From: Octopus sinensis
Lineage: Eukaryota
Assembly (NCBI RefSeq): GCF_006345805.1
Contig: NC_043012.1
Span: forward strand, 55,490,001-55,554,000
Direction of reading: 5' to 3'
Length of the DNA: 64,000 nucleotides
Part shown: positions 1-64,000 of the stretch, in pieces
Layout: each line of letters opens with the position of its first letter
Numbering within the stretch: the first letter of the stretch is position 1
Translations under genes and position numbers: made by a program
The notes under the pieces: generated by a model
The model's input: only the letters and a program-made list of their open reading frames with translations
Database searches by the model: none
Told to the model about the DNA's origin: nothing

Positions 1-280
1 ACAAGTATGGACAAGGGATTCTGCATGATTATTCACATCATGTAGAGCAAAGTAGTTTATTCGAGATAATTTAGTGGGCTCCATTCCAATCAGCCAAAAC
101 ATGAGTACCAACAGTTAATCTAGGTTTAGCCTACAGAGTGGATTAGTCATTCAAATCGATCCCCAATACACATTTCAGTACAGTAACATTCTCCATCTGT
201 CCAGTCGCTACTTTACGAAACATAAAGGAACACAAAGGCATCAAAATTCAGACCCATACAAACAGATTATTGTGATTGTC

Positions 281-525
281 ATCATGGTGGTTTCAACGTC
301 CACTTTTTCCATGCTAGCATGGGTCAGATGGAATTTCTTGAGGCAATTATTTTATTTTTTACAGTCAGATGTCCCTCCTATCGCCAATCCTCACCTGTTT
401 CCAAGCAAGGGAATATTTTCCTATAACTAGCCATTTCTTTTTTTTCATAGAAGTCAGGAAATGAACAACCCTGCTTGTATGACAATGATGCTCATTTACA
501 ACCATCACATGATGTCTAGAACATG
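281..525 (-). mobile_element. RTE-derived non-autonomous retroelement (family E), fragment
   Basis: Reverse complement of the family-E 3' end (catgctagcatggaaaaagtggacg...). Confidence 0.6.
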
Positions 526-584
526 GTTACACACAAACACATGCACACAACCCACCCCCCATGACATCCTTACTATTTTCACTG

Positions 585-922
585 AAGACGCATAGCTCAG
601 TGATTAGAGCATCAGGCTCACAATCATGAGTTAGTGAGTTCAATTCCCAGCCCAGACTGTGTGTTATGTTCTTGAGCAAAACACTTTATTTCATATTGCT
701 CAAGTTCATTCAGCTGTAGAAATGAGTTGTGACACACTGGTGCCAAGTTGTACTGGTATTTACCTTTCCCTTGGACATCAGTGACATGAAAGGGGAGGCT
801 GGTATGCATGAGCAACTGCTGGTCTTCCATAAGCAACCTTACCTGGACTTGTGCTTGGAAGGTAACTTTCTAGGTGCAATCCCATGGTCATTCATGACCG
901 AAAGGGGTCTTTTACCTTTTTA
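585..922 (+). mobile_element. tRNA-derived SINE with CORE-like body (family C)
   Basis: A-box tagctcagtgatt and B-box gagttcaattcc, then ttcttgagcaaaacacttt...cagctgtagaaatgagt. Another copy on the minus strand near 7675-7968. Confidence 0.75.
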
Positions 923-1703
923 TCAAATATCAGAATGTTAAAGAACAAAAAGAGGATGAAATATTGCAAGATATTTCATTTGGTACTTGTCTACTTTCAT
1001 CAGTTCATTGCTTGAAAAATGCCCCTTAACAACATAATAATCATCATCATTATCATCTTCAGTTCACGTCTATTTTCCATGCCGACATAGTCAAGATGGT
1101 GTGATAGGATAAGACGAGCTGCAGGGCTATTTTGATATCCAATATCAGTTTTGGCAAGGTTTCTATGGCTGGATGCCCTTCCTAATGCCAACCACTTTAC
1201 AGTGTGTAGGCACCTGCTTTTCTTATGAATAAATAAATAAAATTAATAAAGAAAATGATGGAAGAACTAATAACTTCATAAAAGCAATTTTTAACTAAAA
1301 TAGACATCAAGTACTTTGGGTACTTCATAAAATCAAGATAAACATCTGGTACCTTAGGTACTTTTAGAGCTTAGAGTCCATGCTATTGCAAGCATCCAGG
1401 CCAGATCCCAATTTGAGAGCTTGAGGATATCTTCTTCCTACAAATGTTAGAGACCCAGAATAAAAAATAACAAAAGGATACGGGCATGGCCCTACACAAC
1501 CAGAGAGAGCACAGGAAAAAAAAACACATCTTATGGAATTGATATCTCTTTGAAACTTGAAAAACGAAGATGGAAAATACAGTTTTACTTTTAGAGGTAT
1601 CAACCATGGTATACAAAAGAGAAGACTGCAACCCCAGTATGGATGGGTGATGTGTAAAAAAGAATGATGATAGCTGGGTGAAAAAGTATTATATGATCTA
1701 AAT

Positions 1704-2682
1704 CCGCTATTCTCAACTGGGGTCTATTTGGCCCCTGAGGGGGTCCATGCAACAAAATAGTAAACTGGAGATCCATAATAGTATTTTAAGGGCCCCTGGA
1801 AAAATTTTGCTTTCAATTTATTGAAGAAACAACTAGCTTTCTTTCTCTAACATTTTACATTATTAATTGGGCATTCACCATATTATAAGTATTTTAAGGG
1901 CCTCTGAAAAAATTTTGCTTTCGATTTATTGAAGAAACAACTAGCTTTCTTTCTCTAACATTTTACATAGTTAATTGGGCATTCACCATATTATAAGTAT
2001 TTTAAGGGCCTCTGAAAAAATTTTGCTTTCGATTTATTGAAGAAACAACTAGCTTTCTTTCTCTAACATTTTACATAGTTAATTGGGCATTCACAATATT
2101 ATAAGTATTTTAAGGGCCCCTGAAAAAATTTTGCTTTCGATTTATTGAAGAAACAACTAGCTTTCTTTCTCTAACATTTTACATAGTTAATTGAGCATTC
2201 GCAATATTATAAGTATTTTAAGGGCCCCTGAAAAAATTTTGCTTTCAATTTATTGAAGAAACAACTAGCTTTCTTTTTCTAACATTTTACATAGTTAATT
2301 GGGCATTCGCAATATTATAAGTATTTTAAGGGCCGCAGAAAAAATTTTGCTTTCGATTTATTGAAGAAACAACTAGCTTTCTTTCTCTAACATTTTACAT
2401 AGTTAATTGGGCAATCACCATATTATAAGTATTTTAAGGGCCGCAGAAAAAATTTTGCTTTAGATGTATGCACTGGTATTTATTGCAAGAAACAGCTAGG
2501 TTTCTTTCTCTAATATTTTACATAGATCAACCTAAACAAGTTAATGTGCGAAAAACAAAATAGGAATTTCGGAAGAAGTTTCTAGAAAACTAGTTTTTAA
2601 ACATCAAATGGCTATGGGGGTCCACCTGAGTAAAAGAGTAATCAAAGGGATCCATAGTTAGAAAAATGCTTGTGAACACCTG
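1704..2682. mobile_element. hAT (Charlie/Buster-like) MITE with internal 108-bp tandem array
   Basis: 8-bp TSD ATCTAAAT at 1696-1703 and 2683-2690. Degenerate TIRs CCGCTATTCTCAAC / GTGAACACCTG and subterminal GGGGTCC motifs. Confidence 0.75.
1781..2460. repeat. 108-bp tandem repeat, 6 units plus a partial seventh
   Basis: gtattttaaggg recurs at 1781, 1889, 1997, 2105, 2213, 2321 and 2429. Confidence 0.95.
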
Positions 2683-2859
2683 ATCTAAATGGTAGGATTC
2701 TGTAGAAAAGGAAAACTGAAAAAAAAATCATAGGAAAAAAGAAAGATTGTGATGCAATTTTATCTAAGGCTGCTGAGCTTCACAGAAGTCACAAGGGACT
2801 GTAACAAGAGGGAGACGATATGTTGAAGCGGACTAGATAAATCCATGCCAGCATGGAGA

Positions 2860-3267
2860 TGCGGATGATGGAGATGATGGTGACGATGGTGGAAGAGAGT
2901 GGGCAGGGTGTGGGTTGACGATGATGATGATGATGAAGATGAGGAGGAGGAGGAGGAAGATAGTAGTGATTGCAATAATGATGATGATGATTACAATGGT
3001 GGTGGTGGTGAGGATAATGATGATGAGGAGGAGGAGGAGGGAGGGAAGGAGGGGGAAAAGGAGGAGGGGAAAAGAGGAGGGAGAAAAGGAGGAGGGGAAA
3101 AGAGGAGGGAGAAAAGGAAAAGGATTCTTGTGATTGCAATGGTGGTGGTGGTGGTCATCATGATGATGATGATTATGCTGATTGCAGTGATGGTAATGGT
3201 GATGGTAGAAACAATGCTGACAATTGCAGCAGTAGTGAGGTGGTAGTGGTGGTGGTGGTGGTGGTAT
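2860..3267. repeat. Purine-rich trinucleotide mosaic (GAT/GAG/GGT)n
   Basis: Directly visible runs of gat, gag and ggt, beginning about 60 nt 3' of the predicted stop codon. Confidence 0.9.
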
Positions 3268-3329
3268 TGACTTAAGTTGGCTCTGCTCAGTTATAACTTA
3301 TTATACATCAAACAAAAACACTTTTACAT

Positions 3330-4088
3330 TTATTCAGTTTTTATTTGTGTATGCGGTAAATCAAGAGGGAGCTGTTCCCCAGAGACTGTTGTCAAACTGA
3401 CTGGAGAAAGAGTGGTGTTTGATTGAGTGTTTACGTTAGGACAGCTGTTGGACATTAGAGAATCAACTTCAACCTCAATCACAACTGACGTGCTGTAGTC
3501 TGGTTGATTGTGACTAATCATACCTGTTATCATTTGTGACAAATTACAGATGGTCTTCTGATATTGAAGTCCCGTTAAGGTCATTTTGTTGTCAACATGT
3601 TCGTAGTTCAGGAAAGAATCTGATTTGCTTAAATTATTCTGAGACTCTGCTATGGTATTTTGCGAAGAACAGGAAATCGGGTCTGTTTCTTGTTTCACCT
3701 TTATTCCTGGTTGGCTAGGTCCTCCATCACAGTCGTTGTCCATCTGAAATCTGTTTGTTATTTGGTAGTTGAAATATATATTCATCTGTTCTTCATTCGA
3801 AGATTTCAAAGATGTATTGGATTGGTTTTGCATTGTACATTGTTTATATCGATCCACAAGGCTCAAGATATTGTATACACCAAGGATCTTAGCAATGCAC
3901 TCCATGTTGTATAGAATATCTGAATTTAAAACCAGGACTCCTTCATACATATAGGTACAAAAGGCCCAGAGAGCTTCCTCTTGAATGTCAGGAGTAAAAG
4001 TTAACTGTAGGTATTCACCTTTCAGCACATCAGTATTTGGAATTTCCAGAAGTTTGGTACAAGTGGCAATGAGAAGATCTCGATGAAC
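3330..4088 (-). CDS. Coding exon 10 (terminal): rest of BTB/POZ domain and low-complexity tail
   Basis: Starts VHRDLLIATC (BTB AHRxVLAAxS equivalent), then EEALWAFCTYMYEGVLVLNSDILYNMECIAKILGVYNILSLV. Acceptor ctctttcag, phase 0. TAA at 3332-3330. Confidence 0.85.
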   Translation of the reverse strand, partial: VHRDLLIATCTKLLEIPNTDVLKGEYLQLTFTPDIQEEALWAFCTYMYEGVLVLNSDILYNMECIAKILGVYNILSLVDRYKQCTMQNQSNTSLKSSNEEQMNIYFNYQITNRFQMDNDCDGGPSQPGIKVKQETDPISCSSQNTIAESQNNLSKSDSFLNYEHVDNKMTLTGLQYQKTICNLSQMITGMISHNQPDYSTSVVIEVEVDSLMSNSCPNVNTQSNTTLSPVSLTTVSGEQLPLDLPHTQIKTE

Positions 4089-4244
4089 CTGAAAGAGATA
4101 TTATATGAGATATTAATTACTTTCAAAGAAAATAATGATTTTTAAAATCTTTTTTCATACAGGCATAAAGCCACAACTCTGTACAAGACAAACCAAAACA
4201 AGGATCCTCTACGTCAATGATTCTTAACCTTTTTTGTAGTGCCC

Positions 4245-5006
4245 TGGTGGCACATAAAAAGCACCATCCATACGTGACTGATGCCAGTGCCCTCTGATTG
4301 GCTCTTGTGCCGGTGGCATGTAAAAAGCATTATCTGAATGTGATCGATGTCAGGGCCACCTGACTGGTGGCACGTAAAAAGCAGCATACAAACATGGCCA
4401 ATGCCAGTACCTACTGATTGGCTCTCATGCTGGTGGCACATAAAAAGCAGCATCCAAACATGGCCAATGCCAGTACCCACAGACTGGCTCCTATGCCAGT
4501 GGCATGTAAAAAGCACTATCTAAACATGATCGATGCCAGGGCCACCTGATTGGCTCTTGTGCTGGTGGTACTTAATAAGAACCATCTGAATGTGGCCAAT
4601 GCCAGGGCCCCCTGAATGGCTCCTGTGCCAGTGACATGTAAAAAGCACTATCTAAATGTAATTGATGCCAGAGCCACCTGACTGGCTCTCGTGCCAGTGG
4701 TACATAATAAGAACCATCCGAATGTGGCCAATGCTAGAGCCTTCTGACTAGCTCCTGTGTCAGTGGCACGTAAAAAGCACTAACAAAATGTGATCGATGC
4801 CAGGCCCACCTGACTGGCTCCTGTGCTGGTGGCACATAAAGCACCCACTACACTCTCGGAGTGGTTGGCCTTAGAAGGGCATCCAGGTGTAGAAATATTG
4901 CCAGATCAGAATGGAGCCTGGTACAGCTGCTGGTTTTCCAGACCTCAGTCAAACTGTCCAACCCATGCCAGCATGGAAAACGGATGTTAAACGATGATGA
5001 TGATGA
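4245..5006 (+). mobile_element. RTE-derived family E element with ten internal 66-bp repeats
   Basis: gtggcac(a/g)taaaaagcac unit at 4247, 4313, 4367, 4433, 4499, 4565, 4631, 4697, 4763 and 4829. Followed by ggttggc.ttagaagggcatcc (RTE 5'-type motif) and a (GAT)n tail. Confidence 0.75.
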
Positions 5007-5193
5007 TTATGCCTGGTGCCTACCTAAGTTGTCAGTGAGATATCATAGATGATAATTTATAAATTTTATTCAAATGGAAATCATAATACAAGAAGAAAAT
5101 ACTTGAAGAAAACTATTCGAGACAAGAAATACAACATTAGAAATGAATTATCTCTCATTTTATTTTAATAACCATTACAAGTTTTATCATGTA

Positions 5194-5832
5194 CTAGCAG
5201 TATAGCCCGGCGTTGCTCGGTTTTGTAAGGGAAATAACTATATAAGCATTTTTTTAGAGAGTATAGCAAAAAAAATAGCAAAAAATGCATTAAAAATGGA
5301 AAAAATATGATGGTAATTTTTTTTAAAAATCGTTGACTCATCGTAGACATTTTTAGAGAGTTACTTCCCTTATATAATAGCGAAAAAATGCATTAAAAAT
5401 GGAAAAAAAAACGATGGTAAATTTTTTTTTAAATCGTAGACTCATGTAGACGCTTTCTTAGCCATTTCTGTTTTGGTGTCTTCAAGCCATGAAGTCGTGT
5501 TCTAAAAGAACACTGGTCTCCTTGACAACGCATTACGACGTTGATTTCCTTACACTCCCTTCCCCACAGGTGCAGGTGTGAGCATGGACGCCAACTCCGC
5601 CGCCATCGACACACGAAAAATTATGCATTAAAAATGGAATAAAAAATGATGTTAAATTTATTTTAAAATCGTAGACTCATCGTAGACGCGCGCTAATATT
5701 CAGACGGGCTCGATATGAATCACGACTATAAGCTACCCGAATTTGGTTAAACTGCACCGCAAAATGTGGGAGTAGTTAGGAATCTAAATCGAAGGGGACA
5801 GACACTCACACAACTACAGTTTTATATATAGA
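5194..5832 (-). mobile_element. Non-autonomous Helitron
   Basis: On the minus strand: 5' A|TCTATATATAAAA, 3' hairpin gagcaacgccgggc then CTAG|T, which is the canonical AT insertion. Confidence 0.8.
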
Positions 5833-5834
5833 TA

Positions 5835-6390
5835 TACATAGCGCAGTAGTGGTGAGATGTGACAGCAAAGAAAAGCATACATTCACTCTCTGCATGCAAT
5901 TAGACTCGGAAAGTTCGTGAGGAACCCATTGACCCAATTTGCTGACTTTTCCGATAGCACACAGGTCTCAATGAATGGTGAATGACCAAATCCAAGCTTC
6001 TGCTAGTTCCTCAACAGTTACGATGAGATTTTGTTCCACCAGGGTTTTCAGGATGTCCTTGTCAAGTTCTACAGATCTTTCAGGATGAGGCTCATCTTCT
6101 AGGCTGTAGTTTATGGCTCAGGATTTCTGGAACCACCATTGACACTGCCTTACGCTTATTGTCCAATCCCCATATACTGCATTAATATTTCTTGTACTTT
6201 GCACACATTTATATTCTGTTATTCTTTTATATGTTTCAGCCTTGAGGTTGTGGCCATGCTGGATCATGTGTGTGTGTGTGTCTATCTGTCTGTCTGTATG
6301 TATATATGTATATATATGTGTGTGAACAATAATATTTTCAACAGACGTGTTGCAAATGTATCTGATTGTTCTCAAGCTTCAATACTGTGT
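5835..6390 (-). pseudogene. Mariner (DD34D-type) transposase N-terminal relic
   Basis: Minus translation pieces INAVYGDWTISVRQCQWWFQK, SLEDEP, DKDILKTLVEQN, GKVSKLGQWVPHELSESN (WVPHEL motif). Interrupted by a SINE/microsatellite. Confidence 0.8.
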
Positions 6391-6577
6391 GTGTGTGTAT
6401 GTGTGTGTGGGTATGTATGTATATGTATGTATGTATATGTATGTTGTATGTATGTGTTATGTATGTTGTGGTGTGTATGTATGTGTGTGTGTATGTGTGT
6501 GTGTGTTGTATGTATGTATGTATGTATGTATGTATGTGATGTATGTATGTATGTATGTATGAGTCTATGTTTACTTT

Positions 6578-7044
6578 ATTACTAACACAAGCCACTACGG
6601 TTATTTAATGAAAGTCTTCCTCAAATCACTCTCTCTCTCGCTATTTACTCTCTTCAAGAACATTTTCACTCACTCTTAGCTCTTAGCTTCCCATACATTT
6701 TACTCATGTATCTATCAGTGTCATAGACAGAATACTTTCAGTTTAGTCTTCCTCAAATCACTCTGTCGCTATTTACTTTCATTTTATTCGTTGCCCACTG
6801 TGTGTGTGCGTTTGCGTGTGGTGTGTAAACCAGACTAAGAAAAGCATTTGACACACACACCAGAATGTGAGTTTTCTGTAAATTTTGCTTAATTGGAGTT
6901 TAAATTTTAAAAACTGGACCTGGCATGACGCGATGCATTGTACTCTTAAAAATGCTAGGTAAATTGTAATTGAAGAAATCCTATATTGTAGATTTGTATA
7001 ACTCCCAAAGGGAGGCAGATAAAATCTGCCTTTTATAATAAGAG
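6578..7044 (-). mobile_element. Helitron-like element
   Basis: Minus 5' end TCTCTTATTATAAAAGGCAG. The 3' end near 6578 is degenerate. Confidence 0.5.
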
Positions 7045-7103
7045 ACTAGCACTATGACCTGGCAACGCCGGGTCATAGTGCTAGTACATGCATGTGCACA
7101 TAC

Positions 7104-7392
7104 ACACAAGTACTGTCCAAATCTCCGACCAATCACATACAGCTAGCTGGCATTCAATTGGCGTATCAAGTTTCAGGCACTTTGATAGGGTTTTGGATAG
7201 AAAATTCACAAAAAAGTCACTTCTATTGATTTTTTAATGGCCTTGTGGAGTGACTGGGGAAATGTAAAGATGTGCATGACCACCCTTGGACGGTTTTGAA
7301 TGGCCATAGAAAGTGCGAGTCCTCTAACTGAAAAATTGAGGATTTGTATAAAGGACACGCACACAGACATTTTGCCGTTTATATATAGAGAG
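7104..7392 (-). mobile_element. Helitron 5' fragment
   Basis: Minus 5' end TCTCTCTATATATAAACGGCAAAATGTCTGTG matches the start of the complete copy at 33675. Confidence 0.6.
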
Positions 7393-7971
7393 ATAATTAC
7401 TATTATAGGTAAAATTCAATATGTTAATTATGTTACCTCACTGCCCCCTAAAGCCTAAAGCCCCCTTTCACATGCTCAGTGCTCCTTTTCACATGCCCAG
7501 TTCCCCCCATTCACAAGCCCAGCACCACCTCGAAGGGAATGTCTTCCATGTTGAGAAACTCTGCTCTACATAGTAACTCAGTTTGCTAGATACATCAACC
7601 AAATTTACTCAAATCATACCCAAGTGTTTTGAAAAGAAAGGATTCATTGGATAGTAAAGGTAATGGGTAAAGATATACTCCGGTCATGAATGACCATGGG
7701 ATTGCACCTAGAAAGTTCCCCTCTAAGGCACAAGTCTGAGCAAGGTTGTATATGGAAGACCAGCAGTTACCCATGCATACCAGTCTCCCTTCTCCTTGTC
7801 ACAGATATTATCCAAGGGAAAGGCAAAGGGGCCAATACAGCTTGGTACCAGTGACATCACAACTCATTTCTACAGTTGAGTGAACTGGAGCAATGTAGCA
7901 TAAAGTGTCTTGCTCAAGAACACAACACACAACCCGGTCCAAGAATAAAACTCACTACCTCATGATTGCAT

Positions 7972-8280
7972 GGAGGCACATGGCCTAGTGGTAGAGCAGC
8001 GGACTCGCGGTCAAGGGATTGCAGGTTCGAATCTCAGACTGGGCGATGTGTATATTTATGAGCGAAACACCTAAGCCCCACGCGACTCCGGCAGAAAGCA
8101 ATGCTGAACTTCTGCTGACTCTTTCGCCACAACTTTCTCTCACCCTTTCTTCCTGCATCTTGCAACTCACCTGCGATGGACCAGCGTCCCATCCAGGTGG
8201 GGAACCTATATGCCAAGGAAACCGGGAAACCGGCCTTTATGAGCCAGGCATGGCTCGAGAAGGAACAGACAAAAAAAAAA
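7972..8280 (+). mobile_element. tRNA-derived SINE (family D)
   Basis: ggaggcacatggcctagtggtagagcagcggactcgcggtc...ggttcgaatc head. Near-identical copy at about 46655-46930, related copies at 22785-22960 (+) and 30830-31130 (-). Confidence 0.8.
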
Positions 8281-9331
8281 ACCCTCATGATTGTGACCCC
8301 CAACACTCTAACCACTGAGCCATTGGATAACATGGTGCTAAATATACAAAAACAAAGAAAGAGTGGGTATGCTCTTGATCATAAGTCTACTCACCCAAGG
8401 GTGACTGGGTTTAAACTATGACAACTTTGAGAATGCAAGCCAACAGAGAAACGTCTGAGTATTCATAGGCATAGGTGTGGCTATGTGGTAAGAAGTTTAC
8501 TTCCCAATCACATGGTTTGGGGTTCAATACCACTGCATGGCACCCTGAGCAGGTGTCTTCTACGATAGTTTTGTGACTGGATTTGTTTGATGAAAAGTGA
8601 AAGTGTGCCTGTGAGTGTGTGTGTGTGTGTTATATTTTCCTTGCCCCAGCTTCACAAATGAGTGTCACCCTCATGACTGCTTTCCTTCACATCCAGTCAT
8701 CCATGAAAAATATGTTTGGCCATGCTTGGAAACCGGTTGAAAGTTGGTGATAGGAAAGATATCCAACCACAGAAAATTCACATCAACAGATTCTATCTGA
8801 CCCGTGCAAGCATGGAAAAATGGTCATTAAAAAGTGATAAAAAAAAAAAAGATCTGTTCTGCTCAGGGTTGCCTTGGCCTAAATAAAAACAACTCTTGTG
8901 TTATGTAGTCTGTAGCTTTTCAATAAATAAAAACTGTTTTTGTTGTTGTTGTTGTTGGTCAGTCCATAACTAAAAACATTCCGTCTGTTACTGCCTTATC
9001 TTTTTACTGGGCACAGAGAACTCAAGACAATGTTTCTTTTTGGGTCTTTTCTCTCTATGACGTTAGGGTGAGAATTAAGGGAGATTTCACAGCTATTTCT
9101 AGAAAGTCGAATGACCATGGAGAGGTCCTCATTATTTCATGAAATATATTGTTTATTTGAGAAGGCAGGGTGTGTCATCTGAAAGGTATCTCACCCCTAT
9201 TTCTATTCAGCAAAATAAATGCATATGTATGCAAGTATGCACACACATGCACACATGTGTGTGAGGATATATATATATGGAAAAAGAAAGGTCAGGTAGA
9301 AAATGCTAAAATAATTTTATAAAAAACATTT

Positions 9332-9367
9332 CAGTACTGGTTTCTGTCATTGAGACTTTTTCAACTG
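9332..9367 (-). ncRNA. Degenerate minimal hammerhead ribozyme motif (Penelope-like relic)
   Basis: Minus: cag TTGAAAA agtc-tcaat-gaca GAAA ccag TA ctg. Layout is stem I / core / stem II / GAAA-4nt-UH, with C3U and G8A changes. Confidence 0.4.
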
Positions 9368-9905
9368 TAAGTATGGAAAACAATTAAATTTTGGAAAAAT
9401 TAAAAGAAAAGTTTTTTTTAAAGAATATTTTACAAGAATATGTTCAAATACAAGTGGCATTTTCCTTGTTTACTCTTGTGGGTTCGAGGTTATATATATA
9501 TAACATATTGTTCGTGTGCTGCTAGATTCAGAAGATTAAATGTGTTACAGGAACATGACAGGAAAAAAAAACACACAATGAACATGAATATGCTCGACCC
9601 CTTATCATCTATTGGCCAAATATCACCACAATTTGTCACCACAGCAGTGTCAGTACCATAAGCTACTGCTGTATAACTGAGCAGACATGATAAACGACTG
9701 CAAATAACAAGAAATGATAAGGTCTCTAGACCAAACAGTAATTAACAATGAGTTATGAGGAAAATGAAGAAAAATACATACAACGGAAGAAACAAATAGA
9801 TAAGCAAGGACAATGACAGAGAAAAAATAATAAATGATAGAGAAAGATATTTATATCACTCTATTTGGCTCATAAATAAGAATTAAAAACTAATTGATAA
9901 CTTAC

Positions 9906-10122
9906 TAAGATTGTATGAGTTCCATTACTAATAGCTGCATTGCAAAATAACCTTGATTTCCACATCTGATAAAGTTGGGTCATTACACAACTCTGATGAT
10001 GCTGCATCTGGAATTTGTAGGTTGGTGGCTTTGGAACTGGAGATGGTGTTGGCACCACAGAAGTCTGTGGTTGAACCAAGGCTTGTGGTGAATGTAACTG
10101 AACATTTTTCTTGTTTGGTTGA
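9906..10122 (-). CDS. Coding exon 9, Pro-rich linker plus N-terminal part of BTB/POZ domain
   Basis: QPNKKNVQLHSPQALVQP...YKFQMQHHQSCVMTQLYQMWKSRLFCNAAISNGTHTIL matches the BTB H...L..L.....FCD pattern. Acceptor tttacag, donor TTA|gtaagt, phase 2 to 0. Confidence 0.82.
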
Positions 10123-10160
10123 CTGTAAATGGAACATTCATCATTAATACCTTTGTTTTA

Positions 10161-10377
10161 CCCTTTAGCATTCAGATTACTCTGTCAAATGTAATACTTA
10201 TTTATTCACATTGTTTTTAATTAATTGTGCCTTATCTCATAGCTTCAAAATTTTGATGTGATTATTTATCGTTAGAATGACATCGTAGGGTAGGTGTGAG
10301 AGGCTGAATCTCATAAGTTTGAACATAAAACAAGGATAATATTCTGGCCTGGTATGGCCGGTTTAAACACTAAAGGG
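10161..10377. mobile_element. piggyBac-type MITE
   Basis: CCCTTTAG...CTAAAGGG ends, TTAA at 10378-10381. An inverted copy of the same family lies at 45984-46203 with TTAA at 46204. Confidence 0.7.
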
Positions 10378-11326
10378 TTAAATTAATGGAGAACTAGATA
10401 GAATGCAAGCCAACAAAGAAACATTTAAATATTCATAGGTGTAGATGACACAACAATCATCATCATCGTTTAATGCTTGTTTCCCATGCTGGCATGGGTT
10501 GGATGGTTTGAAAGGAGCAGGCAAGCCACAGAGTTACACCAAGCTCCAAATATCTGTTTACGCTTGGTTTCTATGGCTGGATGCCCTTCCTAATGCCAAC
10601 CACATTACAGAATGTGCTGGGTGTGTTTTTACATGGCACCAGCACCATTGGTTTTTTTATGTGACACCAGCACCAGTGCTTTTTACATGGTACCAGTACG
10701 GGTGCTTTTTATGTGGCACCAGCATGGTATGTATGAAGATATTTTAATCTTCTATATTGTGTGTGTGTGTTACAAGGTAAAGTCTGTCTGAAGCCACCAG
10801 GAATATTAGATCAGATAGGTTATACAAGTTTCTGAGATATTTAAGTAAGAGAGACTACAAAGCTCCCCTACCCACAAAACAGAATATCATTCCAGAATAA
10901 TAAGGTCAATCCTCATCTGCTGCTATTGCTAGTATTCATATTTAGCTGAGATGCCTGGGGTAGCAGAAAATGAAGTGACTTGCCTGAGGAGATGTGTTGT
11001 CCAATCTGGTAATCAAACCTTACGATTCTGTGGTAACACACTAAACATTAGGTCATGTGCCTTCGTAAATGTGTTTGTGGCATGTATAGTGTATATATGT
11101 ATACACACACACGCACACACACACACACACACAATAGACACAGGCATGGCTGTGTAGGTAATAAGATTGTTCTACATGCCACATTGGGCAAGTGATTTGT
11201 GAATGAACTTCGTAAGCAAAAAGTGTGTGGAGGCTCAATGTGTATATATAAGTGTGTCTGGGTGTGTAAATAGAAAGAAAGAAAGAAAGAAGGAAGGAAG
11301 GAAGGAAAAAAGAAAGATAGATAGAC

Positions 11327-11405
<79 letters not shown>

Positions 11406-11410
<5 letters not shown>

Positions 11411-11585
11411 AGATAGTTATGGCTGGTCGATAGGGTTACCCAGGGTTTCACGTTCATAAAGCGCTTGGCTTTACAGCATTTCTTCAGGCCCTAATAGCTG
11501 GTGGCCTATAACCACTCTTCAAAGAGAGGTCATAGGATACTAGCCATTAGGGTAACCCTATGAACTGGCCATAACTGTCTTTATC
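11406..11585. mobile_element. Unclassified 180-bp MITE
   Basis: About 35-bp imperfect TIRs gataaagatagttatggctggtcgatagggttaccc / gggtaaccctatgaactggccataactgtctttatc. No clear TSD. Confidence 0.6.
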
Positions 11586-12136
11586 AAAATACTCTATTGC
11601 TCTATAACTTAAAGTGTGCTTCTCTTTTGGATTTATGATGATGATGGGGTGTGTGTGTGTGTGTGCAGGGTTAGGCATAGCTATGTAGATAAGGGCTTCA
11701 CTTCATAACCACATGGTTTCAGGTTTTATTTCATACTGTATGGCACCTTGGGAAAATGTCTAGGTCAACCAATACCTTGTGAGTTGAAATGACTGATGGA
11801 AACTGTACAGATTTCCATTATACAAATACACACACAAATATGCATGTGTGTGGGTGTATGAGAGAGAAAAAGGGAGAGTATGTGTATGTGTGCATGAGTG
11901 TTGACATTCTATATCTTTTGTAAGACACCATCTGAGCAAAATGGCAATGTCATGTTTACATTCTTTGAGGCTCGGCATTTTCAGTGACCAGTGGAAAAAA
12001 TATCTCTTACTCAAGAAATAGGTAAGCGCTGGCAAAAAGCAAGGGTCAGTTTTATACTACATCTATACACTATACCTAGCCAGCAGCTATACACCCTATG
12101 TCCATTTAGTTAACATCTACACTTTGTAACACTACA

Positions 12137-12512
12137 CAGGGTGGGCCAAAAGTCATGCGCAAAATAAGTTCAATATGTTCTGGAACAGTCAAACACATGC
12201 TCCAAGTTTCGTAAAATTGAGTAAAGTAAAACTATGGCGAATACTCACATACTTGTACATGATGAACAGAATGAGTAATAATAATAATAACCTTTTCTAC
12301 TCTAGGCACAAGGCCTGAAATGTTGGGGGAGGGGGGCAGTCGATAAGATTGACCCCAGTACACAACTGGTACTTAATTTATCAACCCCGAAAAGATGAAA
12401 GACAAAGTCGACCTTAGTGGAATATGAACTCAGAATATGAACTCAGAAATACCGCTAAACATTTCACCTGGAATGCTAACGTTTCTGCCGCCTTAATAAT
12501 ACTAATATTATT

Positions 12513-12551
<39 letters not shown>

Positions 12552-13284
12552 CTTTTCTATTAAAGGCACAAGGCCTGAAATTTGGTGGGAAGTCAATTAC
12601 ATCAACCCCAGTCTTTCACTGGTGCTTAATTTATTAACCCTGAAAGGATGAAAAACAAGGTCAACTTTGGTGGAATTTGAACTCAGAATGTAACAGGCAA
12701 AATACCACTAAGCATTTTATCCAGTATTCTAACAATTCAGCCAGCTTGCTGCCTTAATAATAATATTAATAATAATAATCTTTTCTACTAAAGAGACAAG
12801 GCCTGAAATTTCTGTGGAAGGGGTCAAATCAATTACATTGACCCAGTGCTCAACTGGTGCTTATTCTATCAACCCCAAAAGGATGAAAGGAAAAGTCGAC
12901 CTCGGTGGAATTTGAACTCAGAATGCAGCAACAAGTAAATTACTGCTAAGCATTTCACCCGATGTGCTAACAATTCTACCAACAATAACAATAACAAAGC
13001 GGCAAGCTGGCAGAAATGTTAGCACGCTGGGTAAAATGCTTAGCGGTATTTCGTCTGCTGTTACATTCTGAGTTCAAATTCCGCCGAGGTCAACTTTGCA
13101 TTTCATCCTTTCGGGGGTCAATAAATTAAGTACCAATTACGCACTGGGGTTGATGTAATCAACTTAATCCCTTTATCTGTCCTTGTTTGTCCCCTCTATG
13201 TTTAGCCCCTTGTGGGCAATAAAAAAATAAAAATAACAACAATATAATATAAATGTATTGGCATTTGACTTTTGGCCCACACTG
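12137..13284. mobile_element. Tc1/mariner-type non-autonomous element carrying four nested family-B SINEs
   Basis: TIRs CAGGGTGGGCCAAAAGTCA / TGACTTTTGGCCCACACTG, TA on the right side. Confidence 0.65.
12996..13230 (+). mobile_element. tRNA-derived SINE, family B (Meta-domain-like core)
   Basis: gcggcaagctggcagaaatgttagc head, gagttcaaattcc B-box, core gcctttcatcctttcggggtc.ataaattaagtacc, tail tagccccttgtgggcaataaa. Further copies near 16580, 26243, 27205, 35835, 42760, 43355, 46940, 47172, 52178, 52415, 60555-61145 and 63977. Confidence 0.8.
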
Positions 13285-13348
13285 TACAATCACCCTGTAC
13301 TGTATACTGCTACCTGACAAAAGGTGAAAAATAACTTATCTTACTTAC

Positions 13349-13579
13349 CCATCATCACAAGGTATGTTTGTATTAATATCAAAAGCCTGATTACAAATGG
13401 GTTCTCCAGTTGGAACAGTGGTGCTCGCTTGTCCTGGAATCGACTCATGCAATACACGCTTTCTCCAATAGTCTTGACGAGCTCGAGATTCCCGCTTTTT
13501 AATGCGCCAATATTCTCTCATCCATTCTTTGGGCTTTTTGTTAGCGCCATGTCCCCGAACACTACGGCAATGCTTTAAC
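13349..13579 (-). CDS. Coding exon 8, basic/aromatic helix exon, absent from ORF track
   Basis: 231 nt open: LKHCRSVRGHGANKKPKEWMREYWRIKKRESRARQDYWRKRVLHESIPGQASTTVPTGEPICNQAFDINTNIPCDD. Acceptor ttttcaaag, consensus donor GG|gtaagt, phase 2 to 2. Confidence 0.78.
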
Positions 13580-14188
13580 CTTTGAAAATCAAATAAAAAA
13601 TGATATATGTAAAATCGAATTCAGTTTTCACCCAGCTATGAATTTGTCAACGGAATGCCTGAAGATTCATTTGGATTTTGATTACAATGTTTTTAAAAAT
13701 TTAAGAGCAGTTGGGGGGAAGCAGAGTGCAATACTAAATATAATTAACTGGCACTTTGTCAATTATGCTAACGAGTGTTCCAGTTGATCTGATCAATAGA
13801 ACAGTTTGCTCATGAAATTAAAATGCAAGTGGCTGAGCACGCCACCAACATGTGTACCCTTAATGTAGTTCTCAAGGAGATTCAGTGTGACACAGAATGT
13901 GACAAGGCTGGCCCTTTGAAATACATGTACAACTCATTTTTGCCAACTGGGTGGAGTGGAGCAATGTGAAATAAAGTGTCTTGCTCAAGGACACAACATG
14001 TCGCCAGGAATTGAACTCATGCCCTTATGATTGTGATCCGAATGTGCCTAACCACTATGCCACATGCCTTCACTAAATATACTCTACGTAATTGATTATT
14101 AGCTACAGAAGCAGTATTAATAACAAAAGATAACGAAGTAACCACTGTTCTGACAAGGCAATCCATGTTACGTTAGATATGAAGATAT

Positions 14189-14643
14189 TCTTTTACTCGT
14201 TCCAGTCATTTGGTTGTGGCCATGCTGGGGCACTGCCTTGGAGGGTTTTAGTTGAACAATCGTCCACAGGACTCATTTTTTTAAGCCTAGACCTTATTCT
14301 ATCAGTCTCTTATGCTGAACCACTAAGTTACAGGGATGTAAAGACACCAGCACGAGTTGTCAAGCAATGATGGGGGGGGGCAACAAAGACACAAAGACAC
14401 ATATAGATATAGACACACATGCACGCATACATGCATGCACACACACGCACATACACACACATACACACACACACACATGACAGGCTTCTTTCAGTTTATG
14501 TCTACCCAATTCACTCACAAGGCTTTGGTCAGTCTGAGGTGATAGTAGGAGACACTTGCCCAAGGTGCCACACAGTGGGACTGAAACCTGAACTATATGG
14601 TTGCGAAGCAAGCTTCTTACCACACAGACATGACTGCACCTAT
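14189..14643 (-). mobile_element. tRNA-derived SINE, family A (internal TA/TG microsatellite)
   Basis: Head gcaggagtggctgtgtggtaag, B-box ggttcagtccc, tail cagtcaaatgactgaaacaagtaaaagag. Other copies near 16885, 18780, 19400-19810, 21565, 22190, 30465, 43785, 53310, 58790, 59592, 59778 and 60170. Confidence 0.8.
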
Positions 14644-16404
14644 ATACTCTACATGATTTTAAGGTTTTTGTCTTTTCTAAGGGCAGTAGGAATAAGGAAG
14701 GCATATGGTGAAGGTGATACTCTCACAACTGGAAGAGGTACTTTTGTTTCACAGACTGAGTAATGCATTTTGTTCTTGAGTAAATCGTTTCACATTGCTC
14801 CAGCCCACTCAGTAATATGAATTCCAGCAATATATGGGAAGTTTACCCTTCAGGGGTGAATGCTGAAATCTCAGTTAATTATATGCCATGGAAACTGGGT
14901 CTGGTCTTATGAGTCCTGGGGTGCATAACAGATTTAGGAAAAAATAGGAGTAAAATTGAAATGAAATGGTAACAACCAGGAATTAAAGTCTGGTTACAAA
15001 CTCAGTTCACCAGGACCTTATAAAGTCCTTATGAAGTTGCTCAATCTACTAGAAATAGTAACCAAATTCTCTCAAGTCACACTCTATCATCATCAAAAGA
15101 AAAGACATGCTGGATAATGAAGTTCTAGATAAAATATGAAAAAAAAAAGGGGAAAACAAAATGGTCATGACTGGAATGCCTTTGATCATAGGTCAGTTAA
15201 ATCAAGCCTACTTGGGGCTAAATTAGAATAATAACAAACATTCTATGATCAACAATACGTGTGCAGATAAAGAGCTCTGATTAAGCCTACTTTTACTGTG
15301 GTAACAACCAATATATACAGATATATAGATATATAAACTGTGGAGGTGCATGGCTTAGTGGTTAGGGTGTTGAATTCATGACCATAAGATTGTGGTTTCA
15401 ATTCCTGGACTGGGTGATACATTGTGTTCTTGAGCAAAACACTTCATTTCACATTGCTCCGGTCCACTCAGCTGGTGAAAATGAGTCATCCTGCTATGGA
15501 GCAGCATCCTATCCAGAAAGGAATATATATGCCAGGAAAACCAGGAAACCTGTTCTATGCTCCTTACAGAGTAATGTGGGCTAGCCATTGATATGAACTG
15601 AACAGTGGAGAGAACATAACATATCCAAACTGGAAAACAGGACTCTACATGATTCATATCTGAATGGTTGGGTGTGAAGTTGTGGCCCTCCATCTAGTAG
15701 AAGCATAGGATATCCTGTACAACAGATCTATGGGCCACACTTAGTCACTCAGACGACTACTTCATCATCATCATCATCATTTAGTGTCCGCTTTCCATGC
15801 TAGCATGGGTTGGATGGTTCAACTGGGGTCTGGGAAGCCAGAAGGCTGCACCAGGCCCAGTCTGATCTGGCAATGCTTCTATGGCTGGATGCCCTTCCTA
15901 ACGCCAATACTTACATTCTGAAATTCTCTTAGGGTTGTCGAGGCATACAAGCCACCACACAACAAGGACTGGACCTTGTGGCAGAACAATGACTGTAGTC
16001 AACGATGTCGGCTTCATTTTTAAAACATCACCATCATCATCATCACCATCATTTAACATCCACTTTCCATGCTGGTATGGGTTGTTTAGTTTGACATGAA
16101 GCTGGCTAGCAGGGAGCTGTGTAGACACCAACTATCTGTTATGGCAGGGTTTCTACGGCTGGATGCCCTTCCTAATCCATAATAAATACTACTCAATGTT
16201 TTTTTTTGTTTTTTGTTTTTTTGACAGCAACAACAGAAAATGCAAAAATGAAAAAAAAGCAATGGCAGTTACTCACCTATTTTTGATTTTTGGAACAAAC
16301 TTGGTTGGGTTTTCTTGTAGCTCATTTGTAGTATTCATGATATTGTACCTAAAACTAAGATAATTAATAATCAAAATAAGAGCAACAGAAATATATAATA
16401 TCTA

Positions 16405-16569
16405 CAGTAGTGGCCAAAAGTTTGGAACATATGTGTGAAAATTAGAATTGAGCCATTGGATCAGTTATTAGGTAAGTATATCTCTACATTGTATATATTT
16501 GGATTGAATTGTACTTGGGCATGACAATTTTAATTTTTAAAAAATGTTCCAAACTTTTGGCCATAACTG
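16405..16569. mobile_element. Tc1-type MITE (165 bp)
   Basis: TIRs CAGTAGTGGCCAAAAGTTTGGAACAT / ATGTTCCAAACTTTTGGCCATAACTG, TA on both sides. Confidence 0.85.
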
Positions 16570-17184
16570 TATATATAATATAAGGTGGTGAGCTGGCAAA
16601 ATCATTAGCATGCCAGGCAAAATGCTTAGTGACATTTCATCTATCTTTACATTCTGAGTTCAAATTCTGCCGGGGTTGACTTTGCCTTTCATCCTTTTGG
16701 GGTCGATAAAATAAGTACCAGTTGAGTACTGAGGTCGATGTGATTGACTGTCCCCCTCACCCCAAAATCCAAGCTGTGTGCCCATAGTAGAAAGGAAGTT
16801 TTGGTTGTATATGTACATGTGTAAGTGTTTGTACCTCCTAAGAGAAAACAGAGAGAAGGGAATATATAATATGTATATATTAACATAGGTGCAAGCATGG
16901 CTATGTGATTAAGAAACCTGCATTGCAAACATGTAGTTTTGGGTTCAGTCCCACTGCTCGGCACATTGGGCAAGTGTATTCTACAACAGCCCCTGGTGAG
17001 TGATTTTGGCAGATGAAACTGTGTGGAAGCCTATTGTATATATATGTATGTGTGCATGCATGTCTGGTTGTACTTGTGCTTGCCCCAACACCACTGCCAC
17101 TTGACTATCAGAGTTGGTTTGTTTACATCCTTGTAACTTAGTATTTCATCAAACATATGATATAACACTCCACCCAATACCTTC

Positions 17185-17565
17185 TGCACACCAGAAATAT
17201 TGGAGTCTGATGTCACACTCAACTCCATATCTTCAACATACCAGAGATATTGGTGTCTGATATCACACTCCACTCCACATCTTCAACACACCAGTGATAC
17301 TGGAGTCTGCTATCTCACTCCACTTAATATCTTCAACACACCAGTGATACTAAAATCTGATATCACACTCCACTCCATATCTTCAACACACCAATTATAC
17401 TGGAGTCTGATATCAAACTCCACTCCATATCTTCAACACACCAATGATACTGGAGTCTGCTATCACACTCCACTTAATATCTTCAACACACCAGAGATAC
17501 TAAAATCTGATATCATACTCCACTCCATATCTTCAAAACACCAATAATACTGGAGATTGGACATA
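17185..17565. repeat. 50-bp minisatellite, about 7.5 units
   Basis: atcttcaa recurs at 17229, 17279, 17329, 17379, 17429, 17479 and 17529. Confidence 0.92.
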
Positions 17566-17726
17566 ATGCTACACGACAAATCTTCAGATATCTTCAGAGA
17601 TATTGGTGCCTGGTATCTGCAAATCTTCAAATACCAGAGATGGTGGTGAGATAAAGTCATCTGGACAGAGGGTTCTGGTTAAAACAAGAGCAACAGAAAT
17701 TAAAATGGTTAGCAACAATACTTTAC

Positions 17727-17990
17727 TTTTGATCTGGGAGTTCAAAATCCTGAACTTCTTCCACTGAAATTACCAGAGGTGCTTCACAGGATGCTGGCAT
17801 ATTGCTGATGTTGGCAGAGGTAAGTTGCTGCTGTTGGTGTTCTTGCTGTTGCTGTTGGTGTTCTTGCTGTTGCTGTTGTTGATGCTGTTGCTGTTGTTGT
17901 TGCTGCTGTTGGTCTTCTGATAAGCCTTGACTGGTTATCTCATTACATTCGATGCTAATTGAAGGATTTGTCACAAGTTCGTTTTCATCG
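17727..17990 (-). CDS. Coding exon 7, polyglutamine exon
   Basis: DENELVTNPSISIEC...EDQ9HQ6EHQ5EHQ4LTSANISNMP...ELPDQ. Acceptor tttccttaag, donor AA|gtaaag, phase 2 to 2, 264 nt. Confidence 0.8.
17825..17911 (-). repeat. CAG/CAA coding repeat (29 codons, 24 Gln)
   Basis: Q9HQ6EHQ5EHQ4 within exon 7. Confidence 0.9.
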
Positions 17991-18079
17991 CTTAAGGAAA
18001 TAATGGAAATATAGAAACATATTCAGAAAGAAGCTTCTTTAAACAATTACAATTCCAACATGCATACACATATCATCAT

Positions 18080-18350
18080 CATCATCGTATAACGTCCGTT
18101 TTCCATGCTAGCATGGGTTGGACGGTTTGACCAGGGTCTGGGAAGCCAGCTGGATGCCCTTCCTAATGCCAACCACTCTGTGAGTGTAGTGGATGCTTTT
18201 TACGTGCCACCTGCACAGGTGCCAGGGAAGGCTGGCAGCAGCCACGATCGGTTGGTGCTTTTTATGTGCCACCGGCACGGAAGCCAGTCAAGGCGGTGCT
18301 GGCATCAACCACGTTCAGATGGTGCTTTTTATGTGCCACCGGCACAGGTA
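18080..18350 (-). mobile_element. Family E RTE-derived element
   Basis: (CAT)n, aacgtccgttttccatgctagcatggg, ggatgcccttcctaatgccaacc and internal gtgcttttta repeats. Similar copies at about 23550-24015 and 44040-44290. Confidence 0.7.
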
Positions 18351-19146
18351 TCACAACTACAATTTCCATTTGATTTTTATTTTGATGTTGATGCAATTAA
18401 CTCAATAAGTCTCCTCAAGCACAGCAGGTCGCCCTAGACACACACACACATGTACATATACATATCTATATTCATATACATGCATATACAAATACCCCAA
18501 CATATATCTATGTTTGTGCGTGTATACATACATATATATTCATATACACATATGTACTTATGTACCTCATACACACATACATATGTAAAGACCCCACCAC
18601 CATCACCACCAAATTAGACAGTTTTAATCTCGTTCTCATTGATGTCAACTTCAAATTCATCATTGTCAACATAGGATGGAGCAGATTCATTTTGATAAAC
18701 AAACATTATTATCGGTGATTACTTGTCACAGAATTAATTGGGAAAAAGAAAAACATAAACATTAAAAAGTTTAGTGAAACACAAGTGTGACTATGTGGTT
18801 GAGAAGTTTGCTTCCCAACCACATGGTTCCATGTTCAGTCCCACTGTGTGGCACCTTGGGCAAGTGTCTTTTACCATAGCCTCGGGCTCACCAAAGCCTT
18901 GTGAGTGGATTTGGCAGATAGAAACTGAAAAGAAACCCATCATATATGTGTGTGTGTGTGTGTGTGTGGTGTGGTGTGTGTGTGGTGTGTGTGTGTGGTG
19001 TGTGTGTGGTGTGTGTGTGTGTGGTGTGTGTGTGGTGTGTGTGTGTGTGTGTCTTTGTATCTCAGTCAACCACTGCTTGACATACGGTGTTGGTCTGTTT
19101 ATATTCCCTTGAAAAAAAGTTTGATAAAATATGTAGCAAGCTTAGG

Positions 19147-19430
19147 AACAGGAGTGGCTGTGTGGTAAGTGGCTATAGGCATAGGAGTGGCTGTGTGGTA
19201 AGTAGCTATAGGCATAGGAGTGGCTGTGTGGTAAGTAGCTTATAGGCACAGGAGTGGCTATAGGCATAGGAGTGGCTGTGTGGTAAGTAGCTTATAGGCA
19301 CAGGAGTGGATGTGTGGTAAGTGGCTATAGGCATAGGAGTGGCTGTGTGGTAAGTAGCTTATAGGCACAGGAGTGGCTGTGTGGTAAGTAGCTATAGGCA
19401 TAGGAGTGGTTGTGTGGTAAGTAGCTTGCT
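19147..19430 (+). repeat. Tandem array of the family-A SINE head (33-34 bp, nine heads)
   Basis: gagtgg at 19152, 19185, 19218, 19252, 19270, 19304, 19337, 19371 and 19404, followed by an ordinary SINE body. Confidence 0.9.
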
Positions 19431-19535
19431 TACCAAACACATGGTCTTCTACAATAGCCTCGGGCCGACCAAAGCCTTGTGAGTGGATTTGGTAGACGGA
19501 AACTGAAAGAAGCCCGTCGTATATATGTGTGTGTA

Positions 19536-19575
<40 letters not shown>

Positions 19576-20046
19576 TGTGTGTGTGTTTGTGTGTATATGT
19601 TTGTGTGTCCTTGTTTGTCCCCCCAACATCGCTTGACAACCGATGCTGGTGTGTTTACATCTCCGTAACTTAGTGGTTCAGCAAAAATGACCGATAGAAT
19701 AAGTACTAGGCTTCCAAAGAATAAGTCCTGAGGTCGATTTGCTTGACTAAAGGCAGTGCTCCAGCATGGTCGGAGTCAGATGACTTAAACAAGTAAAAGA
19801 GTAATAGAGTACTGGAGTTGATTCATTCAAGAAAAAGTTCTTCTCGGCAGTGCCTCAGCATGGCCGCAGCCTAATAACTGAAACAAGTAAAAAAGGTTAA
19901 AAAAAAAAAGTAAAGGATTACAGGTTTTGCAAAATAAAAATTGCCACACCTTACATTACTGTAACTACACATACATTTAGTTCATTAGATGAAAAACTAT
20001 ATACTCTAGAATTTATACAATTAGACAAAGATTAAAATTAATAGCA

Positions 20047-20664
20047 TCAATGTAACCTTTTATTTATTTCTTGACTTTTGTTTGTGGTGCAACATACTCT
20101 TGTATTTCGGGTACGCAATTTATGCGCTTTCTGCACAGGAGACTGTCCAGTTTTTCGTCCACCGTTTTTAGATCTCGCACAAGTGTTGATGAACCCAACT
20201 TCATCAATAAGAACATTTTTACACCCAGACTTTTCTGTCAAACGATTTTGACGTTTTCTCTGTGTAAAGTTTTCTGAAGTTAAAGCTCTTTCAGAAATCC
20301 CATTAGACCTTTTGAATGAATAATGGAGTTTTTTAAGGCACTTATCAACGCTTGTTTTCGACAACCTCACATTAAAATATTCAAAAACCATATCGGACAG
20401 CATTTTTAAAGATATATGACGTTTTTTGTCTACTGAGGTTCGCATGAAGTTTTTCATTTCTTCCGAAATTTTACTGCTTCGACAACCTCCTCGATTTTTT
20501 TGCTCGATACGTCCTTCCTGTTTGTATATTTGAACAACAGTTTGAACACTGGTCCGAGGAATAGCTAATATGGAAGCGATTTCGGTTACAGTACGACCTT
20601 CATCATAATTTGATACGATTAATCTTCTAACATCATTTGAAATTTTCTTCTTCTTGTTGACCAT
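20047..20664 (-). pseudogene. IS630/Tc1-like transposase, 3'-truncated
   Basis: HTH (ISNDVRRLIV...TVTEIASILAIPRTSVQTVV...RGG), second HTH (ISLKML...LSKTSVDKCLKKLHYSFKR), first catalytic Asp in VLIDEVGF. No second D or E present. Confidence 0.75.
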
Positions 20665-21303
20665 AATGGGTGGTGAACAATGAGGCTAATAAACACTAAA
20701 TTTAAGTTGACAATAGCAAAATTCAAGTCAACGGCGTAATCGAAGTTGACGGTGATGAAATTAAAGTTGACACTGACGTAATCGAGAGACCGTGATCGAG
20801 ATTAACGGTAAGATTGAGAATAATCATGCAGTTGAAAATGACAAATTTAAAGGGATTACCCCACTAAGTAAATAAATAATAAACACACACATTTAATTCG
20901 CTATATAGGCTAAAAATTAAAACTATCCAAGAAAATATAAAAATGCTCTTGGATATCCCGAATAAGCGAAACGAAAATGTAAAAGTTTGTTACATTAAAT
21001 GACATTATTACAGATCTCTCCGTAGATTGAAAGCAAAAACAATGAAGTCCTGTTTTCTTTTTTTTTTTACGATACCAGCGTAAATTGTAGAAAATTAAGC
21101 TGTTCCGTAATTAAGAAGATTATCTGTAATAATGATTTAATAAGAGACTTTTAAACATTTGCATATTCGTTTCGCTTACTTGGGATACCAAAGTATATTT
21201 TCGTATTTTCTCGGACTGTTTTCGTTTTATTATTGATCTTGCAAAAATTTGTATTTACATCCAAAGATTGCCAACACACGCACTCACGCACGCACGCACG
21301 CAT

Positions 21304-21335
<32 letters not shown>

Positions 21336-24031
21336 AAATATTTGTTTTTTATGCTAGTTACAATAAAATTTGGCATTCCTACACATGAGTGCCCCTCAAC
21401 TGATTCCTCATAACGTCCAGAAAAATGGATATTATTTTTAATGGAATTTCCTATAAATACGTGTCAGATGATGTAGATTCCGATTATATCGGAATATATG
21501 TGGGGAAAAAATTTTTCCCTGAGACAAGGGGTGAGGAGTTCCAAAAAATTCACATGAGACATCATTCTTTACTCTCGTTTACTCTTTTACTTGTTTCAGT
21601 CATTTGGCTGTGGCCACGCTGGAGCACCGCCTTTAGTCGAGCAAATCGACCCCAGGACTTATTCTTTGTAAGCCTAGTACTTATTTTATCGGTCTCTTTT
21701 GCCGAACCGTTAAGTGACGGAGACATAAACACAGCAGCATATATACGACGGGCTTCTTCCAGTTTCCGTCTACCAAATCCACTCACAAGGCTTTAGCAAA
21801 AGACACTTGCTCAAGATGCCACGCAGTGTGACTGAACCCGGAACCATGTGGTTGCTAAGCAAGCTACCTACCACACAGCCACTCCTCATAATTTTCAGAA
21901 AAATGGGTGATTATTGATGGAATTTTCGATAAAATATCTTTCAGCGTGTGTAGATTACGATTATATCAGAATTTAACATGGTAAAAAGCATTTGGTGGAT
22001 TAATACACATACAAACTAACACACATCACATATTTCTACAAAATGAAACCTGAAATTTCGAAAAAAAAAATTGTGATGTATCTGTGTGTGTGTGAGTGTG
22101 TTCACTATTTTTCTTTTCTCATCAAATACCCATATAATCGTAAATTACACACTCTGAAAAATATTTGTAGAAAATTTCATGAAAAGAATACGTGGCTGTG
22201 TGGTAAGTAGCTTGCTAACCAACCACACGGTTCCGGGTTCAGTCCCACTGCACGGCATCTTAGGCAAGTGTCTTCTGCTATAGCCTCGGGCCAACCAAAG
22301 CCTTGTGAGTGGATTTGGTAGACGGAAACTGAAAGAAGCCTGTCGTATATATGTATGTGTGTGTGTATGTTTGTGTTTGTCCCTCTAGCATTGCTTGACA
22401 ACCGATGCTGATGTGTTTACGTCCCCATCACATAGTGGTTCGGCAAAAGAGACCGATAGAATAAGTACTGGGCTTACAAGGAATAAGTCCCGGGGTCGAT
22501 TTGCTCAACTAAAAGGTGGTGTTCCAGCATGGCCGCAGTCAAATGGCTGAAACAAGTAAAAGAGTAAAAGAGTATCATTCTCAAAGTTATGAGAGAACAA
22601 GTCCAACTCGTGTGACTTTCCTGAAACCCCTCTTTCCAACCCACAGAGCGGTTTTTTCTTAACAATCGGAAAACTACACCATCAGAGGTTCCGTTCAACC
22701 CTGCATTAATGTTTTTTTTCTTTTTTCCGGAGTGTACCAAGTGTTTTTATGTGGCACCAACAGCAGCAGCAATGGAGGCAGCGGACTCGCGGTCGGAGGA
22801 TCGCGGTTTCAATTCCCAGACCAGGCGTTGCGTGTGTTTATTGAGCAAAAACACCTAAAGGTCTATGAGGTTTTGGCAGGGGTTGGTAGCGACTCCTGTT
22901 GTACTCTTTCGCTCCAACTTTCTCTCACTCTTTCTTCCTGTTTCTTGCCCCCAACTTCCTATGCAACCACTGAGCTTGGATGTGCATTCATCCATCCGTC
23001 GATGCTCTCGGTGTCGGGGGTTGACCTGCTTTCTCTTCTGCAGGTCTTACGAATAGCAAAGGACCACGTTTCGGACTTCTCCCAATCCTGAGGCACGATT
23101 TTGCGAGCTCTAGGACGAAGACCGCTGCACTCAACAGCAACAGCAAGGTCACCGAGTAATTTGCAGGATAGCTTTACCTTTCTTCCTTCAATAAAATAAA
23201 ATAGCAGTCTTGTATTGGGGGTAAACTAAAACTCACTTCTCAAAATTGCTAGCTTTTATTTATGTCGTTCTCAGATGAGTCCTCCAGTGGCACCTCCAAC
23301 CATCTTAGTCCTCCAGTAGGATTTTCAAAAGCTGTTTTCACAACTGTTAGACTTTAAAATGCTGTTTAAGGACTGTGAGATACAATCTTATAGCTCTACT
23401 CTAATTATTTTAGGCATAAGATTTGGTAGACAGAAACTGAAAAAAGCCTGGTCATATGTGTGTGTGTGCAGTACTATTTGTGTAGCAAGTTTTCTATGGT
23501 TGGATGCCCTTCCTGTCACCAACCCCCACCTATTTCCAAGTGATCATCATCATCATCGTTTAACATCCGTTTTCCATGCTAGCCAGGAGGCTGCACCAGG
23601 CTCCAGTCTGATCTGGCAGTGTTTCTACAGCTGGATGCCCTTCCTAACGCCAACCACTCCATGAGTGTAGTGGGTGCTTTTTACGTGCCACCGGCACAGG
23701 TGCCAGGGGAGGCTGGCAACGGCCACAATCGGTTGGTGGTTTTTATGTGCCACTGACACGGAAGCCAGTCAAGGTGACGCTGGCATTGGCCACATATGGA
23801 TGGTGCTTTTTACATGCCACCGGCACAGGTCCCAGGGTAGGCTGGCAACGGCCACAATTGGTTGGTGGCTTTTATGTGCCACCAACACGGAAGCCAGTCA
23901 AGGCGACGCTGGCATCGGCCACATATGGATGGTGCTTTTTACGTGCCAGGGGAGGCTGGCAACGGCCACAATCGGTTGGTGCTTTTTACGTGCCACCAGC
24001 ACGGAAGCCAGTCAAGGCTTCCGTGCTGGTG

Positions 24032-24062
<31 letters not shown>

Positions 24063-26600
24063 TGTCTTTGTATCTGTCTCCCACCACTGCTTGACAACCG
24101 GTGTTGGTGTGTTTATGTCGTTGTAGCTTAGCAGTTTGGCAAAAGAGAAATCAATAGAGTAAATACCAGTCTTAAAAAACAAATAGGTACTGGGGTCGAT
24201 TCATTTGACTATGAATTCTTCAAGGCAGTGCCCCAGCATAGCCACAGTCCAACGACTGAAACAAATATATGATAAAGGTAACCTCTTAACAATCCATTAC
24301 TTCAAAATTTTCAGGTAACATCCAATACAGAGCAGCCAGAAGCAGCACTTTGTTTTTTTTTCAGAACGACCCTTTTCTTAATAGGTTGCCATTCTAGTTG
24401 AGCCCTATCTGTCCTTGCTACTCTATATACATCAATAACTGGAACAGTGGCTGAGTGATACCGAGGTAGTGAACCTACACACCTCTCTTAGGCTCACTGC
24501 TGCTTCAAGATACTTCACAGTTTAACCTGGGACTGCAATGTACCCAGTTAATTTGTGTGGCCGTGAAGAGCAACTGCAGATGTTGTTATGTCTTGATAGT
24601 AGCGAGATTGCATATCAGCCAAATATTTATGCACTTGGTTCTTCTTTTACTCCAATAAATTGGACTAGATGGTAACAGTAGATGAAAGCAAAAGTGTAGC
24701 AAGCAGAACCAGCATGCACTAATTACAAGTACTACCACCCTAATAGTATAGAACAAATATTTCTTCCTTAAGCACTTTCCTCCCTCTAGATCATAGGTTA
24801 ATGACAGCTTTTTTTCACTGTTCTTCACTTTGGGGCATCAATTGTGATGTGGATCTCCTCTCCCAGGTCTTGTTGGTTTTGAATTATCATCGATGCTTCT
24901 CTAACTTTGCTTTTTTCTAGGTAGATGTGATGGCCCTATGCAAACCTACTTTTACCTCTAGGAAGCGGTGATCTATATTAATCTGGCCTCTGTCTTTTGA
25001 CTTGTCTAGCATGGGCTGACCAACAAGGAGCTTGCATTCCAATGACATAGCTCAGAGTCATTGAGACATAGAATCCACAACACAACAACAAGGGTTGGAC
25101 CTCCAGGTGGACAAGATACTTCACACTCATAAATTTAGTACTTGCCCAAAGATGTAACTAGTTCATGTACCATTGACACAGACTCCAAAACTCAACGCAC
25201 AAAATATTGTTTAGCTTGAGCCAAACAAGGAACTTCTACATTTGTGTTTCCTAACTTTTCGTTAACCCAACCTTTCTTTGATGCCTAATCAAATCAACTG
25301 GCACAAACCCTCTTAATATGCTCAGTAGTGACGGTAGTGAAAAACAATTGAAGTTTAATTTGAATTTCCAGCACCCAAATGAAATAAATTTTAGCACCTC
25401 AGATTGGGGGAAAACTGCTTTATATAGTCATTTGTGTTACAAGAAATTGTAGCTAAATATCCCTCAAATTACACCCTACATCATCATCATTATCAGCAAT
25501 ATCATCTTATTGCTTCCATGCAAGGAGAGGTTAAATGGTTTGACAATATTTGACAGGTCCAAGGATTACATCATGCTTTGTCATGACTTCTACATCTGGA
25601 TGGCCTTCCTTGTGTCAGCCATTTGATGGAGTGTAATGGGTACTTTTTTACTGTGGCACAAGCACCAGTGAGGTTGCCATGAAGCTTGCAAGATGAAGAT
25701 CCACTTTGACTGAGCAAGGTTTCAGTAGAGAGGGGATAGCTTTGGAGAACACAATAAATAATGTAGTATAAAATATGGAATATCCAAAAGAAAGACCAGA
25801 TGGCCATTGCTGGATCATCCTTGACGACAGGTCTGCTGAGTCAGGTGATAACCTGAGGCCAGACAACTACAACAATGACCCTGTGTAACACGATTTTTGC
25901 CCTTGGGTAGCAATTGTTATTTTCTATTTGCTGACCCCAAGAAAGTATGAAGAATAGCTAATATTTCCTTCAAACTTTGCTTTTGTTACATTTATTCACA
26001 CCCCAAAGAATTCCTTTCAATACATGGCTCCTCCACTACTCCTGCTCATGATCAGAGATGCTCAAGTGGTTAAGGTCAAGCAACTAACAAGCAAATCTGT
26101 GGTATTGAGTAGAATATTTGCTATAACAATATTTCTGCTTCAGCAACTCAGTCCGGAATTTATCTGAATTGTAATGGCAAAATAGGTCATTTTCAAAACA
26201 TTGATGTCCAGGTCACAAAAGCAAAGTTTGAAGGGAATAGTAGGCGGCCAGCTGGCAGAAACGTTAGCATGCTGGGCAAAATGCTTAGCAGTATTTCGTC
26301 TGCCGTTATGTTCTGAGTTCAAATTCCACCGAGGTCAACTTTGCCTTTCATCCTTTTGGAATCGATAAATTAAGTACCAGTTACACACTGGGGTTGATGT
26401 AATCGACTTAATCCCTTTGTCTGTCCTTGTTTGTCCCCTCTATGTTTAGCCCCTTGTGGGCAATAAAGAAATAAGTAGTCTCTTCCTTTGATTTCTAGAT
26501 AGAAGCAAATAGGAAATAATATTTACTGACCAAAGACAAAAAAAAAATTTTTGTTACACAGTGTAATGGAAAAATGTCTAAGAGTATAAATATGAAATAC

Positions 26601-26794
26601 CTTGGTTTATTTGTTAAAGATGGGAAATTCTGAGAGTTGTCTGCTGCTGCTGTTGTTGGACAAAGAGAAGATAAAGCTGGAAGATCAGAATCATTGGAAT
26701 TGTTTGTCGTTTCCAAAGACCATCTTGAGATATCAGAGGAATCAGGAGTTCTTGATTTCCTGTTCGATACACACCCATTGAGTTCTGGAGACAC
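26601..26794 (-). CDS. Coding exon 6, Ser/Thr-rich linker
   Basis: VSPELNGCVSNRKSRTPDSSDISRW...LTNKP. Acceptor ttaatttag, donor AG|gtattt, phase 0 to 2. Confidence 0.75.
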
Positions 26795-27551
26795 CTAAAT
26801 TAAGAAATGTAAGTAAATTGCTTTATCAATGTGTGTGTGTGTGTTAAGTTTAAATAGCTATCTGTGTATCATTCTTAATGTAAAAACATCACGAAAGACA
26901 ATTTACTGCAGTATTTGTCCAGAGATAATATCTCTTATAGACAGATTATGTTTAAAGGTACATTATAACACAAATCCATGAGATATATCTCCAGATGAAT
27001 ACCACAGTAAACTTGCCTTTCACAATGTATTTACATTAAGTATGATACATAGAGGGCTATCTTAATCTAATACTGTTTCTGTAGCATATAATGGATTTTT
27101 ATTTTTAATCTTATTATATTCAATGTTAGGAGAATTAAAAAGTTAACTAGAAATAATTATAGAGTGTGGGGAGGGAGATTAGTTAAATACTTATTTTAAT
27201 CATATTGAAGGTGGCGATCTGGCAGAGTTGTTAACATGCAAACAAAATGTTTAGCGGCATTTCATTTGTATTTTCATTCTGAGTTCAAACTCCACCAAGG
27301 TTGACTTTGACTTTCAACCTTTCAGGATCGATAAGATGAGTGGCAGTTAAGCAGTAGGGTCAAAGTAATCTAATAGTCCCCTCTCCCAAAACTTCAGTAC
27401 TTGTGTCTATAATAGAACAGATTATTATGCAGCCTTGTTGTAAAAATAAAGTATCAACCAAGTACTGGAGTTCATATAATTAACAATGCCACTCTTCCAA
27501 ATTTGAGGCCTTTTGCCTATGTTAATAATAATGTTGTATGAGAGAAAACTC

Positions 27552-27590
27552 TAGGACATGTTTCAATCTTATTATGACCTCATCAATGAA
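27552..27590 (-). ncRNA. Degenerate minimal hammerhead ribozyme motif (Penelope-like relic)
   Basis: Minus: TTGATGA ggtc-ataataa-gatt GAAA catg TC. Palindromic CATG tetranucleotide and UC cleavage site. C3U change and stem I not intact. Confidence 0.4.
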
Positions 27591-27847
27591 ACAGACATCA
27601 CCTAACTTACTGAAGTTGTCACAGAAGAATAAGTATATGTAAATATAGAAAAATGCACATGAAATCTCAAAGAATCCATTGGTATGGCAAACAACAGCTA
27701 GGATGGTGCTAACATATTTAACGTAGGGGCTAATAGAAAGCTAACGAGAAATAATTATGAGATGAGGAAAAACAATATCAGTCATTAGTCATATTATGCT
27801 TGTCAACATTGGTTTACTACTCAGCCGTGCATTTTACTTATCAAGAA

Positions 27848-28870
27848 CTAGCAGAAGTACCAGCATTGCTTGGGCTATGAACGCTTTGTCATTCTAAGAA
27901 CGACCAGCAATGCCAAAGCTTTTTTGAAAAACACAGAATATCATGCCAAAACATACCAAAATTCACAAAAACGTACAAAATGTTTTTGAAATATGTCACA
28001 ATTGCAAAAATAAAGAAAAATACAGGTTTTTCTTTAAAAATTTGAAATATATGGGTGTATAATGACTTGAAATTTATAAAAATACATATAAAAAAGAAGG
28101 GATATTGAAATTTAGAATCTCTAACACATATATTCTGGTGAATGGTGTACTGTTCCTGGCACGGTGAATGGCACACTGTTCTTCATTCTCTGGAGCTCAT
28201 GGAGCAGCAGTTGCTATAGCATTCCTGACGTGGCAAATGGCGCACTGTTCTTCATTCTCTGCAGCTCGTGCAGCAGTAGTTACTGTAGCATCCCGTATAC
28301 GACGGATAATGACTCAGGTTAGCACATAGTGAAGCTGTTAATGAAGCATTTCTGATCTGGTAACTACTATGCTGCTCCTCACTTTCCATGGCTCTTGCAG
28401 TGACTGTGCAAGCAGCATTTTGTGAATGTCTTCTTGCAGTCTCATGTGAGGATTCATTTGCTCTCCTTCTCTTCAATGTCTCTGCTGCAACGGTTCTATG
28501 ACCAATACATGCTCTTTTCTTAGGTGGCATTATCTCAGAGTTTAGAAGCTTCGATTACAAAATGCAGATGTGGCAAAAGTAAATTTAAATACACGGAGTG
28601 CAAAAAATTTAGAGAAAGAAAATGGAGAAAACTGGTTGAAAAGTGCAGAAGTCTTTATAGAAAAACCTGTGTAAAACACCGCTTGTCACGGTCTCTCACT
28701 TTAAGCAGGAGCTCTGGGCAAAATGTTATAGTGTATGACCATCCTTGGCACATAAGTAATGTGTGTACAAAGTTTGCTGAAAATCGGTTGAAAACTGTAG
28801 AAATGTATATGTACTACACAGACATACAGACAGGCATCATTTGTAAGGAGAATGTACAAATACTATAAGG
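27848..28870 (-). mobile_element. Helitron relic retaining a Rep/Hel-type N-terminal ORF fragment
   Basis: 3' ccaagcaatgctggtacttctgCTAG|T. ORF 28530-28252 MPPKKRACIGHRTVAAETLKRRRANESSHETARR resembles Helitron protein N-termini. The 5' end is approximate. Confidence 0.55.
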
Positions 28871-29784
28871 ACAAAAAACTTGGGTCATTTTAGGATAGCT
28901 TTTTCTAATGCATGACCACTCAGTGGTATGGTTGAAATCTCGATGGTTAGTAATAAAGGCTTATTGGATGTTTGTGGCCCATAGCAATCATGCGTACACA
29001 TGCACGACTGCATGCACAACGTTTTCGATAGAAGGAGAAATGTAAATAGTGTATTTAAATAAACAGATGGCAAAAAAAAATTAATAAGTAAAGCAACGTT
29101 GTAGGGAGAACGAACAAGACGAAGATATTTACGCACGACAAAACTGAAATACACTGAAGTCAATTTTTTGCCAGATGTGGCAAAACTGAATTTAAACACA
29201 CTGGGTATACAGAAATTAACACATAAAGTGTGACGGGCCACGATCGTGGCCGTCAGGCACAGGTCGACAGGCCACGATCGTGGCCCAGATAGATGCATTT
29301 AATTCTTGGGCGTTTGTTGGAGGTCTAATATCACTCAAACACTCCAATAACCCCACCACCACCGGAATGCAAGAGGAATAATTCTTCAACTAATGACTTT
29401 TCAGATGCTATAAAACTTGTCGTCATTATATACTAAGAAGATATTTTAACTGTTTTTTTGTTATTTATGTGAGCATAGTAATCTCATTTTCATAAAACGA
29501 GCTCAACTATCCATGGCTATTTGCAGCGTTTTATGGGTTAAAAATTATTTTCCAGGGAGGACGTACTAAAGGGGAGGTAATTATATTCAACCAATCTATT
29601 TGATTTACAGTAACCTAACTTGTTTCGTAAACCTAGAGAAAATATAACGTCCTGTAATATTTGAATTTGAAGATACAATCATAAATTTATTATATAGAAT
29701 GGTTTCTATCCCATTGCATTCCAGTTAAGTATTTCTATATTTCAGTCAAGGCTTCATTTATATAAATCATTATTATATTCATCT

Positions 29785-29888
29785 GGCGGAGGAAATTAAA
29801 ACGCACACCACCCGTTTTCGGCCAAACTGTAAAACTAACCTTAAGCCCTAACCCTAAACATCGGGTGTGCGTATTCTTTACCTTCGCC
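29785..29888. mobile_element. 104-bp Merlin-type MITE with CCCTAA repeats
   Basis: TIRs GGCGGAGGAAATTAAAACGCACACC / GGTGTGCGTATTCTTTACCTTCGCC, 8-bp TSD ATTCATCT / ATTCAGCT. Confidence 0.65.
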
Positions 29889-31158
29889 ATTCAGCTTATA
29901 TTTAAAGTTTTCATTTTTCATCCACCTCTCTCACATTCACCCGTAATATATCGTAACAAGTTTGTAACAAGATACGACATTTGATCTGTCCATATTCAAT
30001 ACCGGCCACCAACATCATTTATCATGACACATGATTAATGAAGGACGACATCAGATTCATCTGCATCACCATCATCATTAACATTTAACATCCATTTTCC
30101 ATGCTGGCATGGGTTGGATGGTTTGACAGGAACTGAACTAGCAATGTCAGGGGCTGCATCAAGTTCCATACTCTGTATTGACTTGGCTTCTACAGCGGGA
30201 TGCCCTTCCCAATGACAACCACTTTACAAAGTGTACTGGGTTTTTTTTTCATGGCACCAATATAGAAGAGAAACAAATCTTTAGTCTTGCAGATGACACA
30301 ATGACTTCTCTAGTGCTGGTGCCAAAATATAATGTGCCCACTACACAAGGCAATATGATCTGGTGTTAGAAAATTTCCCACAACAAATTCCGTCTGACCC
30401 ATCAAGCATGAAAAAGTGGACATTAAATGACAATGATGATATATATATATATATATATATATATATGGTTCCGAGTTCAGTTCCACAGTGGGGCACCTTG
30501 AGCAATTGCCTTCTACTATAGCCTCGGGCTGACCAAAGCCTTGTGAGTGGATTTGGTAGACGGAAACTGAAAGAAGCCCGTCGTATATATGTATATATAT
30601 ATATGCATCTGTGTTTGTCCCCCAAGCATTGCTTGACAACCGATGCTGGTGTGTTTATGTCCCCGTTACTTACCGGTTTGGCAAAAGAGACCGATAGAAT
30701 AAGTACTGGGCTTAGAAAAGAATAAGTCTCGGGGTCGAGTTGCTCGATTAAAGGCGGTGCTCCAGCATGGCCGCAGTCAAATGACTGAAACAAGTAAAAG
30801 AGTAAAAGAGTATATATATATATTACCGTGATCACCGTGACCGACCAGGCTATCAGATGTTGCTACACATCGCTGGTCACAATGCGTTTCGCATTGTTTT
30901 AACCATTAAATGACGCCACCCCGCTGGCTAAGGGAGCAGGCCAACAGAAGAAAGAGTGAGAGAAAGTTGCAGCGAAAGAGTACAGCAGGGATTGCCACCA
31001 CCCCCTGCCGGAGCCTCGTGGAGCTTTAGGTGTTTTCACTCAATAAACACTCACAATGCCTAGTCTAGGAATCGAAACCGTGATCCTATGACCGCGAGTC
31101 CACTGCCCTAACCACTGGGCCATTGCATCTCCACACACACACATATATATATTATTAT

Positions 31159-31211
<53 letters not shown>

Positions 31212-31308
31212 TAATAATAAAGGGTAAAATTTATTAATCAATTAATAATTAATAATTTTACCAAGTAGTTCGGTATGTTAAAAGAACCATTACCGTAAAC
31301 TTATACAA

Positions 31309-31526
31309 AAATTCTATAATTATGAGCATAATTATAATTAGGGTTCAGCAAAATTTGCTTCACCCCATACCGAAATTTAGAAATAGCAGTCAAAATACTA
31401 TTCTACTACTATAAGATATCTTATGGTAGTAGAATAGTATTTTAACTGCTATTTCTAAATTTCGGTATGGGGTGAAGCAAATTTTGCTGAACCCTAATTA
31501 TAATTATGCACATAATTATAGAATTT
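31309..31526. repeat. 218-bp spacerless palindrome
   Basis: Centre GAT|ATC at 31417/31418, 109-bp arms with 3 mismatches found by hand. Confidence 0.92.
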
Positions 31527-31543
31527 ATATATATATATATATT

Positions 31544-33525
31544 AGGGTGGGTAACGACGCTGGCGCGGGTGGGGCTTTGATCAACTTGGATCAGAGTAAA
31601 GCCTTCGATAGGGTCGACCATCGGTACCTGGCAGCTGTCCTCAAGGCAGCCGGCTTCGGTCCAGTCTTCCGCGGGTGGATCGCTGCTTTATACAGCAACA
31701 TCTGCTCGGTGATACGGGTGAACGGTCACCTTTCGGAACCGTTCGACATCTCGCGTTCGGTCCGCCAAGGATGCCCTCTCTCTTCCCTCTTGTACATTTT
31801 GACTCTCGAGCCATTACTGCGCAAGTTGGAGGCTTTGAGGGGCATCCCGCGCGATCTAGGAGGCGGAAACAGCGTGTCTGCTTATGCCGACGACGTCACC
31901 GTGGTGGTGTCGAGCCACAGGCACATTGGCCTGATTGGCGAGACGCTAAACCAGTACGAAGCGGTGACAGGGGCAAAGATTAACGTGGAAAAGTCTGTGG
32001 GCTTGCAACTGGGCACCTGGAGAGGCAAGCCCATGCCGTCCAACAGCGTCGTAGGGCGCTGGACAGACGGACCCGTTAAACTGCTCGGGGTCTGGTTCGG
32101 TCCGGACCTCCAGGTGGATAAGAACTGGGAAGAGGTGACGAGCAGGGTGGCACGTCTCACCCAGAAATGGGCCGAGAGGAAGCTGTCCCTGAAAGGTCGA
32201 GCGGAGGTGGCGAATGCGTACATCGCATCCGTCATCTATTACCGCTTGACCGTCGTCCCTTGTCCCGACCGCTGGTTGGCCAAGCTGGTACGCCTGCTCT
32301 TCGACTTTTTGTGGAAGGGTCAGGTGCCACTGGTCAGGCGATCCATCTGCTGTCAACGACCGCTGAACGGAGGCCTTGGACATGCGCTCAGGCTGCGGCA
32401 TCTCAAGCGCTTCCTAGACGGTGAACAGGTGTGGTCGTCTTTTGTCAGACGCGATTTTCCGCAGCTCGTCTCTTTGACGGAGCTGCAGACCTGGATCAAA
32501 CGTAGACCGAGAAAGGGCGCTTGGCACCTCGAGTGCCGTCAAGCCCTCTCCGCCCTCCACCAGGCGGGCAATGCGGTCGGTTACAGCTCCACTCTAGCAT
32601 TCTATAGAGGGTTAGTGGAGGAAAAATGCGACGACGTTCTCGGGGAAACTCTAGGCGTTGAAGATGACGAACTGTGCGGTCTGTTCGGAAGGACTTTCGG
32701 GCCGGGGCCGATGGATAATTTCCAGAGGTCTCTCGCTTGGCAGTGCTACCGAGGGGCTCTGCCTGTTCGAGATAAACTCTACCGGCACGGAAGTGCCGTC
32801 AGCCGGGCCTGCCCGAGGTGTTGCCAGGACGACGAAACCGTCCTGCACGCACTTGTCCAGTGCCCGAGTATTGCTGAAATATGGGTTTATGTCGAACAGC
32901 TACTGTCACGTGTAGGACGGATCCGACTATCGGCCGAATCCATAGTGAAGATTGCCCCACCGACCTCCTTTAACAAGGAGGGCGAGGCCGTGTTCTTGTG
33001 CCTAGTGGCTGTGGCGAAAGAGGTGGTGTGGTGGACTCGTTTGAAAGGGCTAAAGTCAGACACTTTCCTCTTTGGTCAAGGCCTCATCAACTTTTTCAAG
33101 TTTCACTTGAAAAGGAAAATGAGGTTAGAGAGGAAAGTGCTGTCCGATAGCAAGTTTTATGAAAGGTGGGTGAATTGTGCGAGACTGGCCTGTATAAATG
33201 GACCAGTTCTCAGGTTTCGCCTGTGATTTCAAAGAAAAAGGTAATGTAAAAGGAGAAGAAAGGGGACTCTCTACACCCCCTTTTTTTGACCAGGCTCCCG
33301 TTGGCTTTTGTAGGGTTTTTTCCACCAGGAACCTTTCGAGACGTCTCCCCCATTTGGGAGTTTTTCATTGTTGAATTTTATAAGTTGTTATAAAGATTTT
33401 TACTCGATGTTTTAAAAAAACGGCAAAACCCTTTGTAACCTTTCGTCCTGTCTTGTCCCTTTATGTAATCATGCGTGTCAGCCCTTGTGGCCAATAAAAA
33501 AGAATTGATTATTATTATTATTATA
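31544..33525 (+). mobile_element. 5'-truncated Tx1-clade (L1 group) non-LTR retrotransposon with intact ORF2 portion to 33226
   Basis: RT motifs LDQSKAFDRVDH, VRQGCPLS and YADD, plus C-terminal zinc-binding CPRCCQDDETVLHALVQC. 3' UTR ends with AATAAA and (TTA)n. GC/CpG-rich with no stops. Confidence 0.92.
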
Positions 33526-33674
33526 AGGAACACGCGTTGTGAGTTCCTGTTGAGCAGTCCAACCTGTGGCAGCATGGAAAACAGACACCTGTTTTCCATG
33601 CTGGCATGAGTTAGATGGCTCAACAGGAACAGGCAAGGCCAGGGTCTACACCAGGTTCCTTATATTGATATAAA

Positions 33675-33947
33675 TCTCTCTCTATATAAACGGCAGTTTG
33701 TCTGTCTGTGTGTCTGTCAGGTTGTACCCTCACCCTGACCACAGCTTTCAACCGATTCTGATGAAACTTGACACACACATAGCCCAATGTCATAATTCAA
33801 AACTAACGCAGCAAAAATTTTGAAAAGTTCCCCCAGTTCTGAAAAAAATCGATAAATTCGACATGGGGTCGAGAATCTAAGCTTTTTATATGCAACACAT
33901 TTTCTGGGGCTCTTACATACCCGGGCAATGCCGGGCTATGCTGCTAG
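33675..33947 (+). mobile_element. Complete 273-bp non-autonomous Helitron
   Basis: A|TCTCTCTCTATATAAACGG start, cccgggcaatgccggg hairpin, CTAG|T end. Confidence 0.85.
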
Positions 33948-34000
<53 letters not shown>

Positions 34001-34330
34001 ATTATTGTCATTTAATGTCCACTTTTTCATGTTTGATGGGTCAGACGGAATTTGTTGAGGGAGATTTTCTACAACCAGATGCCCTTCCTGTTACTAACCC
34101 TCACCTGCTTTCAAACAAGGTAATATTTTCCTGTGGGCAGACATGGTTTTCATGGAAGACCAGAAATGAATAACATTAGTTGTATGATGGGGATGTTCGT
34201 TTACAACCATCACATACGAGACAAGAATACACGCACACACTCATATATAGATAGTTACATACATTCATACACACACAGATACACTGAAAACAGAAATAAG
34301 AAAAGACAGGTGACAAACAAATAATCTTAC

Positions 34331-34457
34331 CTGAAAGCCTAAATCAATCAAAGATTTCAAGAGCGTATTGATCTTAGGATGAACAACAAAATGTTTGTTA
34401 CTGAATTTCTGGTGATCAAATTTGGAGCCTTTCATGGGATTAATATCAAACAAACAC
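34331..34457 (-). CDS. Coding exon 5, end of SAMD3-like region
   Basis: CLFDINPMKGSKFDHQKFSNKHFVVHPKINTLLKSLIDLGFQ (INPxKGSK...VxPK+xTL motif). Acceptor ttgatag, donor CAG|gtaaga, phase 2 to 0. Confidence 0.88.
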
Positions 34458-34925
34458 CTATCAAAGAAGAAAGAAAAATAGTAATTTAGTGATATTTTTT
34501 AGCCTGTTAGATCTAAAATGAATAATATGACCCCTTGAATTTAGAAAAAGTTCTTGCCCAGACTTGTGCTCCTCTGAGGCACAAGTCCAGGCAAGGTTGT
34601 TTATGGAAGTGCAGCAACAAAGATGTTTCCAACTGAGGACAGCAATTCCAAATGATAACTGACACACACTGTGATGACTCCTGGCTTCTGCATGGTGTTC
34701 TGCATAGGGGAGATCAAATCCAAAGCCATATGACTGCAAAGCATACCTCTTAATCACACGGCTTCTTTCAGTTTCCATCTACCAAATCCACTCACAAGGC
34801 TTTGGTCGGCCCGAGGCTATAGTAGAAGACACTGGCCCAAAGTGCCACGCAGTGGGGACTGAACCCAGAACCATGTAGTTCGTAAGCAAGCTACTTACCA
34901 CACAGCCACTCCTACGCCTATATAT

Positions 34926-34959
<34 letters not shown>

Positions 34960-36149
34960 ATCATCTTCATCATCATCATCATATATATATATCCCTCAAC
35001 AAATTCATAAATGTACTTTGTAGAATGATTATCAAACAAACAATCATCATCATCATCATTAACATTTAATGTCCATTTTCCATGCTGGCATGGGTTGGAT
35101 AGCTTGACAGGAACTGAACTAGCAAGGCTAGGGGCTGCACCAACAAAGGTGTTTCCAAATGTGAACTATCCAAGACGAATTTATTTAAAGTGTTCTGTCT
35201 CTTCTAAGATAATATGGTTTTGATTTGAGGTTTTCAAGTTTAGCATTGCTTACTCTCTTGGCAATTCCTACACTTTATTGCCAAGAAATATTGGCCTTGC
35301 CTTTCCTCCAATCCAGGTAGAACCAAGTAAGAACCACCATTGTTGTTTCTTGTTGCTTTCACAGATTCCCATGACTTTCTGTCACCATCCAATTCCATTA
35401 TCATGAATTTGAATTGGGAGCTTGAGTCACAGAGAATCTTTCAGTAGCTGATTACACAGCCATGGACACCACTTCTATGGTTGTGTTGCAACTACTCTCT
35501 TGATAGAGCTTAGTGTCCCTGACCATTGATCTTGGATTCTTCTGCTCAGCATCAATGTAAGAAGCACCATTGGCTCAATTGAGCTCTTCTGTTACCTCTT
35601 CACAATCTGCCATGCTTTCAGTCCCATGATTTAACCGTATCCTTGGCAGAGTGGCTGAATGAATATTATGCCTTGCTAAATGGCACCCTGTAACTATGCA
35701 TGTCATGGTCATCACTCTGTGAAGTATTTTCTAATACCCAGAAGGACCACCTAATGTGGCTTAAATCAGTTTTGTTGGATCACATTGTCAGTAACAACAG
35801 ATGCATGCCATCCATGTATTAATATATGATCCATTAAGGGCGGCGAGCTGGCAGAAACGTTAGCACGCCAGGCAAAATGCTTACGGTATTTCATCTGACT
35901 TTACTTTCTGAGTCTAAATTCCGCTGAGGTCGACTTTGCCTTTCATCCTTTCGGGGTCGATAAATTAAGTACCAGTTACATACTGGGGTCAATCTAATCG
36001 ACTGGCCCCCCTCCCACAAAATTTCGGGCCTCATGCCTAAAGTGGAAATGAATATATGATCCACTAAATGTTTTGACACTTCACATACATGAGCAACAAT
36101 GAAAAGCCGTTTCTTAGTATATCTTATTGTTAAGAATTCGGTAACAAAC

Positions 36150-36318
36150 CTTTGAACAAATTCCAGTGTTGCAGGTGCCTCTTGATTGTAGCAGATGTTA
36201 AAGCAGTAGTAAGATGCGAACATCATACAGAGGCCAGTTACGAAACTGGTGATCTGTTCGTTGACAACAGTACCATCAACACAAAGCAGAAACTTACAGG
36301 AATTCAACAACGAATCAC
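36150..36318 (-). CDS. Coding exon 4, SAMD3-like C-terminal region
   Basis: GDSLLNSCKFLLCVDGTVVNEQITSFVTGLCMMFASYYCFNICYNQEAPATLEFVQR, with the typical FASYYxFNIxY...ATLEFxQR motif. Acceptor tttcag, donor AG|gtttgt, phase 1 to 2. Confidence 0.9.
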
Positions 36319-36569
36319 CTGAAATTGAAAAAGAAACAAATGATAAATAAATTAAAAAGTAAACAGAAAAAACACGTATGATAAACATGTTTAATAAGGG
36401 AAGGCAAGGTTTACGATATCGGAAGAATACGGTCTCCTTCCATGATCTTTTTGTTCTTTATGTAATTCAGGCTTCAAGCAGGCAAAGAGAGAAGACTTCA
36501 AGTACAAATGCTTTTCACAACTGGTTTATTTACAGGAAAGTTGAAGTGTGCTGCTCTCAGCTACCATCT

Positions 36570-36810
36570 TAAGCTCCGTCAGTGTGGGCGCATTGCCTCT
36601 GGAGATAGACAGCAGAAAGCCTCAGCCAGTGGTGGTGTTCAGCCAGTGCTGCTGTGAGGTGGTGCCAAAAGAGAGATTTTGAAGAGGGTTTCCCTTTATA
36701 TAGTTTCCATCGTGAGCCTCGTTGTGATTTCGCGCATGGCAAATGGATACAGGTGAGGTCTCGCTCCAGTCTCAGGGATGGCAATAGCTGCCACGAGATC
36801 TCATCCAATA
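36570..36810 (-). pseudogene. Old Tx1/L1-like 3' ORF2 remnant
   Basis: Pieces LERDLTCIHLPC and SLFWHHLTAAL loosely echo the zinc-binding region of the young Tx1 copy (SLAWQCYRGAL, ACPRC). Confidence 0.3.
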
Positions 36811-37101
36811 TGGCGCTGGCTGCTTGTGCCGCTACACATGTAATAAAGTATAATATTCAACTCTAAAATCATTTATTGTTAATCAAAGTTGTCATTGTCA
36901 TCATTGAGGCAGATTTTCCACAGTTAGATGCCCTTCCTGTCACCAACCCTCATCTGTTTCTAGGCAAGGCAATATTTCCCCATAACTAGACGTTTTTGTA
37001 GAATATTGGAAATGAATAACATTCTTTGTGTGACACTGACAATCAATTACAACTATCACATGATGTTTAAACAAAGAGATACAAAAAATACACCCCCACA
37101 T

Positions 37102-37172
<71 letters not shown>

Positions 37173-37455
37173 TATATGAAATATATATATATATTACATC
37201 TACCAATTATATACGTTTTTTTTTATTATTTTTTTTGCAATTTACTTAATCATTGGTATTTTATTGTTATTTTAATTTTAATATTTCTATTATATGTAAT
37301 TTTCTAGATGGTGTAATTTAATTGTTCATTTTGAATTGATAAAAGGTGGTTTTTCCAATTTTTATATATATATTATATTTTATGAAATTTGATTTAGTAT
37401 TACTAAATTGAATTTTTCCCTGTAAGTTAGGAATAATATTCCCTCAAATAATTAT

Positions 37456-37487
<32 letters not shown>

Positions 37488-37625
37488 CTGGCAAGGCTTT
37501 AGTTGGTCTGAGGCCGGAGTAAAGGACACTTGCTGAAGGTTTCATGCTATGGGATTGGACCTAAAACCTTGTGATTGAGAAGTAAACTTTTTGACTGAAC
37601 ATCCACACATGTGCATATATATATA

Positions 37626-38137
37626 CCGTAAATCCTCAAGTGTAGTCCGCCCTTGAATATAATATGCAGCGGATTTTTAGGGGGCTGTACCTCTGAAAAA
37701 CCTAAACCTTGTGTATAATACGCACCCCTCCTCTAACTTGAGTCAAGGAGGTCTATATAACATCCTTGGTTTGTAAAAATATATACGGTAACGTCCTTTA
37801 TTATTATTGTATATATAACATAATGCAAACATGTAGCTTTTTTGTGCATTTTGTTTGCAGAAAATAAAGAAATAACTGTAATAACGTTGAATAAATGTTG
37901 CTTACTGCAAGTTATGGATGATTCTTTTATGACTTCATTGCCTTCAGGCTTAGCTTAAGGTATTTTCGCGCCCGGCATCACAAAATGCATCTGAATAAAC
38001 ATTGCTGGACAGCAAATAGAGACTCGGACATTGCTTAGAAAATATTTTTCCTTTTTAACCTCGTATATAATATGCATTAGGGATTTTGACCTTTAGATTT
38101 TGGGAAAAAAATGCGGATTATACTCAAGGATTTACGG
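37626..38137. mobile_element. pogo/Tigger-type MITE (512 bp)
   Basis: 25-bp TIRs CCGTAAATCCTCAAGTGTAGTCCGC / GCGGATTATACTCAAGGATTTACGG, TA on both sides. Confidence 0.85.
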
Positions 38138-38401
38138 TATATATATATATAATCATTCAAGCATACATGTGCAGACAGACACACAAGCCACACACATGTA
38201 TAAGAATGTGCACATATATACACACACAGACCAAACATAAGTGTTTATATGAATGAACAGTAGATATATAACAAACTAATATAGTAAAAGTAAACCGTGG
38301 AATAATAACAAAAAAAATACTAATGGAATGTTAAAAGACATCATATAAAAAAATACATAATTAATATAATTTTGACTATAAATATGTAAGAACATACATA
38401 C

Positions 38402-38468
38402 CGCAGGCAATAAGACATGGAGTTTCAGGAATGTTGGAGGATTCTAAGTCTGTTACAGTATAATTCAC
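38402..38468 (-). CDS. Coding exon 3 (67 nt), absent from ORF track
   Basis: Reads VNYTVTDLESSNIPETPCLIAC-G, supplying the expected P-x-T-P-C-I-I-x-x-G motif before GDSLL. Pyrimidine-rich acceptor ...cttacatag and donor G|gtatgt. Phase 0 to 1 bridges exons 2 and 4 exactly. Confidence 0.85.
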
Positions 38469-39172
38469 CTATGTAAGTGAACAAAGAAGGAAAAAATAAA
38501 CAAACACAATATGAATAATATATATATATATATTGATATATATATGTGTGTGTGTGTGTGTGCAAAAATATGCACATATACACACACATACATATATACA
38601 AACATATATATACATACAAACATGTAAATATCATTCTCATCATCATTTAACATCCATTTTCCACACTGACATGGATTGGACAAATATATATATTATTAAT
38701 ATTCAAGGTCCAAGAGTTTCATGCGTTGGCACTCTAAGTGCCAGGGAACAAAACTCTCAGACCTTGAGTCACTCTGTGACTGCTGCTAAATTTTAATATA
38801 TGCATATGCTTATATTTTGAGTTCTATTTTTCCTGCTTGCACCAATATATATATATATATATATATATCTGCATTTTATCCAAGCACCTGAAGGCCCCAA
38901 TACTCACACAAATACAGGTGTACATCCTCATAAATGAAACATTTCCAGTACTAAATAGGAAATATATGTAGAAGGTAATCATACCCCAATATCCACAGTT
39001 TTTATATACACTGGTAGAGCTGTTATGTAGATGTGTGCATACATGTGTGTGTGTGTGTGTGTGTGTGTAGGCAAATGGATATGTAAGTAAACAGATAGAT
39101 AAGTACATGGGTATATATATATATATATATATATACATGAATATATAAAAATTGTATACAAATATCCATATA

Positions 39173-40506
39173 CAGAATGGGGCAAAAAGGATGGACATTT
39201 TTGAAAAATTCAGAAAATCATTAATTTTAGCTGCAAACAACTTTTATTGACATCAATGTGTTTGTATTGTATTAGCATTTGTCAAAATCAAGTGTGGAAA
39301 ACAACATCCATCACGTAGTGTCCATTTTCATTGATGCATTTCTGAAGGCGTTTTTGGAACTTGGCCTCCACTCTCTCCAGCATTGCTCTGTCGATTCGAG
39401 TGACTTCCATGTGAATAGCTTCCTTCGAATCGTCCAATGTATGGGGCTCATGTGCATACACACATGCCTTGAGGTTTCCCCACAAGAAATAATCGCACAT
39501 GGACAAATCAGGGGACTGAGAGGGCCAAGGAATGTCAGCAAACCTGAAAATGAGGTAGTCACTGAAGAGAGGGCGAAGAACGTCCATTGATGCTCTGGCT
39601 GTGTGGGCCATCGCTCCATCCTGCTGAAACCACACACGTAGAATAGGCATGCATTTTCATCATAATTCAGGCACAAAAAGTTGTTTATCATCTCGAATTT
39701 TCACTCGGAGTTCACAGTCACAGCATTTCCATTATTGTCTTCAAAAAGTAAGGACCAATGACAACAGCTCTTCCAACAGCGCACCAGATCATCGCTTTTG
39801 GTCTGTGCAGTGGTCTTTCATTCAGTTCTCTCAGATTTTCAGTAGCATAATAATGACAGTTCTGTTGATTCACCATGCCATTGAGATGAAAATGAGCTTC
39901 ATCACTCATTAACAAAATGAGGTTGTCATTTGTCTCTAAATTTGCTTCCATCTGACGTGCGAAGTTAAGCCGCTGTGCATAGCCCCGTGGTTTCAACTGT
40001 TGCCCAATGACCAATTTGTACAGGTGGAAATGCAGGTCTTCATGCAAAATACGCCTTACTGATCATTTATCAATGTGAAGTTCAGTGGAATGCCTCCAAG
40101 CAGAGTGATTCGGACTCTGTATCAAAGCTTGTCTGACACATTCCCCATTTTCCGGGGTTCGTACCATTTGTGGCACCCCCACCAGTCTCCTATTCATTAG
40201 TGTACTTCATGTACGAAATGCATTCACCCAACATAAGATTGCGTTATGGGTGGGAACAGCCTGGCTTTGGTGAATATTGGAGTGGTGCTGAAACTCGTGC
40301 TGAACTGCTCTGATAGACTCATTATTCTTCATGTAACTATCATAAGCAAACACACAATGCTCTATCATCCACAGCACCATGGCCTCACCTGAAAAGAAAA
40401 AATATAAAGACACCATGGACCAAATGGTACCTGTCAGACATGTCTCTTTCCCTGGGGCTGAGTAATAGATATTTCAAAAAATGTCCATTCTCTCTGCCCC
40501 ACCCTG
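39173..40506 (-). mobile_element. Full-length but frameshifted Tc1/mariner element, DD41D-like
   Basis: TIRs CAGAATGGGGCAAAAAGGATGGACATTTTTG / CAAAAAATGTCCATTCTCTCTGCCCCACCCTG with TA TSD. Transposase pieces FAYDSYMKNNES, MSDEAHFHLNG.VNQQN, FQQDGAMAHTA, WPSQSPDLSMCDYFLWG. Confidence 0.88.
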
Positions 40507-40783
40507 TACATATAAACATTCATACATGGGTCTGCTCAATTAGGATTGCCTTATGGCCAAACATCACCAACAACACACTGTATTTTGAACCCTTAAACCA
40601 ACTTTAAGTATTGTAACAGTACAGAACAATAAAATATATTACCAAACTGGTATTGGAAGGGGTGGTTGATACAATGAATTAAAAACCTTTGAAGATAATG
40701 CCCCGGTGTAGTCACAGTCCAATGACTGACACCAGTAAAAGAATAAAAGAACAACAGGAATAGAATAAAAATACGATACTAAC

Positions 40784-42627
40784 TGGTACAAGAGGAAATA
40801 GATGTTGTATATCTTCACCGAGATATACCATTAGAAGTTGCATCATTAATGCAACATTGATATCATTCTCAGAGTTCTGTTTCTCACATTTCTTGTAGTT
40901 GGCAGCTGTTTGGAGAATCTGTTCTATATCTGTTATGTTAGTAATTAAAAAAAGGGATTTCATTACATTAATAATTGTTTCCACTTTACTATTGTTGAGA
41001 AAGTCATTTATAACGCTTTTCATGTCGATTGTGGTCAGTTCTTTGAAATGAACCATTAGCCCAATTTCTTCAAAGAGAAAAGGCCAGTCTTTGTGTAATG
41101 TGGTGATGGAAGCACCATTATTGATGTCTTTTCTTTGGAAAAAGAAAGTAGTTATCATGTCTTTTTCCACAAATTCAACATCCCACTTTGAACTGTAGAT
41201 GCTCCGCAGTAAATCCTGTTTCATTCTCAGGCTCCATTTTGTTTCATTTGGGGGTAATTTTAGTGGCTGCCAGTTAATGCAGCCGTAGTTATTCAACAAC
41301 TTACTTGATTTCTGATTGCCAGAATCAGATTTTTGCTGAGTCTTAGTCCAAGACATTAACTTCTTTTGGTAAAGGAACTGTCCACGGTCAAACCGATTGA
41401 TATTTTCAACACGAGATTGCAACTGTTTCAAAATGGCCTCAAAACCAGTTTGTCTACCATTGGGACTTAGTGTATCATCCATCAAGGATTCAGGATATTC
41501 GGTCACCATTTTATGTGCAATGAAAAATAACTGTCTTCGGTTTGGTCTTGCACAGAATTTTATTGCTTCTGCAACAACAACACGAATCATCTCTCGACGA
41601 AGGTTTGATTCCGGACGTTGTTTGTTCTTCAAAGCATGAATAAGAGCCGGAGGCATTTTATCAATGGGGATCTGAAAATTTTGGACCCATTCTGAATTTT
41701 CATCAGCAAACATATTAGAATTGTTTTCAGGATATAATCCAATAGGTAAATTAACTGAAAATATATCCAAAGGTTGTTGTTGCTGCTGCTGTTTATCATT
41801 GTTTATATTTGCTAGAGGTAATAATTCAGATGTGTGGGTCATCAGACTGTTGTCTGACATCTTGTCAAAATTTTTAGAATTCAAAGTCTCTGATGTAGTC
41901 GAACAGTTGCTATCATCACTAACAATAATAGGATCAGCTGCAGACAATTTCGGTTCACTGTTCTCCGTATTCCATCCAGCATTATCGATTGCAGGCTGTG
42001 GTGATATCTCAACTACCTCTTTTCTGTCTCCGCCATAAACTGAGCACAGACGAGTGAGAGAAGACAAGCTAGGACTGATGCCTTTAGAACTATTATCATC
42101 TCTTTCAAGCGATGATGCCATCAGAGAAAGTTTGTCCCGTTTTGACTGATTCCTTACCCTTGCTCTGTTGACGCCAGAAGAAATATCTTTCACAGGATTA
42201 TTACCTGCAGAGAGGTTTGGGGTCACTTCAACAACCTGAGTCGATGGCAGAATAACATTGTTCATATTACTGTACTGTGGTATGTTACGGTTCTGATATT
42301 GAGTTACATTAGACAGCTGAGGGCTGGACTGATTGGTTGGAGATGAGCCAGGCATACTGAGCGGGAGAAGAGGTGAAGTGTTGTTATGCGGATACATGAT
42401 GGAGTTGTGTGAGTTTTCTACAATAGTTTGTTTTGATACATTTGACGTGGTCATTTTCGGTAGGGGAAGTTGAACACAAACTCCTGAAGTCGGCAATGAA
42501 CTATGTAGGTTTCCTATCACAGGTTGCTGTAAGTTGTTATTCTGGAAAGGTGCTCCAATCTTTGATATCATATTCTGTATTTGACCAGGTAAAGAGTACA
42601 AAGTAGTTGGTGGTTGGTTCAAGTCAA
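40784..42627 (-). CDS. Coding exon 2: low-complexity region followed by the SAMD3-like conserved body
   Basis: Open for 1844 nt. Motifs FQIPIDKMPPALIHALKNKQRPESNLRREMIRVVVAE, YPESLMDD, GFEAILKQLQSRVENINR, YGCINWQP, FFFQRKDINNG, WPFLFEEIGLMVHFKELT. Acceptor tttttag (phase 1, C+TT=Leu). Donor CCA|gttagt, phase 0. Confidence 0.9.
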
Positions 42628-44291
42628 CTAAAAAAAATAAAAGGTCAGATATTATCAGCTGTACGACGAGGGATACAAAATATTAATTTACATTAATTCT
42701 TCTCATACAAACTCACCTGAGACTACCCCCACTCCTAAAATTGCTTCTAATTATATTGGGTTTAAATTTTGCCACATGGCCAGCAATTCTGGGTGGGGGT
42801 AAATCGATTACATCGAACCCAGTGCTCAACTTGTACCTTTTTTATCAACCCCAAAAGGATGAAAGGCAAAGTTGACCTGCACAAAATTTGAACTCAGAAT
42901 GTAAAAACAGATGAAATACCACTAAGCATTTTGCCCGGTGTAGTAATGATTCTACCAGCTTGCCACCTTAAATGATGTCGCCCCTTTCAAGCCTAGCTAG
43001 GCTCATGGGCCCGGTTTCTATGGCGTATGTGTTCCTCAGCTGGATGGGATGCCAGTCCATCGCAGTGTTACTCATTTTTGCCAGCTGAGTGGACTGGAGC
43101 AACGTGAAATGAAGTGTTTTGCTCAAGAACACGTGTTGCCCGGTCCAGGAATCAAAACTGCAATCTTACGATCATGATGCTGACACCCTAACCACTAAGC
43201 CACACACCTCCACGCTTACCACCTCACTGCCTCTAATTATATTAATTCATTTGACACTCATCTGAGACCAGCCAGGAAGGCTTCTGTTTCTCTCATTTTA
43301 AAATGTTTATTTTTCAATTAAATCAAATTAAATCTTTTTATCTTAATACTATATATAAGGCAGTGAGCTGGCAGAATCATTAGCACACCAGACAAAATGC
43401 TGAGCAGCATTTTGTCTGTCTTCACATTCTGAGTTCAAACTCTACCAAGGTCGACTTTGCCTTTCATCTTTTCAGGGTCAATAAAATAAGTTGAGCACTG
43501 GGGATGTTGTAACTGACTTACCTGCTTCTCTGAATCCACTGGCCTTGTGCCAAAATGTGAAACTATTATTGCGTAAGTATAATTTTTTACGTCATGTTAC
43601 ATGAAACATCGCTTAATGAAAAAGATACTTTGACTAAATCCTTCCAAATTTCAAGATTATTTTCCAAATTAGGCTGTGAATTTCATTGCAAATATAGTCA
43701 TGAAATGTTTAATGATAGAAAATATAAACTGACACACTTTTATAAAACACAAATATATATATATATATATATATATATCTTTTACTCTCTTTTTTACTCG
43801 TTTACTTGTTTCAGTCATTTGACTGTGGCCATGCTGGAGTACCACCTTTAGTCAAGCACATCAACCCCAGGACTTATACTTTGTAAGCCTAGTACTTATT
43901 CTATTGGCCTCTTTTGCTGAACCGCTAAGTTACAGGGACATAAACACACCAGCATCGGTTGTCAAGCGATGTTGGGGGACAAAAACAGACACACAAACAT
44001 ATACACACACATACATACATACATACATATATATATATATCATCATCATCATCATTTAACGTTCGCTTTCCATGCTAGCATGGGTTGGACGGTTCAACTG
44101 GGGTCTGGGGAGCCCGAAAGCTGCACCAGTCCAGTCAGATCTGGCAGTGTTTCTACAGCTGGATGCCCTTCCTAACGCCAACCACTCCGAGAGTGTAGTG
44201 GGTGATTTTATGTGCCACCGACACAGGTGCCAGACGAGGCTGGCAAACGGCCACGCTCGGATGGTGTTTTTTATGTGCCACCGACACAGGT

Positions 44292-44333
<42 letters not shown>

Positions 44334-44688
44334 CGACAGGCTTCTTTCAGTTTCCATTTACCAAATCCATTCACAAGGCTTTGGTTGACCCGAGGTTATA
44401 GTAGATGACACTTGCCCAAGATGCCATGCCATGGGACTGAACCCGGAACCATGTAGTTCGTAAGCAAGCTACTTACCACACAGCCACTCCAGCACCTATA
44501 TATATATATATATATACAAATTGAGATAGGGGTTGTAAATGCAACTCTCCATGGGATAACATATATCCAGTATACTGCTAGTGAAGTACCCAACAGAGTT
44601 AATACATAAATGTTAAGGATTGCGATGCAATCAATTCATTTACTGTATTATATGGGCAAAGGTAAAATGATTTACCACAAATTACTAA

Positions 44689-44913
44689 TACAAATAAGAA
44701 AATGGAGAAATACATCTAAATCAAATATCAATTACCAGATAATAATCAATCACATACTTTATTAAACCATTCCTTTATGTACAATGATTTGTTCTGCTTT
44801 TTTATGTTTAACCCTACAGTCTCTTATATGGTGGTTTAATAAAGTATGTGATTGAGTTTTATCTGGTAATTGATATTTGATTTAGATGTATTTCTCCATT
44901 TTCTTATCTTGTA
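44689..44913. repeat. Inverted repeat with about 80-bp arms and a 62-bp spacer next to (TA)n
   Basis: tacaaataagaaaatggagaaatacatc...ttattaaacca versus tggtttaataaag...ctccattttcttatcttgta. Confidence 0.85.
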
Positions 44914-44918
44914 TATAT

Positions 44919-44965
<47 letters not shown>

Positions 44966-46385
44966 GGACATAACTGGATTCAATCCCACTGTAGCCCTGG
45001 ACTATGTGAATAGATTTGGCAGATGAAACTAAAAGCAACTTGTAGTAAATATATGCGTGTGTGTGTGTGTGTGTGTGTGTACCCTTGTCTATATATCACA
45101 TGATGGTTGTAAATGAATACCATCATGATTCAAGAGAGATTGTTTGCTTCCAGACTTCTGTGACAAACATGGCCAGGCAAAGGGAAATATTTATTTGCTT
45201 AGAAGCAAGTGATGCTTGATGACTGGAAGGGCATCTAATTAAAGAAAATTTACCTCAGCAAATTTCATCCTGACCCTTGCAAGCATAGAAAAGGGGACAT
45301 TAAATTATGAGGACAGTGATTGAAATATTCAGAGTAGTATCTTCAATTTGGTTGTTATGGTTACAATGTTTCAGCCATTGTAAATTCCAGTCTTCTTCAG
45401 AAGCTTGCCCAGTTCAGTAATGTTTGCAGAATTTGGAATAAAATCTTTTATAAAATCCACTGACAGACTGTTCTCATTTCTTTGTCCATTCCAAGGACAT
45501 TTTCATTCAAGTTGTTTTTCTACTTGTTTTGTCACTTATTTATTCCACTAGAATTAGAGTTTGTTTTGTTATGTATTGTTTGACAAATGCATGGATTGAA
45601 CTCACACCTATTAGCTTTAGCATTAACCCTTTCACTGCCTATGGAGCATAGGCCATAAATGACATTTTCTACAACCCTAGGCTGTCTTTTCTGCTTCCCT
45701 CCAGTTGGATCCCTGCTTTATCCAAAGCATTGAATCCATTGATAACTAAAAGAAACAAGATTCTTCTCCCAGATCTTGCAGGGTTTGAACTGTCATTTGA
45801 TATTTCTGTGACTTTGTGTTTTTTTAGGTAGGGGTGTTGGCCTTAAGCAAACCCATTTTTACCTCTGGGGAAAAGGTAGTCTATATTATTTTGGCCCCTA
45901 TCCTTTGACATGTCCAGCATGCAAGGCTCAACCAAAAGCTTGTGTTCCTCTAACATAGCTCTCAAAGTCACTGAGGCACTTCACCCTTTAGCGTTTAAAC
46001 TGGCCATATGAAGCCCAAATATTTTACCTGTTTTATGATCAAACTGACCAAATCGGGCCACTCACACCTACCTTACAATGTCATTTTAAAATTATACAAT
46101 CACATAATTGAAATCTTAAAACTACAAGACAATGTATGCTAAATTCAAAACTGTATGAATAAATAAGGATTACATTTGACAAAGTAATCTGAATGTTAAA
46201 TGGTTAAGCCACCACACAGCATCAAGGACCCAACTTATATACAATGCTTCAATACTAAAATAAGAGATAGGTTCGTCATGGTTGGAATACTTTTGATCAT
46301 AGGTTTTCTAAACAAAAACAAAAACAGCAATAACATGATATGAATACAGAGCTTAATTCCTTAAAAACAATATAAACATATTTAC

Positions 46386-46590
46386 GTTTGGTTTGTTGAA
46401 GAAGTTTGCGTATCTGGATTGGTTTCAGAACTGATGAAAGATCTGAAGCTTCAACATACTGCAGGTCCTCAAGAGTTTCCACGCCAATGTCCCTCAGGGT
46501 TTTTGCAAGAGTTTTTACACCTGAAATAGGCTGTGTTGGTAAGGCTTTTGAAATGCATTCTTCCAAGGGGTCTAGACAATCTGAAGCCAT
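46386..46590 (-). CDS. Coding exon 1 of SAMD3-like/BTB fusion gene; N-terminal SAM-like domain
   Basis: MASDCLDPLEECISKALP...LRDIGVETLEDLQYVEASDLSSVLKPIQIRKLLQQTK resembles the SAM-like N-terminus of SAMD3-like proteins. Acceptor ttttcag at 46607 (exon starts 46606, ATG at 46590). Donor C|gtaaat after 46386, phase 1. Confidence 0.85.
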
Positions 46591-47646
46591 TATGCCAATG
46601 GAATTCCTGAAAAATTAAAGCAAATATTATTATAAATAATATTTTATATATTGTGGAGGCACATGGCCTAGTGGTTAGAGCAGCAGACTTGCAGTTGAAG
46701 GATCGTGGGTTCAAATCTCAGAGAGGGCGATCTGTGTGTTTATGAGCGAAACACCTAAGCTCCACGCAGCTCCGGTAGAAGGTAATGGCGAACTTCTGCT
46801 GACTCTTTCACCACAACTTTCTCTCACTTTTTCCTCCTGCATCTTGCAGCTCACCTGTGACGGACCAGCATCCCATCCAGGTGGGGAACCTATAGGCCAA
46901 GGAACGTTTGAGAAGGAACGAACAACAACATTTTATATGTTATAAATCTGTAAGGTGTCAGAATTGTTAGTATGTCTGACAAAATGCTTAGTAGCATTTT
47001 GTCTATTTTTAAGTCCTGAGTTCAAATTCTGCCAAGGGTGACTTTGCTTTTCTTCCTTTCAGGGTTGATGAAATAAGTACCAGTCAAGCACTGGGGTCAA
47101 TATAATTGACTAAACCTCTCCCCATCAAATTTTTACAGCCTTGTTTCCAAAATTTGAAACAATTATTTTTAAAAAGGCAGTGAGCTGGCAGAATTGTTAG
47201 CATGCCAGACAAAATGCTTAGCAGCATTTCATCAATTTTTACATCCTGAGTTCAAATTCCACTGACATAGACTTTGCCTTTCATCCATTCAGGATTGATG
47301 AAATAAGTTCCACTTGTACACAGGGTTGATGTAATCATCTAGCCCTACTCTCCCAAAATTTCAGGCCTTGACCTATAATAGAAAGGATATATTATGAATT
47401 TGTAAAACAGGATTTTATTCATCCTGGCTGCTATTAATAATATCAGTGTGTGTATTGTTCCTATATATATATAAATTAGATATAATTATATCATTGTTAA
47501 ATTGATAAAAGGTTGGTTCTTCTCTAATTTATATACATATATTATATATTGTGAAATTTGATTTAGTATTACTAAATTGAATTTTTCCCAGTAAGTTTGG
47601 AATAATATTCCCTAATATTATTATTATTATTAGTTATATATATATA

Positions 47647-48045
47647 CAAGGTTGGACAAAATAGTAGAAACACCTAGCATCATAGTATCATAATTTTGAA
47701 ATATCTATAAAACTGTCAAAAGCTTGTTTTTTTTATTTATTATTAGTGTTTTGTTAAAATTGCTGTTTCTTTTTTAGATATCATCAGAAAAAGGTAATTA
47801 AAATTCATTAAAATGACACATCTATCGGACTTTCAAAGAGGTCAAATTGTTGGTGTTCGTATGGCAGGCACTAGCATAACGAAAACAACCAAAATGGTTA
47901 GTGTATCAAGAAGCACTGTCTCGAAAGTAATGACAGCCTTTGAGAAAGAGGGAAAACCCTCCTCATCAAAACAAAACTCCAGAAGAAACCAAGACTTTCA
48001 GATAGGGACCATCAGACTCTTACGCAAATTGTTAGAAAGGATCAC
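47647..48045 (+). pseudogene. Tc1 left end with transposase N-terminal fragment
   Basis: TA|CAAGGTTGGACAAAATAGTAGAAACACC end. MTHLSDFQRGQIVGVRMAGTSITKTTKMVSVSRSTVSKVMTAFEKEGK is a Tc1 paired-like HTH. Confidence 0.8.
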
Positions 48046-48121
48046 AGGAATCAGTCCAGGAATCGAAACCACAATCTTACGATCATAGTGCTGACACCCT
48101 AACCACTAAGCCATGTGCCTC

Positions 48122-48158
<37 letters not shown>

Positions 48159-48409
48159 GTATGTGTATATATGTATGTATGTGTATATATATATATATGA
48201 CTTTCATGGGAAACATGTATTTTTGTGGTTGAAACCTTTTGGATTAACTGGTGCTAGAGTGAGCCATATAGTGACCACTCTCTTATATTTATTTTGTAAA
48301 AATATTATAATATATTATAAAATATTATAATAATCCAGGTTTCTCGGAGCACTAGGCCACTTGGTGTTGAATAGATATACTATTAAATTAGTATCTAATT
48401 CTCTCACCC

Positions 48410-48607
48410 TTATTAATTAATTATATATATATATATATATATATGCGTATGTATGTATATGTGTGTATATATATATATATATGTATGTATATGTATGTAT
48501 ATGTGTGTATATATATATATATATGTATGTATATATATGTGTGTATATATATATATATGTATGTATATATATATATAATTATATATACATATATATATAT
48601 ATATAAT

Positions 48608-48683
<76 letters not shown>

Positions 48684-48780
48684 CATATTTACATATATAT
48701 ACATATATACACACACATAGATATATATTTACATATATACACACACACACACATATATATATATATATTTATATATATAT
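48410..48780. repeat. Compound (TA)n/(TATG)n microsatellite
   Basis: Directly visible. Confidence 0.95.
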
Positions 48781-49500
48781 ATGATGATGATGATGGCCAT
48801 CCAGTCTTGACCGAGGAAGACCATTGGTGACTTTCAAGAACATTGTGTGCTCTAGGACTAACTTATATTTTGCATTTGCGGCTCCATTGGTGGCTAATGA
48901 GCCCTGCTCTTGACAAGCACACACAACTGCAAACATTGCAAACCAAGCTTTTCCCATTCACCACACCAGCAGTGCACTTTCGAGCAGCACGCTTAAGTTT
49001 TTCATGCAGAATATGCCATTTCTCAAAGGTGTTGAGCCCCTGCTTCCTCCATCTGTGGTGTTGAGAAAACATTGCTCTCCCAGTCAGTTTCCTACATATC
49101 ACAAGCCTTTAATGACAACTTGACTCAGTCCTTAAATCGCAGTCTTGGCTTCTGCCGGGGTCTCTTTCCATTAACAAGTTCCCTATATAGAATCTGCTTA
49201 GGGATCCTGCTATCCTTCATTCTAATAAGGTGTCCAGTCCAACATAACCGGTGCTTGTGCACCATCACCTCAGTACTCAAGATATCAGCTGTCCTCAGGA
49301 CCTGTGTGTTTGGAGTTTTTAAGGTCCATCCAACATTCAGAATGTGTCTAAGACATCTCTGATGAAAGTGATCAAGGACCCTTGAAAGTTTGGATGACCC
49401 TAGTGCAGGCTCAACGGCTATATAGCAATAGCACGGATATGTAGAAATTCCGGGATGATGTCCAGCACGCTGAAAGACCAATGGAAGTGAGGTATCCCTC
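48781..49500 (-). pseudogene. RTE (BovB-like) LINE 3' fragment
   Basis: FHQRCLRHIL, RLCWTGHLIRMKDSRIPKQILYREL..GKRPRQKPRLRFKD, terminal CNVCSCVCLSRAGLISH, (CAT)n tail at 48781. Confidence 0.85.
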
Positions 49501-49879
49501 AGCTTCTGTTGAAGCATGTCTCTAGAAGAAAGTCACTGATATAAAACCAGATATGCAGGGAATGGTATTGGACATTTTAGGGGAATCTTTGGTTTGTGCA
49601 AGAGATCATGGCACTCCCACATCCCTGAGCCTGCGACTCATATTGGCACCAGACATCTTTCTCTGACTTGTCTCTGGATAATGTCAATAAAGTGGAGAGG
49701 GTCTGTGAGGTGTTGTGCAAGCCTTATTGGACCTAAAACACTGCACATGCATTTCTGACCTCTGCTCGATATGTGCTGCTTTTTTTCTTATATATATTTA
49801 TTTTATTTTCAGTACACATGTATCTTTATTTTTAGTATAAATTTGTATATTTATTTATTTTTAGTATATATTTATTTTA

Positions 49880-51170
49880 TTCTTATTCGGAAGTCCTATA
49901 ACAATGGGAAGGTGGTGAAGCATGCAGACCTGACAGGTTGGTAGCATGTAGTCAGTGACCTGCACGTAGGCAGCCCATGCTAGATATAAAGTCATCTTCT
50001 TGTCGCCCAAGACAACGATAGGATTCGGTTGCTGCATGGGTGTCTGAGCAGCTCCGTTTGGAGAGGGCATTGCTCACTCGGAGGCTGGGGAGGTTCTAGA
50101 AAAGGTGAACCAAAAATTGCCTGTCTTTCTACATCTGGTCAGTTTAGCACAAAAGACAAAGCGACTTATTATTTATAAAATTTGGATGGAACTTGAACAT
50201 TTCATGTTGGAATGTGTGCACACTTGTGGATAACAAGAGTGACTGTAGGCCTGAAAGACGTACTGCACTATAACATTGATATAGCTGCACTTTCGGAGGT
50301 TCATATAGAAGGTGATGGTCAGCTTGAGGAAGTAGGAGGTGGATACACCATTTTTTGGAAGGGGAGGCAGAAGGTAGAGTGCAGAGAGGCTGGAGTTGGC
50401 TCTGCAGTTCGATCTGATATCCTTAAGAAATTGGAGGAGCTTCCTGTTCCTATAAATCAACGTCTAATGACTCTACAATTGCACCTGAAAGGTGCACAGT
50501 TTGCTACTTTAATAAGTGCCTATCCACCTACTTCCTAGTTGTGATGAAGATAAAACTATTTTTTATACCCAGCTGAGAGCCATACTTAGGAAACTCCCTA
50601 ATTCTGATAAAGTCATTCTACTGGAGGATTTCAATGCCAGGGTTGGAACAGATTGGCAAACAAGGAACTCTCTAGGATGTTTTGTTGTAGGGAAAATGAA
50701 TAGCAATGGTCTCATGCTGCTGGAGCTTTGCAATAAACATGGACTTTACATTGCACGCACTCATTTTATGCACAAAGGTGATCACACAACAACGTGGATG
50801 CATCCAAGGTCTAAAATTTGGTACTTGCTGGATTATGTCATCATCCGCAAGCATGACATCTGTGATATTTGTAATGTCAAGTCCTTTCATGGATCGGAAT
50901 GCTGGACAGACCACAGTCTGGTGTGAGCAAAGTTCCGGATGACGATTAGAGTGAAAGAGAGATGAGGTCCAGTTGGCACTCCTCGGCATCTGAATGTCCA
51001 CAAGATATATGATGCTGTGTTGAGGAGAGAGCTTCAGACTCGCTTGTCCAGCATTGAAAATACTACAGGATGGGAAGATTTTCAAGACCAGGTTCTTCAA
51101 TGTGCTGCTGAAACACTGGAATATGCTACTGCCAGACACAGAGACTGGTTTGATAAAAATGATGCTGAAG
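49880..51170 (+). pseudogene. RTE (BovB-like) LINE 5' fragment with APE endonuclease
   Basis: IDIAALSEVH, GGGYTIFWKG, GVGSAV, LISAY.PT, VILLEDFNARVG, LLDYVIIR, CWTDHSLV. Contains stops and frameshifts. Confidence 0.88.
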
Positions 51171-51499
51171 TTCTCATGCGGACGTCTTGTGTATAGTTCT
51201 GCAAATTATATTTGCAATGATGATCATACCAAAGAGCTACGGACAATTGTGTAAGTAAAATTGCGTAACTGTTGATAGCAAAACATGTCTATGATTAATC
51301 TATATTTTTGTTTCTTTTCATTTGTCTTGCTCGCTTATGTTCTGGCGTTTGCTAAATTTTCTTGAAAACATTCCTTTCCTAGTGGTAAGGCCATAGCGGA
51401 TCTACTTCTATCATAAAGGTTGTCCACGTAGTGGTCATCCCTCTTATATGTATGTAATATAATTTTCTGAACCTTCAGATTTTAATATGCTAGACCACT

Positions 51500-52060
51500 G
51501 GTTTTAAATTGATATTCAGGCACTAGATGTAGGCCTCCATGTTGAGTCTGAGGCCATGTGGGAAGATGAATGGAGGCATAATGTTGCCATCACTAGTGAT
51601 CACTCCAAACACCATGATGTTGATCGGATGTTTGATTTTTATCAATCTTGGTACATGCTTTGGGGATCATAGCAAGCCAATAATTGTTCTGTGTGCTCAT
51701 CATCTGATCCTGGTAGACATTTTTCCTGTCTGAGAAACACCAAAGAATGTTTGGTCGGATGAGATGCTTGAGTTTGTTCAAAAGCTTTATAGTGTGGTCT
51801 TTCCACTTGTCCTTGATGGCTTGGGATAAAAATTGTCCCTTTCTCATCTTGTATGAGGAATACTGAATGTCTTCATGCACTACCTGCCTGACAAGAAACT
51901 CAGACACTCCTATGTCCCTGGCAATGGACCTGATTGACTTGGAGGGTCCATTGTCAATCATGGCTTGGATCTCACCAACAAATTCAGGAATTCTTTTCAA
52001 TCAGAAGGATCAAAGTGAATTTTCCAAGCTGCTGTACTTTCATAAAGTAGAAAGTTGGAG
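51500..52060 (-). pseudogene. maT (DD37D-like) transposase relic
   Basis: PSKSIRSIARDIGVSEFLVRQVVHEDIQYSSYKMRKGQFLS, KLLNKLKH, LWCFSDRKN. Confidence 0.75.
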
Positions 52061-54324
52061 TCTAGTCAGCTCCCTGCTAGCCAGCTCTGTGTCAAACCGT
52101 CTAACCCATGCCAGCATGGAAAGTAGATGTTAAATGATGATGATGATTACAACAATTTGAAAGAAACCATTCCCATCAGGTAGCAAGCTGGCAGAAACAT
52201 CAGCACGCTGGGCGAAATGCTTAGCTGTATTTCGTCTGCTGCTACGTTCTGAGTTCAAATTCTGCCGAGGTCGACTTTGCCTTTCATCCTTCCGGGGTCG
52301 ATTAAATAAGTACCAGTTACGCACTGGGGTCGATATAATTGACTTAATCCGTTTGTCTGTCCTTGCTTGTCCTCTCTGTGTTTAGCCCCTTATTGGTAGT
52401 AAAGAAATAAGTATTTTGTCTGCCGTCATGATCTGAGTTCAAATTCCTCCAAGATCGACTTTGCCTTTCATCCTTCCGGGGTCAATTAAATAAGTACCAG
52501 TTATGCACTGGGGTCGATATAATCGGCTTAATTCCTTTATCTGTCCTTGTTTGTCCCCTCTATGTTTAGCCCCTTGTACACAATAAAAAAATAAGAAACC
52601 GTTCCCATCAGATGAATGCATAGACTTCAAACATAAGGGATAAACCATTTTTTAACAAATTTACATCAATAATGGAAACCAAAATATTTACATTGTTTCT
52701 TTCTGACGATGCCCCAGCTAGGCCACAGTCAAATGATTGAAACAAGAGATAAAGATAAATAAAATCAAAGGATTTCACTATAATTTATTTTCACTTTTTT
52801 AGTTGATTAAATTGCATGTAAACCCAAATCTTTCCGAATGAAATCATCCCTCCAGCACCACCGGGAAAGGGAAATCAAAATTTGGGGCCAGGATATACCC
52901 AATTTACCCAAACTGAAATTTTGAAAAGCTGTTTTTTTCTTGGGTGTTGGGGGCACAAAATCGAAATACCTGTTGTTGAAAAACATAACATGACGAAGAA
53001 ATTTTGAGGGAGAGGAAAAAAGGTGGGGTGTTGCGTGGTAGCAACACATCAACCCTTAAAACAGGCACAGGCAATTTGCGGTTTGTAGGACTTCTTGAAT
53101 GGCATGCCTAACGAAAAATACCCTGAGTTTTTCTTTTTCTTTTTTTTTTAGTATTGCGGCCCGCCTAATGATAAGCCAGGTCTCATGCGGCCCGCTTCTC
53201 AAACAAGGTTGCTAATGCTTGCCTCAAGGTATGACTGAAGAATGTGGTTGCTACTTCTAGCAATTGGTGCAACAGCCGTGGTTTTCAACATCCCCGTTAT
53301 ATCACCCTATCTCCTGTGGCCATGCTGGAGCACCGCCTTTTTAGTCAAACAAATCGACCCCAGGACTTATTTTTTGTAAGCCTAGTACTTATTCTATCGG
53401 TCTCTTTTGCCGAAACGATTAGTTACGGGGACGTAAACACGCCAGCATCGGTTGTCAAGCGATGTTGGGGAAACAAACACAGACACACAAGCATACACAC
53501 ACACATACATATATATATATATACACGACGGGCTTCTTTCTGTTTCCGTCTACCAAATCCACTCAGAAGGCTTTGATCGGCCCGAGGCTATAGTAGAAGA
53601 CACTTGCCCAAGGTGCCACGCAGGTGGACTGAACCCGGAACCATGTGGTTCGTAAGCAAGCTACTTACCACACATCCACTCCTACATATTGAGTTTTTTG
53701 GGGGGTTCTTTTGTCAATAGCGTCATTTAGATATAAAATTTTGTAAAATCTTGTGACATCCTTTACAAACTATACCTCACTTAAAAACCACAGGCTTAGG
53801 AGCTACCTGTTATGAGTTCGATATTTATATACGAGACATTGTAAGTTTAGTAGCGTGGATGATAAAGGCGATAACGGTCCAAGTAGAAATCCGTACATCA
53901 TCCATACACTTGCTTGAAAAAGCTGCCAAATTCCTCTTCAAAAAAACATCTGTCTTAAAGAGAGCAAAGGCACAGGCAAAAAATGAGGGATGGTTACTGC
54001 TGGTGTGCCTTTAATTACAACAAGCCTGCTCAACAAGTCATGAGCCAGCATTAGGGGGCAAAAATGGCAGGGATGATTATTAAAATAGGGACATATATGA
54101 GTAGACACCGTTTATATGTTTATTGTCCGTAATTATAGTGAGAAAGGTGATGTCGAGATACACCTTTGTTATTGAAACAGTCAGCCTTCGAAGTCACTTG
54201 TTACTTTACTGTTATATTTCACTCTCTGTTATGGTAAATGCAGAGGAGTTGAGGAATGTAAAGAAAAACACATCAAAGCTTACATGAAATATCGAAACGG
54301 AAACCAAACATTGTGTACTTTCAT

Positions 54325-54516
54325 TTAATTAGAAACAACATTTACTTTAGAATGTAATTCTGTAAAAGAATCATCAGAAACTTGCTTAATTTCGTCACGC
54401 CACAGAAATTCGAAAATGTTCAGCTGAAACTTTTCGTCCCATATACCACGTGGCATTCTTTTAAATATTCTTTCCGTGCGATTCCATAAACATTCAATAT
54501 TGTGTTTATGTATCAT
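54325..54516 (-). pseudogene. Merlin/IS1595-family transposase C-terminal relic
   Basis: HKHNIECLWNRTERIFKRMPRGIWDEKFQLNIFEFLWR matches the HTxxIExxW...EFxWR signature. Confidence 0.7.
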
Positions 54517-56186
54517 ATTGTTCTCGAGCTAATATATTTTCAGGTACTACTGCGCGCACCGGGTCCAGTCTTCGCTAGTAGTACCATATTTTCATTTATA
54601 TTTCGAATCTCTGTGATGTGATTAAATGAAACGACGGCCAGGAAATTGAATTTGTTCCCAAATTTCTGCAACATCTTATAATTAATGTGGTAACTACCTT
54701 GTTTTTATTCCCTCGTAGTAAGCATGGCTTTAAAAACGACCTCGTAAGTATTACTTTTGTACATCAATACAACAATTAATTTTGTTCTCAAAGCTTTCAA
54801 AGTTCTCGTTTACTTCATTAAAATCAATATTTTCAATGTTGTTCCTAAATAAATACTTATAAGTCACCTAAATGTGTTTTTAGTTTGTTTTCTTTCTCTC
54901 TCTCTCTCTCTCAAATTGAATGTAAACATTTGGTTTTCGCCTCAATATTTCTCGTAATCCTTGTTTTAAATACACACCTCCTCGGAAACACCCCGTGCTT
55001 CTTACACATGTCCCCTCGGTTACTACTAAACCTCACTTCTTTTTCTTTTCGTATATCTATTTTTAGGATTATTAATAAAATAATTATGTCTTAGATACTT
55101 CGATATCCTAAACTCTCTTGACGAATACCGAAGGAATGCCTAGATATATTTAAAACAGTAATTGAAATTTAAACATATTAACATTTGTTATTCTTTCGTA
55201 ATTTGGTCGGGTGGCTGATCTCCCAGAAAAATTTGAATGTAACCGTAAACAATTGTAAATATCCATGAAAAATAATATTTAAAAAAAACGTTCATCAGAC
55301 ATAATCCTTTTATTTATACAAGGGAAAAACAACTGCACGCCAAATAATTGTTCTTTTTTCCTGGTATATTTATAATATATTTTTATGAGAAAATTTAAGA
55401 ATACACTTCTACGAAGATCTGTTATTACTATATGCTGCCGTATTATGGGGGAGAAAGATAGATGTTGTGATTTCCATGCCTGTTCCAAATGCATTTGAAA
55501 ACAACATTGAAAACACCCGTTCCCCTCCTAGATATGGCTTTTTATTTCCAAAAGGAACAATATAGAACCTATACTGTTCCTTTTGGAAATAAAAAGCCAT
55601 ATTTATGAGAGGAACGGGTACAGCCAACTAGATAGATTTCAGCGTAGTCAAATTCTAAACGTTTGGCAAAAACGAAGGAAATTGTCAATATTTACAGTAT
55701 TGAATATTTATTTATTCATTCATAATTTTCAGGTAATTTTTCGATATAAAAACGCGATTGTATTAAAAGTAATAAAACGAACCTACTACTGCTACAATAA
55801 TATGGTTCCTTATAGTTTGCATGCGAAGTTGACAAAAATGACGGAATATTTTCTTCATATGAAATAAACTAAAATATACGAGATGCAAAAGGTAAGGTGG
55901 ATACAAATAGAGAAGTGGAAGTGAATTACGACATTTTCCCGGTCATTTATTTGGATTATGTCAAACGAAGAAACAGGTTCGCCGACGTCAACTGGTCAAA
56001 CGAGGTGAAAATGGGCGGCCTCGAAATAGTCAATGATCATATTGATACAATGCTCCACAATTGGAATAAATTTTCATCAATATTTTTTTTTTTTGTTTAG
56101 CAAATTAAGGAAACAAATTATTTCGTGTAAATTAACAAACAATTACGATAAGGTTTTAAAACTAAATGGCTTTCAAATAAACTTAC

Positions 56187-56400
56187 CTGTGTCAAAAAAT
56201 AGAACTCTTCAAATATAACTATAAGATTAATTTCATGAAATGTTTGATGGGTTATGTATTTAATCGTTACTGAGATATTAAAAACTTGTTGGAAAAAGAA
56301 AAGAACAAAAAAGCAATGAGAATGACTATTGTCAAGAAAACAGAGAGCGAGATATATCAGAACACCACTTTCAGTAGCTTATACTACTGTAGAGTATAAC
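56187..56400 (-). other. Candidate non-coding first exon (5' UTR) of the minus-strand gene
   Basis: Perfect donor CAG|GTAAGT at 56187/56186 in unique sequence. Splicing to 46606 places an in-frame TGA upstream of ATG 46590. The 5' boundary is a guess. Confidence 0.35.
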
Positions 56401-56413
56401 GACGGTGTTTGAC

Positions 56414-56428
56414 CGTCAAAATGGCGCC
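56414..56428 (+). promoter_or_regulatory. YY1-type motif CAAAATGGCG in unique CpG-richer sequence
   Basis: cgtcaaaatggcgcc matches the YY1 consensus CAANATGGCG, which is common near TSSs. Confidence 0.35.
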
Positions 56429-57262
56429 TGTCCTGTAAGCTGTCAGTTGCTGAAGATATGACATTCGTTGTGCTGTCTGACTAACTGACAGTTTACAGTG
56501 TAATCTCTCTCTCTCTTTTCCTTTCTCTTGCTCTCTCTTGTCCTTTCTCTTGCTCTCTCTCTCATCGACATAGACAAATTGTTGGCAAAGCTGTAAGACG
56601 CAATACTATACGCTCACTTTGCATTGTTGCTTAAGGCGATTTTTCAACTGACGATATGGACAAAAGAACTAGCACACACATGAGTCATCATCGCAACGGC
56701 ATATAAAAAAATAACTTGATATGCTTGTTAGCGTTGAAACAGTTTTTTTTTTCCGCGTTGCTTTCATAATTGCTATTGTGTGTATGCATATCTTTTATCT
56801 TTCACTTGTTGCAACCAGTTGGACTGCGGCCATGCTGGGGCATTCCTTGAATCGATCCCAGTACTTATTAGTTTGTTTTTTTTTAAACCTACTACTTATT
56901 ATATCGGCCTTTTTAGCCGAACCGCTTAGTCACGAGGACAAACAAACCAATACAAATTATATGTGTGTGTGAAGTGGTTATGGTGTTGCACTCACGATTG
57001 CTAGATCGTGGGTTCGATTCCCGGCCAAGCAGCGCCTTGTATTCATGAACATAGCACTTTTTTTAACGTTGGTCCAGTCCATTCAGTTATAAATGGATAA
57101 CCCTGCGGTGGACTATTCTTCTGAAATCAGGGTAACAGTTGGCCTGCTCACTTAGCTAAGCGGGGTGGCATCATTCGAAAGCTAAAACGATGCAAAGCGC
57201 ATTGTGATCAGTGATGTATATCATTCGATAGTCTGGACAATCACGTGATATATATGTATGTG

Positions 57263-57299
<37 letters not shown>

Positions 57300-57305
<6 letters not shown>

Positions 57306-57594
57306 AGATAGTGGGTATTATCTGATGGTTGATGATTGATTGATTTAAGTATGTTTCTCCATTTTCTCATTTTGTATATATATATATAGTTTCAGTCATT
57401 TGACTGCGGCCATGCTGGGACACCTCGAAGAATTTTTTGTCGAATTAATCAACCCCAGTACTTATTGTTTTGTAAGCCTGGTACTTATTCTATCGGTCTC
57501 TTTTGCCGAACTACAAGTTACGGGGTCGTAAACACACCAACACCGGTTGTCAGTCAGTAGTGGGAAACAGACACACACGCGCATAGATGTGTGT

Positions 57595-57637
<43 letters not shown>

Positions 57638-57938
57638 AAATGAGATAGTGGGTATTATCTGATGGTTGATGATTGATTGATTTAAGTATGTTTCTCCATT
57701 TTCTCATTTTGTATATATATATATAGTTTCAGTCATTTGACTGCGGCCATGCTGGGACACCTCGAAGAATTTTTTGTCGAATTAATCAACCCCAGTACTT
57801 ATTGTTTTGTAAGCCTGGTACTTATTCTATCGGTCTCTTTTGCCGAACTACAAGTTACGGGGTCGTAAACACACCAACACCGGTTGTCAGTCAGTAGTGG
57901 GAAACAGACACACACGCGCATAGATGTGTGTATATATA

Positions 57939-57988
<50 letters not shown>

Positions 57989-58269
57989 AGATAGTGGGTA
58001 TTATCTGATGGTTGATGATTGATTGATTTAAGTATGTTTCTCCATTTTCTCATTTTGTATATATATATATAGTTTCAGTCATTTGACTGCGGCCATGCTG
58101 GGACACCTCGAAGAATTTTTTGTCGAATTAATCAACCCCAGTACTTATTGTTTTGTAAGCCTGGTACTTATTCTATCGGTCTCTTTTGCCGAACTACAAG
58201 TTACGGGGTCGTAAACACACCAACACCGGTTGTCAGTCAGTAGTGGGAAACAGACACACACGCGCATAG

Positions 58270-58311
<42 letters not shown>
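57300..58311. repeat. Near-identical tandem triplication of about 340 bp inside a family-A SINE
   Basis: aaaatgagatagtggg starts at 57300, 57637 and 57983. Units differ only in the flanking (TA)n. Confidence 0.92.
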
Positions 58312-58313
<2 letters not shown>

Positions 58314-59399
58314 GGCGGGCTTCTTTCAGTTACCGTTTACCAAATCCACTCACAAGGCCTTTAGTCGGCCCTAGGCTTTAGTAGAAGACACTTGTCCAAA
58401 CGCGACAGAGTGGGACTGAACCCGGAACCATGTGGTTGAGAAGCAAACTTCTTACCACGCAAGCAACATATAAGATAGAATAAAATATAAACAGCTTGAG
58501 GATATGGTGTCATGTAACATTATGACATAAACAAACGTGTTATTACATGAGTATAGATCAAAACGAAGAAGGAAGGGATTAGGTGTCCAGGGAGTCTCTT
58601 GCAGTTATTTCGTGAATAGATATCCTTGTAATAACTAAACTCTCGTGTTTAGATAAACAGTAATTACTCGTCATATCGCGGTTCACTTATCACGCCTTCA
58701 GTACATCGCGTATTTTCCTGGCTAATATATGTAAATTTATGTCTCGGATTCCTTAGTATACTGTGGGTTTCTACGGCCGATGGATCTTTTATCTTTTACT
58801 TGTTTTAATCATTTGACTGCGGCCATGCTGGAGCACCGCCTTTAGTCGAGCAAATCGACCCCGGGACTTATTCTTTGTAAGCCCAGTACTTATTCTATCG
58901 GTCTCTTTTGCCGAACCGCTAAGTGACGGGGACGTAAACAACCAGCATCGGTTGTCAAGCAATGCTAGGGGGACAAACACACACACACATATATATATAT
59001 ACATATATACGACAGGCTTCTTTCAGTTTCCGTCTACCAAATCCACTCACAAGGCATTGGTCGGCCCGGGGCTATAGCAGAAGTCACTTGCCCAAGATGC
59101 CACGCAGTGGGACTGAACCCGGAGCATGTGGTTGGTTAGCAAGCTACTTACCACACAACCACTCCTGCGCCTTTTTTAGATTCTAATTATTTCTGTGTTA
59201 AAATAAGCATTTTCACACCTAAGAATTAATAAATAAAAATACAGTACTGTACTGTATGACACATTAATCAAAAGAAAATACTTAGTGTACCGTAGATGAG
59301 TAAACAAAGAATCGCACATACTGTATGGAAAACGAAATTTGGGAGGCGAGTGTGTGGTATTGTTTTGCATTTGTGTGTAAAACTGAATTTATTTCAAGC

Positions 59400-59527
59400 T
59401 CTACGCTATCGTTCAAACATGCTACACCTAAACATATACAGTATAGTACTGTTTCTCCTTCGCGGATTTTCACCTATCGCGTGGGGTTTTAGAACGTAAC
59501 ACCCGCGATAGTCGAGGGATTGCTGTA
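59400..59527. mobile_element. Tigger-type element end
   Basis: ttcgcggattttcacctatcgcg...cccgcgatagtcgagggattgctg|ta resembles Tigger termini. Confidence 0.5.
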
Positions 59528-60138
59528 TACGTGTCATAATATATCATACCAGTTGTTTGCTTGTTCATACTTTGGTTCTATTTTACACATATAGGCGCAG
59601 GCGTGGTTGTTTGGTAAGAAGCTTGCGTTCCTACCACATGGTTCAGAGTTCAGTCCCACGGCATGGCACCTTGGGTAAGTGTCTTCTACTATAGCCTTAG
59701 ACCGACCAAAGCCTTGTGAGTTGATTTGGTAGAAGGAAACTGAAAGAAGCCTGTCGTATTTATATATATATATATATGAGTGGCTGTGTGGTAAGTAGCT
59801 TGCTTACGAACTACATGGTTCCGAGTTCAGTCCCACTGCGTGGCACCTTAGGCAAGTGTCTTCTACTATAGCCTCAGGCTAACCAAAGCCTTGTGGGTGG
59901 ATTTGGTTGACAGAAACTGAAAGAAGCCCGTTGTATATGTATATGTATATGTTTGTGTGTCTGTGTTTGCCCCTCCAACATCGCTTGACAATCGATGATG
60001 GTGTGTTTACGTCCCCGTAACTTATCGTTTCGGCAAAAGAGACCGATAGAATAAGTCCTGGGGTCGATGTGCTCGACTAAAGGCAGTGCTCCAGCATAGC
60101 CACAGTCAAATGACTGAAACAAGTAAAAGAAATAGAGA

Positions 60139-60169
<31 letters not shown>

Positions 60170-61404
60170 TTATGTGTGTTTGTTCCCCCACCATCGCTTG
60201 ACAACCGATGTTGGTGTGTTTACGACTCCGTAACTTACCAGTTCAGCCAATGAGCCTGATAGAATAAGTACTAAGCTTACAAAGAATAAGTTATGGGAGT
60301 CGATTTCTTCAACTAAAACCCCTTTAAGGCGATGCTCCAGCATGGCCGTAGTCAAATGACTGAAACAAGTAAAAGAATAAAAAAATATAAAATATCTGCT
60401 CCATTGAAATACTGCCTGCAGCCAATCGTCATTAGGTAGTTAAACATCCCTGCTTTTTTAGTTGCAGTCCAAACTGGAGTTTTAGGCAGCAGGTCAACCT
60501 GAGCACTAATTGCATACCTATTACCTTACGTCATCATACGTAATATTGGTTTCGAATTTTTGCACAAGGCCAGCAGGTTTGGTGGGGAGGAAGGGATAAG
60601 TTGATTACACTAACCCCAATGTTCATCTGGTCCTTATTTTATCGACCCCGAAAGGATAAAAAGCAAAGTCGACCTCGGTGGAATTTGAACTCAGAACATA
60701 AAGACAGACGAAATACTTCTAGTCATTTTACCCAGCGTGCTAACATTTCTTATTTCTTTATTGCCCACAAGGGGCTAAACAGAGGGGACAGACAAAAGGA
60801 TTAAGTCGATTACATCGACCCCAGTGCGTAACTGGTACTTATTTAAGCGACCCCGAAAGGATGAAAGGCAAAGTCGACCTCGGCGGAATTTGAACTCAGA
60901 ACGTATAGACAGACAAAATACCTATTTCTTTACTACCCACAAGGGGCTAAACACAGAGAGGACAAACAAAGACAGACAAACAGATTAAGTCGTTTATATC
61001 GACCCCAGTGCGTAACTGGTACATATTTAATCGACCCCGAAAGGATGAAAGGCAAAGTCGACCTCGGCGGAATTTGAACTAAGAACGTAACGGCAGACGA
61101 AACACCGCTAAACATTTCGCCCGGCGTGCTAACGTTTCTGCCAGCTCACAACCTCTTGGTAATATTCTTTTCTACTCTAGGCGCAAGGCAGAAAAATGAA
61201 TATACACATACACACACATACCTACCCATATACATACATATAGATGTGTATGTATGCGTGTATGTATGTATGTATGTATGTATGAGATCGCTTTCCGGAT
61301 TCGACCTTACAAATACTCGATTAGATCTGAATCTACGTTTCATCTTATTTTTACCATATTTGATCAATTTGGGCTCAACTAACCATAGCACACACACACA
61401 CACA

Positions 61405-61444
<40 letters not shown>

Positions 61445-62131
61445 ACACACACACACACACAGTTAACTAATACGCCAGTTAACAGATGCTACAACCAATC
61501 GCGTTCGATTGTGGACATGAGCGGTGTTCGCACGCACCAAAAGAACCGTTTCAGCTTCCGCACGAAAACAGAGAGAACCTCCTACAAGTCTTTTGTGAGA
61601 TTATATAAACCCCAAACTTCATCTCTGATCAGAATTCATTTTAGTTACGACCGCAAACTATGTCCGTTCCGCCCGGCACACATTTGTAATGGCAGTATTG
61701 AAGCTGTGAGTATCATTTGTGTTATCAGGATGCTATCAGAGTGGGCCCAAGGAAGGACCTGAGGGGCACGTGCGCTACTCTAGAAAAGACGTGCGCCCTT
61801 CTAAATAATATTATTACGCCCTTTTACCCCTGGAATTGTATTCCTTTCTGACCTTGTGCCTTTCCTTCGAAAGATTCCGGGACAATGCCTGGTTGTGGTT
61901 GTGACGTATGAAGTTTGTTAAATTGAGAAAAGAGCATGTCAGTTAATTCACAGTCCATGGGATAAATAACAGAAGAAACCGACCAGTGTTAAATGGCTTT
62001 TATTTACCGTTATGAGATAAACAACTTCGAATTGTTGTTAATACATAGAGGCTGGTAGTAGTTGTTGTTCCTCGCGTCTTTGTGGTTTTATACAAAGTAG
62101 CCGAAGGAAAAGAGGAGAGAGAAAGTTTCCC

Positions 62132-62547
62132 GGATCTTTTCGGTTTGAACGGCAGTTTTTTCTAGCGGTGTCATATGAAATTGTCGCCCATAATTATGAC
62201 CCGAGTATCGATCTATTGTATTTCAATCTGTTTTAAGGTTAGGGTTAGGGGTGGGGGGAAGGGTATCTTTGTTTCTTCACAAATGTAAATAAACCCAATC
62301 TGTTTCTTAAACGAGGGACATATTCACATGGCACAGAATGTTTCACCTCAATAGACGTCATTCATTGGTTGAAATTGCAGAAATTGAAGAAAAAAAAACA
62401 ACAAATATCTTACAAACTCTAGAATTTTCTCAATAAAGCCAAGAAAAAAAGATGTTTTATAAACACATTCTACCAGTATACGAAGTTTAAAAGTGTTTAG
62501 TTACGTGGAAATTATGTTAAAAACTGCCGTTCAAACCGAAAAGATCC
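62132..62547. mobile_element. 416-bp Merlin-type MITE containing GGTTAGGGTTAGGG
   Basis: Perfect 28-bp TIR GGATCTTTTCGGTTTGAACGGCAGTTTT, 8-bp TSD AGTTTCCC / AGTTTCCG. Confidence 0.8.
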
Positions 62548-63424
62548 AGTTTCCGAGAGGGAAAGAAAGGAATGTTACTTCTATGATAGATACCGACTAA
62601 AAGAGAGGGAACCATGACTTTACGTCTCTAACATCGCTGTGACAAGGCATGTTGCTTCTACGACAGGTGTCGAATAAAAAAAAAAAGGAAGAATTCTATT
62701 TAGTGTTTCGTATTTATAACAACCCCATGACTAAACTTGGTCAAAGTAACAATGTATATTTCACGGGTTGCGCAAATTGACAGCTGACTCGTAAATTTTC
62801 GAGTGAAAATTAAGAAAATAATGGAAAAAGCTTAGAAACATGCCGACTAAGGTTTCAATTCACCGTTTAGAATCCAGGATCTAATCACTTCGCATTGTAT
62901 ACGATGATCTCTCAGCTCTAAGACTTCTTTCTCTCTCATTTATCTTCAAACACCCTATGGCACTGAACAGACAAAATTAACCAATATTCCTCTGAGAAAA
63001 GAATTTATCTCCCAATAGCTGTCGTTCTGATCAGATGGCTTTATAGTTTCATCGAACCGCTGGTAAGATACCATCTTCAAACTTTAAGAAAAACCCAAAA
63101 ACTTATGTTTTCCTACGCTACCATCATTAACAGTTTCATCAACTTCACTAATACTATTGCATCTACCTCAACGTACAACGTACAATCAGTCATTGACCTA
63201 TCACAATCTTTCGCGCGTTTAGAAGAAAAAATCAATCATTTGCCAGGTAAACCTGCTGAACTGTTGCGTTCGATAATTACTCTTTGTAAGAAACAACGGG
63301 AAGAATAGCTTGTTGAGTTGATTTCTATACTACAAAGATTTCTCTCCACACTTTTATTTCGTCTTCCTCGCAACTTTAGAAATCTTTACTTTTCATACAT
63401 TCTCTGCGTGTGCGTGTGGTGTTC

Positions 63425-63871
63425 ATGTATGTATGTATGTATGTATGTATGTATGTATGTATGTATGTATGTATGTATGTATGTATGTATGTATGTATGT
63501 ATGTATGTACGTACGTACGTACGTACGTACGTACGTACGTACGTACGTACGTATGTATGTATGTATATACGTATGTATGTATATACGTATGTATGTATGT
63601 ATGTATGAATGTACGTACGTATGTATGTAGGTATGTATGTATGTATGTATGTATGTATGTATGTATGTATGTACGTACGTACGTACGTACGTACGTATGT
63701 ATGTATGTATGTATATACGTATGTATGTATGTACGTACGTATGTATGTATGTACGTATGTATGTACGTATGTATGTATGTATGTATGTATGTATGTATGT
63801 ATGTATGTACGTATGTATGTATGTATGTATGTATGTATGTATGTATGTATGTATGTATGTATGTATGTATG
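63425..63871. repeat. (TATG)n microsatellite with (TACG)n blocks
   Basis: Directly visible, about 447 bp. Confidence 0.97.
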
Positions 63872-64000
63872 CCATTATCCAGTTTTATTTCAAGATTTCT
63901 TGCCAATAGAGAAAGAGCCGGTTTCTAACCTAGATCCAATGTTCCTTTATTGGAATTTTAACATCAACAAGGTATGTAAGGCGGCGAGCTGGCAGAATCG

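Follow-up and report, generated by a model that had tools for sequence, protein, structure and literature searches.

A probable cephalopod-specific fusion of a SAMD3-like protein with a divergent C-terminal BTB domain in Octopus sinensis

The 64,000-nucleotide stretch of Octopus sinensis DNA that we analyzed (the window) very likely holds a single minus-strand protein-coding gene, LOC115220330, whose product fuses a complete SAMD3-type protein with a polyQ tract, a basic segment and a putative C-terminal BTB domain. This combination of a SAMD3-like body, a basic motif and a BTB looks cephalopod-specific. The gene itself is already known, in that RefSeq, ENA and UniProt list its product as uncharacterised; the novelty lies in how its architecture and distribution are read. 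The preliminary description of this DNA had called the architecture unrecognised. It is indeed not widespread, having been found only in cephalopods, but the gene model was already present in all three databases, and two of the models are named “BTB domain-containing protein” in UniProt. A search of the literature found no paper on LOC115220330.

LOC115220330 comprises 11 coding exons and at least one 5′ leader exon spread over ~58 kb of the minus strand, on which all features described below lie. We could rebuild the ten-exon model of the preliminary description, with AG/GT at every border, end phases of 1,0,1,2,0,2,2,2,0 and a length of 4077 nt (1358 aa). Its borders and phases were correct, but it had missed a 78-nt exon (16354-16277). 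The complete CDS, which includes this exon, is 4155 nt long and encodes 1384 aa that are identical, residue for residue, to XP_029646290.1, labeled in RefSeq as “uncharacterized protein LOC115220330” of Octopus sinensis. Positions 3330-46590 of the window correspond base for base to the annotated gene range on CM016874.1 (GCA_006345805.1).

The 3′ end of the leader exon was located at 61649..61683, with a donor (TC/GTAACT) at 61649/61648 and an in-frame upstream ATG at 61683. This is where the O. vulgaris model CAI9733694.1 begins, with MCAGRNGHSLRS, and the leader sequence in the window joins the acceptor at 46606 in frame. Coding exon 1 (46386..46606) runs from that acceptor through the ATG at 46590 to a GTAAAT donor after 46386, and encodes aa 1-68, of which aa 9-68 (46566-46387) form an N-terminal SAM-like module. 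Exon 2 (40784..42627; 1844 nt, aa 69-683) encodes a disordered linker rich in N, S, Q and P, followed by the initial 305 residues of the SAMD3-like body, which starts at aa 379 (41698). Exon 3 (38402..38468; 67 nt, aa 684-705), present in XP_029646290.1, is the sole AG..GT open interval of 67 nt whose splice sites are strong, and is conserved in sequence L001. Exon 4 (36150..36318; 169 nt) lies within the body, and exon 5 (34331..34457; 127 nt) encodes its end, INPMKGSK...LIDLGFQ, the last residue being aa 804. The exon 5 donor (CAG/GTAAGA) is situated where most members of the family terminate.

The two halves of the protein are connected by exon 6 (26601..26794; 194 nt, aa 805-868), an S/T/N-rich linker with no ATG. 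Exon 7 (17727..17990; 264 nt) carries an interrupted polyQ tract (aa 895-924, 17914-17825) whose length differs among Octopus species. Between it and the basic exon lies the in-frame exon 8 (16277..16354; 78 nt, phase 2 to 2), which is bordered by AG and GTGAGT and encodes NFRYNIMNTTNELQENPTKFVPKIKNR. Exon 9 (13349..13579; 231 nt) carries the basic/aromatic motif KKPKEWMREYWRIKKRESRARQDYWRKR (aa 997-1024, 13539-13456). In the product, disordered Q-rich sequence links the body to this motif. Exon 10 (9906..10122; 217 nt) encodes a spacer rich in P together with the first portion of the BTB, which starts at aa 1095 (10019), and exon 11 (3330..4088; 759 nt including the TAA stop) the remainder of the BTB, up to aa 1216 (3837), and the tail. 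An AATAAA overlaps the stop codon at 3334.

Whether these exons form one gene depends on the junction of exon 5 with exon 6 (34331 to 26794), which in O. sinensis itself is based on annotation pipelines and on an orthologous transcript. This junction recurs in five publicly available models spanning three Octopus species; O. bimaculoides XP_014776561.1/XP_052829144.1 and O. vulgaris CAI9733694/5 share the same junctions. One of the five, a 639-aa O. bimaculoides entry in UniProt, A0A0L8H0C4, begins inside exon 4 and still crosses from exon 5 to exon 6. The orthologous transcript is an RNA-derived Logan contig, SRR8281693_2966 (4083 nt), the source of which is probably a more distant cephalopod relative. 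It has a single ORF of 1293 aa (152-4033) that contains all modules in the order SAM-like module, body, basic motif and BTB. Against a genomic contig from a related species, the transcript aligns as abutting blocks that lie 2-6 kb apart in the genome and meet at Octopus exon borders, and it therefore represents spliced mRNA. The presence of the junction in the O. bimaculoides and O. vulgaris models, together with the uninterrupted 1293-aa ORF on a spliced contig, therefore supports one gene, as the preliminary description had proposed, and its suggestion to look for orthologues in other cephalopods was borne out by the same architecture in O. bimaculoides, O. vulgaris and SRR8281693_2966. Exon 6 was weakly alignable to the linker of the 1293-aa product. 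Shorter isoforms, SAMD3-only or BTB-only, may exist beside the full-length form.

In O. bimaculoides all 11 exons are present in the same order with 94-98.5% nucleotide identity, except for the polyQ exon, where indels occur and identity is 87%. This is far above chance when set against the 150-nt intron flanks, for which mean identity was ~81%. Both halves are under purifying selection, with dN/dS about 0.1-0.15 (0.154 for exons 1-5, 0.10 for the body and 0.114 for exons 9-11), and the value for exon 9 was 0.018. Exon 6 has 96.9% nucleotide identity and no indel; its dN/dS was 0.64 on 6 substitutions, and its flanks are conserved as much as the exon. In another octopod, exon 11 has 90% amino acid identity in genomic contigs L002/L003.

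The SAMD3-like body (residues 379-804, ~426 aa) belongs to a large family. An exhaustive HMMER search with the body gave 1362 family matches at E ≤ 1e-3, 623 at ≤ 1e-10 and 101 at ≤ 1e-30, with typical matches spanning query positions 1-~423, and hundreds of relatives can be aligned to the body over its full length, with identities of 30-38%. This near full-length similarity places it in the SAMD3-like family. A 68-sequence family alignment has 17 near-invariant columns, and family motifs in the body include RREMIR, YGCxNW, QRxDIN, WPFLF, HFxxLTG, YYxFN and TLEFxQR. The earlier SAMD3-like assignment thus corresponds to a large and real family, though its closest members all carry the name “uncharacterized”. 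The human immune-cell gene SAMD3 may belong to this family; a sequence that we take to be human SAMD3 matched the family HMM (E 5.5e-21), which is to be read only as a lead for the link to human SAMD3. Overall, the family is metazoan-wide and has no assigned biochemical function. It is also patchy, forming 1362 clusters at 50% identity, the nearest of which are in teleosts, a sea spider, abalone, a priapulid and an octocoral. The AF2 model of the body (pLDDT 88.9, pTM 0.72) is mostly helical with a small sheet, and no structural neighbours were found for it in the PDB or BFVD.

At the N-terminus, the product has in common with 57 of the SAMD3-like relatives fetched a module of the form LPxL...GVE..DL.yV...DL...L.PIQ.RKLL. 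Unlike the family, the product has a 310-aa disordered insert between this module and the body. The SAM assignment made earlier holds as a similarity to Pfam SAM_TNK, but only below threshold (20.1-23.9 bits, cut-off 25). Among 30 N-terminal modules of the family, 12 matched SAM_TNK and one SAM_2, and no SAM match for the N-terminal module was found in the PDB, by sequence or by profile. The product resembles the polymerising SAM regulators Polyhomeotic and TEL/ETV6 in being putatively nuclear and in combining a SAM-type module with a further interaction domain; it differs from them in that its SAM call is sub-threshold and without a PDB SAM match.

The C-terminal domain (residues 1095-1216 of 1384) is predicted to be a divergent long-form BTB/POZ domain of the BCL6/ZBTB/BACH/KLHL type. 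The match to Pfam PF00651 was below threshold (10.7 bits, E 0.61, cut-off 20.5; aa 1111-1216, profile positions 2-102 of 110), and a Pfam scan of the isolated C-terminal half gave no BTB match. When the single BTB sequence was compared with the PDB by phmmer, however, all 34 matches were BTB domains (best E 1.2e-3), the best being that of IVNS1ABP, a KLHL-family protein. A profile of three cephalopod sequences likewise matched BTB domains in 31 of 31 cases (best E 5.6e-6, profile positions 5-121 of 130). The BTB call of the preliminary description is therefore upheld by PDB homology over the whole domain, though not at the Pfam threshold. The alignments include the N-terminal beta1/alpha1 extension, and most matches are BTBs of the BCL6/ZBTB/BACH type. 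For BCL6, ZBTB17 (Miz-1), ZBTB8A/18, BACH1, myoneurin and IVNS1ABP, this full-domain alignment was obtained at profile E-values of 5.6e-6 to 1e-2. In contrast to the BTBs of these proteins, that of LOC115220330 sits at the C-terminus instead of the N-terminus, and its sequence has diverged too far to reach the Pfam gathering score. Pfam found no zinc fingers (zf-C2H2), bZIP, BACK or Kelch domain in the product. We considered and rejected a ZBTB transcription factor with an N-terminal BTB and C2H2 fingers, given the position of the BTB and the lack of a zf-C2H2 match.

The basic, helix-like motif PKEWMREYWRIKKRESRARQ shows no variation and conforms to a bipartite NLS pattern (KK/RR-x10-IKKRE when read directly), and 24 of its residues are invariant between Octopus and the 1293-aa orthologue. 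The exon 9 motif had no match in Pfam or the PDB. BACH1 and BACH2 similarly combine a BTB with a strongly basic conserved segment, and that of the product contains ...KKRESRARQ...; it lies before the BTB, however, and has neither the invariant Asn/Ala-Ala of bZIPs nor the leucine heptads that follow. A BACH-type BTB-bZIP was rejected on these grounds, Pfam having found no bZIP, and the bipartite NLS pattern is the better fit for the basic segment. Immediately after the BTB the sequence is of low complexity, with no BACK/3-box-like helical region. The C-terminal tail is acidic and Ser-rich, with two psi-K-x-E motifs (the conserved VKQE at 3698-3687 and the C-terminal IKTE at 3344-3333), a SIM-like hydrophobic-acidic stretch (VVIEVEVDSL, 3485-3456) and, also among the conserved motifs, QPDYS.

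From these features we infer that the product may be a nuclear, self-associating scaffold or adaptor. Judging by sequence patterns, the basic motif would most likely direct import into the nucleus and the BTB would mediate dimerisation, while the SAM-like module may provide additional self-association, so the pair of self-association modules named in the preliminary description is putative. Such a multivalent protein could bring the binding partners of the SAMD3 body into BTB-dependent complexes, of co-repressor or Cullin-3 type, and SUMO/SIM contacts in the tail might tune these complexes. Many BTB proteins are CRL3 adaptors, and it is conceivable, if on the unlikely side, that the product of this single gene is a Cullin-3 substrate adaptor and no chromatin or transcription scaffold, its BTB recruiting CUL3 and its SAMD3-like body recognising substrate, as MATH does in SPOP and Kelch in KLHL. 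That so many BTB proteins act in this way favors such a role, as does the IVNS1ABP BTB being the best single-sequence match, and the order of recognition-type domain followed by BTB is that of SPOP-type MATH-BTB adaptors, which suggests an adaptor logic; the product has, however, no MATH domain and no 3-box/BACK. The predominance of BCL6/ZBTB/BACH-type BTBs among the PDB matches, the low-complexity sequence directly after the BTB and the lack of a Pfam BACK match argue against it, and the invariant NLS-like motif and SUMO/SIM-like tail suit a nuclear-body or chromatin role, though they are compatible with CRL3. Returning to the nuclear scaffold, its most specific form is doubtful: a new cephalopod nuclear regulator, Q-rich, doubly self-associating through a SAM-like polymer module and a BTB dimer, and equipped with SUMO/SIM motifs, that delivers the otherwise orphan SAMD3 body to repressor or CUL3 complexes dependent on the BTB.

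The preliminary description had noted that SAMD3-type proteins end right after the INPxKG...LxD motif, and this was correct: 45 of the 52 relatives whose sequence extends that far stop within 30 residues of INPxxG...LxxLxD, at the end of the body. SAMD3-like relatives stop 2-12 residues past the LxxL[IV]D motif, whereas the LOC115220330 product runs 580 residues further. The extension beyond the body was observed only in the Octopus cluster among the best 150 of the 1362 family matches. Since so many relatives stop at this point and none of the 67 scanned for a BTB had one, the extension looks cephalopod-specific, in line with the lineage-specific architecture suggested earlier. A SAMD3-family gene, normally ending after the LIDL motif, lost its stop and gained downstream exons, and the fusion predates the split of Octopus from the lineage of transcript SRR8281693_2966.

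It is improbable that the SAMD3-like half came from a mobile or selfish element and became a domesticated chimera by insertion upstream of a BTB gene. The great size and patchiness of the family would fit this origin, as would introns full of transposons and the occasional relatives that carry a fused TNP-like RNase H, His-Me endonuclease zinc-loop or RFX domain. Two cephalopod lineages, however, share the exon-intron organisation of the SAMD3 half, dN/dS is about 0.1, the protein contains neither a transposase nor an RT domain, and the analysis turned up no stand-alone basic+BTB ancestor. It is more improbable still that the C-terminal domain has degenerated into a relic, unable to fold or work as a BTB. 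Its sub-threshold Pfam score and poor single-sequence AF2 model could be read in this way (pLDDT 43.2; its strands precede its helices, an order compatible with the BTB fold of a three-stranded sheet packed on a five-helix cluster, but unreliable), but the Octopus BTB and that of the distant orthologue are 50% identical, 61 of 130 aligned columns being invariant, and both the dN/dS of exons 9-11 and the full-length alignments to solved BTBs argue against a relic. Least probable of all is that pipelines merged two neighboring genes, a SAMD3-like gene of exons 1-5 ending by read-through or polyadenylation after 34331 and a polyQ/basic/BTB gene of exons 6/7-11 with its own promoter: termination of most relatives at the end of exon 5, a stop 21 codons into read-through of its donor, an ATTAAA at 34016, the unclear constraint on exon 6 taken alone and an old O. 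bimaculoides model, A0A0L8H0C3 (713 aa), that opens the BTB half from an intronic ORF are outweighed by the phase-0 join of the ATG-less exon 6 to exon 5, by the five other models crossing the junction in three species, by the distant orthologue's spliced mRNA with both halves and a homologous linker in one ORF, and by the nature of that alternative first exon, a Tc1-like transposase HTH ORF that evolves faster (86% amino acid identity) than the exons of the gene.

If the reading of LOC115220330 as one fused gene for a nuclear scaffold is true, this natural fusion would be a “Rosetta stone” pointing to the pathway of the whole SAMD3 family, because that family has no known biochemical role and its fold has no solved relatives. 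Stable natural fusions often join proteins of the same complex or pathway, and the fusion therefore gives a hint, open to testing, that SAMD3-type bodies work in the nucleus as part of oligomeric BTB-type assemblies, whether in transcriptional repression or in CRL3 ubiquitylation. Should the hint be wrong, the gene would simply be one more lineage-specific domain shuffle, and in itself it illustrates cleanly how cephalopod genomes can capture exons in a lineage-specific manner.

The minus-strand model that we rebuilt contains every exon and junction phase proposed in the preliminary description, with ten AG/GT-bounded exons, end phases 1, 0, 1, 2, 0, 2, 2, 2, 0 (phase 0 at the junction from 34331 to 26794), and a product of 4077 nt and 1358 amino acids. 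That model was, however, one exon short. The first sign of a missing exon was the failure of exact look-ups in the public protein collection, in which neither the 1358-aa product nor the read-through, SAMD3-only product had a match. An exhaustive HMMER search with query residues 379–1358 returned a 1385-aa Octopus vulgaris protein as its top match. The 90% cluster of this protein includes O. sinensis XP_029646290.1 (LOC115220330, 1384 aa), O. bimaculoides XP_014776561.1 and XP_052829144.1 (1375 aa), two O. vulgaris models, and a 639-aa O. bimaculoides UniProt entry. The public models in the cluster have 26 additional residues between the polyQ exon and the basic exon, and the window contains a 78-nt exon with good splice sites (16354–16277, minus strand; phase 2 to 2). 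With this exon the gene has 11 coding exons (E1–E11) and 4155 nt, and its 1384-aa product is identical to XP_029646290.1. Window positions 3330–46590 correspond base for base to the gene range annotated for O. sinensis chromosome CM016874.1, and no other gene is called within 10 kb of that range. The gene model is already public, and is not new. Literature searches gave nothing relevant on SAMD3 with BTB, SAMD3 with octopus, "SAMD3-like", the locus or protein accessions, or the SRA/ENA runs.

A leader exon whose 3' end lies at 61649–61683 (minus strand; donor at 61649), ~15 kb 5' of the start codon, splices to the acceptor at 46606, which extends the span of the gene from 43 kb to about 58 kb. 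An in-frame ATG in this exon, at 61683, is used by O. vulgaris CAI9733694.1 and adds 17 N-terminal residues, and just upstream, at 61780–61900, there is a G+C-rich stretch with a CACGTG E-box. At the other end of the gene, at 3330–3340 (minus strand), the TAA stop lies inside GAATAAATG and is overlapped by a canonical AATAAA polyadenylation signal, an arrangement that could make for an extremely short 3' UTR. In L004, an RNA-derived Logan contig from a more distant, probably cephalopod, species, the sequence after the stop is only 50 nt long. Immediately downstream, at 2790–3300, the gene is followed by a long purine/pyrimidine-skewed simple-sequence block, with a poly-His/Pro/Ser reading on one strand and a poly-Asp/Glu/Gly reading on the other, that causes the GC-skew spike at 2001–4000. 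In contigs L002 and L003 from another octopod, the sequence after the last exon has a similar His-rich reading.

Scans of the entire window for Rfam families and tRNAs gave no matches. Intron 6 was found to contain, in the gene's orientation (20047–20664, minus strand), an intact 205-codon helix-turn-helix (HTH) ORF of Tc1/Sleeping-Beauty transposase type (Pfam HTH_SB, E 1.4e-8), which is also present in O. bimaculoides with 86% amino acid identity and in-frame indels. The ORF ends in a phase-2 donor (AAAAG/GTTACA) that A0A0L8H0C3, an old 713-aa O. bimaculoides UniProt model, splices onto the polyQ exon; the start of that model may be mis-predicted, or else it is an alternative first exon derived from a transposon, which would yield an HTH+BTB isoform. 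Antisense to the gene, intron 5 contains a 584-codon non-LTR retrotransposon ORF (31472–33226, plus strand; Pfam RVT_1, E 1.3e-19, and zf-RVT, E 7e-9). Adjacent open frames in intron 2 (39291–40416, minus strand) resemble, by eye, a decayed mariner-type transposase (...WFQQDGAMAHTA...), and the two frames tested had no Pfam match. Transposon debris between the leader exon and exon 1 (47798–48085 and 50516–50923, plus strand; 49128–49532 and 51596–52000, minus strand) includes pieces of a Tc3/SB-type HTH and of an endonuclease-reverse-transcriptase, the latter matching Exo_endo_phos_2 (E 2.7e-6). The window also has a dispersed, SINE-like ~350-bp repeat, the source of many spurious six-frame ORFs, with 27 further blastn matches in both orientations with 67–93% identity to the copy at 30301–30850 (e.g., 14186–14598, 22229–22575, 53314–53644, 58785–59123, and 59812–60153).

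The body of the protein (aa 379–804) belongs to a very large metazoan family for which HMMER found 1362 clusters at E ≤ 1e-3, 623 of them at ≤ 1e-10. Our inspection of the family covered the best 150 of the 1362 matches, among which the nearest relatives are "uncharacterized" proteins of teleosts, a sea spider, abalone, a priapulid, and an octocoral. Pfam searches with the separate protein halves identified no family, and there was no model for the body. The name "SAMD3-like" is a lead only, based on the match to the family HMM (E 5.5e-21) of a sequence taken to be human SAMD3. A confident AF2 model of the body from a 68-sequence alignment (pLDDT 88.9, pTM 0.72) consists largely of helices, with a sheet of three strands close to the C-terminus; Foldseek searches with it gave no significant match in PDB or BFVD (best E 2.3 and 1.7, respectively). 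Residues D452, C518, R567, W583, P584, H595, and E673 (aa 452–762, exons 2–5) are near-invariant across the 68 family members, and in this confidently modeled fold, which matched no solved structure, the conserved Asp/Cys/His/Glu set might belong to a catalytic or metal-binding site. The preliminary description is correct in that proteins of this type end right after the INPxKG...LxD motif: 45 of the 52 matches reaching that point end within 30 residues. The remaining seven are five Octopus models, P0068, and P0129. BTB was present in none of the 67 full-coverage relatives drawn from the best 150 of 1362 family matches; a few relatives have add-ons (TNP-like RNase H, a His-Me endonuclease loop, RFX, or C2H2).

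The N-terminal module (aa 9–68) recurs in 57 of the fetched relatives. It scored 20–24 bits with Pfam SAM_TNK, just under the cut-off of 25, and 12 of 30 family N-terminal modules matched that model. No solved SAM domain was matched by its sequence or by the family profile, and we consider the module, on its sequence, to be SAM-like but not proven. A word-index homologue search with aa 1–683 gave no matches, its 8000 candidates probably having been swamped by low-complexity words. Further along the protein, the interrupted polyQ tract (17825–17914, minus strand) is 9 residues shorter in O. bimaculoides than in O. sinensis and O. vulgaris and shrinks to QQQQ in the distant orthologue; as such, the tract is not a conserved feature. 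In exon 9 (dN/dS 0.018), PKEWMREYWRIKKRESRARQ(D/E)YW.KR is invariant between Octopus and P0164, the 1293-aa ORF of L004. This basic motif had no Pfam match and its PDB search was empty; by direct reading, its sequence agrees with the classical bipartite NLS pattern, with KK or RR followed after ten residues by IKKRE. The motif was rejected as a bZIP, having neither the invariant Asn nor a leucine zipper.

The BTB domain (aa 1095–1216) obtained only 10.7 bits from the Pfam BTB model. All of its PDB matches, 34 of 34 with the single sequence and 31 of 31 with the profile, are BTB domains (best E 5.6e-6), with alignments that span the whole domain and its N-terminal extension; they are those of ZBTB17/BCL6, IVNS1ABP, BCL6, BACH1, myoneurin, and ZBTB8A/18. 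UniProt names two of the models "BTB domain-containing protein". The fold could not be confirmed from a single-sequence AF2 model, which was of poor quality. A frame of exon 10 reading "...LSDVEIK" gave a truncated BTB and was discarded; the correct frame reads "...LFCNAAISNGTHTIL". In the tail, VKQE, QPDYS, a hydrophobic-acidic VVIEVEVDSL, and a C-terminal IKTE are kept between both lineages, and may represent putative psi-K-x-E sumoylation sites and a SIM. The protein may be likened to a BTB-based oligomeric nuclear adaptor. It differs from ZBTB factors in having no zinc fingers and its BTB at the wrong end, from BACH factors in having no bZIP, and from SPOP/KLHL proteins in having no MATH, BACK, or Kelch. 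Its body is that of a SAMD3 family member, without the usual C-terminal end. We rank a BCL6/ZBTB-like scaffold or co-repressor as its most likely role. An SPOP-like CUL3 adaptor, which ranks second and appears rather unlikely, would fit the adaptor-like domain order and the KLHL-family BTB among the best matches, but no BACK or 3-box follows the BTB.

The E5–E6 junction is crossed by all five models in the 90% cluster, from three species, among them the 639-aa O. bimaculoides entry, with its start within exon 4. P0164 (152–4033 of a 4083-nt contig, run SRR8281693), found in the third homologue search, aligns along the entire Octopus protein with 44% identity to O. sinensis, and contains the SAM-like module, body, a weakly similar linker, basic motif, BTB, and tail. 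Against L001, a genomic contig of a related species, L004 aligns at 76–88% nucleotide identity in abutting blocks 2–6 kb apart, whose borders are the Octopus E1/E2, E2/E3, and E3/E4 junctions; L004 is therefore a spliced mRNA. All 11 exons map in order at the O. bimaculoides locus (L006), where the CDS range is 24.9 kb versus 43.3 kb in O. sinensis, a difference presumably due to intronic transposon load. Exon identity to O. bimaculoides is 94–98.5%, compared with about 81% on average in 150-nt intron flanks, and Nei-Gojobori dN/dS is 0.154 for exons 1–5, 0.10 for the body, and 0.114 for exons 9–11. Linker exon 6 is the weak point, with only six substitutions (dN/dS 0.64) and flanks as conserved as the exon. 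It keeps an intact frame, lacks an ATG, and is recognizably matched by a counterpart in P0164. Two separate adjacent genes are highly improbable. A word-index search with the junction-spanning segment for RNA-derived ORFs crossing E5–E6 gave no matches. L002 and L003, the two Logan contigs with the last exon, were set aside as transcripts, being genomic and silent on splicing. The junction evidence consists of the public models and the orthologous spliced transcript L004.

Overall, our data show a single, conserved fusion that is cephalopod-restricted as far as our searches reach, and that, before the Octopus and L004 lineages diverged, the usual stop of a SAMD3-family gene was lost and exons were added downstream. 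We hypothesize that the basic motif would direct nuclear import of the protein and the BTB its dimerization, with the SAM-like module possibly providing a second self-association surface and the Q-rich linkers multivalency, and that the SAMD3 body would bind a cargo or target. The fusion is of value in that it may hint at the function of the orphan SAMD3 family.
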